Virus genome (UHGV): UHGV-1374956
Reading direction: 5' to 3' (one strand)
DNA length: 63,304 bases
Origin: a virus
The translations under genes were made by a program, and so were the position numbers. This document shows, one piece after another, positions 1 through 63,304 of this stretch (positions are counted from its first letter, which is position 1; every line of letters starts with the position of its first letter). The notes beneath the pieces were generated by a model. It ran no database searches. It saw nothing but the letters and a program-made list of their open reading frames with translations, and had not been told where the DNA came from.

Positions 1-393
1 TGGACTGATTTTAGCTTGTCCTTTACTAAATTATTATCCATCTATCTATAAATCTCTGCCCATTATAACATAACGAAAGAATGATTGCAAGTTTTTGCCT
101 GAATATATATAATGTATATACTTATACCTTTATTTGAACAAATTAGGGCTAGATGAACAATTTGCCTTAATCCTCGCTGGGGTCAAAAGTTCCTTTATTA
201 CGAAATATTAAGTTCAAGTATATACTCCAAACCCTAAAATCTATCCATAATTCCATCTAAAATCTTTACAAAACTTAAAGAAAGGGCGTAAATCTTTCCA
301 GAAATACGCCTGCAACGATTAAATGAAGAGTCTGTCTTTCTATCCATCTCTATGCCTTGTAGAATGGTTGATAGAGGGATATTTCTGTCCATT

Positions 394-1131
394 TTAGTCG
401 GGTAAGTCTTCTTCCTTTCCTATAATCGTAACGCTTTGGTTGATTTTTACCGATTTATCGGTGTATCCCATCATTGCGTTAAGCTCTTTTACTGCATCTT
501 TTATAGCTGTAACACGAGTCATCGTTAAAAAGCTGTTTTTGCCATTATCTCTAGCTATCTGGCATTCTTCCATCGCTGTATCTATCAGGAATTTTAGACT
601 ATTGACGGAGTCTCGGAATTGCCATTGTAACTGCTTTTCCGTCTGTTTCACCAATCTCTCACGTAGGATCCCAAGCAAATCAGCGACGTCGTTGCGTCGT
701 TTCAAGTCGCTTGCTCGTTGCTCGATATAATCTGAAGATAGATTCGTACAATCGTAAGATTCTTTATAGGCTATTATATTATTATTATATTTAATTATAT
801 TTATTATAAATTTTAGTTCTTTTTCGCCTATATTTCTGTATTTTTCCCCCGCCCCTTCTAAATTTAATAGCTTTGGTAACCATTCTCCTTCCAACTCTCC
901 ATCCACGCTAGGCATTACAGAAACATCTAAATTTCTATTCTGTCCAACTGCTGTCTGACAAAGTTTTTTTCCGTCCAATGTAGTAGCTTGTTTTATATTA
1001 TTTATATTTGTATCATTTGTTATTATTTCACCTTCTATAATTTGTTCATCACTTTTGCCTACTTTTTCTTCCCCGGCCTGAATTTTTTTAGAAGATTTTG
1101 GTTCTATTGGTTGTTTCTTTTTATTTGCCAT
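394..1131 (-). CDS. hypothetical protein (basic N-terminus; terminase small subunit or DNA-binding role speculative)
   Basis: 245-aa ORF with an N-terminal K-rich stretch and a helical C-terminus. I recognise no family. Confidence 0.4.
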   Translation of the reverse strand: MANKKKQPIEPKSSKKIQAGEEKVGKSDEQIIEGEIITNDTNINNIKQATTLDGKKLCQTAVGQNRNLDVSVMPSVDGELEGEWLPKLLNLEGAGEKYRNIGEKELKFIINIIKYNNNIIAYKESYDCTNLSSDYIEQRASDLKRRNDVADLLGILRERLVKQTEKQLQWQFRDSVNSLKFLIDTAMEECQIARDNGKNSFLTMTRVTAIKDAVKELNAMMGYTDKSVKINQSVTIIGKEEDLPD

Positions 1132-1477
1132 CTAAATCCACCTCCACTTCTAATTCTTCATTATTTTTCTGTAATCTTTCATTCCACTCTTCTAATAATT
1201 GTTTTATATAGATACATAACTTTTCCTGAATTTGTGTATGATTTATACAAATTTGTTCATCTGTAAATTGAGGATGCGAACTAAAATTTAATAAAACTGT
1301 GATTTCACACCTAACATCATCCATTCCTTGTTCTAATTTTTCTATATCCTCATCATTTTGAACCATTTGTTCTATATTTTGTGCATACACATCTACATCT
1401 TTAATCTGAATTACTTTTGTCATGTTGTTTCTCCTTTTCAAAAATTCTTTTAAATCTTCTACTAATTGCATCAGCAC
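1121..1477 (-). CDS. hypothetical acidic protein
   Basis: 118-aa ORF packed tightly with its neighbours on the minus strand. Confidence 0.4.
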   Translation of the reverse strand: MLMQLVEDLKEFLKRRNNMTKVIQIKDVDVYAQNIEQMVQNDEDIEKLEQGMDDVRCEITVLLNFSSHPQFTDEQICINHTQIQEKLCIYIKQLLEEWNERLQKNNEELEVEVDLDGK

Positions 1478-1699
1478 ATTCTTTCATGCCTTCCATTTCT
1501 TTATTTTCTCTATATTTTTGAAAATCTAATATTTTATCTGTCATTTTGTTCTTCCTCTAATCTTTGTTCATACATTCCTACATCTAATGGTTCATTAAGT
1601 ACAAATAATAAACCTTTTATAAAACCTTGAACTCTTGCTTTATTTTCTCCTGAACATTTATGGTAAACAGGTAACATCTTTTTTATTTCTAATTTAATA

Positions 1700-1933
1700 T
1701 CATTTTCTGTCATCATATTCCTCCTGCAAATAATTAAATAATCTTTCTAAATCTTGGTGATGTACATATACATCTAATACAAAATTATTTACTTTTATTT
1801 GACACTTTTTATATTCTACTGATTTTTGTGGTTCTTCATATATTAGATTTTCTATTTTATGCGGAAATGTTTCTATACGTTTTCCGTCAATATTTAAGAA
1901 AATACTTGGCGGTCTTTTACTTACTGTATCCAT
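1700..1933 (-). CDS. hypothetical protein
   Basis: 77-aa ORF in the early small-gene array. Confidence 0.35.
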   Translation of the reverse strand: MDTVSKRPPSIFLNIDGKRIETFPHKIENLIYEEPQKSVEYKKCQIKVNNFVLDVYVHHQDLERLFNYLQEEYDDRK

Positions 1934-2191
1934 CTTTATCTCCTAATTGCCATTTTCCGTCTTTTGTTATACCTAAATATTCACCTATCATCATTATTAA
2001 CAAACCCCAACCGTCTAATGCTTTATTTCTCTTAAGTTTTCTTAATTGTGGTTTTAGTTTACGCATTTTGATTTTTCTTTTCATTTTCCGCCTCTTTAAT
2101 TTTACATTTCAAATATTGTTTAGTTAATTCTGTTTCATGGTAGTGCATACTATGAAATGAATTTTGTAATATTAACATTTCTTTCATATAT

Positions 2192-2473
2192 TTAGTCTGT
2201 ACATACATGGCCTTGACTATCAATATTGATGACACCGCTATTATAAATATACTTAAATTCATTATCATTTTCAGTCTCCTGTTTTTCTATTGCATCAAAA
2301 GTAAAGTAAGTTTTTAGATTTTGCATTAGTTGTTCTTTTAAATATTTTTCTTCATATTCTTTCCGCCACATTTCTGTAAATGCTCTTTTAATTTTTCTTA
2401 TGGCTGGCTTTATTTTACGACTTTTATATTTTCTCCTCATAAACTTAAAACCCCAAGTAATAGTAACGCCCAA
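2192..2473 (-). CDS. hypothetical basic protein
   Basis: 93-aa ORF with a K/R-rich N-terminus. Confidence 0.35.
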   Translation of the reverse strand: MGVTITWGFKFMRRKYKSRKIKPAIRKIKRAFTEMWRKEYEEKYLKEQLMQNLKTYFTFDAIEKQETENDNEFKYIYNSGVINIDSQGHVCTD

Positions 2474-2576
2474 ATAGCATATTCTAAATTTTTAGTTCTG
2501 TCATATTTGACAACATAATAAATAATTTGAATACTGATTATTATATCTACGATAACTTTAATTATGTTAAACATTT

Positions 2577-2768
2577 TTAATCCTCGCTATCACTTTTTAC
2601 TAATTTACGAATATCTGTTGAAAATTCATAATTAAAACAATCTGCATGATAATATTTCCAAACTTTTGTTAAACGTTTTCCATCAAATATTTCTGCATCT
2701 ATTTTAATATTTTCTTGGTCATTACATATTTCATTTCCACATCTATCACAAAATAATTTATAACCCAT
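2577..2768 (-). CDS. small Zn-ribbon protein
   Basis: CDRCGNEIC ... HADCFN cysteine pairs. Confidence 0.4.
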   Translation of the reverse strand: MGYKLFCDRCGNEICNDQENIKIDAEIFDGKRLTKVWKYYHADCFNYEFSTDIRKLVKSDSED

Positions 2769-2896
2769 AAGTTTATACCTCTTTTACTTTTTCTTTTTGT
2801 TCATCAATGTTCTCGCCCGCCTGAAACATTTTTGCAAGTATGGTGGACAAGTTATATTTATTTTCGCCTAACATAGGCACAAAATCTAAATACCAT

Positions 2897-3391
2897 TTAT
2901 TCATTTTTGTCTGCATTATTCTTTCTTAATACTCTTAAAACAGTAAGGCCCATTTCTTTAAATGTTGCACAATTAGTATATTCATCATCTATAACTAATT
3001 CTATATCATATTGTTCTTGTAAATTTTCTAATTCTGTCTTTTTAAAAATATGTGAAGGAACACCTTCTTTATCTACAGGTCTAACAATCATTTGAGACAA
3101 ATACGATAAAGATAAATGCAAATATTCATCACATAATTTATGAAGAGTAGATTTTGCAATTATATCCCGTCTAGCTGTCAATATAATAATAGAATAACCT
3201 GCTTTACCATATAAATTTAATAGATTAAATATTTGTTCTATTTTATCAACATATTGTGGATTATTAGCATTTTCATGGAAAAAATTCCACATTTCTTGAC
3301 CTTTTAAACCACGTTTATGAATTTCTAAATAAAGTTTAGACACATCCAATAAACATCCATCTATGTCACACACTATGGCCTTAGGCTTCAT
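2897..3391 (-). CDS. HAD-superfamily phosphatase (nucleotidase/Pnkp-phosphatase-like)
   Basis: N-terminal CDIDGCLLDV (DxDG motif I of HAD hydrolases); 164 aa. Confidence 0.55.
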   Translation of the reverse strand: MKPKAIVCDIDGCLLDVSKLYLEIHKRGLKGQEMWNFFHENANNPQYVDKIEQIFNLLNLYGKAGYSIIILTARRDIIAKSTLHKLCDEYLHLSLSYLSQMIVRPVDKEGVPSHIFKKTELENLQEQYDIELVIDDEYTNCATFKEMGLTVLRVLRKNNADKNE

Positions 3392-3537
3392 GTTCTTTCT
3401 CCTTTAATAACTCAATAATATAATTCATCAACTTAACTTCAAAATCAGTTCTTTCATCTAATTCTGCTTGTAATCTTTTAATTGTACTAATTTGGTCTTC
3501 AATAATAGCATCTTTCATATAAGCACACAACAACACT

Positions 3538-4110
3538 TTAATTCCACCCTTTCTTAATTTTATCATCAACTTCTTTTGGCCATACATCCATTCCCATTAC
3601 TTCTGCCGCCGTTAAAGGTATGAAAGAATTACAGTCCACACCTACGTCTTTTAAATCAGGAAATGTACGTCTGTTCATTCCATGACTATGCCCGTGAAAA
3701 CATACATTAGCACGTCTACTTGAGTGATAATCAATAACTGGATGATGATGTAAAGCTATAACAATTGGCTTTCCATCTATTAAACAATCTTTATCTTCAA
3801 TAGTTTTAAATGCAAACCAATTACAAATAACATTATCTTCTTTAAGTTTATCTAAAATTTTTCTATCATCATGATTGCCTTGTATAACAAATAATTGAGG
3901 ATTCAATTGAGACAACCAACATTTAATATCTTCATAATTTGTAGACATACTTAAATCACCTAATATATAAAGTTTGTCATCTTTTTTGCATCTAAAATTT
4001 ATCATTTCAACAATATGTTTGTCTATAATAGATACATCTTCTGCCTTTCGAAATCCACATTCTACTAATTTAGCATGACCTAAATGTAAATCGCTTGTAT
4101 AATAATTCAT
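3538..4110 (-). CDS. calcineurin-like metallophosphoesterase
   Basis: SDLHLGH (GDxHG-like), GDLS and GNHD metallophosphatase motifs. Confidence 0.7.
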   Translation of the reverse strand: MNYYTSDLHLGHAKLVECGFRKAEDVSIIDKHIVEMINFRCKKDDKLYILGDLSMSTNYEDIKCWLSQLNPQLFVIQGNHDDRKILDKLKEDNVICNWFAFKTIEDKDCLIDGKPIVIALHHHPVIDYHSSRRANVCFHGHSHGMNRRTFPDLKDVGVDCNSFIPLTAAEVMGMDVWPKEVDDKIKKGWN

Positions 4111-4343
4111 CTGTTCCTCACATTCTCATAATACGCTGATGTTATACCATTTTTAGCACCCTTTTCAATAATTCTTGAAATATCAAATTCTCTATAATAT
4201 AAATATTTAGTCAAACATTCTATAATAATTTCTTCTAAAAATTGTTTAAGCAAAGAAGAATATAGATGTCTACATATAGTGATTAGTAATATCAAATACA
4301 ACGGAAACGCTGTCAAAACTATACAAAATAACCATATATTCAT
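4107..4343 (-). CDS. small membrane protein
   Basis: Hydrophobic N-terminus IWLFCIVLTAFPLYLILLITI. Confidence 0.4.
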   Translation of the reverse strand: MNIWLFCIVLTAFPLYLILLITICRHLYSSLLKQFLEEIIIECLTKYLYYREFDISRIIEKGAKNGITSAYYENVRNR

Positions 4344-4493
4344 TATATTTCCTCTACTTTAATTTCTGCATTTTCGCTTGCTTCTCCGCTTACCATACTT
4401 AATGCTTTGTCTTCTGCATCTTCTAAATCCATAGCATAAATTTCAAATTCACTTGTCAATTTTACTCTGTAAAACATCTTTACCTTTCCTAAA

Positions 4494-4565
4494 TCGCGAA
4501 TTGAAGGATTTGAACCTCCGCCAACAGTTTTGGAGACTGTTATGCTACCGCTACACTAAACTCGC
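4494..4565 (-). tRNA. trnW: tRNA-Trp (anticodon CCA)
   Basis: The reverse complement folds as a cloverleaf: acceptor GCGAGTT/AATTCGC, anticodon stem ACAGT/ACTGT with loop CTCCAAA (CCA anticodon), and T-arm GGTTCAAATCC. No CCA 3' end is encoded. Confidence 0.8.
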
Positions 4566-4757
4566 TCTTTAATTATTTTGATTATTTATTTCATTTAATA
4601 TAATAATAGATTTTGTACATAAATCCTCAATATCTCTTAATTTAAAATCTCTAATACCTTTATCTTCATTAGAATTGGTATTTAATCTTATATCTTGAGC
4701 TATTGCTCTTATTTGCTGTAAAGTTATTATCATAAATTAGTTCCTCGTTGCTGTTGT

Positions 4758-4774
4758 TTATTGTATAACAAAAC
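4758..4774 (-). promoter_or_regulatory. conserved phage promoter motif (copy 1)
   Basis: The reverse complement reads TTTTGTTATACAATAAA, with an extended -10-like TGTTATACAAT. Sits 25-40 nt upstream of an RBS. Confidence 0.45.
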
Positions 4775-5081
4775 CAATAAAATTGCAACTAATTCAACTT
4801 AACAACATTTAAAACAGTATTTTCTTCTTCCATATAATTTGTAACAAATTCCTCTAAATTCATATTAGAATCCACGATAGCAGATTGTATTTTAACCATA
4901 ATAGAATTTGATTCTTTGTTATTTATATAAGAAATTAAATATTTATTCTTCATTTGCAAGTTTTCTCCTTCTTGTTATTTCCATACATACATCATTCAAT
5001 TTACCATAATCACTTAAGACAATATTAGCAACTCCAGGCAATAATTCTTGCATAATTTCATCTAATTGATTATAAAATTCT

Positions 5082-5330
5082 TTATCTGTCATCTTGTAAA
5101 TCCTTTCTACTTTCAGGGTCTTTACCACATTTCCAACATACATAATTTTTAGTGGCTATTTCACCACAATGAGGACAAATATAAAAGTCAGAACTAAAAC
5201 AATTATACAAACCACGTTCTAACCATGCTATTTTAAGATTCAATTCATCCACTTTTTTAGCATACGCTCTATTTTGACAATTACAACAAATATTTTGGCA
5301 ATCATATTGTTGACATTCAGCATAATTCAT
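5082..5330 (-). CDS. Cys-rich Zn-binding small protein
   Basis: Multiple CxxC pairs (CQNICCNCQ, CPHCG, CWKCG). Confidence 0.45.
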   Translation of the reverse strand: MNYAECQQYDCQNICCNCQNRAYAKKVDELNLKIAWLERGLYNCFSSDFYICPHCGEIATKNYVCWKCGKDPESRKDLQDDR

Positions 5331-5524
5331 TATACATCTCCAAAAAATTCATTCTGTAATACTTGTAAAAATTCCTGCTCAGACAATCCTTCACTAGAAT
5401 TTATCATCATAAAATCATCAGACTTATCTATTTTATCTATTTTGTTATAAATATTTTGCAATTCAGGGCTTCTTTTATTACTTGATAAATTAAAACAATT
5501 AGTTAAAAATTTTATAATATTCAT
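5330..5524 (-). CDS. hypothetical protein
   Basis: 64-aa ORF whose stop overlaps the start of the neighbouring gene. Confidence 0.35.
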   Translation of the reverse strand: MNIIKFLTNCFNLSSNKRSPELQNIYNKIDKIDKSDDFMMINSSEGLSEQEFLQVLQNEFFGDV

Positions 5525-5733
5525 TCTACCACCTTATACATTTCGCATTTAGTTCTATTTTTATCTAATATTATACTTTGAAATTCCTGTCCACAATTTT
5601 CACAAACTAGGTCCGTTGGTAATTTATGGAAATACGGTTCATCCGGGTGAGGGTCATACAATGCTATAACTTTACCTTGTTTACAAATAGGGCATTGACA
5701 CAATGTTTCTTTTGGTATTAGATTATTTTTCAT
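5521..5733 (-). CDS. Zn-ribbon small protein
   Basis: CQCPICKQ ... CENCGQ. Confidence 0.45.
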   Translation of the reverse strand: MKNNLIPKETLCQCPICKQGKVIALYDPHPDEPYFHKLPTDLVCENCGQEFQSIILDKNRTKCEMYKVVE

Positions 5734-6071
5734 TTTACTGCCTCGTTTAATTTCTTTTGTAATTGTGAAATATTATGTCTTAATCTCAATATTTCTTTAT
5801 CTTTTTCTACTATTGTATGAGATAATTGACATATTTGATTACGACAACCTTCATCATCTATAATTGAATAACCTCTATTTTCTAATTCATTTATGAGTTG
5901 TTTTATTTTATATGCTTTTATAGATTCAAATTCACATAGACTCAATGTTGTAACACATTCATATTCAACTAACAATTTTTTCTGCACATATATTATAATA
6001 TCAGAAATTGATATGCTTTTTACTATACTTGAAATATCAAAAAGCATGGGAAACTGATTTTCAATATTCAT
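5730..6071 (-). CDS. hypothetical protein
   Basis: 113-aa ORF with a coiled-coil C-terminus. Confidence 0.4.
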   Translation of the reverse strand: MNIENQFPMLFDISSIVKSISISDIIIYVQKKLLVEYECVTTLSLCEFESIKAYKIKQLINELENRGYSIIDDEGCRNQICQLSHTIVEKDKEILRLRHNISQLQKKLNEAVK

Positions 6072-6259
6072 TTTATTGCCTCCGGAATAAAACTTGCTCC
6101 GTGTGCTTCTATTCTTAATATATCTACTAATTTATTAAAACCATCAGCTAAACCAATTCTAAATTTGGTTTCCTTTGTAGTTTCATCAATTGTTTTGACT
6201 ATGCCTATACAATGCCCTCCTGATGTAGTGTACCACCAACTGTCTATTACTCTACTCAT
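6068..6259 (-). CDS. hypothetical protein
   Basis: 63-aa ORF overlapping its neighbour. Confidence 0.35.
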   Translation of the reverse strand: MSRVIDSWWYTTSGGHCIGIVKTIDETTKETKFRIGLADGFNKLVDILRIEAHGASFIPEAIK

Positions 6260-6473
6260 CGTCTTCTTCCTCAGTTAAACCTAATTTTTCATTACATTTA
6301 TCTATCATTTCCATTGATAAACATAATAACATATCATAATCACCAGAAGTAGCTTTCTTTCTATATTCTGCAATTTCCGAAGAATTATATCCAGCTTTTC
6401 TCATTGCACTGGCAGTATAACCCATAACATTAAACGCATTACCATCTATACCTACTAAATTAAACGCTTTCAT
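6252..6473 (-). CDS. hypothetical acidic protein
   Basis: 73-aa ORF with an acidic tail EEEDDE. Confidence 0.35.
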   Translation of the reverse strand: MKAFNLVGIDGNAFNVMGYTASAMRKAGYNSSEIAEYRKKATSGDYDMLLCLSMEMIDKCNEKLGLTEEEDDE

Positions 6474-6630
6474 CTTTTAACCTTTCTTCCAAATTATTTG
6501 GACATTTACTACAATCTCTATTGGTATATTCATATACCGGACACATTAAACATAATTCTTTTTGAACTATATTTAAAACAACTTCAATTGGTACTTGTTT
6601 ATTAGTTTTTAATAACATATAAAATTATAC

Positions 6631-7026
6631 CTATTTAATACTTCTACTAAATCTACCAGCTTCTAAAATAGGTAAAGAGCCTTCTGTTGGAACATAAATA
6701 ACCTGATTTTGTGTATTTTCCATAGTTTGAATATACAAATACATCAAATATTCATGATTACCTTTTAATGAACTACCTATAATTTGGTTAGCTTGTGCCA
6801 CTCCTTTTGCTCTCTCAATTTCCGCCTGTGCTTCATATGTTGCACTTTCTTTCTTAGCTTTAGCTTCTGTTACTTGAATTTGTTTTGTTTGATTAGCTTC
6901 TATCAATTTTGCTTTACCTGCATATTGAGCCTGCCAAACTTGATATTTTGGAATTCCAAAGGCCGCACTAACTACCAATGCTACAATTACTATAAAACCT
7001 ATACATCCTGCTACGAAATCATCCAT
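6631..7026 (-). CDS. membrane-anchored coiled-coil protein
   Basis: N-terminal TM segment CIGFIVIVALVVSAAF followed by an A/K/E/Q-rich helix. Confidence 0.45.
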   Translation of the reverse strand: MDDFVAGCIGFIVIVALVVSAAFGIPKYQVWQAQYAGKAKLIEANQTKQIQVTEAKAKKESATYEAQAEIERAKGVAQANQIIGSSLKGNHEYLMYLYIQTMENTQNQVIYVPTEGSLPILEAGRFSRSIK

Positions 7027-7040
7027 TTTTAATAATCCTC

Positions 7041-7337
7041 CTATAATTTATTTCTAGTTCCTACGCTTTTATTAGTTTTGTCTATTAACTTATAAAACAC
7101 TTTTATGAGTGCTTTCTTTTGTTTAAATGTACCTTGATACATAACTTGTTCTGCTAATTTTTCTATACCTACTTTGTTGAAATTAAAGTCATATTCTATT
7201 TCTTCAATATCACTTACAACTTCATGTTTGGCACAATCTAAACAATACCTTGGGTAACCAGGAGTGTCACCATCAATAACACTCCCGCATACTTGGCACA
7301 ATGTGCCGTCTAACATCATTTCTGCTATTTCGCCCAT
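7041..7337 (-). CDS. Zn-ribbon protein
   Basis: CQVCGS ... CLDCAKHE. Confidence 0.45.
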   Translation of the reverse strand: MGEIAEMMLDGTLCQVCGSVIDGDTPGYPRYCLDCAKHEVVSDIEEIEYDFNFNKVGIEKLAEQVMYQGTFKQKKALIKVFYKLIDKTNKSVGTRNKL

Positions 7338-7771
7338 TATTCTTGAACCTCTTCTTTTGGTTCTGGTTCATATAATTTTACGATTTCTTCTTTGCAAGAA
7401 TAATAAGAATCACCTTCTAATTCAACAAATTTATCATAGTGAGTTACATTTGGTCTGCAAATATTTAGAATATCTTCAAAATTAGTTCTTTTACAAGCTA
7501 CTGGATAGAGTTTACTATTAGCATATACATTTTCAAATTTATACACTTCATCATCGTTACAAAAATCTATAACTAAATAATTAGTTAAATCACTGCATAC
7601 TTTATTTATAAATTTTAGATAATGTTCTGCCAAGTGCTTTGGAACTGCAACTTTTGGCATTTCTATTATCACTAAATTTTCTTCTTTTAATTCTACCTTA
7701 GACGCCATTATTCTTCTCCTTTTGTTAATTGTGCCAATAACCCTTCTGGACTTAATGATTCCATTATACAT
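7337..7771 (-). CDS. hypothetical protein
   Basis: 144-aa ORF. Confidence 0.4.
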   Translation of the reverse strand: MYNGIIKSRRVIGTINKRRRIMASKVELKEENLVIIEMPKVAVPKHLAEHYLKFINKVCSDLTNYLVIDFCNDDEVYKFENVYANSKLYPVACKRTNFEDILNICRPNVTHYDKFVELEGDSYYSCKEEIVKLYEPEPKEEVQE

Positions 7772-7962
7772 TCACCTTGAATTTTATCAATTTCTGAAAT
7801 AGGAATCACATCTACTCCATTTGCTTTATACTTTTCTTTTAACTCTTGTAACTTTACTTGAAATTTTAATGCTGTATCAATTGATAAAGTCATCATAAAG
7901 TTGTGAGGGTTAGACATACCTTCGTTTTTTTTGTCACTGTTAAACATTTTTGTCTCCTTTTC

Positions 7963-8088
7963 TTATACTAATTTTTCTATTATTATTGCAGGGTCTATAT
8001 CTGTATTATCTTGAATATACTCAAATATCTCAACTATACCTGCTCCATTTTCCATAAGTTCTTCTACTTCTTCTATTATCTCTTCCAT
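7963..8088 (-). CDS. small acidic protein (start reassigned to the internal Met with an AAAGGAGA RBS)
   Basis: AAAGGAGATATCATG lies inside the longer ORF-track call 7963..8181. The conserved promoter motif sits upstream. Confidence 0.4.
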   Translation of the reverse strand: MEEIIEEVEELMENGAGIVEIFEYIQDNTDIDPAIIIEKLV

Positions 8089-8123
8089 GATATCTCCTTT
8101 CGTTTGTTTGCTGTTGACATTAT

Positions 8124-8138
8124 TTATTGTATATAAAC
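8124..8138 (-). promoter_or_regulatory. conserved promoter motif (copy 2)
   Basis: TTTATATACAATAAA on the minus strand. Confidence 0.45.
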
Positions 8139-8347
8139 GGTTAGATAATAAAAGTAGTTCAGTAAATAAGTTTACGAACACTTATTATTCTATCATGATA
8201 TAGGTTCATACAATATCGTAATAGTAAAATAATCCTCACATTCTGACTGAAATATATTAACAACCTTTATTGATTCTTTTAATATAAATTCATTAACTTC
8301 TTGTTCTAACTTCTCTATATTTACGCTACTAAATATTTTAATTAACA

Positions 8348-8686
8348 TTATTCCTCCTCACCGTCTATAAGTTCAAAACAACCACCTAAAAACATCATAA
8401 CCTTATTAAATTGTGCATAATTACACCTTAATTCTTTTTCTCTTGCCTGTATCATTGGATTTTCCAGGTCTGTTGTAAAACTTAAATGAAGGTACTCATT
8501 ATTTAACCAGCATTTAAATATACCTACACACCTCCAATCCAAAGTATAGATGTAAATCATACGGCTGTTATTTGTAATATCTACGGACACACTTTGAAAA
8601 TCAAGTGCTTTACATTCCTTTTTGATTTCATTTCTAATAATCTTTTTAAATTCGTTGTTTTTCATTATTTTTACTCCAATTTGCAT
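8348..8686 (-). CDS. hypothetical protein
   Basis: 112-aa ORF. Confidence 0.35.
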   Translation of the reverse strand: MQIGVKIMKNNEFKKIIRNEIKKECKALDFQSVSVDITNNSRMIYIYTLDWRCVGIFKCWLNNEYLHLSFTTDLENPMIQAREKELRCNYAQFNKVMMFLGGCFELIDGEEE

Positions 8687-8898
8687 TTACCCATTCTATC
8701 ATATATTGTAATTTTTGATTACTTACTTGAGCAACATTATACCACATATCTCTTTCTGCTTTTATTTTACTGTAATCAATCCATAATTGTTTATAATGTT
8801 CATGTTCTTCTTCACTCATTAACCATTGTCTTAAATTTTTATCATTACAAAATAAATTAAAAACAACTTGACACATTGTTTGTTTGAAATAGAACCAT

Positions 8899-9480
8899 TT
8901 ACTTGCCATTTTCAATCTCCTTTATATACATAGTTTTAAAATAATCTAATTTCATTATTTTATCCTTTTCCTCTTCATAACTATAAAATTCTATAGGAAA
9001 TTTCCTTTTTCTATCATTTATACCTGTCCACTTAATACGTACATTTTCTAAAGTTTTATGCTTAAAGTTACAACCAATATCTTCATAGTTTAAACCCCAT
9101 TCTTGACATTTTTTACGGTCTTTCTTTTCTTTCTGTTTTGCCCGCTGTTGTTTTCTTTGTGCTGTTTCTTCATCATCTAATAATTGTCTTACAATTACAC
9201 CAAATTGTCCTTTAACCCAATTATAGTAATAACACCAACCGTCCTTTTCATAATCACCAAAATGAACAGAGTCTCTTACTACTTTATACTTATATGGACA
9301 ATCAAATAACCAACTTTTAACAATAGTAATCCATTCATTAGTAACTCTTTTACTTTCAGAATATCTATATTTTCTAATTAAATTATGCCAGAAAGAATTA
9401 TCCTTGTCTATATACCTATAATATTTAATTTTAAGCACTTCTCTTTCTTCTACAGTTAGCTTACAATCATCTATAGCCAT
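8899..9480 (-). CDS. hypothetical protein
   Basis: 193-aa ORF with a basic KQKEKKDRKK patch. Confidence 0.4.
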   Translation of the reverse strand: MAIDDCKLTVEEREVLKIKYYRYIDKDNSFWHNLIRKYRYSESKRVTNEWITIVKSWLFDCPYKYKVVRDSVHFGDYEKDGWCYYYNWVKGQFGVIVRQLLDDEETAQRKQQRAKQKEKKDRKKCQEWGLNYEDIGCNFKHKTLENVRIKWTGINDRKRKFPIEFYSYEEEKDKIMKLDYFKTMYIKEIENGK

Positions 9481-10841
9481 TATTTTGCTCCTTCCCTACA
9501 CCAATCTAATACCTGTGATGGTGTAAATTCTTCTTTGGTTTCATTATGCCTAAAACATAAAAACACTGGGAATCTTAAACTAGGATTACCATCTGCATCT
9601 GTTGTTTCTTCAAAATATTGTACTTTAACACTAAAATCTTGAATAAATTTTTCATTTAAAAATATTTTAGAATTAGCCCAAATTATTTCTCTGTCTTCAT
9701 CTTTAAAACCTGAACCAACACCCACAATATTGCCTTTAAATTTTATATTTAAAGCACCTAATCTATCTTTATTTTTTCCGGTTCCTTCACTTATACTATG
9801 TATTTTAAATTCTCCATCTTGCATATCCTTTATTTTAAGAAGACTTTTTGTACGCTTAAATTGATAACAAGCATCACCATCTCTGTACATTAAACCTTCC
9901 CACTTTTTATTTGCTTTTTCATATTGAAATATATAAGGGTCATGTTCTTGTCTTGCTATTAAAACATTAGGTATATCTGTTTCCAGTACAGAATATCCAA
10001 ATCTACTTGAACTTTGAGCTCCTAATAATTCACAAAGTGCTTTATATGCTGATTCAAAAGGTATATGCTGTTCCTTCTGTTTAAATTTATCTATACGAAC
10101 CATATCAAAAATAACATAATATAAATTATTACATTCTAAAGTTCTATTATCACTTGCTGTGAGTGAAATACCTTTTTGAAAATCTTCATTACCCTGCCCA
10201 TCAAAATATAATATTTCTCCATCAAATACTAAATCTCTAACATAATGAGGTAATGCGTCTAAAATATGCTGAATAGGTGCTTGTTTACAAGGCTTATTAG
10301 AACGAGAATATGCTACACCTTCCATTATATACATTCTTTTACCATCAAATTTACGACTATATAAACCATTAGCAAATACCTCACCTTTATAATTTTCTGC
10401 TAATTGAACCTCTGGTTTATTACAAAAATCAGGCCAAATTGTTTGTAGCTTTTTAATACCTAAATTAAGTCTTAAATCTTTAGCGACAACCATGCTCATC
10501 AACCCTTGAGCGTCCAAACTACTGTAACCAGTTATAAAATATTTAAGTCGTCTTACATCGTTTAAATCAGCCGCTCTCTTTTCGGATAATTCATCCAAAA
10601 TTTCTGTAAATTTATGCCAGTCCTCTACTGTAAAATTAGGATTTAATTTACGTTTGATTAAACCTTTCTTAATTGTAACTAATGCCAGTTTGCATTCATC
10701 AATTTTATACATCTTATCTGGATTATATGTATAATCTAAAACTTCTTTTAATAATTCATTTTTATTAGCATTTAAATATTCTAATTGAGCATTTCCAGAA
10801 TATTGCCTCAACCCTTCTACTGTTTTTATAATGTCTTGCAT
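9480..10841 (-). CDS. lig: ATP-dependent DNA ligase
   Basis: KxDG adenylation motif (RKFDGKRM); a 453-aa size typical of phage ligases. Confidence 0.7.
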   Translation of the reverse strand: MQDIIKTVEGLRQYSGNAQLEYLNANKNELLKEVLDYTYNPDKMYKIDECKLALVTIKKGLIKRKLNPNFTVEDWHKFTEILDELSEKRAADLNDVRRLKYFITGYSSLDAQGLMSMVVAKDLRLNLGIKKLQTIWPDFCNKPEVQLAENYKGEVFANGLYSRKFDGKRMYIMEGVAYSRSNKPCKQAPIQHILDALPHYVRDLVFDGEILYFDGQGNEDFQKGISLTASDNRTLECNNLYYVIFDMVRIDKFKQKEQHIPFESAYKALCELLGAQSSSRFGYSVLETDIPNVLIARQEHDPYIFQYEKANKKWEGLMYRDGDACYQFKRTKSLLKIKDMQDGEFKIHSISEGTGKNKDRLGALNIKFKGNIVGVGSGFKDEDREIIWANSKIFLNEKFIQDFSVKVQYFEETTDADGNPSLRFPVFLCFRHNETKEEFTPSQVLDWCREGAK

Positions 10842-11140
10842 TGTACACTCACCTCAATCTTATTCAGAAGTTTATCTTTTATCTCATCTTTAATTGCTGT
10901 GCATAAATATGAATCATTCCTATCAATAAATTCATCTATTATTTGTGATTTCATTTCTGTAATTAACGCATTTTTAAAATTTTCTGATAACTCAGCTAAA
11001 ACGCCTTTAACCAATCTTTCAGCAAATTGTTCACAAACTTCATTACTTTCTTCAAATATCCATTGGTAACAATCTTCACTTAATCTATCTAAAATATCTT
11101 CTTTTAAATTATCTAAAATATCTTCTTTAGTAATTTCCAT
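10826..11140 (-). CDS. hypothetical acidic protein
   Basis: 104-aa ORF. Confidence 0.35.
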   Translation of the reverse strand: MEITKEDILDNLKEDILDRLSEDCYQWIFEESNEVCEQFAERLVKGVLAELSENFKNALITEMKSQIIDEFIDRNDSYLCTAIKDEIKDKLLNKIEVSVQCKTL

Positions 11141-11954
11141 TTCTTAACCTTTCTTCATCAAATACTAATTTATTCCTTCTTTTATTGTTATAAATATTTT
11201 CTAACATTTTAATATATGCGGATGTTGTACTGCATTTATAGCATTTATCTCTTTGATATTCAACTTTTTGAATAAATTCTTTCCAAGTAAACTGTGGATG
11301 CCTAGACACTAAAATTAAAGAACGAATTATTCTATCTGAAGGTTTTAAACCCATATAATGACAACACGCTAACGCTCTTTCAATTTTACCCTCTACTATA
11401 CCTACCTCACAATTTTCAAATTGAAATTTGCCAGCTTTAATAATATCCGTATCGCTTCCGCCTTGTACAGAATCACCAGCAATACTACAAACACAAGTGA
11501 TGCTGATATTATACTTTTTGGACAACTGTAATAATTTAATATAATGAGAATTGCCTTGTTGAGCATAATACGCAACATAGTCCATAACATTCCATTTTTT
11601 TTGTGTGGTATTTAAACTTACTAGAATATTATCAATTCTTTTAGGTTGAACTTGTACAAACTTAATAGGCAACCCCATTTCCTTACAAGCTACAAACCTA
11701 TGCTGGCCATCAATAATTTGCATTTCATTATTTACAGTTATGGGCTGAGAATCTAAAAATCCATATTCCTGTAAAGACTTCTTAATTTTATTGACATGAT
11801 TATAGTCAACTGGTCTATTCGCTGTTAAAAACGAAAATCTATCATATTCTTTTGTTTCTTGCATTTCTTCTTCCTTTACTTGTGTTCGCTTTTTAAAGAA
11901 AAGAGGCAGACATATAAGCAAACAAACAAAACTATCTGCCCCATAGATTGACAT
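11127..11954 (-). CDS. ParB/Srx-like nuclease-domain protein with DGQHR motif (DndB/DpdB-like)
   Basis: IIDGQHRFVACKEMGLP is the DGQHR signature of the DndB-like ParB superfamily. Confidence 0.6.
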   Translation of the reverse strand: MSIYGADSFVCLLICLPLFFKKRTQVKEEEMQETKEYDRFSFLTANRPVDYNHVNKIKKSLQEYGFLDSQPITVNNEMQIIDGQHRFVACKEMGLPIKFVQVQPKRIDNILVSLNTTQKKWNVMDYVAYYAQQGNSHYIKLLQLSKKYNISITCVCSIAGDSVQGGSDTDIIKAGKFQFENCEVGIVEGKIERALACCHYMGLKPSDRIIRSLILVSRHPQFTWKEFIQKVEYQRDKCYKCSTTSAYIKMLENIYNNKRRNKLVFDEERLRNGNY

Positions 11955-11960
11955 ATTATG

Positions 11961-12485
11961 CTAATTGCATAATCGCTTACAAACTTTTTCACGCTCCTCA
12001 ACTGTCATCTTTTTCATATTATTTGCAACTTTAATTTCTGTTTCTAAAAGTTCTTTAACTGTATTTAATTCTAAGTCTCTAACAAAACAATGTTCACCGT
12101 CTGCTAATTTACAAACTACACGTGAAAGTCTTGTTTTTAACCAATCTGTAACAATATTTAATTCTGCGGTAGAGAAAGTGTTTGAAGTATCTTCTTGCTG
12201 TTCTACATTATTAAAACACATATTATTTAATTTTTTAAACATTGAACATAATATACCAGGGTCAGGATTAGGTACTCTAAGCGGTTCAAAAGGTGTATCA
12301 CCATATTTTGGATTTTTCATACTACCACTTATTAAACCCAATCTAATAAGTCTACATTTACAAGCAAACCATGTTCTACCTAACTGTTCACCCATTTGTG
12401 TAAATGAAAAATGATTATAAAACATTTTCTCTAATTTCTTGTCTTCACTTTTCGTCCATTCTTTACCGTGTCTTTCTAATGACAT
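11961..12485 (-). CDS. hypothetical protein
   Basis: 174-aa ORF. Confidence 0.4.
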   Translation of the reverse strand: MSLERHGKEWTKSEDKKLEKMFYNHFSFTQMGEQLGRTWFACKCRLIRLGLISGSMKNPKYGDTPFEPLRVPNPDPGILCSMFKKLNNMCFNNVEQQEDTSNTFSTAELNIVTDWLKTRLSRVVCKLADGEHCFVRDLELNTVKELLETEIKVANNMKKMTVEEREKVCKRLCN

Positions 12486-12486
12486 A

Positions 12487-12669
12487 TTAAATTCCTCCTT
12501 CTAAAAATTTATGTAACACACTTATTTGATGCTTATTTAAAGTGATGGTATTACCACTTATATTAACCACCGCGAATTTACTAAATTCTGAATAATCATT
12601 TTGAGCTTCTTCTAAAACTATATTTAATATTTTAAATACCTGTTGTAACTCTTCTCTACCTAATTGCAT
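12487..12669 (-). CDS. small protein (start reassigned to the internal Met with an AAAGGAGA RBS)
   Basis: The upstream MLYNK codons are actually the conserved promoter motif. Confidence 0.4.
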   Translation of the reverse strand: MQLGREELQQVFKILNIVLEEAQNDYSEFSKFAVVNISGNTITLNKHQISVLHKFLEGGI

Positions 12670-12710
12670 AATGTCTCCTTTTGTTCGTTGCTTTTGTACT
12701 TTTGCTATAT

Positions 12711-12729
12711 TTTTATTGTATAACATAAA
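12711..12729 (-). promoter_or_regulatory. conserved promoter motif (copy 3)
   Basis: TTTATGTTATACAATAAAA on the minus strand. Confidence 0.45.
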
Positions 12730-12924
12730 TTAAGCTATGCACGATTTTTTGGTAATTTATTTACGAATGCTTTACCTTCTATCTGTATGCTATTAAAGTC
12801 AAAGCGTGTATTTCTACACGCCTTTAAAATTTGACTTTATATGAACAAAATATTGCCAGTCTTTCCTGGCTGTCATCTACACTCCGGAAATATACACCAC
12901 GTAGTACACACGTTGAAAGGAGCC

Positions 12925-13704
12925 CTACGATTCAATTGCGACGGGCTGGTTTGCTATTTCCTTTTCTAATTCTTCAGTTTTATTAGCCAATTCTTCTTGT
13001 TCCTTAGCTAACTCATCATCAGATTTTATACCTAATACTTCACGTTTACTTTTTAATGATTGTTTTCCATTAATTTTACCAGTTCCGTTTTTCTGTTTAT
13101 TTGGTGTAGTTTTAGGTTTATAATTTTTTTCAAACTCAACTACAATATCAATAATTTTATAAATTTCTTCAACTTTAGATGAATTGTTAAATTTGAAAAT
13201 ATGGTCTAAAACATACATATGAGTAGGTGGTACTGTTCTTCCCATTTGGGCAAGTTCCTTATGAGGAAGAATAGCTTCACTTCTCACAACAACTTTGATA
13301 CCAATGAGTCTCTTACCCCACCAAACTTCCATAATATTACGTTTATGTCCTTCAAGACGAACTCTTGTATAAGAACAAGTTTTCTTAGTCAAACAACCTT
13401 TTTTCTCTAAATAAGAGATAATTTTATTAGCTAATTGTGAACACTCTTCTTTAGGTGGTAAATCTCCATTTGGTTTATTTGGGTCATTTACTCTTGCATC
13501 TAATTTAGCTTTTTTCTTAGCCATTTCTTTAGCTTCTTCTAGTTCTTTTTCATCAACAATTCCACAAGGTTTATACCATCTTTTTAAATTAGACATTTTA
13601 ACAGTTTTTTGAGTACCGTCAAAATCTAATACAACCTCATTTTCGTTTTCAGAAATAACTGTACCAATAGCTCCGTTTCTTAGCGACTCGTATTTTTTTG
13701 TCAT
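12925..13704 (-). CDS. hypothetical protein
   Basis: 259-aa ORF with a K/E-rich coiled-coil C-terminus. Confidence 0.45.
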   Translation of the reverse strand: MTKKYESLRNGAIGTVISENENEVVLDFDGTQKTVKMSNLKRWYKPCGIVDEKELEEAKEMAKKKAKLDARVNDPNKPNGDLPPKEECSQLANKIISYLEKKGCLTKKTCSYTRVRLEGHKRNIMEVWWGKRLIGIKVVVRSEAILPHKELAQMGRTVPPTHMYVLDHIFKFNNSSKVEEIYKIIDIVVEFEKNYKPKTTPNKQKNGTGKINGKQSLKSKREVLGIKSDDELAKEQEELANKTEELEKEIANQPVAIES

Positions 13705-13746
13705 GCAAATTCTCCTTTCTTTTTCATTGCATTTTTAATTTACTTA

Positions 13747-13763
13747 TTTATTGTATAACATAA
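13747..13763 (-). promoter_or_regulatory. conserved promoter motif (copy 4)
   Basis: TTATGTTATACAATAAA, with TTGTAA 16 nt upstream. Confidence 0.45.
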
Positions 13764-13834
13764 TTAAAATTTTACAATATATTCTTAATAATTTTTTACA
13801 TTTTATCTATACCATAAGTGCCAAGTTTCCTCAA

Positions 13835-14173
13835 TTATTTTCTAAATTTAATTTTCAAAATGTTTAGCATTTCTTTATCAGTAAGCATACCTTTAAATTT
13901 AGGACCTACAAAATAATCTACATCTCCTGACAACCATCTATTCAACATAGGCAAGTGGTCTGAATATCTTATTTTAATCATTTTATTATTTTTAACTACT
14001 GTAATATATACCGTTCCAGTTGTTTCATAGATATAAATAAATACTATATAATTTTCATCCAACAACTTTTCACAAAATTTAACCCATCTTGGTTTCACAT
14101 CTGTATAAAAATTTTGTAGATATTCTTTATTTATCCAGATGTTCTTCCTTATTTCTTTCTTTGAGTATTCCAA
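13835..14173 (-). CDS. hypothetical protein
   Basis: 112-aa ORF. Confidence 0.4.
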   Translation of the reverse strand: MEYSKKEIRKNIWINKEYLQNFYTDVKPRWVKFCEKLLDENYIVFIYIYETTGTVYITVVKNNKMIKIRYSDHLPMLNRWLSGDVDYFVGPKFKGMLTDKEMLNILKIKFRK

Positions 14174-14299
14174 GTAAACCTCCGCTATTTAAAGATTGTA
14201 GGTACTTTTTATAACAAGTTAAGCCAAAACCTCTTTGAATACTTTCTTTACTCTTAAGCAACCTACCACAATATCTACAATATTTAGTTGATACTTCCT

Positions 14300-15271
14300 T
14301 CATAATATCCTCGCTAACAAATAATCCAGAATAAAATCTTGCGAAATTGCTCCTGTTTTTATTTTAACATCTAAATCTTGTAAAAACAAAAGAAAATCTT
14401 CACTTTCATTTATACTAAAATAACTATCATAATCTAATGCACATTTTACCTGCCATGGTGTCATTCCTGTTCTTTCACATACACCTTTTCCACCTCCATC
14501 ATTTTTAAACTGTACAAGGTTTCTAAAAGATGTGCATAATAACGCAATTAACGTAACTTCAGAATTTCTTGATTTAACTTCCTTCCGTTGTGTTAAGCAC
14601 GCATAAGCATTTCTATTCATTACATTTGTGGCATATTGCAATATATCAAATTCTTTGTCTTGATGTATTCCATTATCCTTTACAAGCCAATCAAAACAAG
14701 TATCCAAATCTTTACCAGTAGCTTTTGACAAACATACAATTTTATCAATTTCATTCATTACTCTAGAATAAGAATTACTACACCATTCGCATAATTGTTC
14801 TAATTTCTTTACATCTAAATTCATTGCTTTGGATTGTGCATATTTAATAAGCATATCTGTAGATAATTTGTCAAATTTAATCATAATATCTTCAAAGAAT
14901 TTATAAAATTTTGAAGACCTTTTATCTATTTCAGGCTGGATTAGAATAATATGTTGTCCTGAAATACCATTTTTTAACATTTCCCACAGTTTCTCTTCCT
15001 GTTTGAAGGCATTATCTTGGCGTACTAAGTATAAATACCTTACCTTTACTAATGATTTTAAATTTAACTGCTTACTTACTTCCTGTATTGAATCCGCCCA
15101 TTTTATGGTTAGTCCTAACTTTTTACATATTTGGCGAATATAAATATCCATAATACCTTCTTCTTCGCCTGTAAATATATAAAAATTTCTAATATTGCCT
15201 GCTACAATATCATTTTTCAAATCACTTATTAACATCTTTCGTCTATTCCTTTCATAATTTGTAAAACCCAT
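14300..15271 (-). CDS. clamp-loader subunit (DNA pol III delta-like)
   Basis: 323 aa, directly downstream of the delta' and gamma/tau homologues, as in holA-holB-dnaX arrangements. Confidence 0.45.
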   Translation of the reverse strand: MGFTNYERNRRKMLISDLKNDIVAGNIRNFYIFTGEEEGIMDIYIRQICKKLGLTIKWADSIQEVSKQLNLKSLVKVRYLYLVRQDNAFKQEEKLWEMLKNGISGQHIILIQPEIDKRSSKFYKFFEDIMIKFDKLSTDMLIKYAQSKAMNLDVKKLEQLCEWCSNSYSRVMNEIDKIVCLSKATGKDLDTCFDWLVKDNGIHQDKEFDILQYATNVMNRNAYACLTQRKEVKSRNSEVTLIALLCTSFRNLVQFKNDGGGKGVCERTGMTPWQVKCALDYDSYFSINESEDFLLFLQDLDVKIKTGAISQDFILDYLLARIL

Positions 15272-16050
15272 CTATCCATAATAGCAGGTTTATAAAAATT
15301 ATTACCTTGAAGAAGTGATAAAGTTTTTTGAGATTCCTTAACAATTATATCTCCAAACTCAACTTGACCTTTTCTTTCTACATACATATTTATTAAAACA
15401 GTCAAGAAAAATACTGGGTCAATTCCTTCAGCATCTTTTTTCAATGACAGCTTACTTAAAATTTTATAAGCATTGACTTTTGATACTTCACCCATATAAT
15501 CTAAAACTTTACCAGCTAATTCTTTAACCTCATCATATTTACCTGATTCTATATAATATTCAAAATCAGCTAAAGAATTACAAGACTTCATTAGAACTTC
15601 ATATTGTGAAGCATCTATATTTATATTTTTCAATGTGCAATATTGCACATAATCTTCAAAAGAATAGGGCTCTAATTTAATGACACGAGCCCTAGAATTA
15701 AGAGTTGCCATAGCTGTGCCTACTGAATGTAGAATAATGTAGGCGTTTTTAGGCGTCTCCTCCGTAACTTTCAACAAACTATTTTTGGCGGCAGGGTACA
15801 TTTTATCCATATCCTCGCACCAATATACGCACGGTTGTTTTATAGTATAGATTGTTGAAATAATTTGTCTTACTGAATCCACACCAGGTTGAAATTCAGA
15901 TTTCAAAGCATTTAATTTTTCTGCAATTAGCTGAGTAATATAAGTCCTACCAGAACGTCTTGACCCTGTTAGAATAATAAAATGCGGACAATTTTCTAAA
16001 GTTAAATTATCTATAAAATCTTTAATCTTTGACTGGCCTACTAATTGCAT
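15229..16050 (-). CDS. clamp-loader subunit (delta'-like AAA+)
   Basis: LTGSRRSGRTYI degenerate P-loop; adjacent to dnaX. Confidence 0.45.
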   Translation of the reverse strand: MQLVGQSKIKDFIDNLTLENCPHFIILTGSRRSGRTYITQLIAEKLNALKSEFQPGVDSVRQIISTIYTIKQPCVYWCEDMDKMYPAAKNSLLKVTEETPKNAYIILHSVGTAMATLNSRARVIKLEPYSFEDYVQYCTLKNINIDASQYEVLMKSCNSLADFEYYIESGKYDEVKELAGKVLDYMGEVSKVNAYKILSKLSLKKDAEGIDPVFFLTVLINMYVERKGQVEFGDIIVKESQKTLSLLQGNNFYKPAIMDRWVLQIMKGIDERC

Positions 16051-17045
16051 AAAACCACCATTGTACTTTCTACCAATAATTTTGGATTGGTTTCATATCT
16101 TAAACTACCATCTAATTGTATAAGTTCTTTTAATAATTCAACAGGTGCTGAAGAACAATTATCAGTCAAATAGTCCATTTTATCTTTAAATGCTGACGGT
16201 ACATTTATAAAATTAAAGTTTTTAAGATTACTATATGTACATAAATCTAACACGAAACTCAATAACTGTTTAACCAGAAATTTAATTTCCACACCACTCA
16301 TATATAACTTTTCAATAATCTCTATTACCGTACCTGCTTCCTTGTTCTTTAACGCTAAAACAATATCAGATAACACATCGTAATCAATATAACCTAATGC
16401 TTCTATAACAGAATCAACTGTAATTTTAGGTTGGTAATCAATACATTTTTCTAATAAAGAAATTGCATCACGCATTCCGCCATTTGCCATACGTGCTATA
16501 AATTCAATGGCCTCATCATCATAATCTTTAAGATTTTCCTGTTCCAAAATATATTTCAATCTTTGGATAATTGTTTTAAGTGTAATTCGTTGAAAATCAA
16601 AACGCTGAACTCTTGATAATATTGTCGCAGGTACTTTATTCGGTTCAGTAGTACAAAAGATAAAAATTGTATTTTTAGGTGGTTCCTCTAATATTTTTAA
16701 CATAGCATTCCAGCCTTCTGTGGTTATCATATGAGCTTCGTCTATAATAAATATTTTATATTTACTGTCTAAACTTTGAAACCCAGCTTCATCAATAATT
16801 GTTCTAATCTTATCTACACCATTATGTCTGGCCGCATCCTTTTCAATTGGCATACCTTTACCTTTATTCAAGGCATTAGCTAAAATACGAGCTGACGTAG
16901 TTTTTCCGCAACCTGCCGGGCCTGTAAATAAATATGCGTTTTTAGGACAATCTTCATCTATTTGGTATTGTAAAATATTTACGATACTCTCTTGTTCACA
17001 CAAATCTTCAAAAGATTTAGGTCTGTAATCTACTGCTAATGTCAT
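16041..17045 (-). CDS. dnaX: DNA polymerase III gamma/tau-like clamp-loader ATPase
   Basis: FTGPAGCGKTTSARILANAL Walker A, FIIDEAH Walker B/DEAD-like, and a sensor region. Confidence 0.7.
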   Translation of the reverse strand: MTLAVDYRPKSFEDLCEQESIVNILQYQIDEDCPKNAYLFTGPAGCGKTTSARILANALNKGKGMPIEKDAARHNGVDKIRTIIDEAGFQSLDSKYKIFIIDEAHMITTEGWNAMLKILEEPPKNTIFIFCTTEPNKVPATILSRVQRFDFQRITLKTIIQRLKYILEQENLKDYDDEAIEFIARMANGGMRDAISLLEKCIDYQPKITVDSVIEALGYIDYDVLSDIVLALKNKEAGTVIEIIEKLYMSGVEIKFLVKQLLSFVLDLCTYSNLKNFNFINVPSAFKDKMDYLTDNCSSAPVELLKELIQLDGSLRYETNPKLLVESTMVVLCN

Positions 17046-17455
17046 TTATTTTCTCCTCTCTTTTAAAAAGCATAAAACCCACACCATCAATAAAAATTCA
17101 GGTGCAAATATCCAAACTAAAATTTTTTCTATTTCATCTGCTTCATAACTTGCACTATTAAACATATTAAAAATGTACAATACGCAAATTAAATGAATTA
17201 TAAGATAACTTAATGTAATATTTATACTAATCATTTGAATTCTCCACCATACTATTTATAACTGGTTTAACTTTATCTAACATTTTTTGTCTAAATTCTG
17301 GACTTTGAATATACATTAAAGATACTGATTTAAGTTGCTTTTGTACTACATCTTTAATTAAATCATCAATATTTTCTTCCAAAACTTGATTAACTACTTC
17401 ATCCAATCTTTCTGTTATTTTACTTGTTATTTTATCTACGATTTCTCCGCTTAAA

Positions 17456-17800
17456 TTAACATTCACATTCATAATATTTCTCCTTATACGCCTGTAATAA
17501 ATTCTTAAAATCATTTTCATTTACTGCATAAAAATTTGGTTGATTTGGACCATAATTAAATGCTATACAAGACATTTCCTTATTCATTGCAAAGGCTTCA
17601 TTTCTTATTTTATCAAACCATTCTTTTCTAATTGAGACACTTTGTTTAGGTGTTGTAACTGTCTTCGCATCTACAAGCATAAAATCTAATTTTACATCAC
17701 CTGCCACAAAATTGGCCGCCCCACTATTAGGCTGAACTCTGCCCCCTAAATTTTTAGCAATTTGTTTTTCTTGCATACTAGAATATTTTCTTGTATTCAT
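17456..17800 (-). CDS. putative small PD-(D/E)XK nuclease
   Basis: D...LVDAKT motif; 114 aa. Confidence 0.35.
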   Translation of the reverse strand: MNTRKYSSMQEKQIAKNLGGRVQPNSGAANFVAGDVKLDFMLVDAKTVTTPKQSVSIRKEWFDKIRNEAFAMNKEMSCIAFNYGPNQPNFYAVNENDFKNLLQAYKEKYYECEC

Positions 17801-18043
17801 TTATACTCCTATAAATCCGCAACCAAGAACTGATATTTGTCTATTAGTTATTTGACTTACTCTTTCCTCACAACGCTGTCTTAATTTTTTATCAGTTTCT
17901 TTAAAAATCCACCAATATTTTTTACGCTTTAAGCCTAATTTTATAGCTATTGAATCAAGTTCTCTTCCTTTTATATACGGTATATCCATTACGCCTCCTG
18001 TGCTTGTATTATATTTACATATTGTGAAATTATGTCCATACAT
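17801..18043 (-). CDS. putative HTH DNA-binding protein
   Basis: ELDSIAIKLGLKRKKYW helix-turn-helix-like segment. Confidence 0.3.
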   Translation of the reverse strand: MYGHNFTICKYNTSTGGVMDIPYIKGRELDSIAIKLGLKRKKYWWIFKETDKKLRQRCEERVSQITNRQISVLGCGFIGV

Positions 18044-18212
18044 TGAGCATGACTCTCACATTTATTAAACATAGCCAACAAAGTTTCTACTTGTAAATCT
18101 TTATGAGCTTCTAATAATTCATGTATTGCCTCTCCTAGTGTGACATAAATATTTTGATAATAGTTTGAAATAACGATTACCGGTTTCATATTTACCTCTT
18201 TTTCCGTTGCTT

Positions 18213-18230
18213 AATTATTGTATAACAAAA
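18213..18230 (-). promoter_or_regulatory. conserved promoter motif (copy 5)
   Basis: TTTTGTTATACAATAATT. Confidence 0.45.
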
Positions 18231-18256
18231 GTATAGAAATTTAAAGTAATTATTAA

Positions 18257-19369
18257 CTAACCTAAACATTCTATCAAATACTTATACATTACCTCTTCGT
18301 TCTCTATAAATTCCTGTAAACTTGCTTTACCTTGGAATTTTAAATCGTTGTCTTCTTCATCTTTTAATACCGTACCATCTGTATCTAAAATAGAATAAAA
18401 AGCTCCAGCCCTGACAATAGTACCATTCAACAAACTTACATCTATTAAATCTGAAATATAGTCAATACCACGCTCGTAGTTTAAAGTATAAAAACCTTCT
18501 TTACGACATGGTGGGAACTTTTTAGTCTTTTCAATATGTATTTTTACAATATTTCCGGAAGGTTCTTCACAACCTTGTGGTAATTCTCTATTTTGTGCAT
18601 CTAAATATTTTCCTTTTGAAAACATAATTCTAACAGCACAATGGTGTTTGAATGTTTTTCCTCCAGGTGTTTTATATTGTACATATTGTGAGTCAATTAC
18701 TTCTCTAACTTGATTTATCATAATAACTGCCATCTTATACTTAGATGCAAGTCGTGTAATTTTCTTTGAAAATCTAGTCAATGCACCTGCAATACCACAA
18801 TATACTTTTTCATTTAAGTTCTTTTCTACTTCTTGTTCACTATATAATGCTCCTATACTATCAAGAAGTAAAAAACCAACTTCGCCTGTTTCCGCCATAT
18901 CTAAAGCTATTTGTAAAATATCCTCACCTGACTGGTTTTCTGGAGTTAGTATATATAAATCATCAACATCTACTCCTAATTTGGTTGCCCAGTCAGCATC
19001 AAAAGAAGTTTCTGCATCTAAAAATAAACACTTTTGAGGTCCTCTTTCTACTAACATAGCATATTCTTTTTTCTGTGCCGCCGTTGGCGATTTAATTGCT
19101 TCTAATTCTGCTACCTTTTCTTCATATTCCTTTTTAAATAACTTTTGAGCATTAGCTAATAAGTCAAGAGCTGTGGTAGTTTTTCCACCGCCACCATCAC
19201 CATAAAATTCAGCCATATACCCTCTTGGAAATCCTCCATAAGTCATATGATTTAATCTTGGACTGGAAAAAGGAATTCTTGGAATATTTTCAAAAGTAGC
19301 ACCTTTTCTTAATAATTCTGCACCCATTTTTTTATTTAAGTTAGCACATATTACATCTAATTGTCCCAT
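18257..19369 (-). CDS. recA: RecA recombinase
   Basis: FYGDGGGGKTTTALDL Walker A and LFLDAETSFD; collinear with the RecA core through the LLLDSIGAL region. Confidence 0.8.
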   Translation of the reverse strand: MGQLDVICANLNKKMGAELLRKGATFENIPRIPFSSPRLNHMTYGGFPRGYMAEFYGDGGGGKTTTALDLLANAQKLFKKEYEEKVAELEAIKSPTAAQKKEYAMLVERGPQKCLFLDAETSFDADWATKLGVDVDDLYILTPENQSGEDILQIALDMAETGEVGFLLLDSIGALYSEQEVEKNLNEKVYCGIAGALTRFSKKITRLASKYKMAVIMINQVREVIDSQYVQYKTPGGKTFKHHCAVRIMFSKGKYLDAQNRELPQGCEEPSGNIVKIHIEKTKKFPPCRKEGFYTLNYERGIDYISDLIDVSLLNGTIVRAGAFYSILDTDGTVLKDEEDNDLKFQGKASLQEFIENEEVMYKYLIECLG

Positions 19370-19371
19370 AA

Positions 19372-19986
19372 TTAACCCTTTCTAAATCTTCCTGAATCAA
19401 CATTTGCTAATTCTTGTTCACCCATTCTTCTACTAATTACTTTTTTAATTGAAGATAATAATTCGTATGCCGCCTCTAACTTTTGTTTAATTCGCTTATA
19501 TGCTCTTTGATAAGCTCTATAAACAATTTCTTCTTCTAATGTTCCAGCTTCACTCGCCGCCTGTTTATCCGCAATAGTACCTTTTGTTCTTTGATGAATT
19601 TGATTATAAAGTTCCATTTTTACACTTTTTGCAATATCTTCTTTAATACCAAATTTTTCTTGTGCCTCACCTATAAAATATAAATATGTAGGCAATTTCA
19701 TACATACATCATCTAATTCCCATTCTGTTACTGGATTTTCTTTATCTAATAAACATTGTTTAAATTTGGATATTAACTCATCAATTTGTTGACAATGCTC
19801 ATAAATTAAATCCTCAACTACTGCTTCTATTTGTTTAGAATTATCTTCAACCCTACCTATAATATTTTGTATTATTTCCTGCTGAGATTTAGGTTCTTCT
19901 GCGGGTGGGTCTGCTTGTTGTATAGTTTCCTCTACAGTTACATTTTCCTTTTGTTCATCTACCTGAGATTCTTTCTTATTTGCCAT
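19372..19986 (-). CDS. hypothetical acidic protein
   Basis: 204-aa ORF. Confidence 0.4.
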   Translation of the reverse strand: MANKKESQVDEQKENVTVEETIQQADPPAEEPKSQQEIIQNIIGRVEDNSKQIEAVVEDLIYEHCQQIDELISKFKQCLLDKENPVTEWELDDVCMKLPTYLYFIGEAQEKFGIKEDIAKSVKMELYNQIHQRTKGTIADKQAASEAGTLEEEIVYRAYQRAYKRIKQKLEAAYELLSSIKKVISRRMGEQELANVDSGRFRKG

Positions 19987-20491
19987 AATTCATATACCTT
20001 TCTAAATTTTGTTTAAATTCCTCCATATTATATTCAAAAAATACTCGCTTTTTAGTACCAGTTATTTCAAAACATTTATGATATCTACCTTTATCAAATT
20101 CTTCTGATTTTAATCTTAAATCTCTAATATGTAAAGATTTAAACATTCCTTCATTTTTTATTCTTTGCATACAATCAGCACTTACAAAAAAAGTCTTATC
20201 ATGTTCTATAAACCACACAATAATTCCAGCACCTGCACCTTCAATTTTTTCCTTTTCTTGTAAACCTGCCCATTGGTTTTGCGTTATATTACTAAAAGGT
20301 AGCGTATTACCTTTTACCGTTTTCATTTCCATATAGTATATGTTAGGATATACATAAGTAATGAAATCACATATATTACGGCCACCCATATAGCCTGCGG
20401 TATTATCAGCAACCCTATTAACATCAAAACCGGCGGTAACCATTTGTTTTCTAAACAATTCTTCAAAATCTTTGCCTCTATTCATTACCAT
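19976..20491 (-). CDS. recU: RecU-like Holliday-junction resolvase
   Basis: ICDFITYV...YMEMKT matches the RecU D-F...E-K-T catalytic pattern. Confidence 0.5.
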   Translation of the reverse strand: MVMNRGKDFEELFRKQMVTAGFDVNRVADNTAGYMGGRNICDFITYVYPNIYYMEMKTVKGNTLPFSNITQNQWAGLQEKEKIEGAGAGIIVWFIEHDKTFFVSADCMQRIKNEGMFKSLHIRDLRLKSEEFDKGRYHKCFEITGTKKRVFFEYNMEEFKQNLERYMNYGK

Positions 20492-20619
20492 TTTTCTCCA
20501 AAAATTTTATCTAATAAACAAGTAAAAATATGAAAAATTAAACCTAAGATTATAAAAGCTAATACTAAATATAGTAAGATTTGTGATACTATATTAAACG
20601 CATGGTGAATTATAGTCAT

Positions 20620-21405
20620 CTATTTCTCCTTCTTACAAATATCAATATAATTACAATAAGCACATACTCTCTTATTTTCACATTTAGGTGGTGCTAAACA
20701 AAGTTTAACGTATTCTTCACAAGTATTTATCTTATTTATAACTTCCTCTTCAATTTCGTGCTGTGTAGGTTTATATAAATATGCTTTTTTAGTACACATA
20801 TCTCTATTTTCATACACAAATAAAACCTTGTCAATACCAAAACATAAACTATAACAACACGCTTGAGGTTTATGCTTATCATCAACACTTGTACGCTTTG
20901 ACCACTTTAGTGAACTTTCTGTTTTAATTTCTAAAATATAATATATGCCTTTGTACTTAATAATCCCGTCACATAAAAAACTCATATTATATTTTTCATT
21001 AAAACATTTATATTCAAATCCGTTCTTTTTCTTAACTATTGTGCCTAATTCTTTACAATGTTTATTTACATATTCTTCGACATCAACCCATTCACAATCA
21101 ATACCGAAATCTTTCATCATAGTAACGTGTTTTTGTAAAAATTCGTGTCTATGACTACCTGTATCCGCCATACTTATTAAACATTCATCTTTATTTTGAT
21201 TAGAAACTTCTGCACCCATTATTTGGTAATACATATTCCTAACACACATAAGTGATGAAGGTTTGTATGACTGGCTTGGACTTCTTGTTTCATCAGCTTT
21301 ACAGATAACGGCCACGAGGTCATTAAGAAATGCCTCGTGTACTGGAATCTGCTCGTTAGCCGCCTTTATAAGATTGTGAATATTCTTTAAAGACTTGCTT
21401 ACCAC
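20620..21405 (-). CDS. PD-(D/E)XK nuclease, Cas4/RecB-like with C-terminal Cys cluster
   Basis: DGII...EIKT motif plus CENKRVCAYCNYIDIC, consistent with an Fe-S exonuclease. Confidence 0.5.
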   Translation of the reverse strand: MVSKSLKNIHNLIKAANEQIPVHEAFLNDLVAVICKADETRSPSQSYKPSSLMCVRNMYYQIMGAEVSNQNKDECLISMADTGSHRHEFLQKHVTMMKDFGIDCEWVDVEEYVNKHCKELGTIVKKKNGFEYKCFNEKYNMSFLCDGIIKYKGIYYILEIKTESSLKWSKRTSVDDKHKPQACCYSLCFGIDKVLFVYENRDMCTKKAYLYKPTQHEIEEEVINKINTCEEYVKLCLAPPKCENKRVCAYCNYIDICKKEK

Positions 21406-22493
21406 TAATTTTCCTCCCCTGCCAATACAGTTAGAAGGTGATGACGTTTTTCTTTACCAAATTTTAAATATCCATCGGTACCATATTCAATATAACACTT
21501 GTCACCACAAACACTTGTAATCAATTCTTTAAGAACATCTAATTGTAATCTTACTTCGAAATTTACAAAATTATTACTTTCTGCATAAGGTAACAATTCA
21601 TTAACTGAATTATCTTTATTGTAGAATTGAATACCATTTTTGGTAAACATTACACGAATACCTTCTTCTTTAGTTTTTACAAATAACATAATACGGTCTA
21701 AAATACCTAGTAACTTATCTTTTTCTACCGCACAAGAAGCAGGACATTCTTCATTAAATAATTGTCTTAAATCATCTGCAATTGATTCTTCAAATTCTTG
21801 TCTACCTTCATCAAAATAACCTAAAATTGTAGTTTTTGGAGTTTGGAACATAATTTTATCATCTTTGCCAGTCCATACTGCAATTTCTTCATTTTCCATT
21901 GTAGCTACTAAATTAACCAATTCCGCTTTAAGCATTGTTGGCTTTCCAAATACATTGATATTAGAAATGGCGGCTGTTGTATTGTTTGTAGTCATTATTT
22001 CATCTCCGAAATAATAACACATTAAGCAAGGATTTTCTGGAGTTTTTGCTAAACTAATTTTATTACCTTCAATACCCCAAACAATAGCAGATAATTTAAT
22101 TTTAGTACCCACACCTTGTTTATCAAATACTAATTCCGGATAGTTATCTAATTCACCTTCATCATTTACTGGTAATTCTAATTTATAATCACCGTTACCT
22201 TTAACTTTTAGATATTTATCTTTAAGTTCCAAAGTAACTTTTTCTGAAGTTGTTTTAGAAATAAGTTGAGCGAATGTTGTAGCTGTAACAGTGACTTTAA
22301 AATTATCACATACAATTTTGTCTTCGCTTACTTGTAAATAATTTTCACCGTCCCAAGCTGTCATGTACAATGTATTTTCAAAACATTTAATACCAATCCA
22401 GCAAGTACGCATCATTGATTCATTGTTACCTACACCTTTCATAACTCTTGCAACTAAATTTTTCAAAACTTCGGTCTCTAATGTAACTTTCAT
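21405..22493 (-). CDS. DNA sliding clamp (beta/DnaN-like)
   Basis: 362 aa, the size of a DnaN-type clamp, encoded in the same replication module as the clamp-loader genes (dnaX at 16041-17045). Confidence 0.45.
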   Translation of the reverse strand: MKVTLETEVLKNLVARVMKGVGNNESMMRTCWIGIKCFENTLYMTAWDGENYLQVSEDKIVCDNFKVTVTATTFAQLISKTTSEKVTLELKDKYLKVKGNGDYKLELPVNDEGELDNYPELVFDKQGVGTKIKLSAIVWGIEGNKISLAKTPENPCLMCYYFGDEIMTTNNTTAAISNINVFGKPTMLKAELVNLVATMENEEIAVWTGKDDKIMFQTPKTTILGYFDEGRQEFEESIADDLRQLFNEECPASCAVEKDKLLGILDRIMLFVKTKEEGIRVMFTKNGIQFYNKDNSVNELLPYAESNNFVNFEVRLQLDVLKELITSVCGDKCYIEYGTDGYLKFGKEKRHHLLTVLAGEEN

Positions 22494-23093
22494 TTATCTC
22501 TCCTTTACTATACTATTTAATACTTCATCTTTTAATGGAGTATCGTATCTAAATCTACCTCTTAAACAGTTTGTTCTAGTTATTGAACGACGACTTTTTA
22601 TACCTCTTGCAGTCATACAAGAGTGAATTCCATCTATAACAACCATTATATCTTCCATACCTAATAATTCTAAGATTTCGCAAATATCCATTCCAATTCT
22701 TTCCTGAACTTGAAGTCTTTTACATACTAAATCAACAATTCTAGCAAATTTAGATAATCCTAGCACTTTTCCACCCTTTGGAATATAGGCAATATGCACA
22801 TTGAGCCTCATCAAAGCACAATGATGTTCACAATGTGAATAAGCTTCAATGTTATTTACCATTACAAGGTCATCTCCGCCTATTTCAAACTGTTTATTAA
22901 ATTTCTCAGCTATATCTTCATTTGAATATTTACAACCCTCAAACAATTCTTTAAAATAACCTACCATTCTTTCAGGTGTTTCTTGCAACCCTTCTCTATT
23001 AGGGTCTTTGTCTATTTCTACTAATAGCTTTTCAAATATTTTAAGCATATTTTGTTCATTTAACATTATACACCTCTTTCTTCTGGATTCCAT
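22494..23093 (-). CDS. folE: GTP cyclohydrolase I
   Basis: CEHH and QVQERI motifs; GLSKFARIVD. Confidence 0.85.
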   Translation of the reverse strand: MESRRKRCIMLNEQNMLKIFEKLLVEIDKDPNREGLQETPERMVGYFKELFEGCKYSNEDIAEKFNKQFEIGGDDLVMVNNIEAYSHCEHHCALMRLNVHIAYIPKGGKVLGLSKFARIVDLVCKRLQVQERIGMDICEILELLGMEDIMVVIDGIHSCMTARGIKSRRSITRTNCLRGRFRYDTPLKDEVLNSIVKER

Positions 23094-23737
23094 ACAATTT
23101 TATGTAATTGTACTTGAAATCTAATATCAAATTTTGGGTATTTAAGTTTAAGTAATTTTACCTCTGTTACTAGATGTTCTAAACTTATCTTTCCAAAACA
23201 AGGGCTGACAAAAATAGTTCCTTTAAAAGATGTATGATGTATTAAAAATTGGCTAATAACACTAATATCATTATCGTCAGACACTACAAATTTTAATACA
23301 TCGTTTTCGTCCATTGTTTGAAAATTTGATTCGCACATTTCATGTTCCATTCCAGAACTTGGACATTTATAATCTACAGTAAAGAACCCTCTGCCCGCTC
23401 TTACTGCAAATACAAACGGCATAATATCTATACTTCCATTAGTTTCAATGTTTATATAATGCCCTGTTTTATTTAATTTATCAATAAGTTCTTTAACACA
23501 ATCTGTATGAAGTAAAGGTTCTCCGCCAGTAATTGTTACGGCTTGAAACCTTACTTTATCCACAATATCATCTATAGACATTAACTGTCCATCTGTTACT
23601 TTTTGAGCATAAGTGGTATCGCAATAAGAACATCTTAAATTACAACCAGCCAATCTAATAAATGTAACTGGCATACCTGTTCTTATTCCTTCACCTTCTA
23701 TGCTATGAAATATTTCTACTACATTTAAACTTGTCAT
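23066..23737 (-). CDS. queE: 7-carboxy-7-deazaguanine synthase (radical SAM)
   Basis: CNLRCSYCDT (CxxxCxxC). Confidence 0.8.
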   Translation of the reverse strand: MTSLNVVEIFHSIEGEGIRTGMPVTFIRLAGCNLRCSYCDTTYAQKVTDGQLMSIDDIVDKVRFQAVTITGGEPLLHTDCVKELIDKLNKTGHYINIETNGSIDIMPFVFAVRAGRGFFTVDYKCPSSGMEHEMCESNFQTMDENDVLKFVVSDDNDISVISQFLIHHTSFKGTIFVSPCFGKISLEHLVTEVKLLKLKYPKFDIRFQVQLHKIVWNPEERGV

Positions 23738-24102
23738 TAGTATCTACTCCATTCTGCAATATTACCTTCACTTTCTTGTACAGTAACACAAGAACACCAA
23801 GTAGTTTCTTTTCCTGTGTCCTTACAATACTCATCAATTTTTTCAGCTATCCAACAAGCTATATTTTCAGCTGTTGGATTAAAATCAAAGATTTCATTTA
23901 AGTTTTTATGGTCTAAAATATCATGTATAGTCCTTTTAATGTGAGTAAAATCTACAAGCATACCATTATTATCTAATTTTTGACCTTGTACTTCTACTAC
24001 AATAATCCAATTATGCCCATGAAGATTTTCACATTTGCTTTGATAGTCCAATTTTAATTGATGACTTCCAGCAATTTCCATTCTTTTACGAACTTTATAC
24101 AT
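23737..24102 (-). CDS. queD: 6-carboxy-5,6,7,8-tetrahydropterin synthase
   Basis: CENLHGHNW (CxxxHGH); 121 aa. Confidence 0.8.
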
Positions 24103-24760
24103 TACTACCTTCTTTCTCTTCCATATATTCTTTATAACCCCTTTCTCTTAATTTGCATGAAGGGCATTCGTGACATCCACCTTCTACTCCATTATAACAA
24201 GTATGAGTATTATTATAAATATAATCCAAATAACCTAATTCATCTGCCAACTGCCAGGTTTGTTTTTTGTTTAAATACATTAACGGTGTAATTATATTAA
24301 ATTGGTAATCCATAGCCAATGATAATGTTTGTTGTAAAGAATCAATAAACACCCTACGACAATCCGGATATCCACTAAAATCAGTTTCACAACAACCTGT
24401 AATAATATCGTGAGCTCCAATTGATTTGGCATAAATGGCCGCAATAGATAAAAATACATGATTTCTACCATCTACAAAAGTATTAGGATATTTTTCACCT
24501 TGCTTAATATCTAATTCTGTATTAACTAAAGAACAATTGGTTAAGCCTTCAAATATACTTGTTACATTTATTAAATTATAACTTACCCCTAAATCATTTG
24601 CTATCTTTTTAGCCTTTTCTAATTCGTTCCAATGCTTTTGTCCATAAAAGAAAGAAATTGTAAATACGTTCTCTTTTCCGTATGTTTTAATAGCTTGCAC
24701 CAAACAAGTGGTACTGTCTTGTCCTCCACTAAATACCACAACTGCTTTTGATTCACTCAT
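24095..24760 (-). CDS. queC: 7-cyano-7-deazaguanine (preQ0) synthase
   Basis: [15 protein letters not shown]-loop and C-terminal CxxC. Confidence 0.85.
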
Positions 24761-24794
24761 CTTCTATCTCCTTTCAACCCAAACTAGGTTATTT

Positions 24795-24812
24795 AATTAT
24801 TGTATTACAAAA
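24795..24812 (-). promoter_or_regulatory. conserved promoter motif (copy 6, upstream of the que operon)
   Basis: TTTTGTAATACAATAATT. Confidence 0.45.
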
Positions 24813-24881
24813 GTGGTTTAAAAGTAAAGCCTAAGGTTACCGATTCTTAACAAACAATCAGTAACCCTGGCATATATGGAA

Positions 24882-26459
24882 TTAAGAATTAAATCCTGTT
24901 TCTAATTCTTTTAATTGTCTTTGTAATTCTAATTCATGGTATTGTTCTTCACCATTGCTGTATGTTGCGAATGGATGTATAGCAATTCCACCACGTGGAG
25001 TAAATAAACCTTTTACTTCTAAATATTTAGGTTCTAATAATTTAACTAAATCTTTCATAATAATATTTACACAATCTTCATGAAAATCACCATGATTTCT
25101 AAAACTAAATAAATAAAGTTTAAGAGATTTACTTTCCACCATTTTTCTATTTGGAATGTATTTAATATGAATATCTGCAAAATCTGGTTGACCTGTTTTT
25201 GGACAAAGACTTGTAAATTCATAAGCATTAAATTTAACTACATAATCATTATCCGGATGTTTATTTTCAAACCATTCTAAAACAGATGGGTCATAATCAT
25301 ATTTATAATTAGTATTTTTAGAGCCTAAACCTTTAACAGTACCAAATTCTTCGCCCTCTCTACCTGCTGTACTTTCAATTTCTTCAATAGGTTGTGTATC
25401 TGCATTTGCCATCTCAAATATATCTTGTACTGCAACTCTAGTCTCTTGAGCTTTTGCTTCCATTTGTTTTAAATGCTCTTCTCTTTGCTGTTCCATAATC
25501 TCCGCCTTTCTAATAAGTTCTTTTTGTTGTTCTATTGTTTTAGGTTTTAACTTAAACAATGTTTTCTTTTTAATTTCTGTGCCTTTGTATTGGTAATTTT
25601 TAGCCCAATCCATTAAATAAGCTATATTAAATTTACATCTTTCTTGGTAACTTTCTTTAAGTTCTTCAAAATTAAACTTATACTTTTTGCATAATGATTT
25701 AATTTGCTGAATTTCAGCTTCCGGTTGGTGTATAATATGTTGAGGATTATCCAACTGTTTTGAGCTCATTACGACTGTTCCATAAGGTGTCATAATTCCA
25801 CCATTAGCACCTGTCATAATCCAACTTGTAGAATCTGCACTGGTAAACGGATATCTTTCTAATACTGGTAAAGACGTCATACCAAAAGCGTGTGTTTTTA
25901 CATTTGGATTAGAGCTTTGTCCTATAATTCTAAATACTTGCTCAAACCATTCATTTTTCTCTTTAGTAGACCTATCGTTGGCGGGTGATACTCCTATATA
26001 AGGAATATGTTTACCTTCAAAAGTTGTTTCCAACATTCTAACTAACCAGTCAAAGTCTTCATTTTGGTGAAATACTGGCAATATTTTATCCGCACTTTTT
26101 ACACGTTCACGCATATACAAATAATTTTCCCAACCAATTAAGGGAGCTTCTAGACATTGTTTACGTGTTTTAGCTTTTCTAAATTCACCAGGAATTTTAT
26201 CCAATTCGGCCGCTATATAAACATAATCATCTATACTATTTAAGAATTCAATATATTTATCTATATCTACTTCTTTGCCTACTGTATGAGCTGAAAATGC
26301 ACCTGAATCAATAAATAATTTACCCTTACCGTTATTTGCTATCCACGCATCTATAACATTTCTATCATTTATCCAGCTAGCAAGTCTATTGGCTCTTTTA
26401 GCTAATAAATATTCTCTCCAAGCTGGGTTATCACTGCCCGCAAAATATAAATCAAACAT
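24882..26459 (-). CDS. DpdA-like DNA-guanine transglycosylase fused to NADPH-dependent preQ0 reductase QueF
   Basis: N-terminal ~330 aa carry the TGT-like DSGAFS motif. C-terminal ~150 aa carry QueF motifs [14 protein letters not shown] and ESKSLKLYL. Confidence 0.7.
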
Positions 26460-28716
26460 TTATAACCTCTCCATTCCATTTTTCACTTATCACCATATCA
26501 CACCTCCAAGGTAATTTAATTTTAGCTTGTGGACTTTCTTGCATAACTCTTTGGATTACACTTGACAATTCTTTAGCATTTTCTTTAGGTCCTTGACAAA
26601 TCAATTCATCATGTATTTGCATTTTAATTACCCCACCCAACCTTCTAAAATCAGCATCATTACTTAAATTAACCATTGCTAACTTAACCATATCTGCTGA
26701 AGTTCCTTGAATTGGTGTGTTTATTGCTTGACGTTCTGCATCTGCAATTTTTAAAGTATTATCCACAATTTTAATATTATCTCTTTTAGCTTGTTCAAAT
26801 ATTTTTTGTTTATCTTGCCATTTAAAACATTTATCTAAAGCGTGCATATACTCTTCTTGTAAGTCATACGGTACTTCTTGCACTTCAGATTCATTTTCAA
26901 AATCAAGTAAATCAAAATTATTACCTACACCATCTAGCCAACTAAATTCATAAGGTTCTAATTGCATATCTGGAAGATGTCTACGTCTGCCCCAAACAGT
27001 TTCTACATAACCATTTTCATAAGCGAATTGGTATGTATTTTCTGTAAACTCACGTATGCCAGGAAACCTTGCAAAGAAATTTTCTTGAATTTGCTGTGCT
27101 TCCTTAACTTTACAACCTAGTGACTGTGCTAATGAATAGGCTGCCTGCCCGTATGTCATAGCTAATTGAATAACTTTTGCTTTAGACCTACGTTCTTTAC
27201 CTTCCTTATTTACAGTACCATCAGGTCTAAATTCAACACATTCACTGGCAGGAACGTGAAAAGCTGTTGACGCTACTTCCGGGTATAAATCTGCATTAGG
27301 GTCTTGATAAATTTCCAACATATTAGCATCTTGACTCAACCAAGCTGTTGATTTTGGTTCTTGTTGAGAATAGTCAGAACCAATAAATACGCAACCCTCA
27401 TCTGCTATAAACATAGTTCTAATTTCATCGTTATGTGATGGAATATTCTGTAAATTTGGGTCACTGCTTGACATTCTACCTGTGTCTGTTCCATTTTGGT
27501 TAAAACTTGCATGAATTTTTCCTGTTTTTGGATTAACCACTTTAGGCATCTTTTCAATATAAGTAGTAAGCAATTTATTTATTTCTCTATATTTTAAAAT
27601 AGATTTACAAACGGGTTCATCAATTTGTTGTAAAATATCCGAACCTGTACCTCTTTCACTATGTTTATCCGGACTTGTGATACCTAATACATCATAAAGT
27701 AATTGAGCTACCTGTTTACTACTATTAGGATTTAAAGGTAATCTAAAACAATCTTTAGGATTTCTCCTGTTCCATTCCGCTATTTCCTTACTATATAAAG
27801 CACATACTTCATCTAATTGTTGCTGACAATCATCTAACTGTGCATTATATTTTTTGGATAATTCTTCCGCCTTTTGCATATCAAAAGACACGCCTTCACG
27901 TTGCATTTCTGCAATTACCGGCACTAATGGAATTTCTATTGTTTGTAATAATTCCAGTAATTTTTCGTTACCAGGAAGTTCATATTGTTTTAATTGATAT
28001 TCGTATAATTGATAAGTTATCTCAGCATCCTTGGCGGCATACAAATACGCAATATTTATAGGCACATAAGCAAAATTAACACCATTAAATAATTCTGAAT
28101 AATCATTAACTTTCCCATCTTTTGCTATGTTTTTACAATATTGATATTTTAATCCTGCCGGTTCCCTTTCATCTAAAATTTTGGTAGCAACCATCGAGTC
28201 CCAAACTAAATTTTCAAACAACCATTTGAACTGCCAGTAAATAACATTTATATCAAACTTTCCGTTGTGCATAATAGCAGGAATATTTTTTAAACGACTT
28301 AACTGCTTATTAACACTATCTAAAGAAACTTGATTATCTTTTAGCATATTATCTACATAACTTTTATGGCCTATAGGAACATAACAAGCCTTTTCACCTG
28401 GAGTGTATAAACTTAAACCTATTAAATCACAAGTTATAGTATCTAATCCAGATGTTTCCGTATCGAATGCGAATATATTATTTGCAATACATTTATCTAT
28501 ATAATTTGATAATTCTTCTTCCGTTTGTATAAGTAAAAATCTATCTTTTAAATGTCCTAATTCTAATTCTACTTTACTTCTAATTAAATTTACTCTATCT
28601 AAAATTGTGTTTCCTGTGGACTTGCGAGTCGATACTTTTCTTTTAGAATTTTGCACTTTACTCGCAACGGCGGAGGTATTAACCCCCACCGGCGCCTTAA
28701 TATTTAATAATCCCAT
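26452..28716 (-). CDS. polA: family A DNA polymerase (PolA, 3'-5' exo + pol)
   Basis: [21 protein letters not shown] motif B and QIHDELI motif C; 754 aa. Confidence 0.85.
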
Positions 28717-28718
28717 AA

Positions 28719-29414
28719 TTAAAACCTACTTGCTGTTCTACGTCTTGGTGCTGATGCTTCTGTTTGTTCTGCTGTTGCATTTGTTTCTGTTCTACTTGAA
28801 CGAGTACGTCTTGGAAGATTTTCTTCTTGTTTAGCAACACCAGGAACCTTACCAGTTTCTAAGAAATTTTGCATATCTTCATAAGACATATCTAAAACAT
28901 AGCCGCCTAACAAATCATCAAACTCAGGAAGGTCTTTAATCATAGTATTATCTTTTTCTTGTGCTAGAGGAAATACTTTATAAGTTGTATTAGTATCACC
29001 TTTTGCACCATTTCTTTCAATTTCACAAGGATAATTAACTAATGGAGAATTTCTTCTAATATGACCAGATAATTCATCTTTAAAAGTTCTTCCTCTTTCA
29101 AATAATTTAACTTGTCCATCATCCATATCCAAAACTGGTAAAAACATTTTTACGGTAGTTTTTAAGTCCTTATTCTGTAAAGCTTCTCTACAAAGTGGAC
29201 AATCATCAATTGGTTGGTCATACGTTCTTAAACAATTAACGTATCTTGTTTTACCGTTTACTTCAATTTGATGTACTACATAAAATTTTAAATCGTCCAT
29301 ACTTTCGATGTAAAATCTTACCTTAGCAACATCACCATCGTCTTTTAATTGTAAAAAATTAAAATCTCCTCCGGAACGGTAGTTGTCAACATCATCAATT
29401 CCAATTACTGGCAT
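28719..29414 (-). CDS. putative ssDNA-binding protein (Zn-containing, gp32-like)
   Basis: CLRTYDQPIDDCPLC Zn site; flexible R/S-rich acidic tail. Sits between polA and the primase. Confidence 0.35.
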   Translation of the reverse strand: MPVIGIDDVDNYRSGGDFNFLQLKDDGDVAKVRFYIESMDDLKFYVVHQIEVNGKTRYVNCLRTYDQPIDDCPLCREALQNKDLKTTVKMFLPVLDMDDGQVKLFERGRTFKDELSGHIRRNSPLVNYPCEIERNGAKGDTNTTYKVFPLAQEKDNTMIKDLPEFDDLLGGYVLDMSYEDMQNFLETGKVPGVAKQEENLPRRTRSSRTETNATAEQTEASAPRRRTASRF

Positions 29415-29473
29415 AATCTTCTCCTTCTTTTTTAATTGTACGTTCTGACTACGAAGAGCCTTATGTATATTAT

Positions 29474-29490
29474 TTATTGTATAGCATAAT
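29474..29490 (-). promoter_or_regulatory. conserved promoter motif (copy 7)
   Basis: TTATGCTATACAATAAA. Confidence 0.45.
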
Positions 29491-29529
29491 TTTTAAAATG
29501 CAATAGTTTATTAAATCTTATTTACACTT

Positions 29530-30480
29530 CTAACCTGCCATTCTCATTATACTTACAAATTCATCTTCAGTCAAATCATTAACATCCTTACCTTCCGGAA
29601 TTTGTAAATCTACTATCATTTTACCTTTCACATTATTCCTAAATCGTTGCCTTCCTTTATCTCCAGCTTCATCAGGGTCTAATGCTAATAAAAATTTTCT
29701 AATATGACAATTTTGTAAAATAGGATACTGCTCAAAACTACCTGTACCTATTAAAGCTATGGCAGGAATACCCCAAGTCCAACAAGTTAAGGCATTTATT
29801 ATTGATTCACATACCACCACCTGTGTAATGTCGCTTGAGATGAAGTTCAAACCATATATAGGTTTACTTACATCTCTTGGATAATTAAAGAATTTGGTAT
29901 TTACGCTTCGTCTTGCTACAAAAACACATCTACCTTTTTCATCCCATACTGGAAATGTTACACACTGATTTTCACTATCATAACCTACATCAAATTTTTC
30001 TATAATTTCATCAGTCAATTTACGTTTATACATATAAGGATGAATATATCTATAGGTATCCAATTCTTTTTCAGTTACAAATACCTGTTTTGGTTTTGTT
30101 CTACTTAAATTTAAAGAAAAACCTTTCCTTTTTTCTACTTCCATTGAAACAAAGTTTTCTAATATCCAACGTTTACCATATTCACCTTTATCGTTATAGC
30201 CAAAACAATCACTCACAAATTCTTTAAAATTTGCTACATAACCACAAGTAAAGCAATGAACAGTACCTACAGAAGTTCCATTACTTGCATTCAAATTTAT
30301 ACCACAAGACGGTTTTCTTTCTCTTCCATCTTTATGAATTGGACAACATACTTGAATATTACCATGTGTCTTTTTAATTACATTTAGTTTATCTATACCT
30401 CTATTATGTAATTCTGTTCTTAATGTTTCCAATATTGTCATTTCGTTTTCTAAAATAGGTATATCGTCAATCATTAACAT
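29530..30480 (-). CDS. DNA primase (Zn-finger + TOPRIM)
   Basis: CCPIHKDGRERKPSCGIN CHC2 zinc finger followed by an acidic TOPRIM-like core. Confidence 0.65.
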   Translation of the reverse strand: MLMIDDIPILENEMTILETLRTELHNRGIDKLNVIKKTHGNIQVCCPIHKDGRERKPSCGINLNASNGTSVGTVHCFTCGYVANFKEFVSDCFGYNDKGEYGKRWILENFVSMEVEKRKGFSLNLSRTKPKQVFVTEKELDTYRYIHPYMYKRKLTDEIIEKFDVGYDSENQCVTFPVWDEKGRCVFVARRSVNTKFFNYPRDVSKPIYGLNFISSDITQVVVCESIINALTCWTWGIPAIALIGTGSFEQYPILQNCHIRKFLLALDPDEAGDKGRQRFRNNVKGKMIVDLQIPEGKDVNDLTEDEFVSIMRMAG

Positions 30481-31853
30481 TAAAATACCTCACTTCCGGG
30501 TCTTTGCATATTACCACGTCTTCTACTTGCTGGAACTTTTCTTGGACTTTCATCCTCACTATGTGAATTTACACCTTCTGGATTGTATTCAAACAATCCT
30601 TTGTCTATATTCCATAAATAAGCAACTTTATCCCCCAATGCCAAGTTCCTATTTTTTGCCATCTTTAATAATAAATTCCCATCATTTTGACACATAGAAA
30701 TTACACGAGTAGCGATTTGACCTATACTATCAGATTCCGCAATATGTTCCAATCTAGGTAATTTATCTTTTTCTGCATCTTCCCCGACTGCTTTTCTACC
30801 TGCTTGACACGTGTACACAATAGGCACACCTAAACGCATTGTTATATCTAAAGATTCTTGCATAACCTCTTCAAACTGTAAACGTCTATCTCTAGATTTT
30901 GTGGTTGGCTGTACGTTATATAACTGGTCAACAAATAAAATATCTAAATTTTCTTTTTCTATAAATGCTTGTAGCTTGGCGGTTGTAGGTCTTCCATTAA
31001 AATCTTCTTGCGTTGTAACAAAAATAGGTGTCTCTTGTTTTTGGAGATAATCTATATAATCTTTGTATGCACCGTGAACAACTTTATTTCCACGCTGTAA
31101 ACAAGTATTAGAAATATGACTATCTAATGTATCCAAACGATAACCTACATCTGTTTTACTCATCTCTCCACTATATATTCCTACACGTTTACCTTGATGC
31201 CAAGACGCTAACGCAAATTTATCAATAATCCAAGATTTACCTTGGTTTGGTCTAGCTAATAAAATAACTAAATCATTCTGTTTGAACCCTCCCATTATTT
31301 CATCAAATTCTGGAAAACCACACTTAATAAAATATTCGTCTTGATTATCTAGCATAGCTTCGTATTCTTGTAAACGAATTGGGGATTTCTCTACTATATC
31401 AAAAGAATTTAAAGGTGTGATTCCAGCAAGTTTAGGAATTTCCTGCTGTAAAAATTCTACTGCTTTCTGTGCATCAGATTCTAATAACGGTTCTATCTTT
31501 TTAAGAGTTATACAACTCATTCTAAATGTATGTTGCTCGTAAATTCGGTCTACAAGGTACTGGTCACTTTCTTGTACATCAAAAATTGTAAAGTCTGGAA
31601 ACTCAATAGCTATTGTAGATATATCAGGCACTTGTTTATACTTTTTAACGTGTTCGGAAATAAAATCGTATAAAGGTCTATACTTAACAAAAAAGCTACC
31701 ATCAATATTATTTGAATTAAGAATCATCATGGATTTGGAACTTAATACCTTACACAAGATACTACATTCTGCACCTTTGTCTTCCATCAATTCTATATAG
31801 TCTTCTTTGATACTACCGTCTTTATTAGTAATTTCCTTTTCTATATCACTCAT
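30480..31853 (-). CDS. DnaB-family replicative helicase
   Basis: LLARPNQGKSWI Walker A; RecA-like fold with DnaB-like C-terminal organisation. Confidence 0.7.
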   Translation of the reverse strand: MSDIEKEITNKDGSIKEDYIELMEDKGAECSILCKVLSSKSMMILNSNNIDGSFFVKYRPLYDFISEHVKKYKQVPDISTIAIEFPDFTIFDVQESDQYLVDRIYEQHTFRMSCITLKKIEPLLESDAQKAVEFLQQEIPKLAGITPLNSFDIVEKSPIRLQEYEAMLDNQDEYFIKCGFPEFDEIMGGFKQNDLVILLARPNQGKSWIIDKFALASWHQGKRVGIYSGEMSKTDVGYRLDTLDSHISNTCLQRGNKVVHGAYKDYIDYLQKQETPIFVTTQEDFNGRPTTAKLQAFIEKENLDILFVDQLYNVQPTTKSRDRRLQFEEVMQESLDITMRLGVPIVYTCQAGRKAVGEDAEKDKLPRLEHIAESDSIGQIATRVISMCQNDGNLLLKMAKNRNLALGDKVAYLWNIDKGLFEYNPEGVNSHSEDESPRKVPASRRRGNMQRPGSEVF

Positions 31854-32559
31854 CTCTACCTCTCAAACTGTCAGATTTTAATGTTATGACTGTACTTAAC
31901 CTAACTATTCTATCATATAACCTTTCCCCTAAATTAGCTTTGAGAGTGTCTCCTTGCAAATTAGTGGTAAAAATACTACTTAAACCTTTTAAAATTCTTG
32001 ATTCTATAATAGTGCTTAATATTAGTAAATCATAATCTTTTAAAGGTAAACAAGCTATATCATCAAAATGTACCAATGGACAATTTTGGGTTATATACTG
32101 TATTTTATCCCAATTTGAATTCTTATTTGAAATTGACTGTCTTGCTTGTAATAACAAATCAGGCACATAAACAAAATAAGCTGGTGGAACTGTGCTTGAA
32201 GAACCCTTGCTATTAAGTTCAATTTGCTTTTGTAATAACTTAATACCCCAACTTGTTTTGCCATTACCACATTTCTCAGACTGTAACAACAAATTCTTTC
32301 CTTTTGATACAAAATCTTCTAAATTATTTCTTATATCTACAATTTTGGATATCTCTTCTTTATCCTTTGGTACAGATTTTAAACTAAATGGATTCCAAAA
32401 TTTTTCTGGTAAATTGCTATTTTCAAAATGAGCTTTCATATTTTTGTAAATAGGACAATGCTCATCACACCAGTCTGTATTTAAACCTTTTATACAAGTT
32501 TCTGGTTCTTCTTCAGTATCACCTATATAATAGTACCAACAATCTGTATTCATTACCAA
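31846..32559 (-). CDS. helicase-loader-like ATPase (DnaC/IstB-like) with N-terminal Cys cluster
   Basis: SEKCGNGKTSWG P-loop; placed between the initiator and the helicase. Confidence 0.5.
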   Translation of the reverse strand: MVMNTDCWYYYIGDTEEEPETCIKGLNTDWCDEHCPIYKNMKAHFENSNLPEKFWNPFSLKSVPKDKEEISKIVDIRNNLEDFVSKGKNLLLQSEKCGNGKTSWGIKLLQKQIELNSKGSSSTVPPAYFVYVPDLLLQARQSISNKNSNWDKIQYITQNCPLVHFDDIACLPLKDYDLLILSTIIESRILKGLSSIFTTNLQGDTLKANLGERLYDRIVRLSTVITLKSDSLRGRDE

Positions 32560-33470
32560 ATCTCCTCAATATTACCTTCTTCGTCTCTAACAAAATCACC
32601 CTCGTATGCTTTACTTACAACACTAGATTCAGATAAAACCTTATTGTAATAACTTGGCTTGAATACCGTCTTATAATTACCTGTTATATTGTATTCGCAT
32701 ATTATTTCAATTCCCTTAGGTACATTATTTGCCATTTTACAAATCTGGTTTACTTTGTGTTTTAAAGTTGTTTTTGGTAAGTTATAAGTATCCAAACAAA
32801 ATAAACAATAATCTTCCAATGCTTTTTTGGTTTCTGGATAGTCATTCCATTCATTTAATTTTGCCTGAATCTCATTTGGTATTTTTGCACTTGCTTTTAT
32901 CACCGGAGCCTTAACCCGAGGGGCCTGAGGCGCAGGTTGGCTTGGTTGGGATATTTGATTATTATTCCCTAATATATTAGTTTTATTCGAATTTTCCCCC
33001 ATACCCGTAGGGTTATTTGATGTAATATTATATGTATTATTTAATGTATTATTATATGCAAGATTTTTTGGGGAGCCCTCCAAATTTTCTTGCATAGGGT
33101 GGTCAAGATTTTTTGGGGAGCCCTCCAAATTTTCTTGCATAGGGTGGTCAAGATTTTTTGGGGAGCCCTCCAAATTTTCTTGCATAGGGTGGTCAACGAT
33201 TCTTAAATACCTATTTACCACCTCTTTACTGTTTTCTGCATATACAATTTCTCTACTAATAAATTTATTATCTATTAACTCGTTTATCCAATTATTTATA
33301 GATGTTTTAGATACACCATACAAACTTGAAAAATATGCGTTGCTTGCGTAACAATAGCCATGTTTATTGCTCAATGCAGTTATCTCACCATATAGTAATT
33401 TTGCATTTGGTGTAATATTTGAATACCTAACAGTGGCGGGAATTATGGCATAATAATTAGGATTTTCCAT
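32553..33470 (-). CDS. replisome organiser / replication initiator (phage_rep_org_N-like)
   Basis: N-terminus YYAIIPATVRYSNITPNAKLLYGEITALSNKHGYCYASN matches the phage replisome-organiser wHTH domain. Contains a 15-aa unit, DHPMQENLEGSPKNL, repeated three times. Confidence 0.65.
   Translation of the reverse strand: MENPNYYAIIPATVRYSNITPNAKLLYGEITALSNKHGYCYASNAYFSSLYGVSKTSINNWINELIDNKFISREIVYAENSKEVVNRYLRIVDHPMQENLEGSPKNLDHPMQENLEGSPKNLDHPMQENLEGSPKNLAYNNTLNNTYNITSNNPTGMGENSNKTNILGNNNQISQPSQPAPQAPRVKAPVIKASAKIPNEIQAKLNEWNDYPETKKALEDYCLFCLDTYNLPKTTLKHKVNQICKMANNVPKGIEIICEYNITGNYKTVFKPSYYNKVLSESSVVSKAYEGDFVRDEEGNIEEIW
33062..33196. repeat. 3 x 45-bp perfect tandem direct repeats (putative origin iterons) inside the initiator gene
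   Basis: gattttttggggagccctccaaattttcttgcatagggtggtcaa x3, read directly from the sequence. Confidence 0.9.
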
Positions 33471-33787
33471 TTAATAACTCCTCTCTACATTAAAGGGTGG
33501 CGGGAATAACTCCCGCCGTGGTGGACCGAGATATTATTTTCCAGGTAATACCAGCCCTTTATCCTCTATATAACTTTTGACTTTCCTCTATTTTATTCTC
33601 TACTTCTGTAATTACTTTCTCCCAACATTCTTCATTTATTTTAGCTATATTAGTGTCGTCTTCAATATTTACAGATATAGAATGTTCAAAAGAGTTCCAC
33701 AAATTATCAGATATTGCATAACTTAATTTCATAGAATAAGTTGCATTAGTTATAGAATATCCTTTTGGCTTTTCCTCTAATTTAGCT

Positions 33788-34201
33788 TTAGTCATTTTCT
33801 TTCTCCTTTTTAATAACTTTTGTATAAAGTGAGACAGTAGTTTTGATAATTTGTGCTGGTTCTAATTTTTTAGCTTCAATACAACCATTATAAATAAAAG
33901 ATTCAAGAGCATCAAAGTCTACATATTCTTTAGTTTTAATGACATTTTTTAAATCATATTTTTTACAATTTTCTTTAAGAATTTCTATAACTTTTTCTTC
34001 GTCCATATCAATTTTATTAGAATATTGTAAATATGCTCTATAGTTATCTCCATAGAACTCATCAACATCTAATTCTTTTAATTTACCTTTAACAAAATCA
34101 CCTTTTGATTTTATTGAAGTTTCTAATTTTGCTTTGTCAGCTTTTTCTTTTGCTAAACTATCAATAGTTTTCTTTAAATTAGCTTCTTCTACTTTATTCA
34201 C
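33788..34201 (-). CDS. hypothetical protein
   Basis: 137-aa ORF. Confidence 0.4.
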   Translation of the reverse strand: MNKVEEANLKKTIDSLAKEKADKAKLETSIKSKGDFVKGKLKELDVDEFYGDNYRAYLQYSNKIDMDEEKVIEILKENCKKYDLKNVIKTKEYVDFDALESFIYNGCIEAKKLEPAQIIKTTVSLYTKVIKKEKEND

Positions 34202-34487
34202 GAGATTCTCCTTTCTTTTTGCTCCAATAATATTTTGAATTAAAATCGGACATTTGACCCCATTTTAAATTTTTTCTAAAATTTTGTAATTCAGTTACTT
34301 GTTCCAATTTAAAGTACCAAGTACCTTTTGAATCTGTAGTATAAGCAGGTAAACCTACTTCACATATTGCTTTCCCCGACTTATCTGCCCATTTATACCA
34401 CCTTTTAATAGTGGCTGAACTGCAATTAAGCATGAGGGCTGTACGGGTTATTGAAAGCAAATCATTATGTATATTCCAATTCTCCAT
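34194..34487 (-). CDS. HTH DNA-binding protein (AlpA/Xis-like HTH_17)
   Basis: LSITRTALMLNCSSATIKRWYKW. Confidence 0.4.
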   Translation of the reverse strand: MENWNIHNDLLSITRTALMLNCSSATIKRWYKWADKSGKAICEVGLPAYTTDSKGTWYFKLEQVTELQNFRKNLKWGQMSDFNSKYYWSKKKGESRE

Positions 34488-36224
34488 TTATTCCTCTCCT
34501 AATACTCTTAATAATAATTCATTTATGAATTGTTTGTTGGTTGTTTGTCCATCTATAAAATAGCTGGCTAGCTCACCTTTTTTCATAACAATTTCATTTA
34601 CTACTTCATCAATTGTGTCTTGACATAATAATGTATAGACATTTACTGTTTTTGTAGTTCCTATTCTATGGCATCTATCACTTCCTTGTCTTTTATTAGC
34701 ATCATTCCAAGGTTCATCCAAGAAGATTACATTGTTTCCAGCTGTCAAAGTTATACCGGTACCCATAGCTTGTCTGGTACCTAACAACACTTTACAATTT
34801 TCGTCATTTTGGAATTTTTGTACTGCCAAATCTCTTTCTGCTAATTTAATATCTCCAGTTATTTTACCTGGATTGTATTTTTTACATCTATTAAATGCTT
34901 CGTCAATTATTTGAGAAAATTCACTAAATACAACAACTTTTTCGTCATTCTTAACACAATCTTCAATAATTTGTAACATCATATCTAATTTAGATGTTTG
35001 TGTAGCTGTGGAACTTAATAAACCACTAAACCCAGTTACTTGGCGTAATCTTGTTAATTGAGCCAACGGGTTTGGACTTAATTTAATTTTATCAATTTGT
35101 TCTCTTAAAGCTGTAACCACTTCGTCATAAAGTTTCCATTCTTCTTTTGACATTTCTACATAAATAGGAATATCATTCTTAGGTGGTAAATCTAAAACAT
35201 CTTCTTTTTTGCGACGTAGCATACAAGTATTTAATTTTTGAATAATTTCATTTTTATGTTTATACCCAATTATTTGATGGTCTCCAAAACCCCCAAATAT
35301 GCAATAATGATTTTTGTATTGCGTAAATGTATGATTTTCTAATCCTAGCCACTTAAAAATAATATATAAATCTTCAATAGAATTCATTAAAGGTGTTCCG
35401 CTTATTGCAATACGTTCTTTAGACAATAATTTTTGGAATCCTTTTCCTTGTTGCGAATTTGGGTTTTTGCATTTATGGATTTCGTCTGCAATAACCATTC
35501 CAATTTCACCACTTCTACACATTCTTTGAAGTTGATTAGCTAATTCTATATTTCTTAAAGACTCTACGTTTACAATTATAAAAAAGTTATCAACTCCATT
35601 AACTAAATCTTCCATCTTTTCTTTAGTATCTTTAAAAGTTAATTTACCTTTATTTCTTCCTCTTGTAATAACACGTTGACCTAAAATATAAGGTTCTTCA
35701 TTGGTGTGTGTTTTAATTTCATGGCACCAGTTTAATTTTAAGTTATTTACACCTACAACAATTAAACAATGCTTAAACCAATTTTGTTCTCTTTTAGCGA
35801 GGGCAATATTTAATGTTTGGAATGTTTTTCCTAATCCTTGGTCATCTGCTAATAACCATTTCTCGCTGTTCATTCCATAATTAAAGCCTTCTATTTGATG
35901 TTGCCTTGGTTGTGTTTTATATAAATGTAGGACACCACAATCTTTGCATTTCTCGCTGTTGTTTGTACTACCTATAATAGTAAGTTGGTCATGTATATCA
36001 AAATCAACTTTTGCGAATGCTAATTGCTGTTTTAAACTTTCTAAACAATTAAAAGGCAGTTCCCACATTTTCGTTTTTGGGTGCCAAAATTTCTTTTCGA
36101 AACCTCTCATTATACACACTATTTTTGCATCATAAGGAAACGTCACTAATAGTGCCTTATCGGTTTTTAAGTTTATTGGTAAATCTATAAGAATTTTTAC
36201 TGCCATACATTTATTGTATAACAT
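34488..36224 (-). CDS. SNF2-family DEAD/H helicase
   Basis: LLADDQGLGKT motif I, DEIH motif II and C-terminal helicase motifs. The true start is probably Met7 (ATGGCA at 36206), because the conserved promoter motif covers codons 1-6. Confidence 0.75.
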   Translation of the reverse strand: MLYNKCMAVKILIDLPINLKTDKALLVTFPYDAKIVCIMRGFEKKFWHPKTKMWELPFNCLESLKQQLAFAKVDFDIHDQLTIIGSTNNSEKCKDCGVLHLYKTQPRQHQIEGFNYGMNSEKWLLADDQGLGKTFQTLNIALAKREQNWFKHCLIVVGVNNLKLNWCHEIKTHTNEEPYILGQRVITRGRNKGKLTFKDTKEKMEDLVNGVDNFFIIVNVESLRNIELANQLQRMCRSGEIGMVIADEIHKCKNPNSQQGKGFQKLLSKERIAISGTPLMNSIEDLYIIFKWLGLENHTFTQYKNHYCIFGGFGDHQIIGYKHKNEIIQKLNTCMLRRKKEDVLDLPPKNDIPIYVEMSKEEWKLYDEVVTALREQIDKIKLSPNPLAQLTRLRQVTGFSGLLSSTATQTSKLDMMLQIIEDCVKNDEKVVVFSEFSQIIDEAFNRCKKYNPGKITGDIKLAERDLAVQKFQNDENCKVLLGTRQAMGTGITLTAGNNVIFLDEPWNDANKRQGSDRCHRIGTTKTVNVYTLLCQDTIDEVVNEIVMKKGELASYFIDGQTTNKQFINELLLRVLGEE

Positions 36225-36226
36225 AA
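36210..36226 (-). promoter_or_regulatory. conserved promoter motif (copy 8, abuts the SNF2 start codon)
   Basis: TTATGTTATACAATAAA followed directly by TGTATGGCA. Confidence 0.45.
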
Positions 36227-36258
36227 TTTAAAAATTTAAACACTTTGTAAAGTTTTGT

Positions 36259-36293
36259 AAATAAAAAAAATAGTACACCAAAATGATGTACTA
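36259..36293 (-). terminator. rho-independent terminator
   Basis: TAGTACA/TGTACTA stem followed by a T-tract of 8 or more on the minus strand. Confidence 0.6.
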
Positions 36294-36320
36294 TTGGGAT
36301 AGTGGAGCTTTGAAGAGAGC

Positions 36321-36779
36321 TTAATATTTTCTATGCTTTTTATAATTTAGTTTTTCCATACCGTCTACGTATGCTCGTTCGCTTGCATCGCCCTGGTAAT
36401 CATCATCTTCTAAATCAGCTATTGTATATTTCACATAAGTTGAAAAGTCTTGAGTAGTTTCTCCATAATCAGAATATTTCATATTCATCCAGTATGCAAA
36501 ATCATAACAAGTGTACGGAGTATCTGTGAAATCAATATTTACTTTATTTTTGATTCCTTGATATTCCCATTTAGGTACAGGCTCTCCTGTCCTATTTTCT
36601 AGAACACTAATCATCTTATTATAAGTTTCTGCATCTCTAATATGAAAACCATGTCTTAATGTACATATAAAGTCCTCTAAACTCATTACATCAGAAAGTT
36701 TAACATATTCGTGTAATTTTAGAAATTTATCCGGATGATTTTCAACTAAATATTTGAGATTTTCTTGAATTGATTCCAT
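36321..36779 (-). CDS. hypothetical protein
   Basis: 152-aa ORF. Confidence 0.4.
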   Translation of the reverse strand: MESIQENLKYLVENHPDKFLKLHEYVKLSDVMSLEDFICTLRHGFHIRDAETYNKMISVLENRTGEPVPKWEYQGIKNKVNIDFTDTPYTCYDFAYWMNMKYSDYGETTQDFSTYVKYTIADLEDDDYQGDASERAYVDGMEKLNYKKHRKY

Positions 36780-36791
36780 TTTAAATTTCTC

Positions 36792-37313
36792 CTATTTTTC
36801 TTTTAAAGATGATTCATATTTTTTCATCTTTTTATGTAATATATCGTCCCAGGTATGCAAATCGTGAATGGCAGTTGCGTTTGTTGTGATTGCACAAGTA
36901 TTCTGCGATGCATCATATCTTACCGCGTCAATATTGCGGTTGGTTGTGCAACAACATGAGTCTTGATTGTGTTGCATATTGCAAAGAGCCATTTGAACAC
37001 CACCAAAGCCTTGACATAAGTCTTTTTGAGTATCAAATTGTCTGTTTACAACTTGTGTAAATCCTTGACCCAACGTATTTTCTATACGGTCACCAGTTCT
37101 ACCAATTTGGTTTGCTAGGTTTGTGTATAGAAAATCATTTGTGATTTGGTTTAAACCGTTGTTATTTCCGAAACCAAATCCGTTGCCTCCCCAAGCTAAT
37201 AGGAAGAACAAGAAGAACACCCAAGCACCATCGCCGTCGCCACCAAACATACCGCCTCTACGGTTGCCTTGGCCAAGCAAAAGAGCTTCGGTTGAAGATA
37301 AACCTGAATCCAT
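36792..37313 (-). CDS. Gly-rich membrane protein with Cys-rich C-terminal domain (YjcZ-like N-terminus)
   Basis: GGMFGGDGDGAWVFFLFFLLAWGGNGFGFG then CCCTT...C. The GC-rich codons stand out in an AT-rich genome. Confidence 0.45.
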   Translation of the reverse strand: MDSGLSSTEALLLGQGNRRGGMFGGDGDGAWVFFLFFLLAWGGNGFGFGNNNGLNQITNDFLYTNLANQIGRTGDRIENTLGQGFTQVVNRQFDTQKDLCQGFGGVQMALCNMQHNQDSCCCTTNRNIDAVRYDASQNTCAITTNATAIHDLHTWDDILHKKMKKYESSLKEK

Positions 37314-37382
37314 AGTTTTACCTCGCCTTTCTTTATTAAATGTACCTACCTCACATAGTCTAAGCTATGGAATTTCAGGAAT

Positions 37383-37622
37383 CTATAAAGAGAGTCCGAA
37401 TTGTGATGCCCACTGATTCAATTCTTGTGAGCTGATATTCTTTTCTTTTGCGACATTCATTATTATTTGTTTCATTTGTTCATTAGATTGGCCTTGAGCC
37501 ATTTTCTGTGCTTGAGCAAATAGGGGATTTTGACCGAACATTGTTTGAGCTAATTGCATTGGGTTCGGATTATTTCTAAGCTGTGCGAACATTTGGAACA
37601 GTTGCATTGGATTTTGATTCAT
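37383..37622 (-). CDS. Q/N/M-rich repeat protein
   Basis: NPMQL repeats. Confidence 0.35.
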   Translation of the reverse strand: MNQNPMQLFQMFAQLRNNPNPMQLAQTMFGQNPLFAQAQKMAQGQSNEQMKQIIMNVAKEKNISSQELNQWASQFGLSL

Positions 37623-38025
37623 TGTTATTTAACCCTTGTAACTGTTGCTCTAACATCGCAACCTTATTTTGTAACTCTTCTATAATTTTGTTAGAAACAG
37701 GTTGTTCATTAACCTGTGAAGGTGGGGTTTGTGGTAATTGCTGTTCTACATAATACTTAATAGGACAACTACCATCAGGCATTACTTGTTTTGTGTAAAT
37801 GCGTTTGTTAGCCATATCCGGAAATACGTGTAAACTTCCATCCCAGTCAATAGCACAACCTTGAGCTTCTTCAAAACAAGTAACAGGACGACCCTTTATG
37901 AATTTCTGAACAGGGCCGGCCTGTACGGAAGAAGGTTGCATATACGCATTGTATTGATTTCTTTCAAAACCAGGTTGAGGAGTTTGCATAAAATGCGGAT
38001 TGGAGTATGTATAATTTGAGACCAT
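37576..38025 (-). CDS. Q/P-rich protein
   Basis: 149-aa ORF. Confidence 0.35.
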   Translation of the reverse strand: MVSNYTYSNPHFMQTPQPGFERNQYNAYMQPSSVQAGPVQKFIKGRPVTCFEEAQGCAIDWDGSLHVFPDMANKRIYTKQVMPDGSCPIKYYVEQQLPQTPPSQVNEQPVSNKIIEELQNKVAMLEQQLQGLNNNESKSNATVPNVRTA

Positions 38026-38054
38026 TAGGATAATTCCTTTCTTTTCTATATTTT

Positions 38055-38097
38055 TATTATATAAAAAGAACCCATCACTTGTAATAAAATGATGGGA
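38055..38097 (-). terminator. rho-independent terminator after the lysis cassette
   Basis: CCCATCA/TGATGGG stem with a T-tract on the minus strand (ttcttttta). Confidence 0.55.
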
Positions 38098-38146
38098 TTT
38101 TATTAAATCTATCGAAAAGTCTTTACTTTCTATCTAAACCTAAATA

Positions 38147-38635
38147 TTAAACACGCTGATAATACCATCTTACTTTGTTTCTAATAAAGTCACCTACTTC
38201 GTTTTTAGGTACAAAGTTAAATGGTGGTAAAAATATAATATCTATTTTACCATAGCTAGAAGTTTTTGGGTGTGCTTGTCCGAATTCATAGTGTGTTAAA
38301 ACTGTTTGAGGAGTTATAGGGATACTGTAATCTTTACATAATTTGGCTAATAGTTCAAAAGTTGCTTCACATTGTTTACGTGTCAATGCGTATTTTGTAC
38401 TATTAGGATTGCCATTGAAATCTTTCATACCACACATAGCAACACCTATTGAACCTGTATTGCCACCTCCACAATGAGCGGCATAATTGCCATCTGTACA
38501 ATTTTTGTTATCATGTACACTATGTTTTCCTTTAATTATTAAACCGTCTCCATTTATTAGATAATGGTAATGTTCATATTCTATAGAATTTGGTTGATTT
38601 GTTCCTGCTGTCCAATGTAAAATTATTCTTTTCAT
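38147..38635 (-). CDS. N-acetylmuramoyl-L-alanine amidase (Amidase_2/PGRP endolysin)
   Basis: ILHWTAG ... AAHCGGGNTGSIGVAMCGM Zn-amidase motifs. Confidence 0.8.
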   Translation of the reverse strand: MKRIILHWTAGTNQPNSIEYEHYHYLINGDGLIIKGKHSVHDNKNCTDGNYAAHCGGGNTGSIGVAMCGMKDFNGNPNSTKYALTRKQCEATFELLAKLCKDYSIPITPQTVLTHYEFGQAHPKTSSYGKIDIIFLPPFNFVPKNEVGDFIRNKVRWYYQRV

Positions 38636-38880
38636 TTTTTATGCTCCACATTAAAACATTCTAATAATAAGTCCATTTTACCGTCAATATTGTGTAATAA
38701 ATCGTGGTCTATAGCAATACTTTTATATATTTCTCCTCTACATTTTTCACATTTATCGTGGCTTACATACTTTTGACCAATTAACCAATCAACCATTTTG
38801 AAAGCTCCTACTAAACCCGCTACACCTAATAAAGCGAAAAATCCATACATATATTGAATTAGTTGAGAATTTTCAGGCAC
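38632..38880 (-). CDS. holin-like small membrane protein
   Basis: Single TM segment FFALLGVAGLVGAF; overlaps the endolysin start. Confidence 0.5.
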   Translation of the reverse strand: MPENSQLIQYMYGFFALLGVAGLVGAFKMVDWLIGQKYVSHDKCEKCRGEIYKSIAIDHDLLHNIDGKMDLLLECFNVEHKK

Positions 38881-39361
38881 GTTTCCACCCTCCTCTAATT
38901 TTTTGATAGTTATCTACTGAATGTTTAATTGCCCATCTTCTGATAGGACCTGTTCCTCCTACTTTACATAATTTTTCTAAACAAATTGTAGATAAATATC
39001 TATCATTGTTAATATAATTATGATTTTCACATAATATATCATGTACCATAGAGGCTATCATAAATTTCGGGTCTGTTTTAGGCCCAATTAGTCTCCAGAA
39101 AAACCAAGGAATAGAAGCACCATCCCAAGTATAATCTGCTGGAATTGTAAACTCATATTGATACGTGATATCTTTTAGTTTATAAAGAATAGTAACTTTA
39201 ATCTCTTCTAGATTTATAAAAGGTTTATTAAGTTTTTCTTCTTTTTGTTCTTTTGTATCACCTGGACAAGGATATCTAAAATCAACATGAGGATTTTTTG
39301 AAAATAATATTGCGAGCTCGTCATCTTTATAATAAGTAAGATTACTTGCTGTTTGTATCAT
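38873..39361 (-). CDS. hypothetical protein (lysis-cassette associated)
   Basis: 162-aa ORF. Confidence 0.4.
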   Translation of the reverse strand: MIQTASNLTYYKDDELAILFSKNPHVDFRYPCPGDTKEQKEEKLNKPFINLEEIKVTILYKLKDITYQYEFTIPADYTWDGASIPWFFWRLIGPKTDPKFMIASMVHDILCENHNYINNDRYLSTICLEKLCKVGGTGPIRRWAIKHSVDNYQKIRGGWKRA

Positions 39362-39584
39362 TTTCCCTTACCTTTCCGTTCACTTGAATTACAGTAATTG
39401 CACCGCTTTTCTTTACTCTAATAACTTGCATTTGTTTTTCGTAAATTGGTTGTTTTTGAATTAGTAATACTGCACCAGCATTTTCTACTTCTACCAATTG
39501 AGTATTTTCTTTTAATTGTTCTTCTGCAAGTACACAATTAGAAAATAGTAAGAAAATGGCTAACAGAGAGAATATTTTCTTCAT
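39342..39584 (-). CDS. secreted small protein
   Basis: Signal peptide MKKIFSLLAIFLLFSNCVLA. Confidence 0.45.
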   Translation of the reverse strand: MKKIFSLLAIFLLFSNCVLAEEQLKENTQLVEVENAGAVLLIQKQPIYEKQMQVIRVKKSGAITVIQVNGKVRENDTNSK

Positions 39585-40132
39585 TAGTTACCTCCTTCTT
39601 CTTGATTTTCTGTAGTTTCATTTGTTTGCTTATATGTTTCTTCTTCAATATTTTGTTCACCTACAAAGTCTTTATTCAATTGCATACAGCATTCTTGAAC
39701 GAATTGAGGTGTTGCTTGTTTTACTTGTTGGTATTGCGTCCAATCTTCTACATCTTTACTAAAATTAGGTTCTGTATAACAAATAATAGATACTGGTTGA
39801 TTTAATGAAATTCCTAAAGAAATAGAAGGTAATAAATCTGTTAAGAAATCTTTAATTTCACCGTTTGCCATTGTAACTTTACGTCTAATATAGCCTAAAG
39901 AAGTATTGAAAAATTGTTCATTAAAATTAACTTTTCTCTCAGCTTCCTTTTTTGGTGCATATTCAGGATTAACTACAATTTTATTATTATCAACCATATA
40001 TTTATCTTCATCTGAAATATAGTCGTAATAAACATTTTCTTCTACAGAATAACTTTTAATTCCGCCCTTATTTATAGGTTCATTGCTTGCACTAATAATT
40101 TTATTGTTTTGTACGTTTAAATAAAATCCCAT
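39584..40132 (-). CDS. hypothetical protein
   Basis: 182-aa ORF with an acidic C-terminus. Confidence 0.4.
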   Translation of the reverse strand: MGFYLNVQNNKIISASNEPINKGGIKSYSVEENVYYDYISDEDKYMVDNNKIVVNPEYAPKKEAERKVNFNEQFFNTSLGYIRRKVTMANGEIKDFLTDLLPSISLGISLNQPVSIICYTEPNFSKDVEDWTQYQQVKQATPQFVQECCMQLNKDFVGEQNIEEETYKQTNETTENQEEGGN

Positions 40133-40185
40133 ATTTTCCTCCTTAATCTAAGTAAAATGAATTTCCATTCTTTTTAATAACTGTT

Positions 40186-41439
40186 TTAAATGGAAAATCT
40201 TCTAAGTTTATTTGTTGTAACTGTTTTTTCAACTACTTTACTTCTTGTAAATGTAATATGTAATTGTGTATCTTTTTCATTATCTGCAAATATAAATTGA
40301 AGTTTATTTGAATTTTCATTATTTATTTTGCAAGGTTTCCAAGAAGTAACTATTATAGGTTTATCTATTAAAGTTAAAATTGAAATTTTAGTGCCTGTCA
40401 TTGGAAATTCAGGTTTTGGACCTACATTTTTGAATTCTTTGATTGACATATCTTTTATTAAATTATCCAAGTCCAAGCTCCTTATTAAGTTATAAGTATA
40501 ACAATGTTTCGCATAACCTCTGTATGAATTTAATGTACATAATTGTTGTAGAAATGGTCTTTTATCTCTATTTTTAATTATGTCTAATACAGCTCTTTTA
40601 AATTTCTTAGCAGTTCTTTTTCTTAGAATAGTATAACCTCTGAAATGCCTGTAACCTAAGAAATCTATGCCTTGTTTAGTATGGAATACTTCGCTATAAC
40701 TCATCGATTGTTTTAATTCTACATCTATAAATTCGTGAATTAACTTTTGAATTACAAAAAGTTGTTCCTTACTATTAGATAGTATAACACAATCATCGCA
40801 ATATCTACAATAGTCTTTTACTTTTATTTTATGTTTCAATAGTTTATCTAGCTTATTTAGATATATGTTACCGAACAGTTGGCTGGTAAGATTACCAATT
40901 GGACAGTTTTTGCCTCCAGGGAATGAAAATATAATGTCCTTAATAATTTTTAACAATTTGACATCTTTTATCTTCTTGCATACTTCATCATATAAAATTT
41001 GCTGGTCAACAGTAGGATAAAACTTCTTTATATCTGTTTTTAGACAGTAGTCATTTTTCATAATTAGTTTTCTAAGTCTATAACTACCTGCTAATGGTCC
41101 TCTATCTTTTATACACCCATAAGAATGTTGAATAAAACCTTTAACAAATATTTCTTCTATAATATTATTTATTGCATGGTGTACAATTCTATCTTTAAGT
41201 GGTAGAATATAAATAAGTCTATGTTTACCATTTTCGAATATTTGTTTAGTGGAATATTTAGAGGTAGTAAATTTTCCTGCTATAACTTCCTGACGTATCT
41301 TTTCTAAATTTTCTTCTAAATTCTTTTCAAATTCTTGAACATCTTTTCTATCTCTTCTACCAAGTGCTGTTTTATACCAAGCAAGCCTAAAATTTTCTTT
41401 AGATATAAATTTATTCCATAAGTTTCCTACTCTCTTCAT
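40186..41439 (-). CDS. diversity-generating retroelement reverse transcriptase
   Basis: RT motifs, including the YCDDCV catalytic YxDD box. The DGR-specific IGNLTSQLFGNIYL (I/LGxxxSQ) signature is present. Adjacent TR/VR pair. Confidence 0.85.
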   Translation of the reverse strand: MKRVGNLWNKFISKENFRLAWYKTALGRRDRKDVQEFEKNLEENLEKIRQEVIAGKFTTSKYSTKQIFENGKHRLIYILPLKDRIVHHAINNIIEEIFVKGFIQHSYGCIKDRGPLAGSYRLRKLIMKNDYCLKTDIKKFYPTVDQQILYDEVCKKIKDVKLLKIIKDIIFSFPGGKNCPIGNLTSQLFGNIYLNKLDKLLKHKIKVKDYCRYCDDCVILSNSKEQLFVIQKLIHEFIDVELKQSMSYSEVFHTKQGIDFLGYRHFRGYTILRKRTAKKFKRAVLDIIKNRDKRPFLQQLCTLNSYRGYAKHCYTYNLIRSLDLDNLIKDMSIKEFKNVGPKPEFPMTGTKISILTLIDKPIIVTSWKPCKINNENSNKLQFIFADNEKDTQLHITFTRSKVVEKTVTTNKLRRFSI

Positions 41440-41578
41440 TTACCTCCTTAAAATAAAGGGCCCGAATTTTCGCATATTGCTACCAAAACTGACCCTTTTT
41501 CGTATTGTTTTTCCGCTATTTCTAACGAGAGGATTTAGGCCCCAGCTTGCACGACAAAGTTACCTTTTTGTACAATAA

Positions 41579-41688
41579 CACGCCCCGGCAACCATTATTC
41601 ACATTCGCATTCGTCAACGAATTATTCGAATTAGTAGCCCACGAACCGCAGTGCGTCGATTCATTGTAATTGCCACCAAGTCTCACCA
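41579..41688 (-). repeat. DGR template repeat (TR)
   Basis: 110 bp, 95/110 identical to the VR. On the coding (minus) strand it carries nine AAT codons. Confidence 0.85.
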
Positions 41689-41810
41689 GGAAGGGCCTTA
41701 ACCCTTATTAAGTTTTTAATGTTCTACGTCTTTAGTGCTTTGGATTTTGCATTAAGATTTTAGGAATACGGCCCACCTTCACTTCGTTCAGGAGGGCGTG
41801 TCCGTTCTGG

Positions 41811-43850
41811 TTATGCGTGTACACGTTCAACGTGCAAGCTCACGCCCCGGCAACCACTACCCACATACGTACCCGTCAACGAATCAGCCGAAGTAGTAGC
41901 CCACGAACCGCAGTGCGTCGAGTCATTGTAAGGGCCACCAAGTCCCACCACATAAGGTGTACCAAAATGGTCTCCTCGACGAGTATCTGCCCAAGCAGAC
42001 CAATCATGAGAACCGGTAGCGGCAATATCTCTAGAAACTTGCCATAAATAACCACAACAACATTCTACAAAGTATCCGGAAATCATACGTTTACCAGCAG
42101 TATCTAAATAACCTCCACATTTTTTATCAGAAGGAATTGCACTACCTTGAATATTTGTTTTTTGGTTAGAACCTTTAGAGAATATTCTAAATTCATCTGC
42201 ACTTGCTAACTGTTTACCTACTTGGTCCATATCTCCAAAGAATAACATATATTGTCTATTATTTGTAATTGTACCAGCGTAAGAACTTGCTGTAGAAGTA
42301 CCTGTACCACTTTGTAGGTAAATATCAACCCATTTCCTAATATTTCCTCTGTCTACAAATACTTGTCCTTTATTTCCTGTTAAGGCGGCAGAACGAAACG
42401 CTGGAGTCCAAGATGAATTAGGTATAAAGTAGCCTGCATTATAACCTATAGCCGGATGGTTAGCCCAAAAACTATCACTTAAAAGGGTTGGAGCATTACC
42501 TTCTGTTACTGCTTGACATAATGTGTGAGCTCCACCTATTTGAACTGCATTTGTAGTCCCTACTGGTAGATTTTCATTTAAACTTGCAATAAGTTGACCT
42601 TGATTATCTAAATAGAAATAATAATCTTTACCATTTTCTATTGAACCCGTATCTAAAATTTCTGAAATAGGTTTAAGAAAATCATTTTCAGTGTAGAAAG
42701 TGTCTCCATTTGCTTTTCTTATTGCGGTACCTGCTTTAATAGTTACATATTGTTTATCCGCAAAAATAAAGTTTGGTTGTTTATATTCAAATTCTCTATT
42801 CGCATACCAAATAATATTTGCTTTTTTTGGTAATTCTGCAAGACATTGGGTGGTATTAGCTAAAGAACTTTCATCTGCTCCTGTTGCTAATTGTACCATT
42901 GGTCTTAATTTGATTGAATTTGGTTGAACTGGTGCGTTATCTTGGTAGGTAGGAGAAGAAAGAGAAGCGTTGAAGCCTAAAGAAGTATTACCGGAAACCT
43001 GAGTAAAACTACCAACAACAGAACCAATACCACTATTGTAAAAAGCACCATTAAATAAACTACCATTATATTGGTTTCCTGTATTACCTTTAATATTCGG
43101 CAAACTTTCTGAAACATATTGACCGATTTTACTAACTTCATCTGCTTGTATATAAATTTCTTTAAGTTTAGGAACTTTAAATTTTTGATTTACAGTATCA
43201 AGCCCCCAGTATGTACATACACCAGTTTCTTCAATATTAGTTTCAAAAGTTTCATAATCCACCCAAGGTAGTGAATTAGCAACTAATAAATCATAAGGAT
43301 TAGTGTCACCTGTAAAATCAGCTTTGTTAAATTCTTGACCGTTACAATCATAAGCACCATTTAAAGAACTATCTTTACGATAAGTCCAAAAAACGTCACC
43401 TATATTTCTACCTACTGCCCCTTTATTTTCTAACATATAGAAACAATCTTGTGATAAATCATATCTTAATGTTACAAGCCAACCTTCAGGAATAGAGCCT
43501 GCTGTTAGTGCTAAATTTTTAAGAGTTTTAATTTGTTTAGCTCCTAAATTGTTTACATTTACATAGCAATTACCTGTATTAGCGGTTGATGATTTAAAAA
43601 CAACCTCCATACCATTAAAATAGCTTGTAGGTGCTATGTTTTGTGAATCATCTGCGTATGTAACGGGTTCTAATACATAAGTATTTGAACTAAAACTTGT
43701 ATTCTCATAAAAAGAACCATTACTTGCATAAACTGGAAGCATATTTGTGAGATTGTTGATACCCTCCCCTATGGTATTCATGTGGATAGGCATGACAGTT
43801 TCATTTTGATTCCAAGTTGTTTTTTGGTCTGCTGTCAAATTGTTTGGCAT
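41811..43850 (-). CDS. tail fibre / receptor-binding protein, DGR target (C-terminal variable region)
   Basis: 679 aa, last gene of the tail module. The VR encodes the C-terminal ~37 codons (GLGGPYNDSTHCGSWATTSADSLTGTYVGSGCRGV). Confidence 0.75.
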   Translation of the reverse strand: MPNNLTADQKTTWNQNETVMPIHMNTIGEGINNLTNMLPVYASNGSFYENTSFSSNTYVLEPVTYADDSQNIAPTSYFNGMEVVFKSSTANTGNCYVNVNNLGAKQIKTLKNLALTAGSIPEGWLVTLRYDLSQDCFYMLENKGAVGRNIGDVFWTYRKDSSLNGAYDCNGQEFNKADFTGDTNPYDLLVANSLPWVDYETFETNIEETGVCTYWGLDTVNQKFKVPKLKEIYIQADEVSKIGQYVSESLPNIKGNTGNQYNGSLFNGAFYNSGIGSVVGSFTQVSGNTSLGFNASLSSPTYQDNAPVQPNSIKLRPMVQLATGADESSLANTTQCLAELPKKANIIWYANREFEYKQPNFIFADKQYVTIKAGTAIRKANGDTFYTENDFLKPISEILDTGSIENGKDYYFYLDNQGQLIASLNENLPVGTTNAVQIGGAHTLCQAVTEGNAPTLLSDSFWANHPAIGYNAGYFIPNSSWTPAFRSAALTGNKGQVFVDRGNIRKWVDIYLQSGTGTSTASSYAGTITNNRQYMLFFGDMDQVGKQLASADEFRIFSKGSNQKTNIQGSAIPSDKKCGGYLDTAGKRMISGYFVECCCGYLWQVSRDIAATGSHDWSAWADTRRGDHFGTPYVVGLGGPYNDSTHCGSWATTSADSLTGTYVGSGCRGVSLHVERVHA
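41841..41950 (-). repeat. DGR variable repeat (VR) at the 3' end of the tail-fibre gene
   Basis: 14 of 15 TR/VR mismatches fall at TR adenines (minus strand). GC-rich IMH-like GGTTGCCGGGGCGTG is shared at the 3' end. Confidence 0.85.
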
Positions 43851-44812
43851 TATATATCCTCCTTCACTTCTAATGTATGTGCCAATCTTACAGTATCAGG
43901 AACTGGAATATATACATTTGCATTTTCTAATACTGTGTTATCTACATCTAATAATTTAATATTAGTTATGTTTTCAACCTGCTGTCTTGTTACAGAATAT
44001 GCAAGTCTTAAAGTATTTAAAGTAACTGTTTTATCATAATCTGCAATAACAATATCTAAAGTATCGTTTATTCGTGCTTTATAGAATTTTGATTTGTATT
44101 GATTTAATGTGAAATCAAATAAAGGTTGTTCTAAACTTTTTGTTCCTGCCATTTTTACGATTTCTCCTTGTTGTCTTATAAATGGTTCTGCACCTAATTT
44201 CCAATTTCCGTCAAGTTTGTAATTATATACAGTTCCACCATCTACACTATAGAAAGGTCTTAAACCTAATGCCCAACTACCATCTAATTTATAGTTCCAG
44301 ATTAAACGTTGAGCATATATTGTATCATTTACATCTACTGCTTTTGATACTCTAGGATTATTTATAAATATCATATTACAAGGTTTCACAAAAGTCAAAC
44401 TGGCTCTAATTTCATGATACCATAAACTATCTTCAACCGCACTTTCTAAAGTTATTGTATAATTGTCATTATCTATATCTAAAATATATCTTCCTTTTCC
44501 AAAAAACTGGTCAAACATTATTCTTAAATAATAGTAAGTATAAGGAGGTGTAAGCATTTTCATTCTAGATAATACACGCTCACGCCTAAATGTTAAATTT
44601 TCAGTTTCTGGATTAGCTACAATGTGAAAAATATTTTCGTAATAAGTTATAGCTTTAAGACTTGCTTTTTGTACAAATTGGTCCATTAAAGCCTGTTCAT
44701 ATCTTGCATGAAGTTTATTTACTTCAATAGATAATGAATCTTGTTCTGTTTCTGCTTCCACAATACCGTTATAAATATCAGGAAGATATGTTTTTAAATC
44801 TACTTTATCCAT
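43850..44812 (-). CDS. tail/baseplate protein (XkdU-like)
   Basis: Position between the baseplate J-like protein and the fibre. Confidence 0.45.
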   Translation of the reverse strand: MDKVDLKTYLPDIYNGIVEAETEQDSLSIEVNKLHARYEQALMDQFVQKASLKAITYYENIFHIVANPETENLTFRRERVLSRMKMLTPPYTYYYLRIMFDQFFGKGRYILDIDNDNYTITLESAVEDSLWYHEIRASLTFVKPCNMIFINNPRVSKAVDVNDTIYAQRLIWNYKLDGSWALGLRPFYSVDGGTVYNYKLDGNWKLGAEPFIRQQGEIVKMAGTKSLEQPLFDFTLNQYKSKFYKARINDTLDIVIADYDKTVTLNTLRLAYSVTRQQVENITNIKLLDVDNTVLENANVYIPVPDTVRLAHTLEVKEDI

Positions 44813-45980
44813 TTAATGTAATTTCTCCAGTTACTGGTAATTGTTGTATCAATTCATTTTCAGTTAATACAATATCTTTTTCTTCACCATTTAATTTACA
44901 TTGAGTTACATTTTCAACACCGGGTGTGTTTAAAATTGCGGAAATAATACGTTGTCTAATTATTGTTACAGAATATTCATTTAAGTCTGTAGATTTACTC
45001 CAATCTTGACGCAATCCAAAGAAATAGCTTTCTATATTATCTATAATAGATTGTTTTATTTGTTGGAGAGTGAACCCAGTAGCACATACCACAGCGGCTT
45101 GAATATTAGTTGTATATTTTTGAGCACCTACCACAGTTACAACGTGTCCAATTGGTGCTTTTCCTAATCCTTTACCTGCATATTCATCATTCCAATGAGG
45201 GTCAATTGCTTTTTGTACTGCTTCAACAAGAGTAGAACTAGGGACGCTGTATGTTGAATCAATAAATACAATTTTTACAGTTCCTCCACCATTCCATACC
45301 GGATAAACTTGACAGGTTCCTACCCCGTCTAAACTTTCTATAAATTCTCTATATTCAGGTATATTGCCTCCAAAAGGTTTTTGACGGACTACTTCAAAAT
45401 ATTCTGCTCTTAAATCTTCTTCATCTTGTTCAGCTTCACCTGGAATTAAAATATCAGCTAGAGTTGCCGTTGTTAAACCTGTAATATCATAAGCAGGAAC
45501 TATTTCTCCGAAATATTGATTACCTATTTCACCTGCTTGTGTACATTCTAAAATATAAGAACCTGGAACTGTTTGTCCATTTTGTGTAAATACTTCTTTG
45601 ACTACAAAGTTTATTAAATTTGTTTCACCTACTGTAGAAAATTCAGTGCCTAGTGTAATTGCAAAAGGTCCTCCCGCACCATTAGTAAATACACCTTTTC
45701 TTTTAGCATAAGTGGCAGGTTCACGTTCAATTCCTTGTTCTTCACAACGCCATTCCAAAAAATTTCCGTGAGCTGTGGCCGCAAACGCATTTCCCATCAT
45801 AGCTTGTAAATATAAATAAGCCTTGGCGATTTCAATACAACAAGGAGCACCGCTATCCCAAATAACGGAACCTTCCCTTTTATCAACATCATCTCTAACA
45901 TTACCTAAATAACTAGCTAATATATATTCATAATCTTGTTCATCTACATAATCAGGAATCTGTGGTATATTAGTTGCCAT
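44805..45980 (-). CDS. baseplate J-like protein
   Basis: 391-aa ORF in the same order as PBSX-type baseplate modules. Confidence 0.5.
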   Translation of the reverse strand: MATNIPQIPDYVDEQDYEYILASYLGNVRDDVDKREGSVIWDSGAPCCIEIAKAYLYLQAMMGNAFAATAHGNFLEWRCEEQGIEREPATYAKRKGVFTNGAGGPFAITLGTEFSTVGETNLINFVVKEVFTQNGQTVPGSYILECTQAGEIGNQYFGEIVPAYDITGLTTATLADILIPGEAEQDEEDLRAEYFEVVRQKPFGGNIPEYREFIESLDGVGTCQVYPVWNGGGTVKIVFIDSTYSVPSSTLVEAVQKAIDPHWNDEYAGKGLGKAPIGHVVTVVGAQKYTTNIQAAVVCATGFTLQQIKQSIIDNIESYFFGLRQDWSKSTDLNEYSVTIIRQRIISAILNTPGVENVTQCKLNGEEKDIVLTENELIQQLPVTGEITLNG

Positions 45981-46338
45981 ATTTAAACTCCTTTGTTACA
46001 TTTTCTATTAAACCCTCTGAAGATAAGATATCAAAAGTAGCTAAACAAGAATCTATTGATTGTTGTTGAACTTTAAAATTGGTAATATCTAAAATTCTAT
46101 CATCTTTTGATAAACATTCTCTTATATAATATTCTAAATTTGTTTGTATAAAATCTAAATCTTCTCCTACAAATTGGTCTTCTAAAAAACCATATTCCCA
46201 AGAATAAATTTCATGCCCGTATTTTTGAGTACCCAAGGCTTTAAATACAGCTTGTAGAATTGAATCAATACTATCCACCATTGATGTCATTCTTTTATTT
46301 TCAGAATCTATATAATAAGTTAAAGAATTTTGAGCCAT
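45970..46338 (-). CDS. baseplate wedge protein (gp25/XkdS-like)
   Basis: 122-aa ORF immediately upstream of the baseplate J-like protein. Confidence 0.45.
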   Translation of the reverse strand: MAQNSLTYYIDSENKRMTSMVDSIDSILQAVFKALGTQKYGHEIYSWEYGFLEDQFVGEDLDFIQTNLEYYIRECLSKDDRILDITNFKVQQQSIDSCLATFDILSSEGLIENVTKEFKYGN

Positions 46339-46385
46339 TTCGTCTCCTTGATTTCATTATAGCATAAATTTTGAATATTGTACAT

Positions 46386-47498
46386 TTAATCAGTATCACT
46401 TCGTAATTCTTCTAAATATTTTGCCATTTGTTGACTTGATTTTGTGAAACTTAATTGCTTTAAAGATTTTGATATTTCACCAATGTCTTTAGTAGATATA
46501 GAAGTTTTACCTACTATATTAGGCAGTGGTGCGTATCTTGTAGCATAAGATTGAAAATAATCCTTAAATTTCCACGTGAAATCTCCTTGTCTAATATATG
46601 TTAAATTTTTTATTCCATTATACTTTGCCACCCAGAATATTAAATTTTTTGAAACTATGGAATAAGCTCCTTTACATATATTCCACCATTTTGTTATAGA
46701 GCTCGCATACCCGATAAATTGGTTTGCATTAGACTTCATTGAAGTTATAATATCTTTTAATGAAGTAGTTGATTTGAATGCTGGTGTACCATCAGCATTC
46801 AATTTGGTAGGACTTATATCTGTCCATTCTACTAAACTTAATTGATACCTATAATCTCCGTTATTCTCAGGTTCATACTGAAAAGTATTTACAGTTACCG
46901 GAGTCCAATATATATTACCTCCTTGATAGAAATTCATAGAAATTTTAAAATGCGTATTTTCTGCATTCAATTTATTAAATATATCTATATAAATTTCAGG
47001 GCTGGTTACTGCTTTAGTTATTTCTGTTAAATCAGAAGCTAAATTTACAACCGTACTAGCTAGTCCAAATAAATTAGATTGTCTAACTGTTGTATTTATA
47101 TAAGAAGCTGACGAATCATATGGAAAAAATGTCTCAAATCTAAATTGTTTAGCCTTAGCATATTTTGGCATAACAACTTCACCAATTTGAGCTACATTAT
47201 TACTTTCGCTACCATTACCCGTATCGATTTGAATTGTAGGAGGAGTTACCGGCAATTGAAATCTGATAGGTGCTTGATTTTGAGGCGGTTTTAATTTTAA
47301 GCCTGTACCAAAATTAAAGTATGCAGTTATTAAACCACCTAATAATGAACCTTGTTGTTTAAATCCTTTATATCCTAATAAATATTTCCATTTATCATCA
47401 TACTCAATTTCTATATAAATTTTGGCAGGAGAAGGTCCTCTAGAAACAAGTGTAAATGGGTTTATAATGCCTTTTTTAAGTTTACTGACTACCGCCAT
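46386..47498 (-). CDS. tail/baseplate protein
   Basis: 370-aa ORF inside the baseplate block. Confidence 0.4.
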   Translation of the reverse strand: MAVVSKLKKGIINPFTLVSRGPSPAKIYIEIEYDDKWKYLLGYKGFKQQGSLLGGLITAYFNFGTGLKLKPPQNQAPIRFQLPVTPPTIQIDTGNGSESNNVAQIGEVVMPKYAKAKQFRFETFFPYDSSASYINTTVRQSNLFGLASTVVNLASDLTEITKAVTSPEIYIDIFNKLNAENTHFKISMNFYQGGNIYWTPVTVNTFQYEPENNGDYRYQLSLVEWTDISPTKLNADGTPAFKSTTSLKDIITSMKSNANQFIGYASSITKWWNICKGAYSIVSKNLIFWVAKYNGIKNLTYIRQGDFTWKFKDYFQSYATRYAPLPNIVGKTSISTKDIGEISKSLKQLSFTKSSQQMAKYLEELRSDTD

Positions 47499-47979
47499 CT
47501 TCTACCTCCGGTGTTTCATTTGTAATTTTTTCTTCTCTTTCTATAATATAATATAGTTGGCCTTCTTGTATTTTTAGTAGTCTTACAATATCACCTACCA
47601 CTAATCCACGCCATAACCTAATTCTTGGAAGTGCAAATTCTGTATCAATTTCAATGTGATGTTTATGGTTTTGAGCTCCTTGTCCGCCGTCGTTAGCTTC
47701 ATCAGTATCTGCTGAAATATGATGTCTGTGCATAAATATTCCATCTTCAGGAGTTTCACCATCTGTGGTTGTAGGAATATCAATCCAAGTTTCACGAACT
47801 GTTTGAGACAACAATAATTCGTCTTCTGCTAATGTTTGTTTATTACTTATTCTAACCTGCAAAGGTGATATTGAAATAACCTCACCAGTAAGAAATAAAA
47901 CAGGATTAGATTCTTGTTTTACTATAGATAAAATATGATTAGTTATACTTTCTATCATAGGTGTTAAGTTTAATGTCAT
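47482..47979 (-). CDS. baseplate assembly/spike-like protein
   Basis: 165-aa ORF. Confidence 0.4.
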   Translation of the reverse strand: MTLNLTPMIESITNHILSIVKQESNPVLFLTGEVISISPLQVRISNKQTLAEDELLLSQTVRETWIDIPTTTDGETPEDGIFMHRHHISADTDEANDGGQGAQNHKHHIEIDTEFALPRIRLWRGLVVGDIVRLLKIQEGQLYYIIEREEKITNETPEVEDGGSQ

Positions 47980-49259
47980 AAATCATATTCTCCTTGTTCT
48001 CCACAACTTACTACAAGATTCATTTTAAGTGGATGTTCTACAATGAGTTCACATTCCTTCACCGTTCTATATATAGGTATAAGTGTAGAATTTTCATCGT
48101 CCCAAGTTCCTATAGAAGTGCCGCCAATTTGTTTAATTGCAATAGGCACAAGATACCCTGCTCTCATACCTATAACTCCATAACAACTTAAAGTCAATGA
48201 TGAAGTTTTTCTATCTAATATAGCTAATAAATCTTTGGCTACTTTATCCATTTGAGCTTCTGTATAGGAATCTGGGCATTTGTGGTAATACGGAAGATAC
48301 CCATATAAGCCTTCGCTGGTTTTTTGAATTTCTTCAGGAGTGGATGGAGCAATTCTTACAATCCTTGTTCCTGTCTTTTTACCATGTTTAAGTGATTTTC
48401 CTGTTTTACTTAAATAAGTTTTTTCGTCTTTATACAGAATAATTCTATTAAAGGTTTGAGAATCTATAGTAGTTTTATAACTATAATCTGTAATTAAATC
48501 ACTGTCTGTTATAGGTACATTTGTAGTTAAGTTGTTTCTTAATTGTAATTGAACAACTCCACCTGTCTTTTTTAATTCTTCCTCATCATCTAAATTACTT
48601 TCATGGAAGTATGTAAAATATTGTTTACGTTGTTCAGGAGAATTTATAATAGTTTGATTTATTGCAAATTCCATAATATTAAATGCGGATTTCATATCAT
48701 ATCTTTGAGAAGGTACAACAACATTGGAATTGGTATAAACGTCAAAAGGTAATTTTAAATCTTGGCATAATTTTGTAAATATTTCGCTTACAGTTAAACC
48801 TTTAGTTCCGTCTTCTGACATCATCATACTTTTATCATAAGATAATGGAGTTTTAAAATATCTTAAATAATCGAAAGCAACAACGAACATCTCACCTTTT
48901 TGCTTAAAACTTCTAGTAAATATAAAACCACAAAATCTACATTTTTTATTAAGATATAATCTTACTCTGTCACCTTCTTTAAATAAAGATTGGCAATCCG
49001 GGTGTAACATTGTAAACGAAATTTGGCCACAAGAATTATGAAGTGTAGTTTTTACTCTAATATCACAACTACATCTAGAAACATCGTAACTATCAGAAAA
49101 TAATCTACTAACTCCTATACTTGTATCATATTCTGTTTTATCTACAGAATCTATAATAAGTTGTATTTCCGGATATAAGTCAAAATCTGACATTAGGTCA
49201 ATTTTAGAATCTGTATCTTGCCATTTTATAGAAGCTAATTTGACATCTTGTAATTCCAT
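47976..49259 (-). CDS. distal tail/baseplate hub protein (XkdQ-like)
   Basis: 427-aa ORF immediately downstream of the tape measure. Confidence 0.45.
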   Translation of the reverse strand: MELQDVKLASIKWQDTDSKIDLMSDFDLYPEIQLIIDSVDKTEYDTSIGVSRLFSDSYDVSRCSCDIRVKTTLHNSCGQISFTMLHPDCQSLFKEGDRVRLYLNKKCRFCGFIFTRSFKQKGEMFVVAFDYLRYFKTPLSYDKSMMMSEDGTKGLTVSEIFTKLCQDLKLPFDVYTNSNVVVPSQRYDMKSAFNIMEFAINQTIINSPEQRKQYFTYFHESNLDDEEELKKTGGVVQLQLRNNLTTNVPITDSDLITDYSYKTTIDSQTFNRIILYKDEKTYLSKTGKSLKHGKKTGTRIVRIAPSTPEEIQKTSEGLYGYLPYYHKCPDSYTEAQMDKVAKDLLAILDRKTSSLTLSCYGVIGMRAGYLVPIAIKQIGGTSIGTWDDENSTLIPIYRTVKECELIVEHPLKMNLVVSCGEQGEYDL

Positions 49260-51487
49260 TATGCAACCATCACCCCTCTCATAGAAGAAGCAGTGGCTAT
49301 TTGAGTACCTTCATTCAACATTTCAGCAATAGTTTCTGGTTCTACATTTACAGATTTATCTATTGAAATAGATACCGCTTGTGGAACAGTAACTTCATTT
49401 TGCATTATCCATGAACGTTCTGCAATAGCTTTAAGCATTTGAATACTATCTGTATTTAATGATACATCTTCGTTAATTCTGCCAACACTATCTAATTTTC
49501 CTCCTTTGACATCCATAGGAATATTTTTAGAAGAATCCATTTTTCCATAAAATTGACTTGTAGCGTTGTTAATATCTCTCATTGCTTTTTGTGCATCAGT
49601 AAGCATATCATCTTTACTAAATTTACGCAATACGCCTTCTTTAGCATCAGCATCCCATTGGTTCATTAGTTGTTTCTTTTGACGTTGAGCTTCTAAATAT
49701 TTTTTATTATAATCATCAACCATTTTTTGGTCTTTGTCAGATAATTTAGTAGAGGAACCTTGTGCTGACATAAAGGTAGGTCTAGGACCTATTTGATTGA
49801 ATATAGCTTTGTCTAATTCTTGTTCGTATTGATATCTTGCGTTCTTTTGTTGCTGGTTCATTCTAATTGTATTAGGGTCTAATTCGTCTTTAATATGTTT
49901 AAATGCGTACATAGCACCTACAATGGCTATGATACCACCTGCGACAGCTCCTAATGCACCAACAGTTATACCTAATACACCTGCTAGAGTTGTAAATCCA
50001 TCAACTGCAAAGGTAATAAAAGAACCTGTATTGGCTATAAGTCCGATAAATCCCCAAGCAATATTTCCTATTAAAGTTGAAATGAATGCAAGTATAGCAG
50101 GCACTTTACTACCTACCCACAATGCTGTGAATATACCAACCCACCTTGCAATATCTTTTAGATGGTCTACAATCCATTTGAAGGCAGGTGCTAAAAATCT
50201 CATCAATTCAACAAATTTGGTTAATAGATAATTTAATCCATCAATTATATTATATATAAATTTTTGACCCTCTACTGTATCTAACCACATAACAAAATCT
50301 TTTACAAGGTCTCTTAATTTGATATACCCTGTAAATTGTTGAGTTATAGATTTTTGCCATTTATCTTGCAAAACAATTAAAAGTTGACCAATTGTCCAAG
50401 GTGCTGTTCTAAATACATCATCAATTTGGTCTTGTACTTTTTCCATAGCTGTCATAATTGCTTCAGCTGTTAATTTACCTTCAGCACCCATTTGTTTTAG
50501 AGCACCTGGGTTTACTCCCATACCTCTTGCTAACATATACTTAAACATTGGAGCTTGTTCTGCAATTGAACGAAATTCATCACCGCCTAACCTGTTAGAC
50601 CCCATACCTTGTGCCAACTGTAACATTACAGCCCTGTTCTCTTGTGCTGAAGTACCGGAGATTGCCATTGTTTTGTTAAATGTCTCTACAAATCTTAAAA
50701 TTCTATCGTTTGAAGCTTTTACACCTGACATGGCAATTCTGTTATATAGTGAAATTGTACCTTTAGCATCTGCCCTTGTTCTTATAGCGGTATCATAAAG
50801 TTGATTCATCATTTGAGTTGGTTTATATTTACCATCTGCTGTTAGAGCTACTCTGGTAATACCTCCTATATATTCATCACCTGTTTTAATAAACATATTG
50901 TGAATAAAATCAAACATACTTTTTAAACCACCGATTACTAAACCTGTGGTTACTGCTAATTGTAAAAATTTGTCGTTTAAAGTTGGTAATGCTCTAGAAT
51001 TTTTAAAATGGTCAGAACTTTTTTGACGTAATTTATCCCAAATAGAACCTCTATTAAGCATAGCAAGTCTTTCATCAAAAGTTAAACCATTTACTCGTCT
51101 ACCTGTATCCCATAATAAACGATTTCTTCTTAATTGTGCATTTTGTATATTTCTATTATAGGCTTCAGCCATTGCTAAACGGTCTGCGTTTCTAACTTGC
51201 ATACCATTCAAATAATATCTACCATTTGCTCCAACTTTAAAAGCCCCATAACGTGCATTATTGACTTCAGCCGCCTTCATAGCTTTTAATGCTCGTTCTG
51301 TTGCTTTTGCTTGTGTTTCAACTGATTTTAATTCTCTTCTAAGATAAGACATAGAAGTAGGTTTCTCTAAGGTCTTAATATTAGACCTTAGAGTTCGCAT
51401 TCGTCTATTTAATTTTTCCGCTTCTCGGTATATTCTTCTTAATGAAGGCGACATACCATCGACGAGCGTTAATTGTTCTTTTGCCAT
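49259..51487 (-). CDS. tail tape measure protein
   Basis: 742 aa: an N-terminal coiled coil, then hydrophobic glycine-zipper segments (ALWVGSKVPAILAFISTLIGNIAWGFIGLIANTGSF). Confidence 0.8.
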   Translation of the reverse strand: MAKEQLTLVDGMSPSLRRIYREAEKLNRRMRTLRSNIKTLEKPTSMSYLRRELKSVETQAKATERALKAMKAAEVNNARYGAFKVGANGRYYLNGMQVRNADRLAMAEAYNRNIQNAQLRRNRLLWDTGRRVNGLTFDERLAMLNRGSIWDKLRQKSSDHFKNSRALPTLNDKFLQLAVTTGLVIGGLKSMFDFIHNMFIKTGDEYIGGITRVALTADGKYKPTQMMNQLYDTAIRTRADAKGTISLYNRIAMSGVKASNDRILRFVETFNKTMAISGTSAQENRAVMLQLAQGMGSNRLGGDEFRSIAEQAPMFKYMLARGMGVNPGALKQMGAEGKLTAEAIMTAMEKVQDQIDDVFRTAPWTIGQLLIVLQDKWQKSITQQFTGYIKLRDLVKDFVMWLDTVEGQKFIYNIIDGLNYLLTKFVELMRFLAPAFKWIVDHLKDIARWVGIFTALWVGSKVPAILAFISTLIGNIAWGFIGLIANTGSFITFAVDGFTTLAGVLGITVGALGAVAGGIIAIVGAMYAFKHIKDELDPNTIRMNQQQKNARYQYEQELDKAIFNQIGPRPTFMSAQGSSTKLSDKDQKMVDDYNKKYLEAQRQKKQLMNQWDADAKEGVLRKFSKDDMLTDAQKAMRDINNATSQFYGKMDSSKNIPMDVKGGKLDSVGRINEDVSLNTDSIQMLKAIAERSWIMQNEVTVPQAVSISIDKSVNVEPETIAEMLNEGTQIATASSMRGVMVA

Positions 51488-51669
51488 TGATGAAACCTAC
51501 TTCTTTTTAATCTTATCCATTTCCATTTTATCTGCTTTTACTTTTTCATCTATAAAAGCGATTGTAGTGGCTTTTTGTCGCCTATCCATGAAAGCGAATT
51601 TGGAAGGTTCCCAGTTAAATTTATGTAAACAGTAGTAAGCATAAATTGTCTCTGGTTCTCCTTCCTTAA

Positions 51670-52080
51670 TTAGTTTTTTACTTCATCTACCAATTCATCT
51701 AAAGAATCAGCAAACCCGCTCACTTCTCTAATTTGTTCAGATAAAGTTTGAATTTCACCCGCTAACAACATTTTATTAAGAAGCTGTTCTGGTGTTGCTA
51801 CACCTGCCTGTTGAATCAATTCAGAACTTCTAAAATTAGGCTCTACTGTATGATTTAAAATAACAAGTTGATTAAATCTCTTTGCATTGAAATCAATTTT
51901 CCCACCTTTTTTAGGTACTGTACATTGATTTTGATATTCTAAATATTGTTCGTTTAGCATTGGTCTAACTTTAAATTTAAGCATTTGACCGTTAGCATCC
52001 ACGATTCTTTTAGATACCACAACTTCTTTTTCAATTGTGTCTACTGGATTTGCGAGTAAAAACTCTGTTAATGCTGTCAT
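51670..52080 (-). CDS. tail assembly chaperone (G-like; -1 frameshift extension predicted)
   Basis: Sits between the tube and the tape measure. Ends in the slippery heptamer A_AAA_AAC, followed by a 61-codon open -1 frame that runs to the tape-measure start. Confidence 0.55.
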   Translation of the reverse strand: MTALTEFLLANPVDTIEKEVVVSKRIVDANGQMLKFKVRPMLNEQYLEYQNQCTVPKKGGKIDFNAKRFNQLVILNHTVEPNFRSSELIQQAGVATPEQLLNKMLLAGEIQTLSEQIREVSGFADSLDELVDEVKN

Positions 52081-52095
52081 AATTTCCTCCTTTTA

Positions 52096-52557
52096 TTATC
52101 TAAGATTTTCTGGAATCTCAAACGAAGATAATATTTCAGCACCTGTGAATGAGAAGTTCATATTCTCATCCATTACTTGTGATTCAGTATCAAATTTTGC
52201 TAATACTGTAGAATCTAAGTTTACATCATACAGAGCTATCGTTTGCGACCCGATTGTACTCGTTTCATCATTGTTTGTTATAATTAGGTCAAAGAATAAA
52301 TCTTTACCTGTTTTAATATATTCTATAGCAAGTTCTCTAAATATAGATGAACAATAGTAAACAGACATTGAGCCGGTTCCTTCCCAGCCAACTGTTTTCT
52401 TTTGCTTAACTCTATTACCTAAAGTTCTTACATCGATTTTTTCTTTGTTGAAAGTTGCTTCAACTGACTTAGCGAAAAATAAATCAACTACCGTACCATT
52501 TACGTTCATGGTAGCTGTTGCTTCTTGTCCGCTAATTACGTCCATCGCCTTAAGCAT
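52096..52557 (-). CDS. tail tube protein (XkdM-like)
   Basis: 153-aa ORF directly downstream of the sheath. Confidence 0.6.
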   Translation of the reverse strand: MLKAMDVISGQEATATMNVNGTVVDLFFAKSVEATFNKEKIDVRTLGNRVKQKKTVGWEGTGSMSVYYCSSIFRELAIEYIKTGKDLFFDLIITNNDETSTIGSQTIALYDVNLDSTVLAKFDTESQVMDENMNFSFTGAEILSSFEIPENLR

Positions 52558-52576
52558 AATGAATTCCTCCTTTTAA

Positions 52577-53941
52577 TTATACATCTTTTCTACCAACAGT
52601 AAATGTCATGTACAGTTTTTCCATAGAATCTACTGGTTGTACTGGCCAATTGACTACTACAGAATCAACGGCATCACCCATTAGAACTTCAATATCATCA
52701 GCACCTAAGAAGTTAGTAATAGCGTGAATACCTGCTAATGTTTCACCATATTTAACCAAATCTGCTTTATAGATATTTCTACCATCAGCATCATTGTCTA
52801 ATTTACCACAATAATTTTCATCCCAAGTGCTTTCGCAAGTATTGCCCATTTCATCTAAAACTCTAATAACTCTGTTTTTAGAGAAATCGTAAGACCTTTT
52901 AACTGTGAATGTGTGCAATGTATTGATGTCTTTTTCTACACGAATTGTTCCTTTTCTTGATTTAGAAATTAAGAATTTACCTGCATTTAATCCATCAATA
53001 ATTTCTGTATTACTTAATTCTCCAATTATTTCTACAGCATCTTGAATTGTTTTATGTGTATTTGATTCATTTATTTCAGCACCTGCACAAGCTCCAGTTA
53101 CCCAAGAAACAAAATTGACTTTTGAAATTTCTTCTGCATCAGTTCTGTAACCTTGTTCACTAGATACGATACCTTCGTAATCATAACTTGATTTATCATA
53201 TACACAACCTTGAACTTTTACACCTTCATTTTCTCTAAGGTCTTTAATGTATTCACAAAAAGCAGTTTTAACAGTAGCATCTTCGCTTAAAAGACCCATT
53301 GTGTTCCATACTTCTGTTTTCATCTTAGCCCAGTAAGGTGTATAAGCAGTTGATTCTGTTACCGTACCATTTGTTCCACCAGTTAATGTTGAACCAGCTG
53401 TTGCGGTAAATACTGTTTGGTCTGTAACATTCCAATCTACAAAATCGTTATCTTCCAAATCTTTAGGAGAAGATAATTTAGATTGAATGTTTTGACGTAA
53501 TCCATCATACAATGTTTCTACTGTATATGTGTCACCTGTTTCTGATTCTTTAAGAACAATAATCTGAATTTTATTACCACAAATACCTGGATATTTTGCA
53601 GTAGGTTTCATTGCAGTTTCGCCTGTTCCTATTGTTGTAGATGCTTTTTCTCCACCCTTGTCTAATCTCCAAGCCTTTAATCTGTAACAGTTTTGTAGAC
53701 AAATTCTAAATAATAGAGATTCTACGTTAGTTGCTGAGTAACCAATTTTCTTGATACTTGTTCCATCTGTTAAGTCTGAACTTAAAATATCAATTATTTC
53801 TCCTTCAGGACCCCAGGACATAGGAAGAGCAAGAGTAGCAATTCCTCTATCACTTACATTCATTAAAGATTGAGGTTTTGCAACGAAATTGATGTAGGCA
53901 CCTGGTCTTACCTTATTTTGTACTAAAAAAGTTCCGCCCAT
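52577..53941 (-). CDS. contractile tail sheath protein (XkdK-like)
   Basis: 454 aa. N-terminus MGGTFLVQNKVRPGAYINF is typical of sheath proteins. Confidence 0.7.
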   Translation of the reverse strand: MGGTFLVQNKVRPGAYINFVAKPQSLMNVSDRGIATLALPMSWGPEGEIIDILSSDLTDGTSIKKIGYSATNVESLLFRICLQNCYRLKAWRLDKGGEKASTTIGTGETAMKPTAKYPGICGNKIQIIVLKESETGDTYTVETLYDGLRQNIQSKLSSPKDLEDNDFVDWNVTDQTVFTATAGSTLTGGTNGTVTESTAYTPYWAKMKTEVWNTMGLLSEDATVKTAFCEYIKDLRENEGVKVQGCVYDKSSYDYEGIVSSEQGYRTDAEEISKVNFVSWVTGACAGAEINESNTHKTIQDAVEIIGELSNTEIIDGLNAGKFLISKSRKGTIRVEKDINTLHTFTVKRSYDFSKNRVIRVLDEMGNTCESTWDENYCGKLDNDADGRNIYKADLVKYGETLAGIHAITNFLGADDIEVLMGDAVDSVVVNWPVQPVDSMEKLYMTFTVGRKDV

Positions 53942-53953
53942 TTGATTTTCTCC

Positions 53954-54487
53954 TTATTTCTTGTAAACATTGACTTTCTGTGTCAGTTGTTTTGGTTTTG
54001 GTTCTTTTTCTTTTGCGACTTTTATATCATAGTTGATATAGAATTCTAATTTTTGATTATCTGGATACCAATTTTTATTGTAACCTCTTAACTTATCCCC
54101 ATTTGGTAGTTCTATCAATTCTAGAAGTTCTGCTAATTGATAGCCTAATTTTGTAAATGCGTGATAAGATGTTTCCGGAAGTTCCTTATATTGATATATT
54201 ACACTAATTATGAAAGATTGTAAATAGTTCTTTCTCATTAGTTTATTTTCTGTAAAATCTTCACAAAATACCATAAAATAAGGATATTTACATCCTTCAT
54301 TTATAGTCTCTTCATACACATCTATATCCGGAAAAGCATTGACAATAGCTTGTATCACCGAATCTAAAATAGTATGTCCTTCTATTGTTAATTTTTGTGA
54401 CATTTTAACCTTTAAATTCCCCTTCCCAAGAAGCAACTTCTGAAGGTGATAGTAAACCCACCTTATTTGCTTCCCATAATACATCAT
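53954..54487 (-). CDS. head-tail joining / tail completion protein
   Basis: Position. Confidence 0.35.
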   Translation of the reverse strand: MMYYGKQIRWVYYHLQKLLLGKGNLKVKMSQKLTIEGHTILDSVIQAIVNAFPDIDVYEETINEGCKYPYFMVFCEDFTENKLMRKNYLQSFIISVIYQYKELPETSYHAFTKLGYQLAELLELIELPNGDKLRGYNKNWYPDNQKLEFYINYDIKVAKEKEPKPKQLTQKVNVYKK

Positions 54488-54953
54488 TTATAAATTTTTT
54501 AAATTCTGCATCAACTTTATTACGAATTACTCTAAGCTGTTTAGTATAGAATTTAGTGCGTTTATCTACAAACGGCATATATCTTTTAAGGTTATGCCTT
54601 CCAACCCTTTTCTTTTTACGATGAACCACGTTTTGTTGGGCATTTTTTAACATAGCTTGTTGACCTACGGTAGCTGTGTTATTCAAATAAACTTGCCAAA
54701 CTCTACCTGTATGTGTTAATAAGTATGTTTTAGGTAATTGCCAACTTCGTTTTAACAAACCTGTATCTTTAGGGTGCGAAGCTAGAGATTCTAAACGGTT
54801 TTTTAATAATTTATCCATTCTAGCTGTAAATTTTCGCATCACATTGTCAATTGTTCTAGGCTGGGCCAATATTCTATAACGTTCAGCGAATTGTGCTAAC
54901 GTTTCTTTTTTGTGTCCTACATTTAATTTTGGCGCCTTTGTTGCCACTAACAA
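54405..54953 (-). CDS. head-tail joining protein
   Basis: Position. Confidence 0.35.
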   Translation of the reverse strand: MLVATKAPKLNVGHKKETLAQFAERYRILAQPRTIDNVMRKFTARMDKLLKNRLESLASHPKDTGLLKRSWQLPKTYLLTHTGRVWQVYLNNTATVGQQAMLKNAQQNVVHRKKKRVGRHNLKRYMPFVDKRTKFYTKQLRVIRNKVDAEFKKFINDVLWEANKVGLLSPSEVASWEGEFKG

Positions 54954-55345
54954 TCTCCTTTAACGTCTAACAATATTTCTTGATGTGACCAACATACTTG
55001 TGGTAGACCTGCTTGTCCTTTATATGTGAATAAAATTTGTTTAGTATCCGGGTCACATTTGTGAGCTTCTATATAAAATCCTGGTAATACTTTATATTTA
55101 TTTTCTAAAAATATTTTAGGTTGCTTTTCATATGGTGTTGTATCCATATTTTTATGAGTAAAGGTGTCCCAAGTTCTTAAACTAAAAGATATTTTACAAG
55201 GTGCGTCAATATGAACAGGCACCTTTTGTCTTACAGTAGATTTTGAACCGTTTGGGTTTGTTTGTTTTTCATACTTATATATATCACATTTATCATGATA
55301 CATAAGGTTTTTATGAATTTTTTGAACAGTTTTAAAATTTACCAT
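54947..55345 (-). CDS. head closure / connector protein
   Basis: Position. Confidence 0.35.
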   Translation of the reverse strand: MVNFKTVQKIHKNLMYHDKCDIYKYEKQTNPNGSKSTVRQKVPVHIDAPCKISFSLRTWDTFTHKNMDTTPYEKQPKIFLENKYKVLPGFYIEAHKCDPDTKQILFTYKGQAGLPQVCWSHQEILLDVKGDC

Positions 55346-55755
55346 TTAGTCAACCTATATTTATCTAATTGGCTTTTATAGTTGTATAGAAGTGAATCTA
55401 CATCAGCAACATGAACACCTGTATTGGTTTTAGAAGTTGCAAATTTTAATTCACTATCTCCATCCTTTATAGAAGCTAAAACACCAACACCTGCATCTGC
55501 TAATTTATCATTATCCAAATTACCACTTAATGCTTGTGATTTTAATAAGTCCATAGTCATATTCATAACTACAAATTTAAGAGGTTCTGGTACATAACCT
55601 CTATTTATATAATTACATATAGTATATTGAACTTCTTCAATATAGTTATATAACAATACTTTACCTATAGAATTGTCGTTGAGTCTATCTTGTATTGTTT
55701 GATAGACCCAATCAACATCTACAGGTTTATAATGAGGACGTCTACCATCGTACAT
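55339..55755 (-). CDS. head-tail connector protein
   Basis: Position. Confidence 0.35.
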   Translation of the reverse strand: MYDGRRPHYKPVDVDWVYQTIQDRLNDNSIGKVLLYNYIEEVQYTICNYINRGYVPEPLKFVVMNMTMDLLKSQALSGNLDNDKLADAGVGVLASIKDGDSELKFATSKTNTGVHVADVDSLLYNYKSQLDKYRLTKW

Positions 55756-55982
55756 TATAAATCCTCACCAGTTTTTCTGCCTTTACGTTCGAAGTTTTGC
55801 ACCGCCCAGGCTCCAAGAGATTGAAATCTCTTGAAGTCGGACGAGTCGCAATTGAATTTCGTATGTGCTTTTTTGATTTCACCTTTATATTTTACATCTA
55901 CTGGAACAATTATTAACATTTAATCTCCTTTAAGAGAAGAAGGAGGCAACCCTACGTCACCTCCTGACAATTTCTCTTTTGA

Positions 55983-57047
55983 TTAAGCTACTACTTTAAG
56001 AACAAATACGTCGCCCATTCTTTCAAATGAAGGAAGTACGATTTGTGATACAGAAGTAATCAAGTTTACTGGTAATGATTCTTTTTTGTTAAGAATTGCG
56101 ATACCTGTATTTACGATAGATACATCTGCATCTTTATTTCCGCCCATTAAATCAGCTTCTTCAGGAGTTGTACCATACCAAGTGCTACCTAAAGTTCCTG
56201 TAGGCAAGAATGTTACATAGTTGTCTGGGTAGAACTGTTTATCTTCACCATTTTCGTTTTTATACATTTTATCGTAAATGGTAAATGTGATACCCAATTT
56301 TTCAACTAAATATCTTCTAACATCTGCATCACTGATAATGATATTCTGATAACCAACTGGGTTCATGTCCTTTTTAATTGCTTCGTTTTTACAAATATAA
56401 GACCATGTTTTAGTTGTACAAATAGCACGAGTTAATAGAATACCCCTTGCCTGTGCATCTTTTTTAAGTTTATCAATATCACCATAAATATCAGCAGTTG
56501 GGTCAGACCAATTCTTTGCGACTGTATCGGTGTTAGAATCTACCCATTCACCTTCTGGGTCGTAATTATATTTATATTGAACAGATACGCCGGATTTATC
56601 AGGAGCTACGATATCAATAGTACCATCAACAAGCAATGACATTCTCATTCTTTCTGATTGTACTAATGCACCAGATACCAAATTAGCTCTGTCTTCGTAA
56701 ATATTCTGCATCAATTGTTTAGCATATTGATTATTTGCCATTTCTTGGAACATCAATAATTGCTGTCTGTCTTCTTCGTTTAGTTTCATTGATTCACGGA
56801 AGAAAGGCATCTTTGTGCTAAAGTCTTTAACACCAATTCTACCTCTTAAAGTAGGTTTAGTATCAAAAGCTGATGGCATCAAAGCGATAGGCAATTGACG
56901 GAATCCTTTTAAGAATTCTAATTTTAAACCTAATTTTTTTCTATCCGGAAATAAAGCTGTGCCTAAATAAGGAATAGAATTTGAATAAATATTATTCCAA
57001 TATAGTGCAATAGCTTTAGAGTCAATTAAATCGTAAATAGTTTTCAT
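55983..57047 (-). CDS. major capsid protein (lambda gpE-like fold family)
   Basis: FFRES, FYPDNYVTFLPTG and GSTWYG segments and the ...FVLKVVA C-terminus parallel lambda E. Confidence 0.65.
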   Translation of the reverse strand: MKTIYDLIDSKAIALYWNNIYSNSIPYLGTALFPDRKKLGLKLEFLKGFRQLPIALMPSAFDTKPTLRGRIGVKDFSTKMPFFRESMKLNEEDRQQLLMFQEMANNQYAKQLMQNIYEDRANLVSGALVQSERMRMSLLVDGTIDIVAPDKSGVSVQYKYNYDPEGEWVDSNTDTVAKNWSDPTADIYGDIDKLKKDAQARGILLTRAICTTKTWSYICKNEAIKKDMNPVGYQNIIISDADVRRYLVEKLGITFTIYDKMYKNENGEDKQFYPDNYVTFLPTGTLGSTWYGTTPEEADLMGGNKDADVSIVNTGIAILNKKESLPVNLITSVSQIVLPSFERMGDVFVLKVVA

Positions 57048-57064
57048 CTCGTATCTCCTCTTTA

Positions 57065-57721
57065 TTATGCTATCGTAATAGTTACTTCGTTAGATGCTAT
57101 ACCGTTTACGACTGTCGCGGTTCCTGCTTTCACTTTCAAAGTACCTGCTACTGCTGTACCTGTAAACGCCATCTTAACAACTTTATCACTTACTCTTGTA
57201 ATTGTATCTACAGTTAATGCGGTTGTTCCTGGTGTTACTGTGTAATTTGAAGCTTTTGTTGAAGCTTGTTTAGGTGCAAAATCAGTTCCTTCTAAGTGAA
57301 TAGAAATAACTGGGTCTTTATCACCTACTGCAATTTTAGAATCTGTATCAATAATAGTTTCATCTGCTACGGTGCCACCTAATGGATAGAAGAATATAGC
57401 ACTTTTTAAAGCTGTTTTACAAGCGGTTGTATAAGTACCTTTAAAGTTTTCCTCTGCTCTAGCGGTGTTAATATGTCCTCTAACAAGAACTGCCCCATTT
57501 GCATCACCATTTGTAACGTCTAAATCATTTAATACAATACCAGTACAATTAGCATCGTTAGAAGGAAATGGTGTACCTGCTTTGACAATGTACTTTCCAT
57601 TTTCTTTAACTGCTAATTTTGATTGTTCGTCAAAAAACTGAGGTCTAGCTACATAGTCATCAGGAAATTGTAAAATTTCAATTTTTGACGCATAAGAATT
57701 GGTAACTGATTCAATTGTCAT
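57065..57721 (-). CDS. head decoration protein with Ig-like domain
   Basis: Between scaffold and MCP. T/V-rich beta-strand C-terminal domain. Confidence 0.45.
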   Translation of the reverse strand: MTIESVTNSYASKIEILQFPDDYVARPQFFDEQSKLAVKENGKYIVKAGTPFPSNDANCTGIVLNDLDVTNGDANGAVLVRGHINTARAEENFKGTYTTACKTALKSAIFFYPLGGTVADETIIDTDSKIAVGDKDPVISIHLEGTDFAPKQASTKASNYTVTPGTTALTVDTITRVSDKVVKMAFTGTAVAGTLKVKAGTATVVNGIASNEVTITIA

Positions 57722-57732
57722 AATTTTTCTCC

Positions 57733-58383
57733 TTATTCTTTACCAAAGTAATGTTCAGTTGCTTTCGCTGTGGCATCTGAAATTGTTTTGTTGTCATTTA
57801 ATAATGAATTTACAAAATTTTCAGAAATTGATTTGTTTGTTTGACCTTGTTTGTCTTTAGGGTCATCGCCTTTAAAACTCCAACCATCAAACTTTTGATT
57901 TCCTTGTTCGCCTTCTTGTTCTGCAACAAATAATAATGGCTTATCTTTTTTAGCTTTTTCAATTTGTTCGTCTAATCCAGCGATTGTACCGTCTTCTTTG
58001 AGTACAATTAAACTTTTATCAATTAAACCTAAAACTAAATCGTTGTAGCCTTCTTGAACTTTGCCGTTTAATGCGTAGTTGATAGCGTTGTCAATCTTTA
58101 GGGACTTAATAGCTTTTGCATTTTCTTCATCTTTTTGTTTGTTAGCTGTTTCCAACTCTTCAATTTTTGTTTGTAGAGTAGCGTTGTCACCTTCAAACTT
58201 TTTAAGATTACTAATTTGTTTGTCACGTTCTGTGACATCATCTGTAAGCTGTTTGTTTTTCTCATTCACTTCATCAAATCGATGTTTTGGAATGAATTTA
58301 TCATTGATTGCATCTTTGATAAATTTAGCAATTTGCTCATCAGACAATCCCATTTCTTTTAGAATTTGTTTAATTTGTTCCAT
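57733..58383 (-). CDS. scaffolding protein (GP20-like)
   Basis: MEQIKQILKEMGLSDEQIAKFI N-terminus and an acidic coiled coil. Confidence 0.65.
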   Translation of the reverse strand: MEQIKQILKEMGLSDEQIAKFIKDAINDKFIPKHRFDEVNEKNKQLTDDVTERDKQISNLKKFEGDNATLQTKIEELETANKQKDEENAKAIKSLKIDNAINYALNGKVQEGYNDLVLGLIDKSLIVLKEDGTIAGLDEQIEKAKKDKPLLFVAEQEGEQGNQKFDGWSFKGDDPKDKQGQTNKSISENFVNSLLNDNKTISDATAKATEHYFGKE

Positions 58384-58477
58384 TTAATTTTCCTCCTCGC
58401 TTTTTTACATGATGCGTCCATGAAATTATCTATACATTTATTATATATTAGAATATGAATAATTGCAATACGATTGA

Positions 58478-59992
58478 TTAAGATTTATTACTTGAATTTG
58501 AAGTGTTAGAATACTTTTTGGTTATTTGAGCTGTTCGTTCAGTAACTTCCATATCATATTCTAATTGCTTTTTCTTATCATCTTCAATTTGTTTAATTTC
58601 TTCATCAACATTTTTAACCCAAGGATGATTTTCTACCAAAGTACGTTGGCTGACCAAATCCTTAGACACCGCAAGATTGTTAATTGTTTCAGTTTCATTG
58701 ACAATTACATCTGTATTAAATATAAAGTCGCTGGTAGAGTCATCAAAAGAAACACCATGAGACAATAAATCTTGGTTAATGAACCATTGTAACTGTCTTA
58801 AGGAATATCTAAATTGCTGTGCCATTTCTGAACAGTCCATATCCAAATCTGAATATTGAAATCTAAGTGCTACACCAGCGACATCTCGTAAATCCTTTTC
58901 TACTGTATCAACACCACCACCAAATTCGAAAATATCTTTTCTAAGTCTATTTAAGTGAAGGTCTGAACCTGCTAAATCTAATTGAGTTTGAAGAGAACGA
59001 ACATCTCCACCTTCACCTACGAATACCGTTCTAAAAATATTTAAGTTTTTAGAAAATTCTTCTTTATCATTATCTTCGTAACCTTCTACAACTTTAATTG
59101 AATTTGGTACGTCCGCTAAATTATTTGAATTATCAGAAGTTTGAACATCATAATCATCAATTAAAGGTTTAATCCAGTTTATTAGACTAACTTCTTCCAT
59201 ATTATATTTAAACGCAACGAATGGCACTTTGTTCCAAGTTGCATCATATTCTTTATTGTCTTCTTTTATAACCGTAAAATGTCCTTCACCCTCAATGGTT
59301 GATAAATTTTCAAGACTTCCACCTGCTTTTAATCTTCTATATTTCCATAGACCTTGCGGTGTATAGTATTCTATATACTCCCAAATCTTTTTCACAGTAT
59401 TTCCAGTTACATATTCTTCAATATCATAAATACGGATAACAGCATCTAATTCAGTATGCTCGCTATCATGCCAAAAAGGAATTATTTCATTACTTGGTAT
59501 CATTTTAAATTTAAGTTTACCTTCTTTATTATAATAAACTTGCATCCAAGCAATTCCGCAACGAATAGATTCTTTTCCTGTATTTATTAAAGTAAGTCTA
59601 AATTTATCATTAAAGTATTTTTGTAATTCTTTAACATAATTTTCTTCACCTCTAATAGTAAAATCTTTAGAAAGTAAGTAGTTTACTTTTTGATTTGTTA
59701 ATTTACGCATAAAAGGGTGAGCAAGTTTTGAATTTGATAAAAGTTCTGTTTCTACAGGTTTTCCTTGTCTATCTATATAATATCTTTTACGATGAACAAT
59801 ATCATTCTGGTTAAAGAAGTAATTAGTACCTACTTCCATAGCCTTATAAACCGCACTATCTCTATATTCTTTTATACATTGTACTAAAAATTCTTCTTGT
59901 GGTTGACCATAATTAGAAACTAACGCAACTCTAATATCTATTGGTAACTCCACATCTTCTAATTCTTTAGGAATTCTAAATAAAACTGACAT
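58478..59992 (-). CDS. portal protein
   Basis: 504-aa ORF directly downstream of the large terminase. Confidence 0.6.
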   Translation of the reverse strand: MSVLFRIPKELEDVELPIDIRVALVSNYGQPQEEFLVQCIKEYRDSAVYKAMEVGTNYFFNQNDIVHRKRYYIDRQGKPVETELLSNSKLAHPFMRKLTNQKVNYLLSKDFTIRGEENYVKELQKYFNDKFRLTLINTGKESIRCGIAWMQVYYNKEGKLKFKMIPSNEIIPFWHDSEHTELDAVIRIYDIEEYVTGNTVKKIWEYIEYYTPQGLWKYRRLKAGGSLENLSTIEGEGHFTVIKEDNKEYDATWNKVPFVAFKYNMEEVSLINWIKPLIDDYDVQTSDNSNNLADVPNSIKVVEGYEDNDKEEFSKNLNIFRTVFVGEGGDVRSLQTQLDLAGSDLHLNRLRKDIFEFGGGVDTVEKDLRDVAGVALRFQYSDLDMDCSEMAQQFRYSLRQLQWFINQDLLSHGVSFDDSTSDFIFNTDVIVNETETINNLAVSKDLVSQRTLVENHPWVKNVDEEIKQIEDDKKKQLEYDMEVTERTAQITKKYSNTSNSSNKS

Positions 59993-60052
59993 TTATTTCT
60001 CCTTTATATTTATTATATATGAATATTAGATAAATAGCAAGTTATTTGACAA

Positions 60053-61300
60053 TTACCAGCTAAATTTCTTAATAGTAAGTTCCTCTGTTCCATAACGCAT
60101 CGCATCTAGAAGGTGGTTGTAGTCATCAATTGGTTTACTTGTTATCAAACCATCTTTGACATCCCAAGCATAGTTGCTCAACTCTATAATTGTATTAGTG
60201 CAAGAAGGGTGAACAATCAATTGGTAGTCCTGAAGTCGTCTAATGCCTGCTTTTAAGGAGTCTGCTCCTTTTTTGCAAGGATAAACTCGTGTACAACCAT
60301 AATCTTTAAGCTCTTTGATTGATTTAGGTTCTGAGCAATCTGCTTTTATTTTAGCATTAGCCCACCCTTTATATTTAATTGCATCAGCCAGTTGACTGTT
60401 TGTCATATTTATTTTATAAATTTCATCATAAATATAAATAGTCTGCTGGTCACGATTTCCAAGCATAGCAATTACTGCGGCTGGGTCATTACTGAATCCA
60501 AAGTCAAGTCCAAATAAGCGTCTGTAAACACGTTGACCATTGGCATCTGTCATGTGCATAATTTTTGCAATATCGAAATCTTCTTGTATCCAATTTTCAT
60601 AGATAAGTCCTTCAGAAATACCCCAATCTCCAAGCCCTTCAATTTGATAACGACGAGGATTTCTAATTTTCATAGTTTCGAATAATTGCCTATCGTCATC
60701 GCCTAAGAATTCATTTTGCATATAAGTCGTAGTTATAGCAAAGGTATTTTCGTCTTGAGTATCAAAAAATCTTCTTTTAATCCAAGTTTTATCACTCCAA
60801 GGGTTGAATGTTAGAGTTATTTGTTTAAAATAACCTTCTGGCATTTCACCACGAATACTCATGTCCAGTTTGTTGAATGCAGTTTCATCAGTTACCTGAA
60901 AAGCTTCTTCAATCCACACCCAGCATAAAAAACCAGTTTCAACTGTAATAGATGTGATAGAATCAGCGTCATCAAAACCTCTGAACAAAATCTTTTGGCC
61001 TGTTGGCAGATAAGTCAATTCCATAGGGGAGTTAGTTACTTTCCACTTATCCTTAACGCCCCATTTATTGATAGCCCATTTAAGCTGAGCAAAGGTAGAA
61101 TCTTTATGGGTATTAAAATATCTACGCATGACAAGAGTATTAGCCAGTGGCATTTCCATCATCTTGTAAATTATCCATAGAGCGGTTGTACAAGATTTTT
61201 TTGACCCTCTTGACCCCTTACATACTCTATATCTTTTTTTGCATCGCCAGAAGCTACCATATCCGCCGCCGACTGTTTCTATTAGATTTACTTTTGTCAT
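60053..61300 (-). CDS. terL: terminase large subunit
   Basis: N-terminal ATPase region then the nuclease domain (IYDEIY...DCSEPK; VHPSCTNTIIEL...DDYNHLLDA). Confidence 0.75.
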   Translation of the reverse strand: MTKVNLIETVGGGYGSFWRCKKRYRVCKGSRGSKKSCTTALWIIYKMMEMPLANTLVMRRYFNTHKDSTFAQLKWAINKWGVKDKWKVTNSPMELTYLPTGQKILFRGFDDADSITSITVETGFLCWVWIEEAFQVTDETAFNKLDMSIRGEMPEGYFKQITLTFNPWSDKTWIKRRFFDTQDENTFAITTTYMQNEFLGDDDRQLFETMKIRNPRRYQIEGLGDWGISEGLIYENWIQEDFDIAKIMHMTDANGQRVYRRLFGLDFGFSNDPAAVIAMLGNRDQQTIYIYDEIYKINMTNSQLADAIKYKGWANAKIKADCSEPKSIKELKDYGCTRVYPCKKGADSLKAGIRRLQDYQLIVHPSCTNTIIELSNYAWDVKDGLITSKPIDDYNHLLDAMRYGTEELTIKKFSW

Positions 61301-61864
61301 ATTGCGTCCTGACTATATAATACGATAGAAAATTAAATTTTGCAAGAGCAAAAGAAAACAGGCCTTAATTTTATCTGCTGTACGTACCCTAGAAGAGAGG
61401 TGGCCTGTTGTTAATGTCTGTTTATGAAAAAGATTTTCTAAAATTATTATAGCACACTCTAAAGAATTTTACAACCGCCGGGTTCTAAAATATTCAATTC
61501 CGACTTCTTGAAGTCTTCATTGTTTACAATAGATTTATCTAAAACAAAAGATAAATTGAGTAAATGAACTTAATAGGAGATGAACCTTTTGACACCGAGA
61601 TAAATTTGACTTTTCGAACCCGATAGAACTGAAAATGAAAAAATTCGAATAAGAGGTTTTTGAGAATCGAACAAGAGAGAATTGGGGTTTTCCGCCGAAG
61701 GTCGTGAACGGTACCAAGATTGGTGAAAATAACCACTAGAGGGGCTATACCGGGTGCTTTAAGGAAAGACAAAAAGTTTTTATGACATATTTAGTCGTAT
61801 AATATAAATGTAAGCAATAAACAAACAAAACAAATAAGTAGTACAAATTAAAAGGAGACGTATT

Positions 61865-62332
61865 ATGCAAAACAAAACAAACAAACAACAAAACAAGACA
61901 GTAGCTAACAAACAAGCTAAAAAAGTACAAGCTACAGAACAAGCACAAGTAAGACTAGAAGACAAAGTAATGGAAATGTTAGACAATGCAAGTAAAGCAG
62001 ACAAGCTAATTAAAGTACAGAAAGTCACAGGTTATACAAGTGTTAAGTATGGTAACAAAGTATTATTTGAATTCCACAACAAGAAGAAAAGTATTTCACA
62101 CTTAACATTCAGCAACAAACAACAAGCATATAAACTATTAAAGGAAAATAAATTAGTTCTTAGAGTAGTTCCTGCTTCTTATGGATGGAAATATAATACA
62201 GAATGTTTATTAACTGAAGCATTTATGAAACATTTTCCGGAAATCTTAAAATCTGTTATTACGGAAGCTATTGAAGAACGTAACTTAAAACAAGCTCCTA
62301 AAAAAGCAGAAAAGAAAGTTGCAAAGGCTTAA
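61865..62332 (+). CDS. basic K-rich protein, probably DNA-binding
   Basis: AAAGGAGA RBS; 155 aa with KK-rich termini. Confidence 0.5.
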   Translation: MQNKTNKQQNKTVANKQAKKVQATEQAQVRLEDKVMEMLDNASKADKLIKVQKVTGYTSVKYGNKVLFEFHNKKKSISHLTFSNKQQAYKLLKENKLVLRVVPASYGWKYNTECLLTEAFMKHFPEILKSVITEAIEERNLKQAPKKAEKKVAKA

Positions 62333-62405
62333 GAATATACAATGGGCAGGCTTAACTGTCTGCCCTTCTTTCCTCAAGTAGTAGTAAAATAATGGAGTAA
62401 ATAAA

Positions 62406-62648
62406 ATGAACGGACATATTATAAATCTAAATAGTTGTTCTTATTCTATCAAAATTACACAAAACAATGAAGATAATTTAATTCTTATTATCTTAGACCC
62501 GGCTGACTATTTTGGAGCTGTTATACAGTTTGAACCTTGTGGTGAAGGACGTTACAATTATGAAATTCTATTAAATAAAGGAATGGACGAAACTACAATA
62601 GACGAATTGTTAGAATTATTTAATGAACAAATATTGGAGGAAGAATAA
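62406..62648 (+). CDS. hypothetical acidic protein
   Basis: GGAG RBS; 80 aa. Confidence 0.45.
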   Translation: MNGHIINLNSCSYSIKITQNNEDNLILIILDPADYFGAVIQFEPCGEGRYNYEILLNKGMDETTIDELLELFNEQILEEE

Positions 62649-62721
62649 TGGGTTTTATTAGAGATGTAATCATTGTTCTTATTATGTTAGGTTTAGCAAG
62701 TTTATTAGGATGGAGTTAGAT

Positions 62722-62880
62722 ATGGCAATAGTAAAATATTATATGGTTAAAGGCTGTTCAATTAAATACACATTATTTACAGACGCATTAAATAAAGCAA
62801 TACAAAAATATCCAGGCAGAGCACAAGAGAACATAGAGACTTATTATACAACTAAAAAGAAATGGAAGGAATTAAACTAA
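62722..62880 (+). CDS. small hypothetical protein
   Basis: GGAG RBS; 52 aa. Confidence 0.3.
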   Translation: MAIVKYYMVKGCSIKYTLFTDALNKAIQKYPGRAQENIETYYTTKKKWKELN

Positions 62881-63035
62881 TGGAATTCATATTTGTTAAG
62901 ACACAAGAACTAAGAGAATTTGAGCAAGATATTAAAAGAACTATTAAATATATAAAACATAATGCAATTAAGACAATAGTAGGAAGTTTCTTATTTTATT
63001 TGTCTATAGTTGCTTTAATCATACTACTCCTCTAA
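62880..63035 (+). CDS. small membrane protein
   Basis: C-terminal TM segment IVGSFLFYLSIVALIILLL. Confidence 0.3.
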   Translation: MEFIFVKTQELREFEQDIKRTIKYIKHNAIKTIVGSFLFYLSIVALIILLL

Positions 63036-63059
63036 ACATTTACTCCGTTAAAATATGTC

Positions 63060-63098
63060 AAGCAGGCTATCCATCCCAAAGGCCTGCTTTTATTTTAC
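63060..63098 (+). terminator. rho-independent terminator of the plus-strand operon
   Basis: AAGCAGGC...GCCTGCTT stem followed by TTATTTT. Confidence 0.6.
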
Positions 63099-63304
63099 TA
63101 AAAGTATATCAGTCTATCTATAAATCTATTAAATTTCTTGTCTTTTAATCTCGCCGCTCTGACAAACTTTACTATAATTCCATACATTTATACCTCTTTA
63201 CTATTTTACCCGCCTAGATTTTTAATCTCGCTGGTCCGATTTTGCTATTTTAAGACCCATTTTGGCATAACCTATTCCTTATTTATAACTTTTGGATATA
63301 TTGA

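Follow-up and report, generated by a model that had tools for sequence, protein, structure and literature searches.

A motif present in eight copies very probably acts as the promoter at the head of every transcription unit in the replication and accessory-gene half of the DNA analysed here, a stretch of 63,304 nucleotides (the window) that appears to come from an uncultivated phage of about 63 kb of low-GC Gram-positive bacteria. The reading preferred here, with a probability of roughly 0.7, is that the motif forms the core of eight sigma-70/sigma-A-type promoters read by the host holoenzyme, each opening one unit. This promoter reading, proposed in the first-pass annotation, is backed by the orientation and intergenic position of the copies, the conservation of orthologous sites, the spacing of -35 boxes and a fixed -10-to-ATG distance. 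The early or middle timing proposed at the same time is suggested by gene content only. As a finding the promoters are sound but ordinary in kind; two details are unusual.

A motif in eight copies

On the minus (coding) strand the consensus is TT(T/A)TGTTA-TACAAT-AA, and the window holds exactly eight copies, all co-oriented with the genes and spanning 4.7-36.2 kb. The exact 13-mer TTATTGTATAACA occurs five times on the plus strand (at 4758, 12713, 13748, 18215 and 36211) against 0.01 occurrences expected, and copies with one or two mismatches lie at 8124, 24797 and 29474. When a 22-nt weight matrix derived from all eight copies was scanned on both strands, these scored 20.9-28.6 bits, every one on the minus strand, against 10.2 for the next match on either strand and a top score of 19.2 in 40 shuffles; as the matrix was trained on the same eight sites, the exact 13-mer count is the independent test. 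In DNA this rich in AT, a generic sigma-70 scan cannot tell promoters from background (142 matches, 126 expected). The eight-copy motif is real, as exact and mismatch searches and the matrix scan all confirm, and its first-pass coordinates were correct to within 0-2 nt.

Position relative to genes and terminators

Non-coding DNA makes up about 4.5 % of the window, and all eight copies lie inside that fraction. Those at 8124, 12713 and 36211 are overlapped by mechanical ORFs which have Shine-Dalgarno-led or conserved starts downstream; once the start sites of these three had been reassessed, every copy lay outside real coding sequence, as had been claimed. From 4758 up to 36211, the low-coordinate end of the motif is 25, 36, 44, 44, 26, 37, 60 and 5 nt from the start codon. 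The previously given distance of 25-45 nt from a start with a strong ribosome binding site thus holds for six copies, while 29474 lies further away and 36211 has no such site. Terminator-like hairpins precede only three of the eight (36211, 24797 and 12713), which narrows the statement that several follow intrinsic terminators; their position directly after these hairpins suggests that those three copies restart transcription. Confinement of the motif to the replication and accessory half is true of the window and likewise of its relatives.

It is very improbable that the repeat is non-transcriptional, i.e., a replication, recombination or packaging site or a mobile intergenic cassette with a chance likeness to a -10 element. 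Flanking similarity does extend over up to 60 nt (13744-13803 versus 29470-29529, 73 % identity), as it would in duplicated cassettes. However, the motif is strictly confined to one strand and always stands 5' of gene starts, seven lineages keep one fixed distance between it and an ATG, orthologous sites have been kept over long divergence and -35 boxes occur at promoter spacing. Moreover, the origin and packaging sites are more plausibly sought in other repeats, namely the three separate 45-bp repeats of the initiator gene and those near the terminase genes. The T4 PeSL (promoter-early stem-loop) elements are hairpin-plus-promoter cassettes, which the eight sites resemble in forming intergenic hairpin-plus-promoter modules with some paralogous flank similarity. 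They differ in that a hairpin lies 5' of only three of the eight copies and in that their positions are stably orthologous across lineages instead of being shuffled.

The eight transcription units

According to the preferred reading, host RNA polymerase holoenzyme (polymerase and sigma factor both being what we infer) would read eight promoters whose units cover the replication, nucleotide-metabolism and small-accessory-gene half on the minus strand, from 36.2 kb to about 0.4 kb. TACAAT would be the -10 hexamer (-12 to -7), with transcription starting about 7 nt downstream; every start site given below is a prediction from the sequence. The first unit would yield a leaderless mRNA beginning at the A of the SNF2-helicase ATG, and the other seven would have leaders of 20-55 nt ending in a Shine-Dalgarno sequence. 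All elements described in this section are on the minus strand. Five copies were located by the exact 13-mer and the matrix, and copies 2, 3 and 7 by mismatch search and the matrix.

Copy 1 (block -20 to -5, TTATGTTATACAATAA, 36211..36226) is the first promoter-like site of the replication half; its TACAAT occupies 36213-36218, its predicted +1 is 36206 and it stands 5' of the SNF2 helicase gene. Just before it, a terminator-like hairpin with a 12-bp stem and a T8 run (36263..36295) would end the upstream operon. Between the two, at about -55 to -40, lies the direct repeat TTTACA-N4-TTTACA (36246..36261), a possible UP element or regulator site that is kept in six lineages (the window, L122, L120, L124, L131 and L135); L134 has a different tandem repeat in its place. 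Copy 2 (TTATGCTATACAATAA, 29474..29489; predicted +1 29469) would give a 55-nt leader to a 231-aa gene preceding that of DNA polymerase, and carries a -35-like TTGCAT 16 bp upstream of TACAAT (29498..29503). Copy 3 (TTTTGTAATACAATAA, 24797..24812; predicted +1 24792) lies 5' of a QueC-like gene and the 7-deazaguanine operon, directly downstream of a strong terminator-like hairpin followed by TTTACTTTT (24829..24871); the sequence of this hairpin is conserved in L122 and L120.

Copy 4 (TTTTGTTATACAATAA, 18215..18230) has its predicted +1 at 18210, the G of GCAACGG, 5' of a 66-aa gene and the clamp-loader block. Copy 5 (TTATGTTATACAATAA, 13748..13763; predicted +1 13743) precedes a monocistronic 259-aa gene and has a -35-like TTGTAA 16 bp upstream of TACAAT (13772..13777). 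Copy 6 (TTATGTTATACAATAA, 12713..12728; predicted +1 12708) stands before the genes for a 60-aa protein, a Myb/GcrA-like 174-aa protein, a ParB-like protein and ligase, and the 198-nt spacer on its 5' side contains two hairpins, at 12855-12870 (with a T-rich tail) and 12795-12838. Copy 7 (CGTTTATATACAATAA, 8124..8139; predicted +1 8119), the most divergent and without G-16, lies 5' of a 41-aa ORF starting at 8088. Finally, copy 8 (TTTTGTTATACAATAA, 4758..4773; predicted +1 4753), with a -35-like TTGCAA 17 bp upstream of TACAAT (4783..4788), precedes a 54-aa gene, tRNA-Trp and a block of small genes.

Conservation in related phages

The relatives compared are metagenomic phages of 62-64.5 kb whose DNA polymerases are 75-90 % and ligases 57-77 % identical. 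They carry the motif at the same intergenic positions, embedded in non-coding DNA that has diverged, a pattern that points to purifying selection on the motif. Orthologs of copy 1 are present in L122, L120, L124, L131, L134 and L135, those of copy 2 in L121, L122, L120, L124 and L134, and those of copy 4 in L121, L122/L127, L120, L128 and L129. Copy 5 has orthologs in L127, L128 and L129, copy 6 in L127 and L128, and copy 8 in L127; orthologous copies of copy 3 (24797) also exist in relatives. For copy 7 (8124), none was detected in L127 or L128. At two orthologous sites of L124 the upstream block has changed and a TACAAT or TATAAT hexamer is still in register. The motif is missing from more distant clades.

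The ATG of the SNF2 helicase gene (36204..36206, minus strand) follows TACAAT by exactly 6 nt, and no Shine-Dalgarno sequence is present. This TACAAT-N6-ATG spacing is exact in seven lineages, with N6 itself varying (AAATGT, AAATTT, ATTAAT, AAAATT) and substitutions 3' of the ATG falling mostly at third codon positions; in L136, from a distant clade that does not have the motif, the SNF2 gene has a normal Shine-Dalgarno sequence. An exact spacing without a Shine-Dalgarno sequence implies that the helicase mRNA would be leaderless, with the A of the ATG as +1. Leaderless-mRNA promoters are known from lambda PRM-cI and from many actinobacterial genes. The SNF2 site shares with them a -10 element about 6-7 nt 5' of the ATG, the lack of a Shine-Dalgarno sequence and a transcript that would start with AUG; the difference is that this arrangement is proposed for only one of the eight units, on conserved spacing alone.

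Architecture of the motif

The TACAAT hexamer is found in 8/8 window copies. Over 30 non-identical sites from eight lineages, gathered with the window-trained matrix so that conservation of the core is partly circular and gene-anchored alignments are the independent check, T-12, A-11, A-9, A-8 and T-7 are invariant and position -10 is C in 28, A in one and T in one, a variation that matches the tolerance expected of a sigma-A -10 element. The most informative positions are G-16 and C-10 (2.3 and 2.2 bits), and the conserved block around the -10 reads T-20 T-19. T-17 G-16 T-15 T-14 A-13, plus A-6 A-5.

Hexamers that agree with TTGCAA in five or more of their six positions are confined to a spacer of 16-17 bp from TACAAT, where 9 of 25 sites have one; no other spacer between 8 and 25 bp yields any. 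The -35-like hexamers at 16-17 bp are TTGCAA, TTGCAT or TTGTAA, and the boxes of the remaining sites are weak. To say that there is no conserved -35 was thus too strong, given its occurrence in about a third of the sites; the box is weak or absent at most copies. Copies that do not have a TTGCAA-like -35 presumably depend on the conserved block around the -10.

All of the nearest cultured phages have Firmicutes as their hosts, a group in which -10 extensions are normal for sigma-A promoters (PMC5036317). In the extended -10 promoters of this group ('-16 region', TRTGnTATAAT; Voskuil & Chambliss, summarised in PMC5036317), the TRTG element stands 1 nt upstream of the hexamer (PMC5036317) and its TG, at -15/-14, is read by sigma region 3 (PMC5036317, PMC6212719). 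The likeness consists in an upstream T-rich TRTG-like element beside a TAnAAT hexamer, a weak or dispensable -35 and a start 6-8 nt downstream; the window phage also has true TRTGnTATAAT sites (46356-46368, 61446-61474 and 62-90). In contrast, the TG of the motif, at -17/-16 in 28 of the 30 sites, is 3 nt from TACAAT, not 1, C occupies -10, and -20, -19, -6 and -5 are fixed as well. Described at first as an extended -10-like element, the motif is not a canonical extended -10, since its nearly invariant TG is 2 bp upstream of the canonical position. The alternative register TGt-TATACA would place TG canonically, but it has no T-7 and its distance to the -35 boxes would be 14-15 bp.

T4 early and T5 promoters are class-specific strong promoters read by host sigma-70. 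The eight sites resemble them in their many copies per genome, conservation beyond both hexamers, one class per gene block and frequent position after terminators. However, the -35 and UP regions of T4 and T5 promoters are strongly conserved, and these promoters have been mapped by experiment, whereas the -35 is variable here and the sites are known from sequence only.

Possible additional readers

Sixteen positions, including G-16, C-10, A-6 and A-5, are nearly invariant, which exceeds the known requirement of sigma-A and leaves room for an additional reader. One such reading, though improbable, keeps the sigma-A promoter and embeds a regulator site in it: the host holoenzyme would use TACAAT while a phage DNA-binding protein, as a class-specific co-regulator, reads the extra bases and switches all eight units on or off together. 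T-17 G-16 T-15 ... A-11 C-10 A-9 would then form a dyad, TGT-N3-ACA, centred at -13, plus A-6 A-5. G-16 and C-10 are not needed by sigma-A and are symmetric partners about -13, and C at -10 is specific to this class, structural-half sites having TATAAT instead. Yet with arms of only 3-4 bp and half-sites at a distance of 7 bp, the dyad is short for a dimeric regulator; the centre (-14, -13) is as conserved as the arms, so that no symmetry-specific pattern emerges; and the copies at 8124, without the left arm, and at 29474, with C at -15, are otherwise intact. Candidate proteins are a 97-aa HTH_17-like protein of the first unit (E=0.009) and the 174-aa protein, whose N-terminus is weakly Myb/GcrA-like (Pfam GcrA E=0.06; phrog_323 E=1e-4; PDB 5yiu E=1.2), but all these matches are below significance and none is tied to the motif.

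In a related and equally doubtful view, the eight sites would be a distinct promoter class in which a host-type -10 is fused to a 16-bp invariant block whose extra bases are read by an unrecognised phage factor. Its targets would be the displaced TG, the class-specific C at -10 and the AA at -6/-5, and the factor itself could be a small DNA-binding protein or a cofactor associated with sigma, for example the weakly GcrA/Myb-like 174-aa protein. It would set the timing of the whole replication half relative to the structural half with its canonical TATAAT promoters.

Less probable still is that the 16-bp block is the recognition sequence of a sigma-like factor or RNA polymerase which the phage encodes but which has diverged beyond detection. 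In most early-half proteins of the window (small and unannotated ones included) and in its lysis-module and reverse-transcriptase proteins, Pfam, PHROGs and NCBIfam searches revealed neither a sigma factor nor an RNA polymerase. The same is true of the precomputed Pfam matches for every gene of ten relatives' loci, structural half included, although highly diverged sigma factors or polymerases could escape such domain searches. The suggested check for a sigma or anti-sigma factor encoded by the phage was thus negative across these proteins and matches. Promoters of this kind exist in phages, e.g., those read through SPO1 gp28 (middle promoters) and gp33-34 or by T7-type polymerases. The eight sites resemble them in their multiple copies, each a long, nearly invariant block just 5' of the predicted start, and in the weak -35; many early proteins, moreover, have no detectable homology. 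They differ in having a good sigma-A -10 and sigma-A-type -35 boxes at 16-17 bp, and no phage sigma or polymerase gene was found. In addition, orthologous sites drift to TATAAT and TAAAAT, and a single-subunit polymerase would be far larger than any of the unassigned early proteins, which are all <260 aa. The very first units, too, have the motif at their head, and these must be transcribed at a time when no phage protein is present, unless the plus-strand module at 61865-63035 is expressed earlier.

Promoter-like sites of the structural half

Scanned with the matrix, some 20 kb of structural genes from each of three relatives lacked the motif; the only matches in their loci are the SNF2-upstream copy of L131 and a weak one on a TATAAT-class site of the same phage. 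The structural half has promoter-like sites of its own, some of them canonical in appearance (TTGCAA/TTGTAA/TTGCTA-17-TATAAT), with the same geometry as the -35/-10 of the motif, and these also look like sigma-A promoters. As both classes thus look sigma-A-like, and the searches described above revealed neither a sigma nor an anti-sigma factor, a temporal mechanism does not follow from the promoters.

The site at 46358 was first listed as a weaker variant of the motif. It exists, reading TTTATGCTATAAT on the minus strand, but with a matrix score <8 it is not a family member and belongs to a separate, canonical TRTGnTATAAT class. Its promoter-like structure is TGTACA-17-TATAAT with TATGC as TRTGn (46356..46384, minus strand), 5' of the gp25-like sheath-initiator gene, and TATG(C/T)TATAAT is conserved in L131, L132 and L133.

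Distribution of the motif in the window

The 22-nt weight matrix, which was trained on the same copies, finds exactly eight of them, all on the minus strand and named here by their low coordinates: 4758, 8124, 12713, 13748, 18215, 24797, 29474 and 36211. Their scores are 20.9–28.6 bits; the runner-up on either strand of the window reaches 10.2 bits, and the top score among 40 shuffles is 19.2. This clear gap confirms the count of eight in the first-pass annotation. The weaker variant that it placed at 46358 fails the matrix test and does not belong to the family. Read on the minus strand, the copies give TT(T/A)TGTTA-TACAAT-AA(A/T), and TATACAAT deprived of CA is TATAAT. Five exact occurrences of the 13-mer TTATTGTATAACA contrast with an expectation of 0.01, and the three further copies are one or two bases off. 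As had been claimed, placement is intergenic: 8/8 copies lie outside genuine coding sequence, although non-coding DNA makes up about 4.5% of the window. A scan of IMG/VR with a 14-mer gave only single chance matches among the matches listed, and a literature search with the string TGTTATACAAT found no relevant paper. The only Rfam match is tRNA-Trp; neither riboswitches nor leader RNAs turn up close to the motif.

When the start (+1) is set 7 nt past the hexamer, it is predicted at 4753, 8119, 12708, 13743, 18210, 24792, 29469 and 36206, and the leaders measure 20, 31, 39, 39, 21, 32 and 55 nt. These seven end in GGAG-type ribosome-binding sites, so that the strong site proposed downstream of every copy is found at all but copy 36211. 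Terminator-like hairpins, said to precede several copies, lie before 36211, 24797 and 12713, and only these three.

Several other features lie close to the copies. A tRNA-Trp (CCA) at 4495–4565 (minus strand), identified by ARAGORN and Rfam, is located about 190 nt downstream of copy 4758. Promoter 12713 is separated from a monocistronic 259-aa gene, which has its own promoter (13748), by 198 nt of non-coding DNA (12727–12924, minus strand) that contains two strong hairpins and has no Rfam match. The element GCAACG(A/G)A recurs in 5' leaders a few nucleotides upstream of the Shine-Dalgarno sequence (18205–18210, 12686–12691 and 4746–4751, minus strand). Of the nine minus-strand GCAACG words in the window, three are no more than 45 nt from a motif copy; relatives conserve the element, and many of them have it in their leaders. 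It is a candidate leader element or translational-control target.

Conservation in related phages

Loci of related metagenomic phages were taken around the DNA polymerase, the ligase, a baseplate-region protein and the SNF2 helicase. The motif is found again at their orthologous intergenic sites, on the gene strand, and in gene-anchored alignments, which are independent of the matrix, the block is kept while its flanks have diverged. Among 30 non-identical sites from eight lineages, T-17, T-15, T-14, A-13, T-12, A-11, A-9, A-8, T-7, A-6 and A-5 are invariant, and G-16 and C-10 are each present in 28/30; the block further includes T-20 and T-19. Where orthologous sites have drifted, the hexamer becomes TAAAAT or TATAAT with the register unchanged, the behaviour expected of a sigma-A -10 element. 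No family member is detected by the matrix in the structural genes (about 20 kb in each of three relatives); its sole picks in those three loci are the SNF2-upstream copy of L131 and a weak 12.8-bit match on a TATAAT-class site of the same locus. The motif is wholly absent from two more distant clades, L130 and L136, where a crude k-mer search brought out no clear counterpart. Overall, the motif very probably represents a genuine class of promoters, kept by purifying selection, in a phage clade that is new.

The -10 register and the displaced TG

At 9/25 sites TACAAT is preceded by a match of at least 5/6 to TTGCAA. The spacer is always 16–17 bp, and none of the other lengths from 8 to 25 bp gives such a match. 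In the structural half, canonical-looking sites have the same geometry (TTGCAA-, TTGCTA- or TTGTAA-17-TATAAT), and TACAAT is therefore the -10 hexamer. The earlier statement that there is no conserved -35 goes too far, since about a third of the sites carry such a box; the boxes of the remaining sites are weak. With TACAAT as -10, the conserved TG falls at -17/-16. In Firmicute TRTGnTATAAT promoters, TRTG lies one nucleotide upstream of the hexamer, with TG at -15/-14 (PMC5036317), and its positions are T-17 G-16 T-15 G-14 (PMC6212719). The motif's TG is thus shifted by two bases from this arrangement, which sets the motif apart from a canonical extended -10 element.

In its make-up the motif resembles a composite. 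Over its 5' half it is identical to the genuine extended -10 sites that the phage carries (TTATGTTATAAT at 62–90; the gp25 site in relatives); over its 3' half it is identical, in all but the C, to the TATAATAAAT sites (58.4, 60.0 and 38.1 kb). These belong to a further group of canonical promoter-like sites. Built as TTGCAA/TTGTAA/TTGCTA-17-TATAAT, in some cases with TRTGn, they occur within the structural half and close to the ends of the window, at 62–90, 38056–38085, 46356–46384, 58440–58468, 60012–60040 and 61446–61474, all on the minus strand. The gp25 site is kept in four lineages and the 38.1 kb site in three (the window, L131 and L132); the 58.4 and 60.0 kb sites have 39 nt in common. 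A generic sigma-70 scan gives promoter matches at chance level in the AT-rich window. A sporulation-sigma reading (sigma-E/K, CATACA-T) was rejected: the first base is T and not C, there is no matching -35, and the main replication genes are driven by the motif.

A predicted leaderless start for the SNF2 helicase

Upstream of the SNF2 gene the sequence reads TACAAT-N6-ATGGCAGT, without a Shine-Dalgarno sequence. The 6-nt spacing from TACAAT to the start is exact in seven lineages while its bases differ (AAATGT, AAATTT, ATTAAT, AAAATT), and downstream of TACAAT-N6 most substitutions fall in third codon positions. The gene of the distant clade L136, which lacks the motif, is preceded by an ordinary Shine-Dalgarno sequence. 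The conserved spacing predicts a leaderless SNF2 mRNA, and the arrangement provides the strongest indirect evidence that the motif acts as a promoter and that transcription starts 7 nt past TACAAT. Gene callers frequently carry the ORF across the motif, and even across the terminator, yielding products of 577–607 aa; the motif analysis would correct this gene start.

A direct repeat, TTTACA-N4-TTTACA (36246–36261, minus strand), lies at about -55 to -40 of the SNF2 promoter. It is kept at the same position in L122, L120, L124, L131 and L135 while its neighbours diverge, and L134 has another tandem repeat there (TAACAAAT, twice). Its possible roles are those of an UP element and of a regulator site peculiar to this first promoter.

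Recognition of the motif

The first-pass annotation had raised the question of a phage-encoded sigma or anti-sigma factor. Neither of these nor an RNA polymerase was found by Pfam, PHROGs and NCBIfam among the window proteins searched, namely most of the early half (small and unannotated ones included), the lysis module and the reverse transcriptase, nor in the precomputed Pfam matches of every gene in ten relatives' loci, structural half included. Every unassigned protein is too small for a single-subunit polymerase. Serglycin matches are spurious and come from the GS linkers used to concatenate ORFs. In the simplest reading, the host sigma-A holoenzyme would recognise the motif.

The sixteen nearly fixed positions exceed the known needs of sigma-A, and G-16 and C-10 form a small dyad, TGT-N3-ACA; for these reasons an embedded regulator site is retained as the main rival, although we consider it unlikely. 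The candidate factors, a 97-aa HTH_17-like protein and a 174-aa protein with Myb/GcrA-like hints, are weak leads, and a PDB profile search with the two gave nothing significant. The N-terminus of the 174-aa protein (11961–12485, minus strand), which is conserved in relatives, has weak but concordant matches to Myb/SANT and GcrA DNA-binding domains (Pfam GcrA, E=0.06; phrog_323, E=1e-4; PDB 5yiu, E=1.2), making it a possible transcription cofactor.

The motif is also a compact, conserved candidate promoter for trial in Firmicute expression systems. Two minor puzzles are the two-base TG displacement and the class-specific C at -10; together with the predicted leaderless first gene, they are worth a brief experimental follow-up.

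Genome organisation and relatives

The window has a G+C content of about 30% and a negative GC skew throughout. Nearly every gene between 0.2 and 61.3 kb is on its minus strand, and a four-gene module on the plus strand occupies 61.9–63.0 kb. In transcriptional order, the interval from 61.3 to 36.3 kb contains the terminase large subunit, portal, capsid, sheath, tape measure, baseplate, tail fibre with a retroelement, and lysis genes. There follow the SNF2 helicase and replication initiator, then DnaB, primase and a family A DNA polymerase, then 7-deazaguanine genes, then sliding clamp, RecA and clamp loader, then ligase, and last many small genes with a terminase small subunit (TerS)-like gene. 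The motif predicts eight transcription units across the replication and accessory half; it serves small unknown genes (4758, 8124) as well as replication genes, and in the structural half there are canonical TATAAT sites whose -35 boxes are good. 'Early/middle' timing, as proposed, is an inference drawn from gene content.

A megablast search with a 12.5 kb query found no DNA-level match to cultured phages. The DNA polymerase is 40% identical to the enzymes of Clostridium phage phiCTP1 and Streptococcus phage Dp-1, and the capsid protein 49% identical to that of Brevibacillus phages, the hosts of all being Firmicutes. Genome contigs held no relatives of the DNA polymerase and thus gave no prophage or host clue. 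Relatives are frequent in metagenomes, on contigs of 61–64.5 kb; the samples behind ERZ1309543, ERZ16268226, ERZ28575700 and SRR31805503 are examples of ones with such phages. The motif belongs to a widespread, uncultivated gut phage clade of about 63 kb, which also carries a diversity-generating retroelement and 7-deazaguanine genes.

The retroelement (40186–43850, minus strand) comprises a reverse transcriptase (40186–41439; RVT_1, 1.2e-16), a template repeat (about 41570–41688) and a variable repeat (41832–41950) at the 3' end of the fibre gene (41811–43850). The repeats are 119 nt long and 84% identical; template-copy adenines account for 15/21 mismatches over the compared stretch and 14/15 in the conserved core. 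The relatives' fibres match the Mtd domain (PF21916). The 7-deazaguanine set (22494–26459, minus strand), headed by promoter copy 24797, encodes FolE-, QueE-, QueD- and QueC-like proteins and a 525-aa protein with a QueF-like C-terminus (6.7e-34); guanines of the phage DNA are probably modified. Three perfect 45-bp tandem repeats (33059–33196) within the replication-initiator gene, each with a GGGGAGCCCTCC hairpin and together encoding DHPMQENLEGSPKNL three times, are candidate origin iterons.

In two relatives TerS directly adjoins the opposite-strand module, which argues that the window is a near-complete, circularly permuted genome; relatives show both window ends to be contiguous. A 42-nt repeat of 79% identity (14–55 and 63086–63127) flanks the junction, and GCGAGATTAA-like words recur there (63036–63304 and 1–233), between the TerS-like gene (394–1131) and the plus-strand module. 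This repeat region may be a packaging region.

Follow-up and report, generated by a model that had tools for sequence, protein, structure and literature searches.

The window analysed here, a 63,304-nucleotide stretch of DNA (virus genome UHGV-1374956), belongs to an uncultivated tailed phage, as indicated by its terminase, portal, capsid, sheath and tape measure genes. A first-pass annotation had described a minus-strand cassette of folE, queE, queD, queC and a gene for a 525-aa protein; all five ORFs were verified and matched the profiles of their families (Table 1). The cassette is embedded in the gene order PolA, DpdA-QueF, QueC, QueD, QueE, FolE, DnaN, Cas4-like and RecU. FolE, QueD, QueE and QueC constitute the established route from GTP to preQ0, and with QueF the preQ1 pathway is, on sequence grounds, complete, as had been claimed. 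The motifs quoted in support of these assignments are all present, among them DSGAFS (aa 51-56), the QueF motif (aa 417-428) and ESKSLKLYL (aa 442-450).

Table 1. Features of the preQ1 cassette and of the dpdA-queF fusion gene (window coordinates).
Feature	Coordinates	Strand	Basis
folE, GTP cyclohydrolase I	22494..23093	-	PF01227 7e-56; NF006826 191.2 bits vs cutoff 162; start-site analysis
queE, 7-carboxy-7-deazaguanine synthase, radical SAM, Clostridial type, 223 aa	23066..23737	-	TIGR03963 1.2e-66; PF04055 8e-13
queD, 6-carboxytetrahydropterin synthase, 121 aa	23737..24102	-	PF01242 6e-29; TIGR03367 93.9 vs cutoff 89.25
queC, 7-cyano-7-deazaguanine (preQ0) synthase, 221 aa	24095..24760	-	PF06508 4e-73; TIGR00364 248.3 bits vs cutoff 150.3
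Gap between fusion gene and queC, 121 bp	24761..24881	-	
dpdA-queF fusion gene, 525 aa, no internal stop	24882..26459	-	Single ORF
Unimodular QueF domain, aa 367-525 plus stop	24882..25361	-	TIGR03139 168.8 bits vs cutoff 86.9
QueF NADPH-binding motif, E442-S-K-S-L-K-L-Y449	25113..25136	-	
Cys419 in C-P-K-T-G-Q-P-D-F, QueF thioimide-forming nucleophile (B. subtilis Cys55/56)	25203..25205	-	
Inter-domain linker, aa 303-366	25362..25553	-	
DpdA domain, aa 1-302	25554..26459	-	TGT-like TIM barrel, 9g/CAjan/Dp-1 (DpdA1) type
Asp209 in S-A-D-S-T, proposed nucleophile	25833..25835	-	Motif and spacing
S158-P-A-N-D162 loop, after strand beta6	25974..25988	-	AF2 model: strand E154-158
Asp51 in D-S-G-A-F (DSGAFS aa 51-56), proposed general acid/base	26307..26309	-	Motif and spacing

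The individual assignments differ in how firmly the profiles support them. QueE falls below the equivalog cutoffs (best TIGR03963, 224.6 bits vs 260.1); the match is the top one and full length, and the CxxxCxxC cluster is present as CNLRCSYC. The corresponding motifs are CENLHGH in QueD and SGGQDS in QueC. Profile search found the QueC domain alone in the 221-aa QueC, with no glutamine amidotransferase (Gat) domain, and no ArcS-type match among the scanned ORFs, as the first-pass annotation had held. The true folE start is likely the ATG at 23066, giving a protein of 190 aa instead of 199, because an AGAGGTG Shine-Dalgarno sequence lies 5 nt upstream of this codon and a TAATG overlap joins it to the queE stop. 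The fusion gene is preceded by GGAGAGG, a Shine-Dalgarno sequence 7 nt upstream of its ATG, and begins 8 nt before the PolA gene ends. The gap that follows it contains an 11-bp hairpin (GGTTACTGATT...AATCGGTAACC), a promoter-like TTTACT-18-TACAAT and the queC Shine-Dalgarno sequence GAAAGGAG; a preQ1 riboswitch was not found in these 121 bp.

The N-terminal domain of the 525-aa protein is predicted to be a phage DpdA1-type DNA 7-deazaguanine transglycosylase. It forms a TGT-like (beta/alpha)8 barrel, to which DpdA and TGT structures are closest; the structure that matches it best is that of the DNA enzyme DpdA, and the top BFVD matches are phage DpdAs. Standalone DpdA homologues stop exactly at the LF that ends the domain at residue 302. 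The domain matches PHROG 887 at 5e-61, is 52.5-53% identical to Dp-1 gp7 (DpdA), and shares 32% identity over 246 aa (E 9e-35) with the DpdA of CAjan, in which deletion of dpdA abolishes dPreQ0 (PMC6884629). Active sites of DpdA consist of Asp/Asp/His/Asp, represented in the Salmonella enzyme by D95/D130/H181/D256 (PMC10164549). The conserved Asp and His residues of the fusion agree with these in alignment and spacing, rather than by superposition. D-S-G-A-F would thus be the counterpart of Asp95 and Phe99 in Salmonella DpdA and of D102-SGG-F/Y in TGT, and Asp209 probably corresponds to Asp256; Asp51 and Asp209 lie 158 residues apart, compared with 161 between Asp95 and Asp256. Neither a set of 60 homologues nor one of 11 diverse phage DpdAs shows any variation at D51, D87, H131, H190 or D209, among which D87 would be the base-binding Asp. 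No Pfam/NCBIfam TGT (PF01702) match was obtained for the domain, no PDB TGT was matched by sequence even with a profile, and neither the CxCxxC...H zinc site nor any conserved Cys was found in it. A canonical TGT was rejected for want of a TGT profile match and a zinc site. The Dp-1 DpdA is likewise devoid of canonical TGT features.

The C-terminal domain lies in the same polypeptide, whose ORF has no internal stop, in line with the architecture first proposed. Judged by homology, its identity as a QueF, the NADPH-dependent nitrile reductase that converts preQ0 to preQ1, is unambiguous. It aligns with residues 3-154 of 165 of B. subtilis QueF (4f8b) at 1.4e-59 and 66% identity, and C419-PKTGQPDF and E442-SKSLKLY449 are the same as in that enzyme. 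The NADPH-binding motif is defined as E(S/L)K(S/A)hK(L/Y)(Y/F/W) and is missing from the amidinotransferase QueF-L (PMC10516641). QueF-L was rejected as an identity for the domain, since 5jyx matched at E = 0.09 only, against 1.4e-59 for the B. subtilis enzyme. Within the linker between the two domains, aa 309-339 make up a conserved helix rich in E/K/R/Q (pLDDT 84-93 in the AF2 model), which is followed by an acidic tract variable in length and sequence; the QueF part of the monomer model is poor (pLDDT below 50). Unimodular QueF requires oligomerisation for activity, its active sites lying at the subunit interfaces of a homodecameric T-fold assembly. The fusion would accordingly be expected to assemble around a QueF core, from which several DpdA domains project on helical linkers of roughly 60 residues.

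A short loop after strand beta6 bears on which base is inserted. In TGT and DpdA, a Gly-rich loop at this position contacts the 7-substituent (PMC10164549). In the fusion it reads SPAND. An SP(A/R)ND loop is present in all seven DpdAs of QueF-encoding phages and GG(M/L)VG in all four of QueF-lacking phages, a correlation over 11 sequences that is confounded by phylogeny. SPAND is accordingly a candidate preQ1-specificity signature, and the dichotomy favours reduction first, followed by insertion of preQ1.

The closest isolated relative of the window phage is Streptococcus phage Dp-1, whose cluster gp1-gp7 encodes QueF, QueC, QueD, QueE, FolE, QueT and DpdA. Hutinet et al. 2019 (PMC6884629) measured dPreQ1 in Dp-1 DNA at 3389 per 10^6 nt, which corresponds to about 1.7% of G. 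Both phages have the six activities, with DnaN, RecB-Cas4 and RecU downstream, and PolA is upstream in both once the Dp-1 map is circularly permuted. The DpdAs are 53% and the QueFs 65% identical, and the SPAND loop is common to both DpdAs. The prediction of dPreQ1 in the phage DNA, made in the first-pass annotation, gains strength from this relative with its measured base and shared replication-module context. The two systems nevertheless differ. In Dp-1 the two genes stand apart, queF at one end of the cassette and dpdA at the other, whereas in the window dpdA immediately precedes queF and is joined to it via a linker of ~64 aa; the QueT transporter of Dp-1 is missing from the window. The phage backbones share only 26-45% identity, the GC content is 30% in the window and 40% in Dp-1, and the window phage has a tail sheath (myovirus-type tail), unlike Dp-1.

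Other known systems share parts of this arrangement. Like the window, Cellulophaga phage phiSM and Vibrio phage VH7D combine a preQ1 pathway with a DNA transglycosylase, and in these systems QueF was demonstrated to reduce preQ0 and DpdA to accept preQ1 (Cui, Hutinet et al. 2023, PMC10516641). The phiSM DpdA also carries the SPAND loop. However, all their genes (DpdA or DpdA2, QueF, DpdM) are separate, and their DpdM (YkgJ/DUF3109), which adds a methyl group, has no equivalent in the window. Enterobacteria phage 9g and its relatives likewise fuse a preQ0-diversifying enzyme to a core pathway enzyme, in Gat-QueC, but with other partners and other chemistry (amidation to the archaeosine base, dG+) and with the transglycosylase outside the fusion; the window QueC is plain. 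The bacterial DpdA from the Dpd restriction-modification system of Salmonella (PDB 7ui4; PMC10164549) is only 15% identical to the window DpdA. It depends on the DpdB ATPase, the base it inserts is preQ0 and its beta6 loop is rich in Gly, whereas the window protein lacks a DpdB partner, has SPAND in the loop and carries a QueF domain.

Taken together, the cassette is probably a Dp-1-type DNA-hypermodification module within the replication genes, in which QueF makes free preQ1, DpdA inserts it and the fusion is maintained. FolE, QueD, QueE and QueC would convert GTP to free preQ0, which the QueF domain, given its 66% identity and intact catalytic motifs, would reduce to preQ1 with NADPH. The DpdA domain would then exchange guanine for preQ1 in already replicated phage DNA by a TGT-type double displacement, in which Asp51 would serve as acid/base and Asp209 as nucleophile. 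A fraction of the G positions would then be occupied by 2'-deoxy-preQ1, shielding the DNA from host nucleases. Restriction resistance is presumed to be the purpose by analogy with other phages, and a protective effect at the low level of Dp-1 (1.7% of G) is itself a presumption. To our knowledge, all DpdAs characterised before 2023 insert preQ0. More recently, phage QueFs were found to complement E. coli delta-queF, and the VH7D DpdA2 inserts preQ1 about 5-fold better than preQ0 (PMC10516641).

Selection has probably kept the two domains together. The likeliest benefit would be strict 1:1 co-production and proximity: preQ1 made beside its transglycosylase would avoid the insertion of preQ0 or the loss of preQ1 to the host tRNA-queuosine pathway. 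Substrate channelling, suggested in the first-pass annotation, is a plausible, candidate role. The fusion could also represent selectively near-neutral co-expression, since most relatives use separate genes (96 of the best 120 clusters are unfused). More ambitiously, a penta- or decameric QueF core could carry multiple DpdA arms, held on rigid helical linkers, that insert preQ1 made in situ processively, or QueF could reduce DNA-bound dPreQ0, a proposal that we regard as doubtful. If true, it would imply G replacement far above the 1.7% of Dp-1 and a new kind of DNA-hypermodification machine, and reduction of dPreQ0 on DNA would make this the first nitrile reductase acting on nucleic acid.

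The order of insertion and reduction was explicitly left open for Dp-1 (PMC6884629), and the DpdA domain might insert preQ0 first, with the tethered QueF domain reducing the dPreQ0 nitrile in situ. Tethering a DNA-binding enzyme to a downstream modifier suits a reaction on the polymer; the fusion, with its conserved linker helix, would bring the reductase to the freshly modified site, comparable to archaeal QueF-L on tRNA-bound preQ0. This order is nonetheless unlikely. The QueF domain resembles the free-base enzyme of B. subtilis (66% identity) and not QueF-L (E = 0.09), its active site is buried at subunit interfaces and would hardly admit duplex DNA, and the substrate loop of QueF-associated DpdAs is systematically unlike that of preQ0 insertases. 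Moreover, phage QueFs feed free preQ1 to E. coli TGT, and VH7D DpdA2 accepts preQ1 directly (PMC10516641).

Synthesis of free preQ1 followed by its insertion, the preferred reading, leaves dPreQ1 as the likely end product, because DpdM, DpdN, Gat-QueC and ArcS were not found. About 20 non-structural ORFs could not be placed in any family, and one of them may encode an enzyme that acts on dPreQ1 and escaped recognition, in which case dPreQ1 would be only an intermediate receiving a methyl, formyl, acyl or aminoacyl group and the virion base would differ. Precedents exist in phiSM and immuto_2-6A, which modify the base further via DpdM and DpdN (PMC10516641), and the cassette of a related contig that bears the fusion (L002) includes an additional LPG_synthase_C-like gene. 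In the window, however, no homologue of that gene was found, the cassette is contiguous without an unassigned ORF inside, a DpdM-like domain query gave no tblastn match, and the CxxCxxCC motif is absent from all six frames. The 38 scanned non-structural ORFs contained no formyltransferase (DpdN) or methyltransferase Pfam match. Since dPreQ1 is also where Dp-1 stops (PMC6884629), further modification seems distinctly improbable.

A role in translation has still less in its favour. PHROG and GenBank name such proteins (queuine) tRNA-ribosyltransferase, and TGT has the same fold; on this reading, the TGT-like domain and QueF would boost queuosine-precursor insertion into host or phage tRNA. Against this very remote prospect, DpdA rather than a tRNA enzyme is the best structural match, and the domain has no Pfam TGT match, no TGT zinc site and no conserved Cys. 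The sole phage tRNA is Trp(CCA), not a Q-tRNA; QueA, QueG and QueH were not found; the gene is located between those for DNA polymerase and the sliding clamp; and the homologous Dp-1 and CAjan proteins modify DNA (PMC6884629).

Earlier publications already describe the modification, the pathway and the closest phage, and the fusion reveals no new modification, pathway or principle; only the fused DpdA-QueF architecture is new and apparently previously undescribed, as the literature searched did not mention it. The fusion provides Rosetta-stone evidence that the reductase and the transglycosylase cooperate. 7-Deazaguanine DNA modification is an active topic in phage counter-defence, and the fusion, together with the SPxND/GGxVG dichotomy, offers a concrete, inexpensive means of settling a question left open in 2019 and only partly answered in 2023, namely whether preQ1 itself is the base that phages with a QueF put into their DNA, and which DpdA residues bring about the switch from preQ0 to preQ1. 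Because the primary amine of dPreQ1 is a useful chemical handle on DNA, a natural single polypeptide that makes and inserts preQ1 is also a candidate for a compact tool.

The rarity ascribed to the fusion at first holds for cultured phages, since one-piece DpdA-QueF occurred in none of 250 matching records among 50,697 isolated-phage records, but not for metagenomes, where it recurs in a small phage clade. Full-length homologues make up 24 of the best 120 protein clusters (134 member sequences, 49-90% identity). The fusion is genuine, because the identical 525-aa protein is found on 9 contigs, including four independent ENA assemblies among those displayed, and the frame is kept in all 24 clusters across linkers of 6 to about 90 residues. 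That a sequencing or assembly frameshift or a missed stop joined two genes, which close relatives do keep separate and only 12 bp apart, has a negligible chance of being true and was rejected on this evidence; the unfused genes contain nothing that corresponds to about 64 linker residues, the conserved helix among them, so the joining is not a simple 1-nt slip. In a metagenomic sister lineage (L006, protein P0025), the order PolA-DpdA-QueF-QueC is the same as in the window and the domains are 65% (DpdA) and 67% (QueF) identical to those of the fusion, but dpdA and queF are adjacent and unfused, with a stop codon, a 12-bp spacer containing a Shine-Dalgarno sequence and a separate ATG in place of the linker. 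The fusion probably arose when such adjacent genes lost the stop codon and the spacer between them; the sister arrangement looks like the pre-fusion state, or a product of fission.

The cassette at 22494-26459 is a new architecture, a DpdA-QueF fusion, of a known DNA-modification system of the type found in Streptococcus phage Dp-1, which produces 2'-deoxy-preQ1 (dPreQ1). It consists of five closely packed minus-strand ORFs, in which all of the motifs quoted by the first-pass annotation are found. Dp-1, the isolated phage closest to the window in the DpdA domain, carries the same activities on separate genes (QueF-QueC-QueD-QueE-FolE-QueT-DpdA), followed by DnaN, RecB/Cas4, and RecU as in the window; PolA is encoded at the opposite end of the linear Dp-1 map, and comes to stand upstream of the cassette after circular permutation. 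Dp-1 DNA contains 3389 dPreQ1 per 10^6 nucleotides, ~1.7% of G, and no archaeosine base, dG+ (PMC6884629). The reductase motifs are all retained in phage QueFs, two of which complement E. coli delta-queF, and VH7D DpdA2 inserts preQ1 in DNA ~5x better than preQ0 (PMC10516641). The dPreQ1 predicted for the window therefore follows a known case.

Features of the modification cassette and other annotated elements of the window
Feature	Coordinates	Strand	Evidence and remarks
FolE		minus	PF01227 at 7e-56; NF006826 above curated cutoff
QueE		minus	radical SAM; top match Clostridial-type QueE TIGR03963 at 1e-66
QueD		minus	TIGR03367 above cutoff
QueC		minus	PF06508 at 4e-73; 221 aa, no extra domain
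DpdA-QueF fusion gene	24882-26459	minus	525 aa; own GGAGAGG ribosome-binding site
tRNA-Trp (CCA)	4495-4565	minus	single phage tRNA
DGR reverse transcriptase	40186-41439	minus	417 aa; RVT_1 at 1e-16; PHROG 1423 at 2e-103
DGR template repeat (TR)	41570-41688	minus	119 nt
DGR variable repeat (VR)	41832-41950	minus	3' end of tail protein gene 41811-43850

The first 8 nt of the fusion gene overlap the 3' end of the upstream gene for a family-A DNA polymerase. For FolE, the longest ORF shares 28 nt with QueE and has no Shine-Dalgarno sequence (23064-23093), whereas the ATG at 23066, nine codons further on, is preceded by the ribosome-binding site AGAGGTG, overlaps the stop codon of QueE in TAATG, and is probably the true start. 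The sole sizeable gap of the cassette (24761-24881, 121 bp, upstream of queC) holds a hairpin with an 11-bp stem and a promoter-like TTTACT-18-TACAAT, which could form an internal terminator/promoter pair; Rfam searches of this gap, at the gathering threshold and at E up to 10, found no preQ1 riboswitch.

Residues 1-302 of the fusion constitute a DpdA. Their match to PHROG 887, the phage "queuine tRNA-ribosyltransferase"/DpdA family, is at 5e-61, and they share 53% identity with Dp-1 DpdA and 32% (BLASTP, E 9e-35) with CAjan DpdA, which has been validated genetically. The same residues match nothing in Pfam or NCBIfam, and PDB sequence and profile searches with the fusion return QueF only, never TGT or DpdA. 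The domain was therefore placed by fold comparison. An AlphaFold2 model built from 60 homologues is confident over residues 1-345 (pLDDT mostly >90); Foldseek of this model against the PDB agrees with the DpdA assignment, and against viral models it matches annotated phage DpdAs, including DpdA2 of Vibrio phage nt-1. Asp51 (in DSGAF), Asp87, His131, His190, and Asp209 are invariant across the 60 close homologues and 11 very diverse phage DpdAs, with a spacing that mirrors the Salmonella DpdA active site, Asp95/Asp130/His181/Asp256 (PMC10164549). The domain has no conserved cysteine and thus lacks the TGT zinc site, as does Dp-1 DpdA. Since no Pfam or NCBIfam model detects the phage DpdA domain, DpdA-QueF fusions are invisible to routine annotation. 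The automatic JGI/IMG annotation of the window protein (P0121) reads "7-cyano-7-deazaguanine reductase" and no more.

Residues 367-525 form a complete unimodular QueF (TIGR03139 at 168.8 bits, cutoff 86.9), 66% identical to B. subtilis QueF (4f8b; 1.4e-59, chain residues 3-154 of 165). C419 in CPKTGQPDF, the motif whose cysteine forms the thioimide, and the NADPH motif ESKSLKLY both occur unchanged in the B. subtilis enzyme, and the archaeosine-forming paralogue QueF-L matches the fusion at E = 0.09 only. This half of the AlphaFold2 model (pLDDT <50) is uninformative on domain packing and oligomers. Separate translation of QueF from the in-frame ATGs M322, M333, and M350 is unlikely, as none has a properly spaced Shine-Dalgarno sequence; GGCGGAG stands just 3 nt ahead of M322.

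The chemistry by which FolE, QueD, QueE, and QueC convert GTP to preQ0 is established, and the four genes present in the window would perform it here. Given its near-identical active site, the QueF domain would then use NADPH to reduce free preQ0 to preQ1, which the DpdA domain, by homology and the Dp-1 precedent, would exchange for G in replicated, duplex phage DNA. The most plausible benefit of fusion is a fixed 1:1 ratio of the two enzymes, kept close together. Substrate channelling between them, as suggested by the first-pass annotation, is a possible further effect; most relatives do with unfused genes, as in 96 of the 120 best clusters. Unimodular QueF works solely as an oligomer, and the fusion would therefore also cluster several DpdA domains.

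The order of the last two steps was left undecided in 2019, when QueF was considered to act on either free preQ0 or DNA-bound dPreQ0 (PMC6884629). A glycine-rich loop after the sixth barrel strand of TGT/DpdA touches the 7-substituent of the base (PMC10164549); in the model, this strand comprises residues 154-158 and the loop is S158-P-A-N-D162 (25974-25988). Among 11 aligned DpdAs from phages of known gene content, the seven whose phages encode QueF all carry SP(A/R)ND (the window, Dp-1, Bacillus phage Flasso, Cellulophaga phiSM, Dinoroseobacter R5C, Pseudanabaena Pan1, and Arthrobacter Mufasa8); the hosts of these phages span five phyla, and their DpdAs are 24-54% identical to the window domain. 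The same seven share an insertion of ~14 residues after LD(K/V)IPG (window aa 88-104). In contrast, the four from QueF-lacking phages (CAjan, Rosebush, MiCath, and the Gat-QueC phage VspDsh_1) all have GG(M/L)VG without the insertion; dPreQ0 has been measured in CAjan and Rosebush, the DpdA of the latter being gp2. The 60-sequence family shows no variation at Asp162, and an acidic side chain next to the protonated aminomethyl group of preQ1 would be chemically sensible. The loop is thus a candidate determinant of preQ1/preQ0 specificity, on a comparison of 11 sequences that is confounded by shared ancestry. This signature fits reduction first and insertion of preQ1 second, and it speaks against the alternative that the tethered QueF reduces preQ0 already on DNA, which we regard as improbable. 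Specialists would not find the fusion and the loop signature very surprising, but both give a useful hold on this mechanistic question.

That preQ1 is the likely end product, as the first-pass annotation proposed, is supported by the full preQ1 gene set, by the dPreQ1 of Dp-1, and by the failure to find a further-modifying enzyme. Its reading that Gat-QueC and ArcS are missing also stands: QueC carries no additional domain, and Pfam detects no ArcS, nor any formyl-, methyl-, or acyltransferase, in 38 non-structural ORFs. DpdM, which modifies dPreQ1 further in other phages, is a YkgJ/DUF3109 protein with a CxxCxxCC motif (PMC10516641); tblastn finds no match with a DpdM-like domain in the window, and the motif is absent from every frame. 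Some 20 window ORFs belong to no family and might hide an unrecognised enzyme acting on dPreQ1, but the cassette contains no unassigned ORF, and such further modification appears distinctly improbable. In a 112-kb contig (L002, ERZ4201038 NODE_124), which carries P0024, the short-linker and most divergent fusion-bearing relative, a 310-aa gene (9417-10349) lies between dpdA-queF and queC. Its product has a PF09924 LPG_synthase_C (aminoacyl/acyl-transferase, GNAT-like) domain at 2.9e-12, belongs to no PHROG family, has no homologue in the window, and is a candidate for acylating the preQ1/dPreQ1 amine.

A module directed at tRNA rather than at DNA is highly unlikely, since the only tRNA of the phage, tRNA-Trp (CCA), is not among the queuosine-modified GUN tRNAs.

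The fusion itself is real, and the idea of an assembly artefact is hardly credible: the ORF is uninterrupted, and the identical 525-aa sequence occurs on nine contigs, from at least four different ENA assemblies. In a search of 5.8 billion clusters, 24 of the best 120 are full-length fusions (468-548 aa, 49-90% identity, 134 member sequences, contigs mostly of 50-65 kb) and the other 96 are unfused. The 24 keep frame through linkers of ~6 (P0024) to ~90 residues, which speaks strongly against a frameshift or missed stop at the domain junction and bears out the proposal of TGT-like and QueF domains in one polypeptide. Because standalone homologues all stop at ...LF, corresponding to residue 302, residues 303-366 are the linker, comprising a conserved E/K/R/Q-rich helix (309-339, pLDDT 84-93) and an acidic tract variable in sequence and length. 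Some fusion homologues (P0001, P0003, P0016, and P0020) have a linker insertion of ~20 aa, CEECQGG..GDCxPC (CxxC...CxxC), aligned to window aa ~355-365; this insertion, which may be a zinc knuckle, is absent from the window protein. Long-linker fusions are monophyletic in a neighbour-joining tree built on the DpdA domain, and P0024, with its short linker, falls in their sister group together with two unfused DpdAs. One of these two unfused relatives (L006) has the order PolA-DpdA-QueF-QueC with just 12 bp (AAAGGAGCATAG) from the DpdA stop to the QueF start; this arrangement would be an obvious precursor of the fusion, or a reversion.

The fusion was called unusual on first reading, and among 50,697 isolated-phage genomes none of 250 matching records has both halves in one piece, yet 24 metagenomic clusters do. 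In several of the 250, dpdA and queF are adjacent or near each other. Full-text literature searches returned no mention of a DpdA-QueF fusion, and Gat-QueC is the only fusion discussed in the main papers on phage 7-deazaguanine modification. No further DpdA-QueF lineage appears among the best 150 of 8,140 matches in a representative library of 1.84 billion proteins, where the long matches turned out to be intein-containing QueF, a QueC-QueF fusion, and DpdAs with insertions. Of these library proteins, the QueF homologues P0193 and P0243 have an intein at or beside the catalytic cysteine (FTSKC/VVGDTLID...VHN/CPKTGQPDF), and P0195 is the QueC-QueF fusion, of 393 aa.

Other arrangements occur among related DpdAs. 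P0081 (577 aa, metagenomic, same DpdA clade) has an N-terminal DpdM/YkgJ-like Cys-cluster domain fused to DpdA, with a CEMCGRCC motif, PF03692 at 4e-4, and 23% identity to phiSM DpdM (E 1e-5), both proteins matching PHROG 21666; this composition suggests an mdPreQ1 machine. On contig SRR10769897_7923 (L007), a related DpdA with the SPAND loop (P0032) lacks neighbouring biosynthesis genes and is followed by a queuosine-precursor transporter of the Vut_1/YhhQ type and then a short-chain dehydrogenase, which suggests salvage of host preQ0/preQ1.

The window belongs to a tailed phage (large terminase, portal, major head protein, tail sheath, tape measure) with its own replisome (PolA, sliding clamp, clamp loader, DnaB, primase, SSB, RecA, ligase, Cas4-like nuclease, RecU), all genes on one strand, and a GC content of ~30%. 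Its PolA is nearest to those of Clostridium phages (40%) and Dp-1 (38%); megablast of the cassette against the 50,697 phage records gave no match, relatives being found at the protein level only. A diversity-generating retroelement (DGR) occupies 40186-41950, with all parts on the minus strand, and 15 of the 19 mismatches between its TR and VR fall at template adenines.

Follow-up and report, generated by a model that had tools for sequence, protein, structure and literature searches.

The analysed DNA, called here the window (the whole 63,304-nt stretch of the virus genome UHGV-1374956), contains within a few kilobases of its minus strand a gene for a 679-aa tail-fibre or receptor-binding protein, a pair of long direct repeats, two non-coding spacers, and a gene for a reverse transcriptase (RT). 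The variable repeat (VR) lies inside the fibre gene and the template repeat (TR) between the two spacers, the second of which (Sp) leads to the RT gene. The coordinates of these features, and of the smaller elements within them, are collected in Table 1. The phage itself is of about 63 kb, has a contractile tail and 31% GC, and comes possibly from gut and possibly from a Melainabacteria host.

Table 1. Features of the locus, with positions in the window (DGR, diversity-generating retroelement)
Feature	Position	Strand	Remarks
DGR target, 679-aa tail-fibre or receptor-binding protein	41811..43850	(-)	ORF directly after the Baseplate_J and Mu Gp48-like genes of the baseplate
VR	41841..41950	(-)	target codons 634-670 of 679
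VR GC-rich 3' end GGTTGCCGGGGCGTG, IMH-like	41841..41855	(-)	identical TR copy at 41579-41593
Imperfect inverted repeat over VR end and target stop codon	41794..41847	(-)	GGGCGTG...CACGCCC, inner CACGT-TGA-ACGTG hairpin
Non-coding spacer, target stop to TR	41689..41810	(-)	without Avd ORF
TR-flanking duplex, 5' strand GGGUUAAGGCCC	41693-41704	(-)	pairs with Sp nt 36-48; in MFE fold
TR	41579..41688	(-)	110 nt, 27 adenines; overlying 54-aa ORF spurious, no real gene
TR-to-RT spacer (Sp), 139 nt	41440..41578	(-)	DGR RNA
Sp stem-loop, GUAA tetraloop	41549-41573	(-)	position of BPP-1 Avd-binding stem-loop
TR-flanking duplex, 3' strand	41531-41543	(-)	in Sp
Small GAAA hairpin	41514-41527	(-)	in Sp
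A-rich single strand	about 41496-41513	(-)	in Sp
Long terminal hairpin, GGUA/CGAA internal loop	41455-41498	(-)	in Sp
DGR reverse transcriptase, 417 aa as found	40186..41439	(-)	RVT_1
RT core, aa 1-~325	about 40465-41439	(-)	IGNLTSQ aa 181-187, YCDD aa 213-216
RT C-terminal domain coding region	40143..40464	(-)	extension from aa ~326; about 100 aa in intact relatives

A repeat search returned 41570-41688 and 41832-41950, offset by 262 nt, as the sole long direct repeat in the region. Base-by-base comparison of TR and VR on the coding (minus) strand gives 15 mismatches in 110 nt. They are not spread evenly over the bases: 14 fall on an adenine of the TR (8 A>G, 5 A>C, and 1 A>T), and the remaining one is a G>A (TR 41608 / VR 41870). 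Just over half of the TR adenines (14/27) are thus changed, a bias with a hypergeometric P of 1.4e-9, and a scan of the whole window that allowed any base at TR adenines finds one VR only. The TR contains nine in-frame AAT codons, faced in the VR by CCT, AAT, ACT, GCT, GAT, GGT, TAT, GGT, and AGT. Its adenines occupy codon positions 1, 2, and 3 in 13, 12, and 2 cases, and they open a peptide space of ~1e15 with a stop possible at a single TR codon only (AGA, 636). The recount reproduces what the initial annotation had given for the coordinates, strand, and length of both repeats, for the 15 differences with 14 at adenines, for the nine AAT codons, for the VR within the last ~50 codons of the fibre gene, and for a common GC-rich 3' end. 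Of the VR codons that it had listed at AAT sites, ACT, GCT, GGT, and TAT hold, and GAC has to be withdrawn, as it derives from TR codon 643, GAA.

The GC-rich end, GGTTGCCGGGGCGTG, is identical in the two repeats and is followed by AGCTTGCAC in the VR and TTATTGTAC in the TR, with 5 of 9 nt matching after the 15-nt identical end. Such an identical end followed by a divergent one is compatible with an IMH/IMH* arrangement, and by analogy with BPP-1 the GGTTGCCGGGGCGTG end would be the initiation site of mutagenic homing. The BPP-1 DGR also requires a hairpin or cruciform just downstream of the VR. The inverted repeat at 41794-41847 is a possible counterpart; its DNA fold (-12.6 kcal/mol, z = -0.59) is no better than that of shuffles, so that a target-site hairpin is less convincing here than in BPP-1, and no convincing equivalent was found in distant relatives.

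The fibre protein consists of a lineage-specific N-terminal part (residues 1-~345) and a module of beta-sandwich and C-type-lectin (CLec) domain resembling Mtd (residues ~360-679, nt 41811-42773). Within the module, Pfam PF21916 (mtd_2nd, "Mtd second domain") is found at aa 365-455 (E 1e-10), PHROG 11262 ("tail protein") matches aa 346-674, and phmmer aligns aa 360-674 to residues 56-378 of Mtd (1yu1). A profile of 36 homologues compared with the PDB finds Mtd at E 2.6e-29. By these matches, the target is genuinely homologous to Mtd in its C-terminal half. The AlphaFold (AF2) model of the target (pLDDT 78, pTM 0.81, with lower pLDDT in the last ~60 residues) retrieves Mtd first in Foldseek (E 7e-20, TM 0.71), then FGE, TvpA (2y3c), and TaqVP (5vf4), all of them C-type-lectin folds. 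A CLec fold is therefore predicted around the VR, as had been suspected for the fibre C-terminus.

The RT motifs and the IGNLTSQ box that the initial annotation had read in the 417-aa ORF are present, as an RVT_1 domain and as CPIGNLTSQLF at aa 179-189; this box is the form taken here by the DGR-clade motif [I/L/V]GxxxSQ, in place of which group II RTs have QGxxxSP. The best match among solved structures is the Bordetella phage DGR RT (bRT; 8ub7_A, E 9e-48, 166 bits, aa 2-320), whereas RTs annotated as group II intron or retron enzymes score at most 67 bits, about 100 bits lower. PHROG 1423 is matched at E 2e-103, and the scores for group II, retron, and DRT models of NCBIfam stay far under the cut-offs (127 vs 300, 57 vs 235, and 48 vs 200). 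By this comparison of scores, the RT is of DGR type and far closer to bRT than to the RTs of group II introns or retrons. Its sequence is identical to the database protein P0002, carried by at least 5 contigs, to which JGI gives the name "retron-type reverse transcriptase".

The RNA fold of Sp has a z of -2.3, and, with element definitions taken from the BPP-1 RNA (bioRxiv 10.1101/2023.10.23.563531), it shares with that RNA a stem-loop that directly follows the TR, a TR-flanking duplex, a single-stranded A-rich stretch, and, next to the RT, a long hairpin. A script located this terminal hairpin, which has [A/G]GUA...GAA and an outer stem that covaries, in 11 of the 11 loci examined. The TR-flanking duplex, of lineage-specific sequence, was read by hand in relatives, in some of which the automatic search had missed it. 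Both elements appear to covary across relatives, in support of the BPP-1-like architecture. Sp is 98.6-100% identical to its counterparts in relatives and the non-coding flanks overall 99-100%; the spacer at 41689-41810 has 99% identity to the relatives L064 and L066, in comparison with 89-92% in flanking coding DNA. In Rfam, Sp aligns to the full models of RT-3 (RF03068) and RT-14 (RF02921) (Weinberg et al., 2017, PMC5737381), with 18.6 and 26 bits. The gathering thresholds are 40.5 and 48.1, which places Sp outside both families as curated. These two sub-threshold matches, at the DGR spacer position, were the only ones, and neither intron RNA domains nor msr/msd-like families were found in the Rfam search. 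The BPP-1 spacer belongs to a further family, RT-10 (Weinberg et al., 2017, PMC5737381).

Comparison of TR and VR across contigs served as a stand-in for population sequencing. Across five loci, those of the window and of four relatives (L061, L064, L065, and L066), the TR changes only at 41680, where A, G, or T is found. Among the VRs of the same five loci, 48 of 51 in-repeat substitutions lie at TR adenines (3 do not), and 21 of 28 adenine positions are used. Between relatives, no segment is less conserved than the VR, with 81-84% identity vs 89% in adjacent coding DNA, and breaks within the VR occur in three contigs. All 11 loci from the same RT subclade carry adenine-biased TR/VR pairs, with counts such as 17/17, 18/18, and 24/24.

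Taken together, the locus is very probably a DGR within the tail module that diversifies the Mtd-like fibre tip. It is proposed that the TR (110 nt) and Sp (139 nt) are transcribed together with a short upstream segment, and that the TR-flanking duplex and the long spacer hairpin position the 3' end of the TR within the RT; priming would occur in cis. The RT would then make cDNA from the TR, with any nucleotide opposite template adenines, and the cDNA would replace the VR, homing presumably via the shared GC-rich 3' end. Up to 16 codons, including the nine AAT, would be re-randomised in the C-type-lectin tip. As a consequence, the receptor specificity of the fibre would change, which suggests a role in tropism switching.

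Two readings would deny the existence of a DGR altogether, and both have a negligible probability. If the 110-nt copies were the remnant of an ordinary duplication or gene conversion, diverged by normal mutation near an unrelated RT, this would accord with the frequency of direct repeats near mobile-element genes and with the one mismatch off adenine. However, such a remnant should show neither the adenine bias, which recurs in 11 independent loci, nor one copy invariant and the other variable across relatives, nor the placement of adenines at codon positions 1 and 2 beside a DGR-type RT, and the mismatch spectrum rules it out. No better placed is the assumption of a retron, group II intron, or defence RT with no action on the tail fibre. 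It draws on the JGI name of P0002 and on a weak NCBIfam likeness to group II, retron, and DRT models, but the NCBIfam scores, the lead of bRT among solved structures, the Rfam result, and the TR/VR pair adjoining the RT all speak against it.

A third reading accepts the DGR and regards it as dead in the window genome. The A6 run at 40224-40229 has one A too many and puts the RT out of frame (the ancestral-frame stop lies at 40143-40145), so that the 417-aa RT is a frameshifted form of a 431-aa protein in which the last ~28 residues are altered and the conserved FPF...GNxFYLE strands are lost. Since this 1-nt insertion truncates the C-terminal domain, the cassette may, on the main reading too, have been recently inactivated or weakened, with the VR frozen in its last state; on the third reading, homing would have stopped and the VR would be a relic of the last event. 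We consider complete inactivation a serious contender, though with a somewhat less than even chance. The strands removed are the most conserved C-terminal ones of the domain, and the 90%-identity cluster of the RT contains several other apparently disrupted forms, of 305 aa and 108 aa, in near relatives. The 417-aa allele recurs on 5 contigs, the exact 679-aa target protein, VR included, on 4, and a contig of a different assembly (L071) shows no difference over 6 kb, again with the VR; these identities leave the lineage with no direct sign of ongoing diversification. The non-adenine change in the VR could likewise be drift after inactivation. On the other hand, the frameshift spares the RT core and is confined to the final 28 of ~431 residues; TR, spacer, and RT are otherwise undecayed, with 96-100% identity to L066, whose RT is intact, and the identical contigs may stem from one population or from one repeatedly processed data set.

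The domain hit by the frameshift bears on the DGR reading also in another way. It is predicted to comprise a helix and a five-stranded beta-barrel and, on this model, is probably an OB-like nucleic-acid-binding module. Avd is essential in BPP-1 and occurs in 74% of DGRs, and is thus not universal. In the window, the Avd family (PF05635) was absent from the 59 ORFs of 60-240 aa searched with Pfam (E<0.0025), and a local Avd HMM found none in the six-frame ORFs of 60 aa or more; the same HMM detected 52 Avd-positive loci among 175 scanned. Over 165 RT-centred loci, the C-terminal domain alone was present in 89, Avd alone in 51, neither in 25, and both in none. In relatives the domain often has an ORF of its own, which overlaps the stop codon of the RT gene, and domain-bearing elements without Avd retain the stem-loop at the BPP-1 Avd-binding position. 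It is tempting to propose that the ~100-aa RT-fused domain is an undescribed DGR accessory factor which takes over from Avd across an extensive RT lineage carried mostly by phages, a suggestion that we make tentatively. The fused, probably OB-like domain would then do the job of Avd in BPP-1, presumably acting on the 5' stem-loop of the spacer RNA or on nascent cDNA. In the survey by Wu et al. (2018, PMC5758913), accessory genes are missing in 29% of known DGRs and RT C-terminal extensions occur in ~20%. The survey includes an Avd-less "Architecture A1" (a TR-RT core), like the window in having no accessory gene, and extensions that, as here, lie downstream of the thumb and have no recognisable motif; unlike here, they are given no fold there, and neither a free-standing ~100-aa homologue nor mutual exclusion with Avd is described in the accessible part of its text.

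Among known systems, the BPP-1 DGR (mtd-avd-TR-brt) is similar in its Mtd-homologue target, whose C-terminal CLec tip carries the VR, in bRT as the nearest RT, in the order target-TR-RT with a ~140-nt spacer, in the TR design with AAY codons, and in the GC-rich common 3' end. It differs from the window in having avd and a bRT of 328 aa that lacks the ~100-aa C-terminal domain, in a target without the ~345-aa N-terminal extension, and in a TR of 134 instead of 110 nt; the hosts and phages are also unrelated, the window phage being of 31% GC and contractile-tailed. The initial annotation had drawn the parallel for tropism switching. Since the window has no Avd, the parallel is limited to logic and RNA architecture and does not extend to the protein complement. 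The Hankyphage (Bacteroides phage p00 / BKO1-TP1; Benler et al., 2018, PMC6199706), a gut phage with a CLec target, is comparable in the arrangement of target and TR gap, in an RT of ~430 aa that aligns over residues 1-422, and in having no annotated Avd homologue. However, the RT identity is only 30%, the target, of 2,240 aa, is not Mtd-like, and the phage is transposable, temperate, and siphovirus-like. The C-terminus of its RT matches the profile of the window C-terminal domain in hhalign (probability 82%, E 1e-5), and the local HMM of the domain misses it at E 1e-4.

A DGR acting on a phage tail fibre is a known, textbook situation, and the present one is an ordinary example save for the absence of Avd and the fused RT domain; a catalogue of thousands gains one more DGR from an uncultivated phage. 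Its target belongs to the phage-associated Mtd-type class, about 3% of DGR targets according to Wu et al. (2018, PMC5758913). The value of the locus lies in its being a clean, compact, and very BPP-1-like example, with an Mtd homologue, a 110-nt TR, a 139-nt spacer, and no Avd, and in its set of relatives, where a small domain, either part of the RT or encoded directly behind it, seems to stand in for the missing helper. If this domain truly substitutes for Avd, it would explain how roughly 25-30% of DGRs work without Avd, which the 2018 survey did not explain, and engineered targeted mutagenesis would gain an RT made of a single polypeptide.

The minus-strand cassette is a real diversity-generating retroelement (DGR) directed at the tip of the tail fibre, as the initial annotation had proposed, and this tip is Mtd-like. 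It contains a 110-nt direct repeat with copies 262 nt apart; this template repeat (TR)/variable repeat (VR) pair was the sole long repeat of the region in a repeat search, and a whole-window scan found no second VR or further repeat copy. The coordinates given for both repeats proved accurate on recount, as did the 15 differences between them, which are not spread over the four bases: 14 fall at TR adenines (8 A>G, 5 A>C, and 1 A>T), the remaining difference being G>A. Given 27 adenines in the 110 nt of the TR, the bias has P = 1.4e-9. The VR, previously placed within the last ~50 codons of the 679-aa gene, occupies codons 634–670. Read in the VR frame, the TR does hold nine AAT codons, its adenines are distributed 13/12/2 over codon positions 1/2/3, and it could give rise to ~1e15 peptides, a single codon being able to turn into a stop. 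Both repeats share the GC-rich 3′ end noted earlier, GGTTGCCGGGGCGTG, beyond which they diverge. The exact TR/VR-end pattern had no match in the genome contigs searched, and when viral contigs were scanned for the GC-rich end as an exact 15-mer, nearly all matches were due to chance, the related contig L061 alone being relevant. A target-site hairpin near the VR was not significant, and a promoter/terminator scan gave counts no higher than shuffled sequence.

Coordinates of the cassette, its predicted RNA elements, and other loci discussed
Feature	Position	Remarks
Target gene	41811-43850 (-)	679 codons
VR	41841-41950 (-)	110 nt
Spacer, target stop to TR	41689-41810	122 nt
TR	41579-41688 (-)	110 nt
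Spacer, TR to RT	41440-41578	139 nt
Reverse transcriptase (RT) ORF	40186-41439	417 aa
A6 run with extra A	40224-40229 (-)
Stop of ancestral RT frame	40143-40145
Acidic-tailed ORF	39584-40132 (-)	182 aa; directly after RT
Folded RNA	41440-41720	z -2.3 against shuffles
Stem-loop, GUAA tetraloop	directly after TR	fold
12-13-bp duplex	41693-41704 (just upstream of TR) with spacer nt 36-48	fold
Small GAAA hairpin, then A-rich single strand	TR-RT spacer	fold
Long hairpin, GGUA/CGAA internal loop	ends 15 nt before RT start	fold
Block 88-90% identical to L061, L064	42962-39753
Stretch ~40% identical to L064, L066	42951-43100	target codons ~250-300
7-deazaguanine (queuosine-precursor) cluster	22494-26459 (-)
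tRNA-Trp (CCA)	4495-4565 (-)	ARAGORN and Rfam
Second small family	L067 7631-7894; L070 7290-7589; L105/L152/L174	in L105/L152/L174 downstream of OB-like ORF
Target-TR junction	L068 5600-6003	ERZ28653917 scaffold_2353

The target gene follows Baseplate_J and Mu-Gp48-like genes and matches the Pfam "Mtd second domain" and a PHROG "tail protein". Its residues 360–674 align to Mtd, the DGR target of Bordetella phage BPP-1, and a profile from 36 target homologues matched Mtd with E 2.6e-29. The initial annotation had suggested modelling the fibre C-terminus for a C-type-lectin fold; the AlphaFold model (pLDDT 78) matches Mtd best (TM 0.71), followed by FGE, TvpA, and TaqVP, and the modelled fold is that of the C-type-lectin family used by DGRs. 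The 417-aa ORF, for its part, matches RVT_1 and contains the DGR-type motif IGNLTSQ, in agreement with the earlier description. Its best solved relative is the BPP-1 enzyme bRT (8ub7; E 9e-48, 166 bits, aa 2–320), whereas RTs annotated as group II intron or retron enzymes score at most 67 bits, and the window RT lies far under the cut-off of all NCBIfam models of group II, retron, and DRT RTs. Identity to the closest deposited RTs does not exceed 40%, and megablast found no near-identical phage in INPHARED.

Evidence on the past activity of the element comes from a comparison of the window with L061/L001 (IMG/VR) and L064, L065, and L066 (ENA assemblies). The TR is common to the window and these four relatives, with a single position differing, and the G at TR position 41608 is the same in all of them; the single non-adenine mismatch of the window is therefore a change in the VR. 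Across the five TR/VR comparisons, 48 changed cells are at adenines (21 A>G, 16 A>C, and 11 A>T) vs. 3 elsewhere, and 21 of 28 adenine positions are changed at least once. Identity of the window to L064 and L066, respectively, is 84% and 81% in the VR vs. 89% and 89% in the Mtd-like coding part, 99% and 99% in both the target–TR spacer and the TR, 100% and 98.6% in the TR–RT spacer, and 92% and 96% in the RT core. Adenine-biased TR/VR pairs were found in 11/11 loci of the RT subclade of the window. Three independent assemblies of related phages (L061, L065, and L074) end inside the VR, a pattern that VR polymorphism could explain, as could assembly breaks induced by the repeat. The high identity of L061 and L064 to the window drops to 71–76% in the remaining tail module, so the Mtd-like module, TR, and RT behave as a unit, and from these alignments they look like an exchangeable one; a short poorly conserved stretch marks its upstream edge. 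In L068, compared with L069, the target gene continues directly into TR sequence and the TR–RT spacer. This junction looks like VR–TR recombination, by which ~250 nt between the repeats would have been deleted and the target left with an unmutated TR-like tip.

The window DGR shares its logic and RNA layout with BPP-1; however, BPP-1 has avd, encoding its DGR helper protein, and the window does not. No Avd was detected among the window ORFs, including neighbouring and any small ORFs, with Pfam or with a local HMM that found Avd at 52 other loci. The element belongs to an Avd-less architecture that is already described: one survey puts DGRs without avd at 26%, those without any accessory gene at 29%, and unassigned C-terminal extensions at ~20% of DGR RTs (PMC5758913). 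The window RT is ~100 aa longer than bRT, and the extension is a conserved domain, kept in relatives down to ~40% RT identity. It has no Pfam match (AHSA1 at E 0.09 only) and no PDB sequence match. Its model (pLDDT 83.7) consists of a helix and a five-stranded barrel, and BFVD matches to it are C-termini of phage RTs, phage proteins of ~100 aa, and SSBs. Many relatives whose RTs have ~335–345 aa encode this probably OB-like module in an ORF of its own, which overlaps the RT stop, and L067 has both fused and free copies. Among 165 RT-centred loci, 89 have the OB-like module only, 51 Avd only, 25 neither, and none both. Since these loci are phylogenetically non-independent and those bearing Avd have more distant RTs, this exclusivity may be the product of few evolutionary events. 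Hankyphage, the DGR locus of which is without an annotated Avd homologue, has a distant copy of the domain on its RT. An OB-like fold or Avd-like role for DGR RT C-terminal extensions was not found in the literature, and we propose tentatively, with rather more doubt than conviction, that the domain fused to the RT stands in for Avd across a large phage DGR lineage. In L070, a 121-aa ORF lies between the target and the TR; considered as an Avd, it gave no match. In several relatives the OB-like ORF is followed by a second small family, with motifs NTK(Q/A)DY...GFTVEEVQELL (also NTKQDYLN...GFTVEEVQELL), which in proteins P0053 and P0104 is fused to the RT C-terminus; this family is absent from the window.

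Whether the element still works in this genome is a separate issue. Compared with L066, L064, and L001, an extra A frameshifts the RT after residue ~405, replacing the last ~28 residues with 14 unrelated ones, and the protein has 417 aa vs. 431 aa in relatives. A random assembly error is unlikely, because the same allele is found on at least five contigs. The frameshift takes away the best-conserved end of the C-terminal domain, and the cassette might accordingly be dead or crippled here. Such a loss would agree with a second assembly identical over 6 kb, VR included, and with the exact target protein occurring on four contigs. Moreover, the 90%-identity RT cluster (P0121–P0132, from near-identical phages on contigs up to 64 kb) includes forms resembling other disruptions, namely 305-aa gene calls starting at internal Met127 and 108-aa proteins comprising the C-terminal domain only, which suggests recurrent RT-gene disruption in this phage lineage. 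However, the window has an intact RT core, TR, and spacer, and we consider loss of function somewhat less probable than retained activity.

The RNA around the TR folds better than shuffled sequence. In the BPP-1 ribonucleoprotein, as defined in bioRxiv 10.1101/2023.10.23.563531, the counterparts of its four elements are, in order, the stem-loop that binds Avd, the cPRT-Stop duplex together with its stem-loop and adenosines, the Thumb Ring, and the stem bound by bRT. All 11 loci examined have the long RT-proximal hairpin, the outer stems of which are unrelated in sequence, and the TR-flanking duplex recurs with lineage-specific sequences (core duplexes were assigned by hand, the automatic search having over-extended some). 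Rfam gave only RT-3 and RT-14 matches to the TR–RT spacer, full-length but sub-threshold; in that series of motifs, the BPP-1 spacer is RT-10 (PMC5737381).

The position of the ORF directly after the RT is kept in L073, L074, L075, L069, and L153. Considered as a possible accessory gene of the CH1 or DUF4376-like kind, it gave no Pfam, NCBIfam, or PHROG match, and hhalign gave a probability of 0.4% against the downstream proteins of Hankyphage (a DUF4376 protein), L067, and L070. Although conserved beside the RT in the clade, it is at most a putative part of the DGR. Among genomes, the cassette has its closest relative in L153 (QHMH01000010.1), a prophage-like region on a 108-kb contig (GC 35.6%) of a Candidatus Melainabacteria MAG; the RTs are 59% identical, and target, TR, RT, downstream ORF, and DUF1353 are syntenic, a weak hint that the host may lie in this group.

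The window is a nearly complete phage genome, encoding terminase, portal, capsid, sheath, tape measure, baseplate, and lysis genes, family A DNA polymerase, DnaB, and ligase. No integrase or recombinase was found among the ORFs scanned, which were part of the set, and the phage has its own replication genes (DNA polymerase, helicase, clamp loader, and ligase); on these grounds it may be virulent. DGR phages have been claimed to be temperate (PMC6199706), against which a virulent one would be unusual. The queuosine-precursor cluster encodes GTP cyclohydrolase I, a radical-SAM QueE-like protein, PTPS/QueD, and QueC, together with a protein of 525 aa that has a QueF domain at its C-terminus and an N-terminal part that looks DpdA/TGT-like by eye only; judging from this gene content, the phage probably modifies its own DNA. 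A tRNA-Trp gene is also present.
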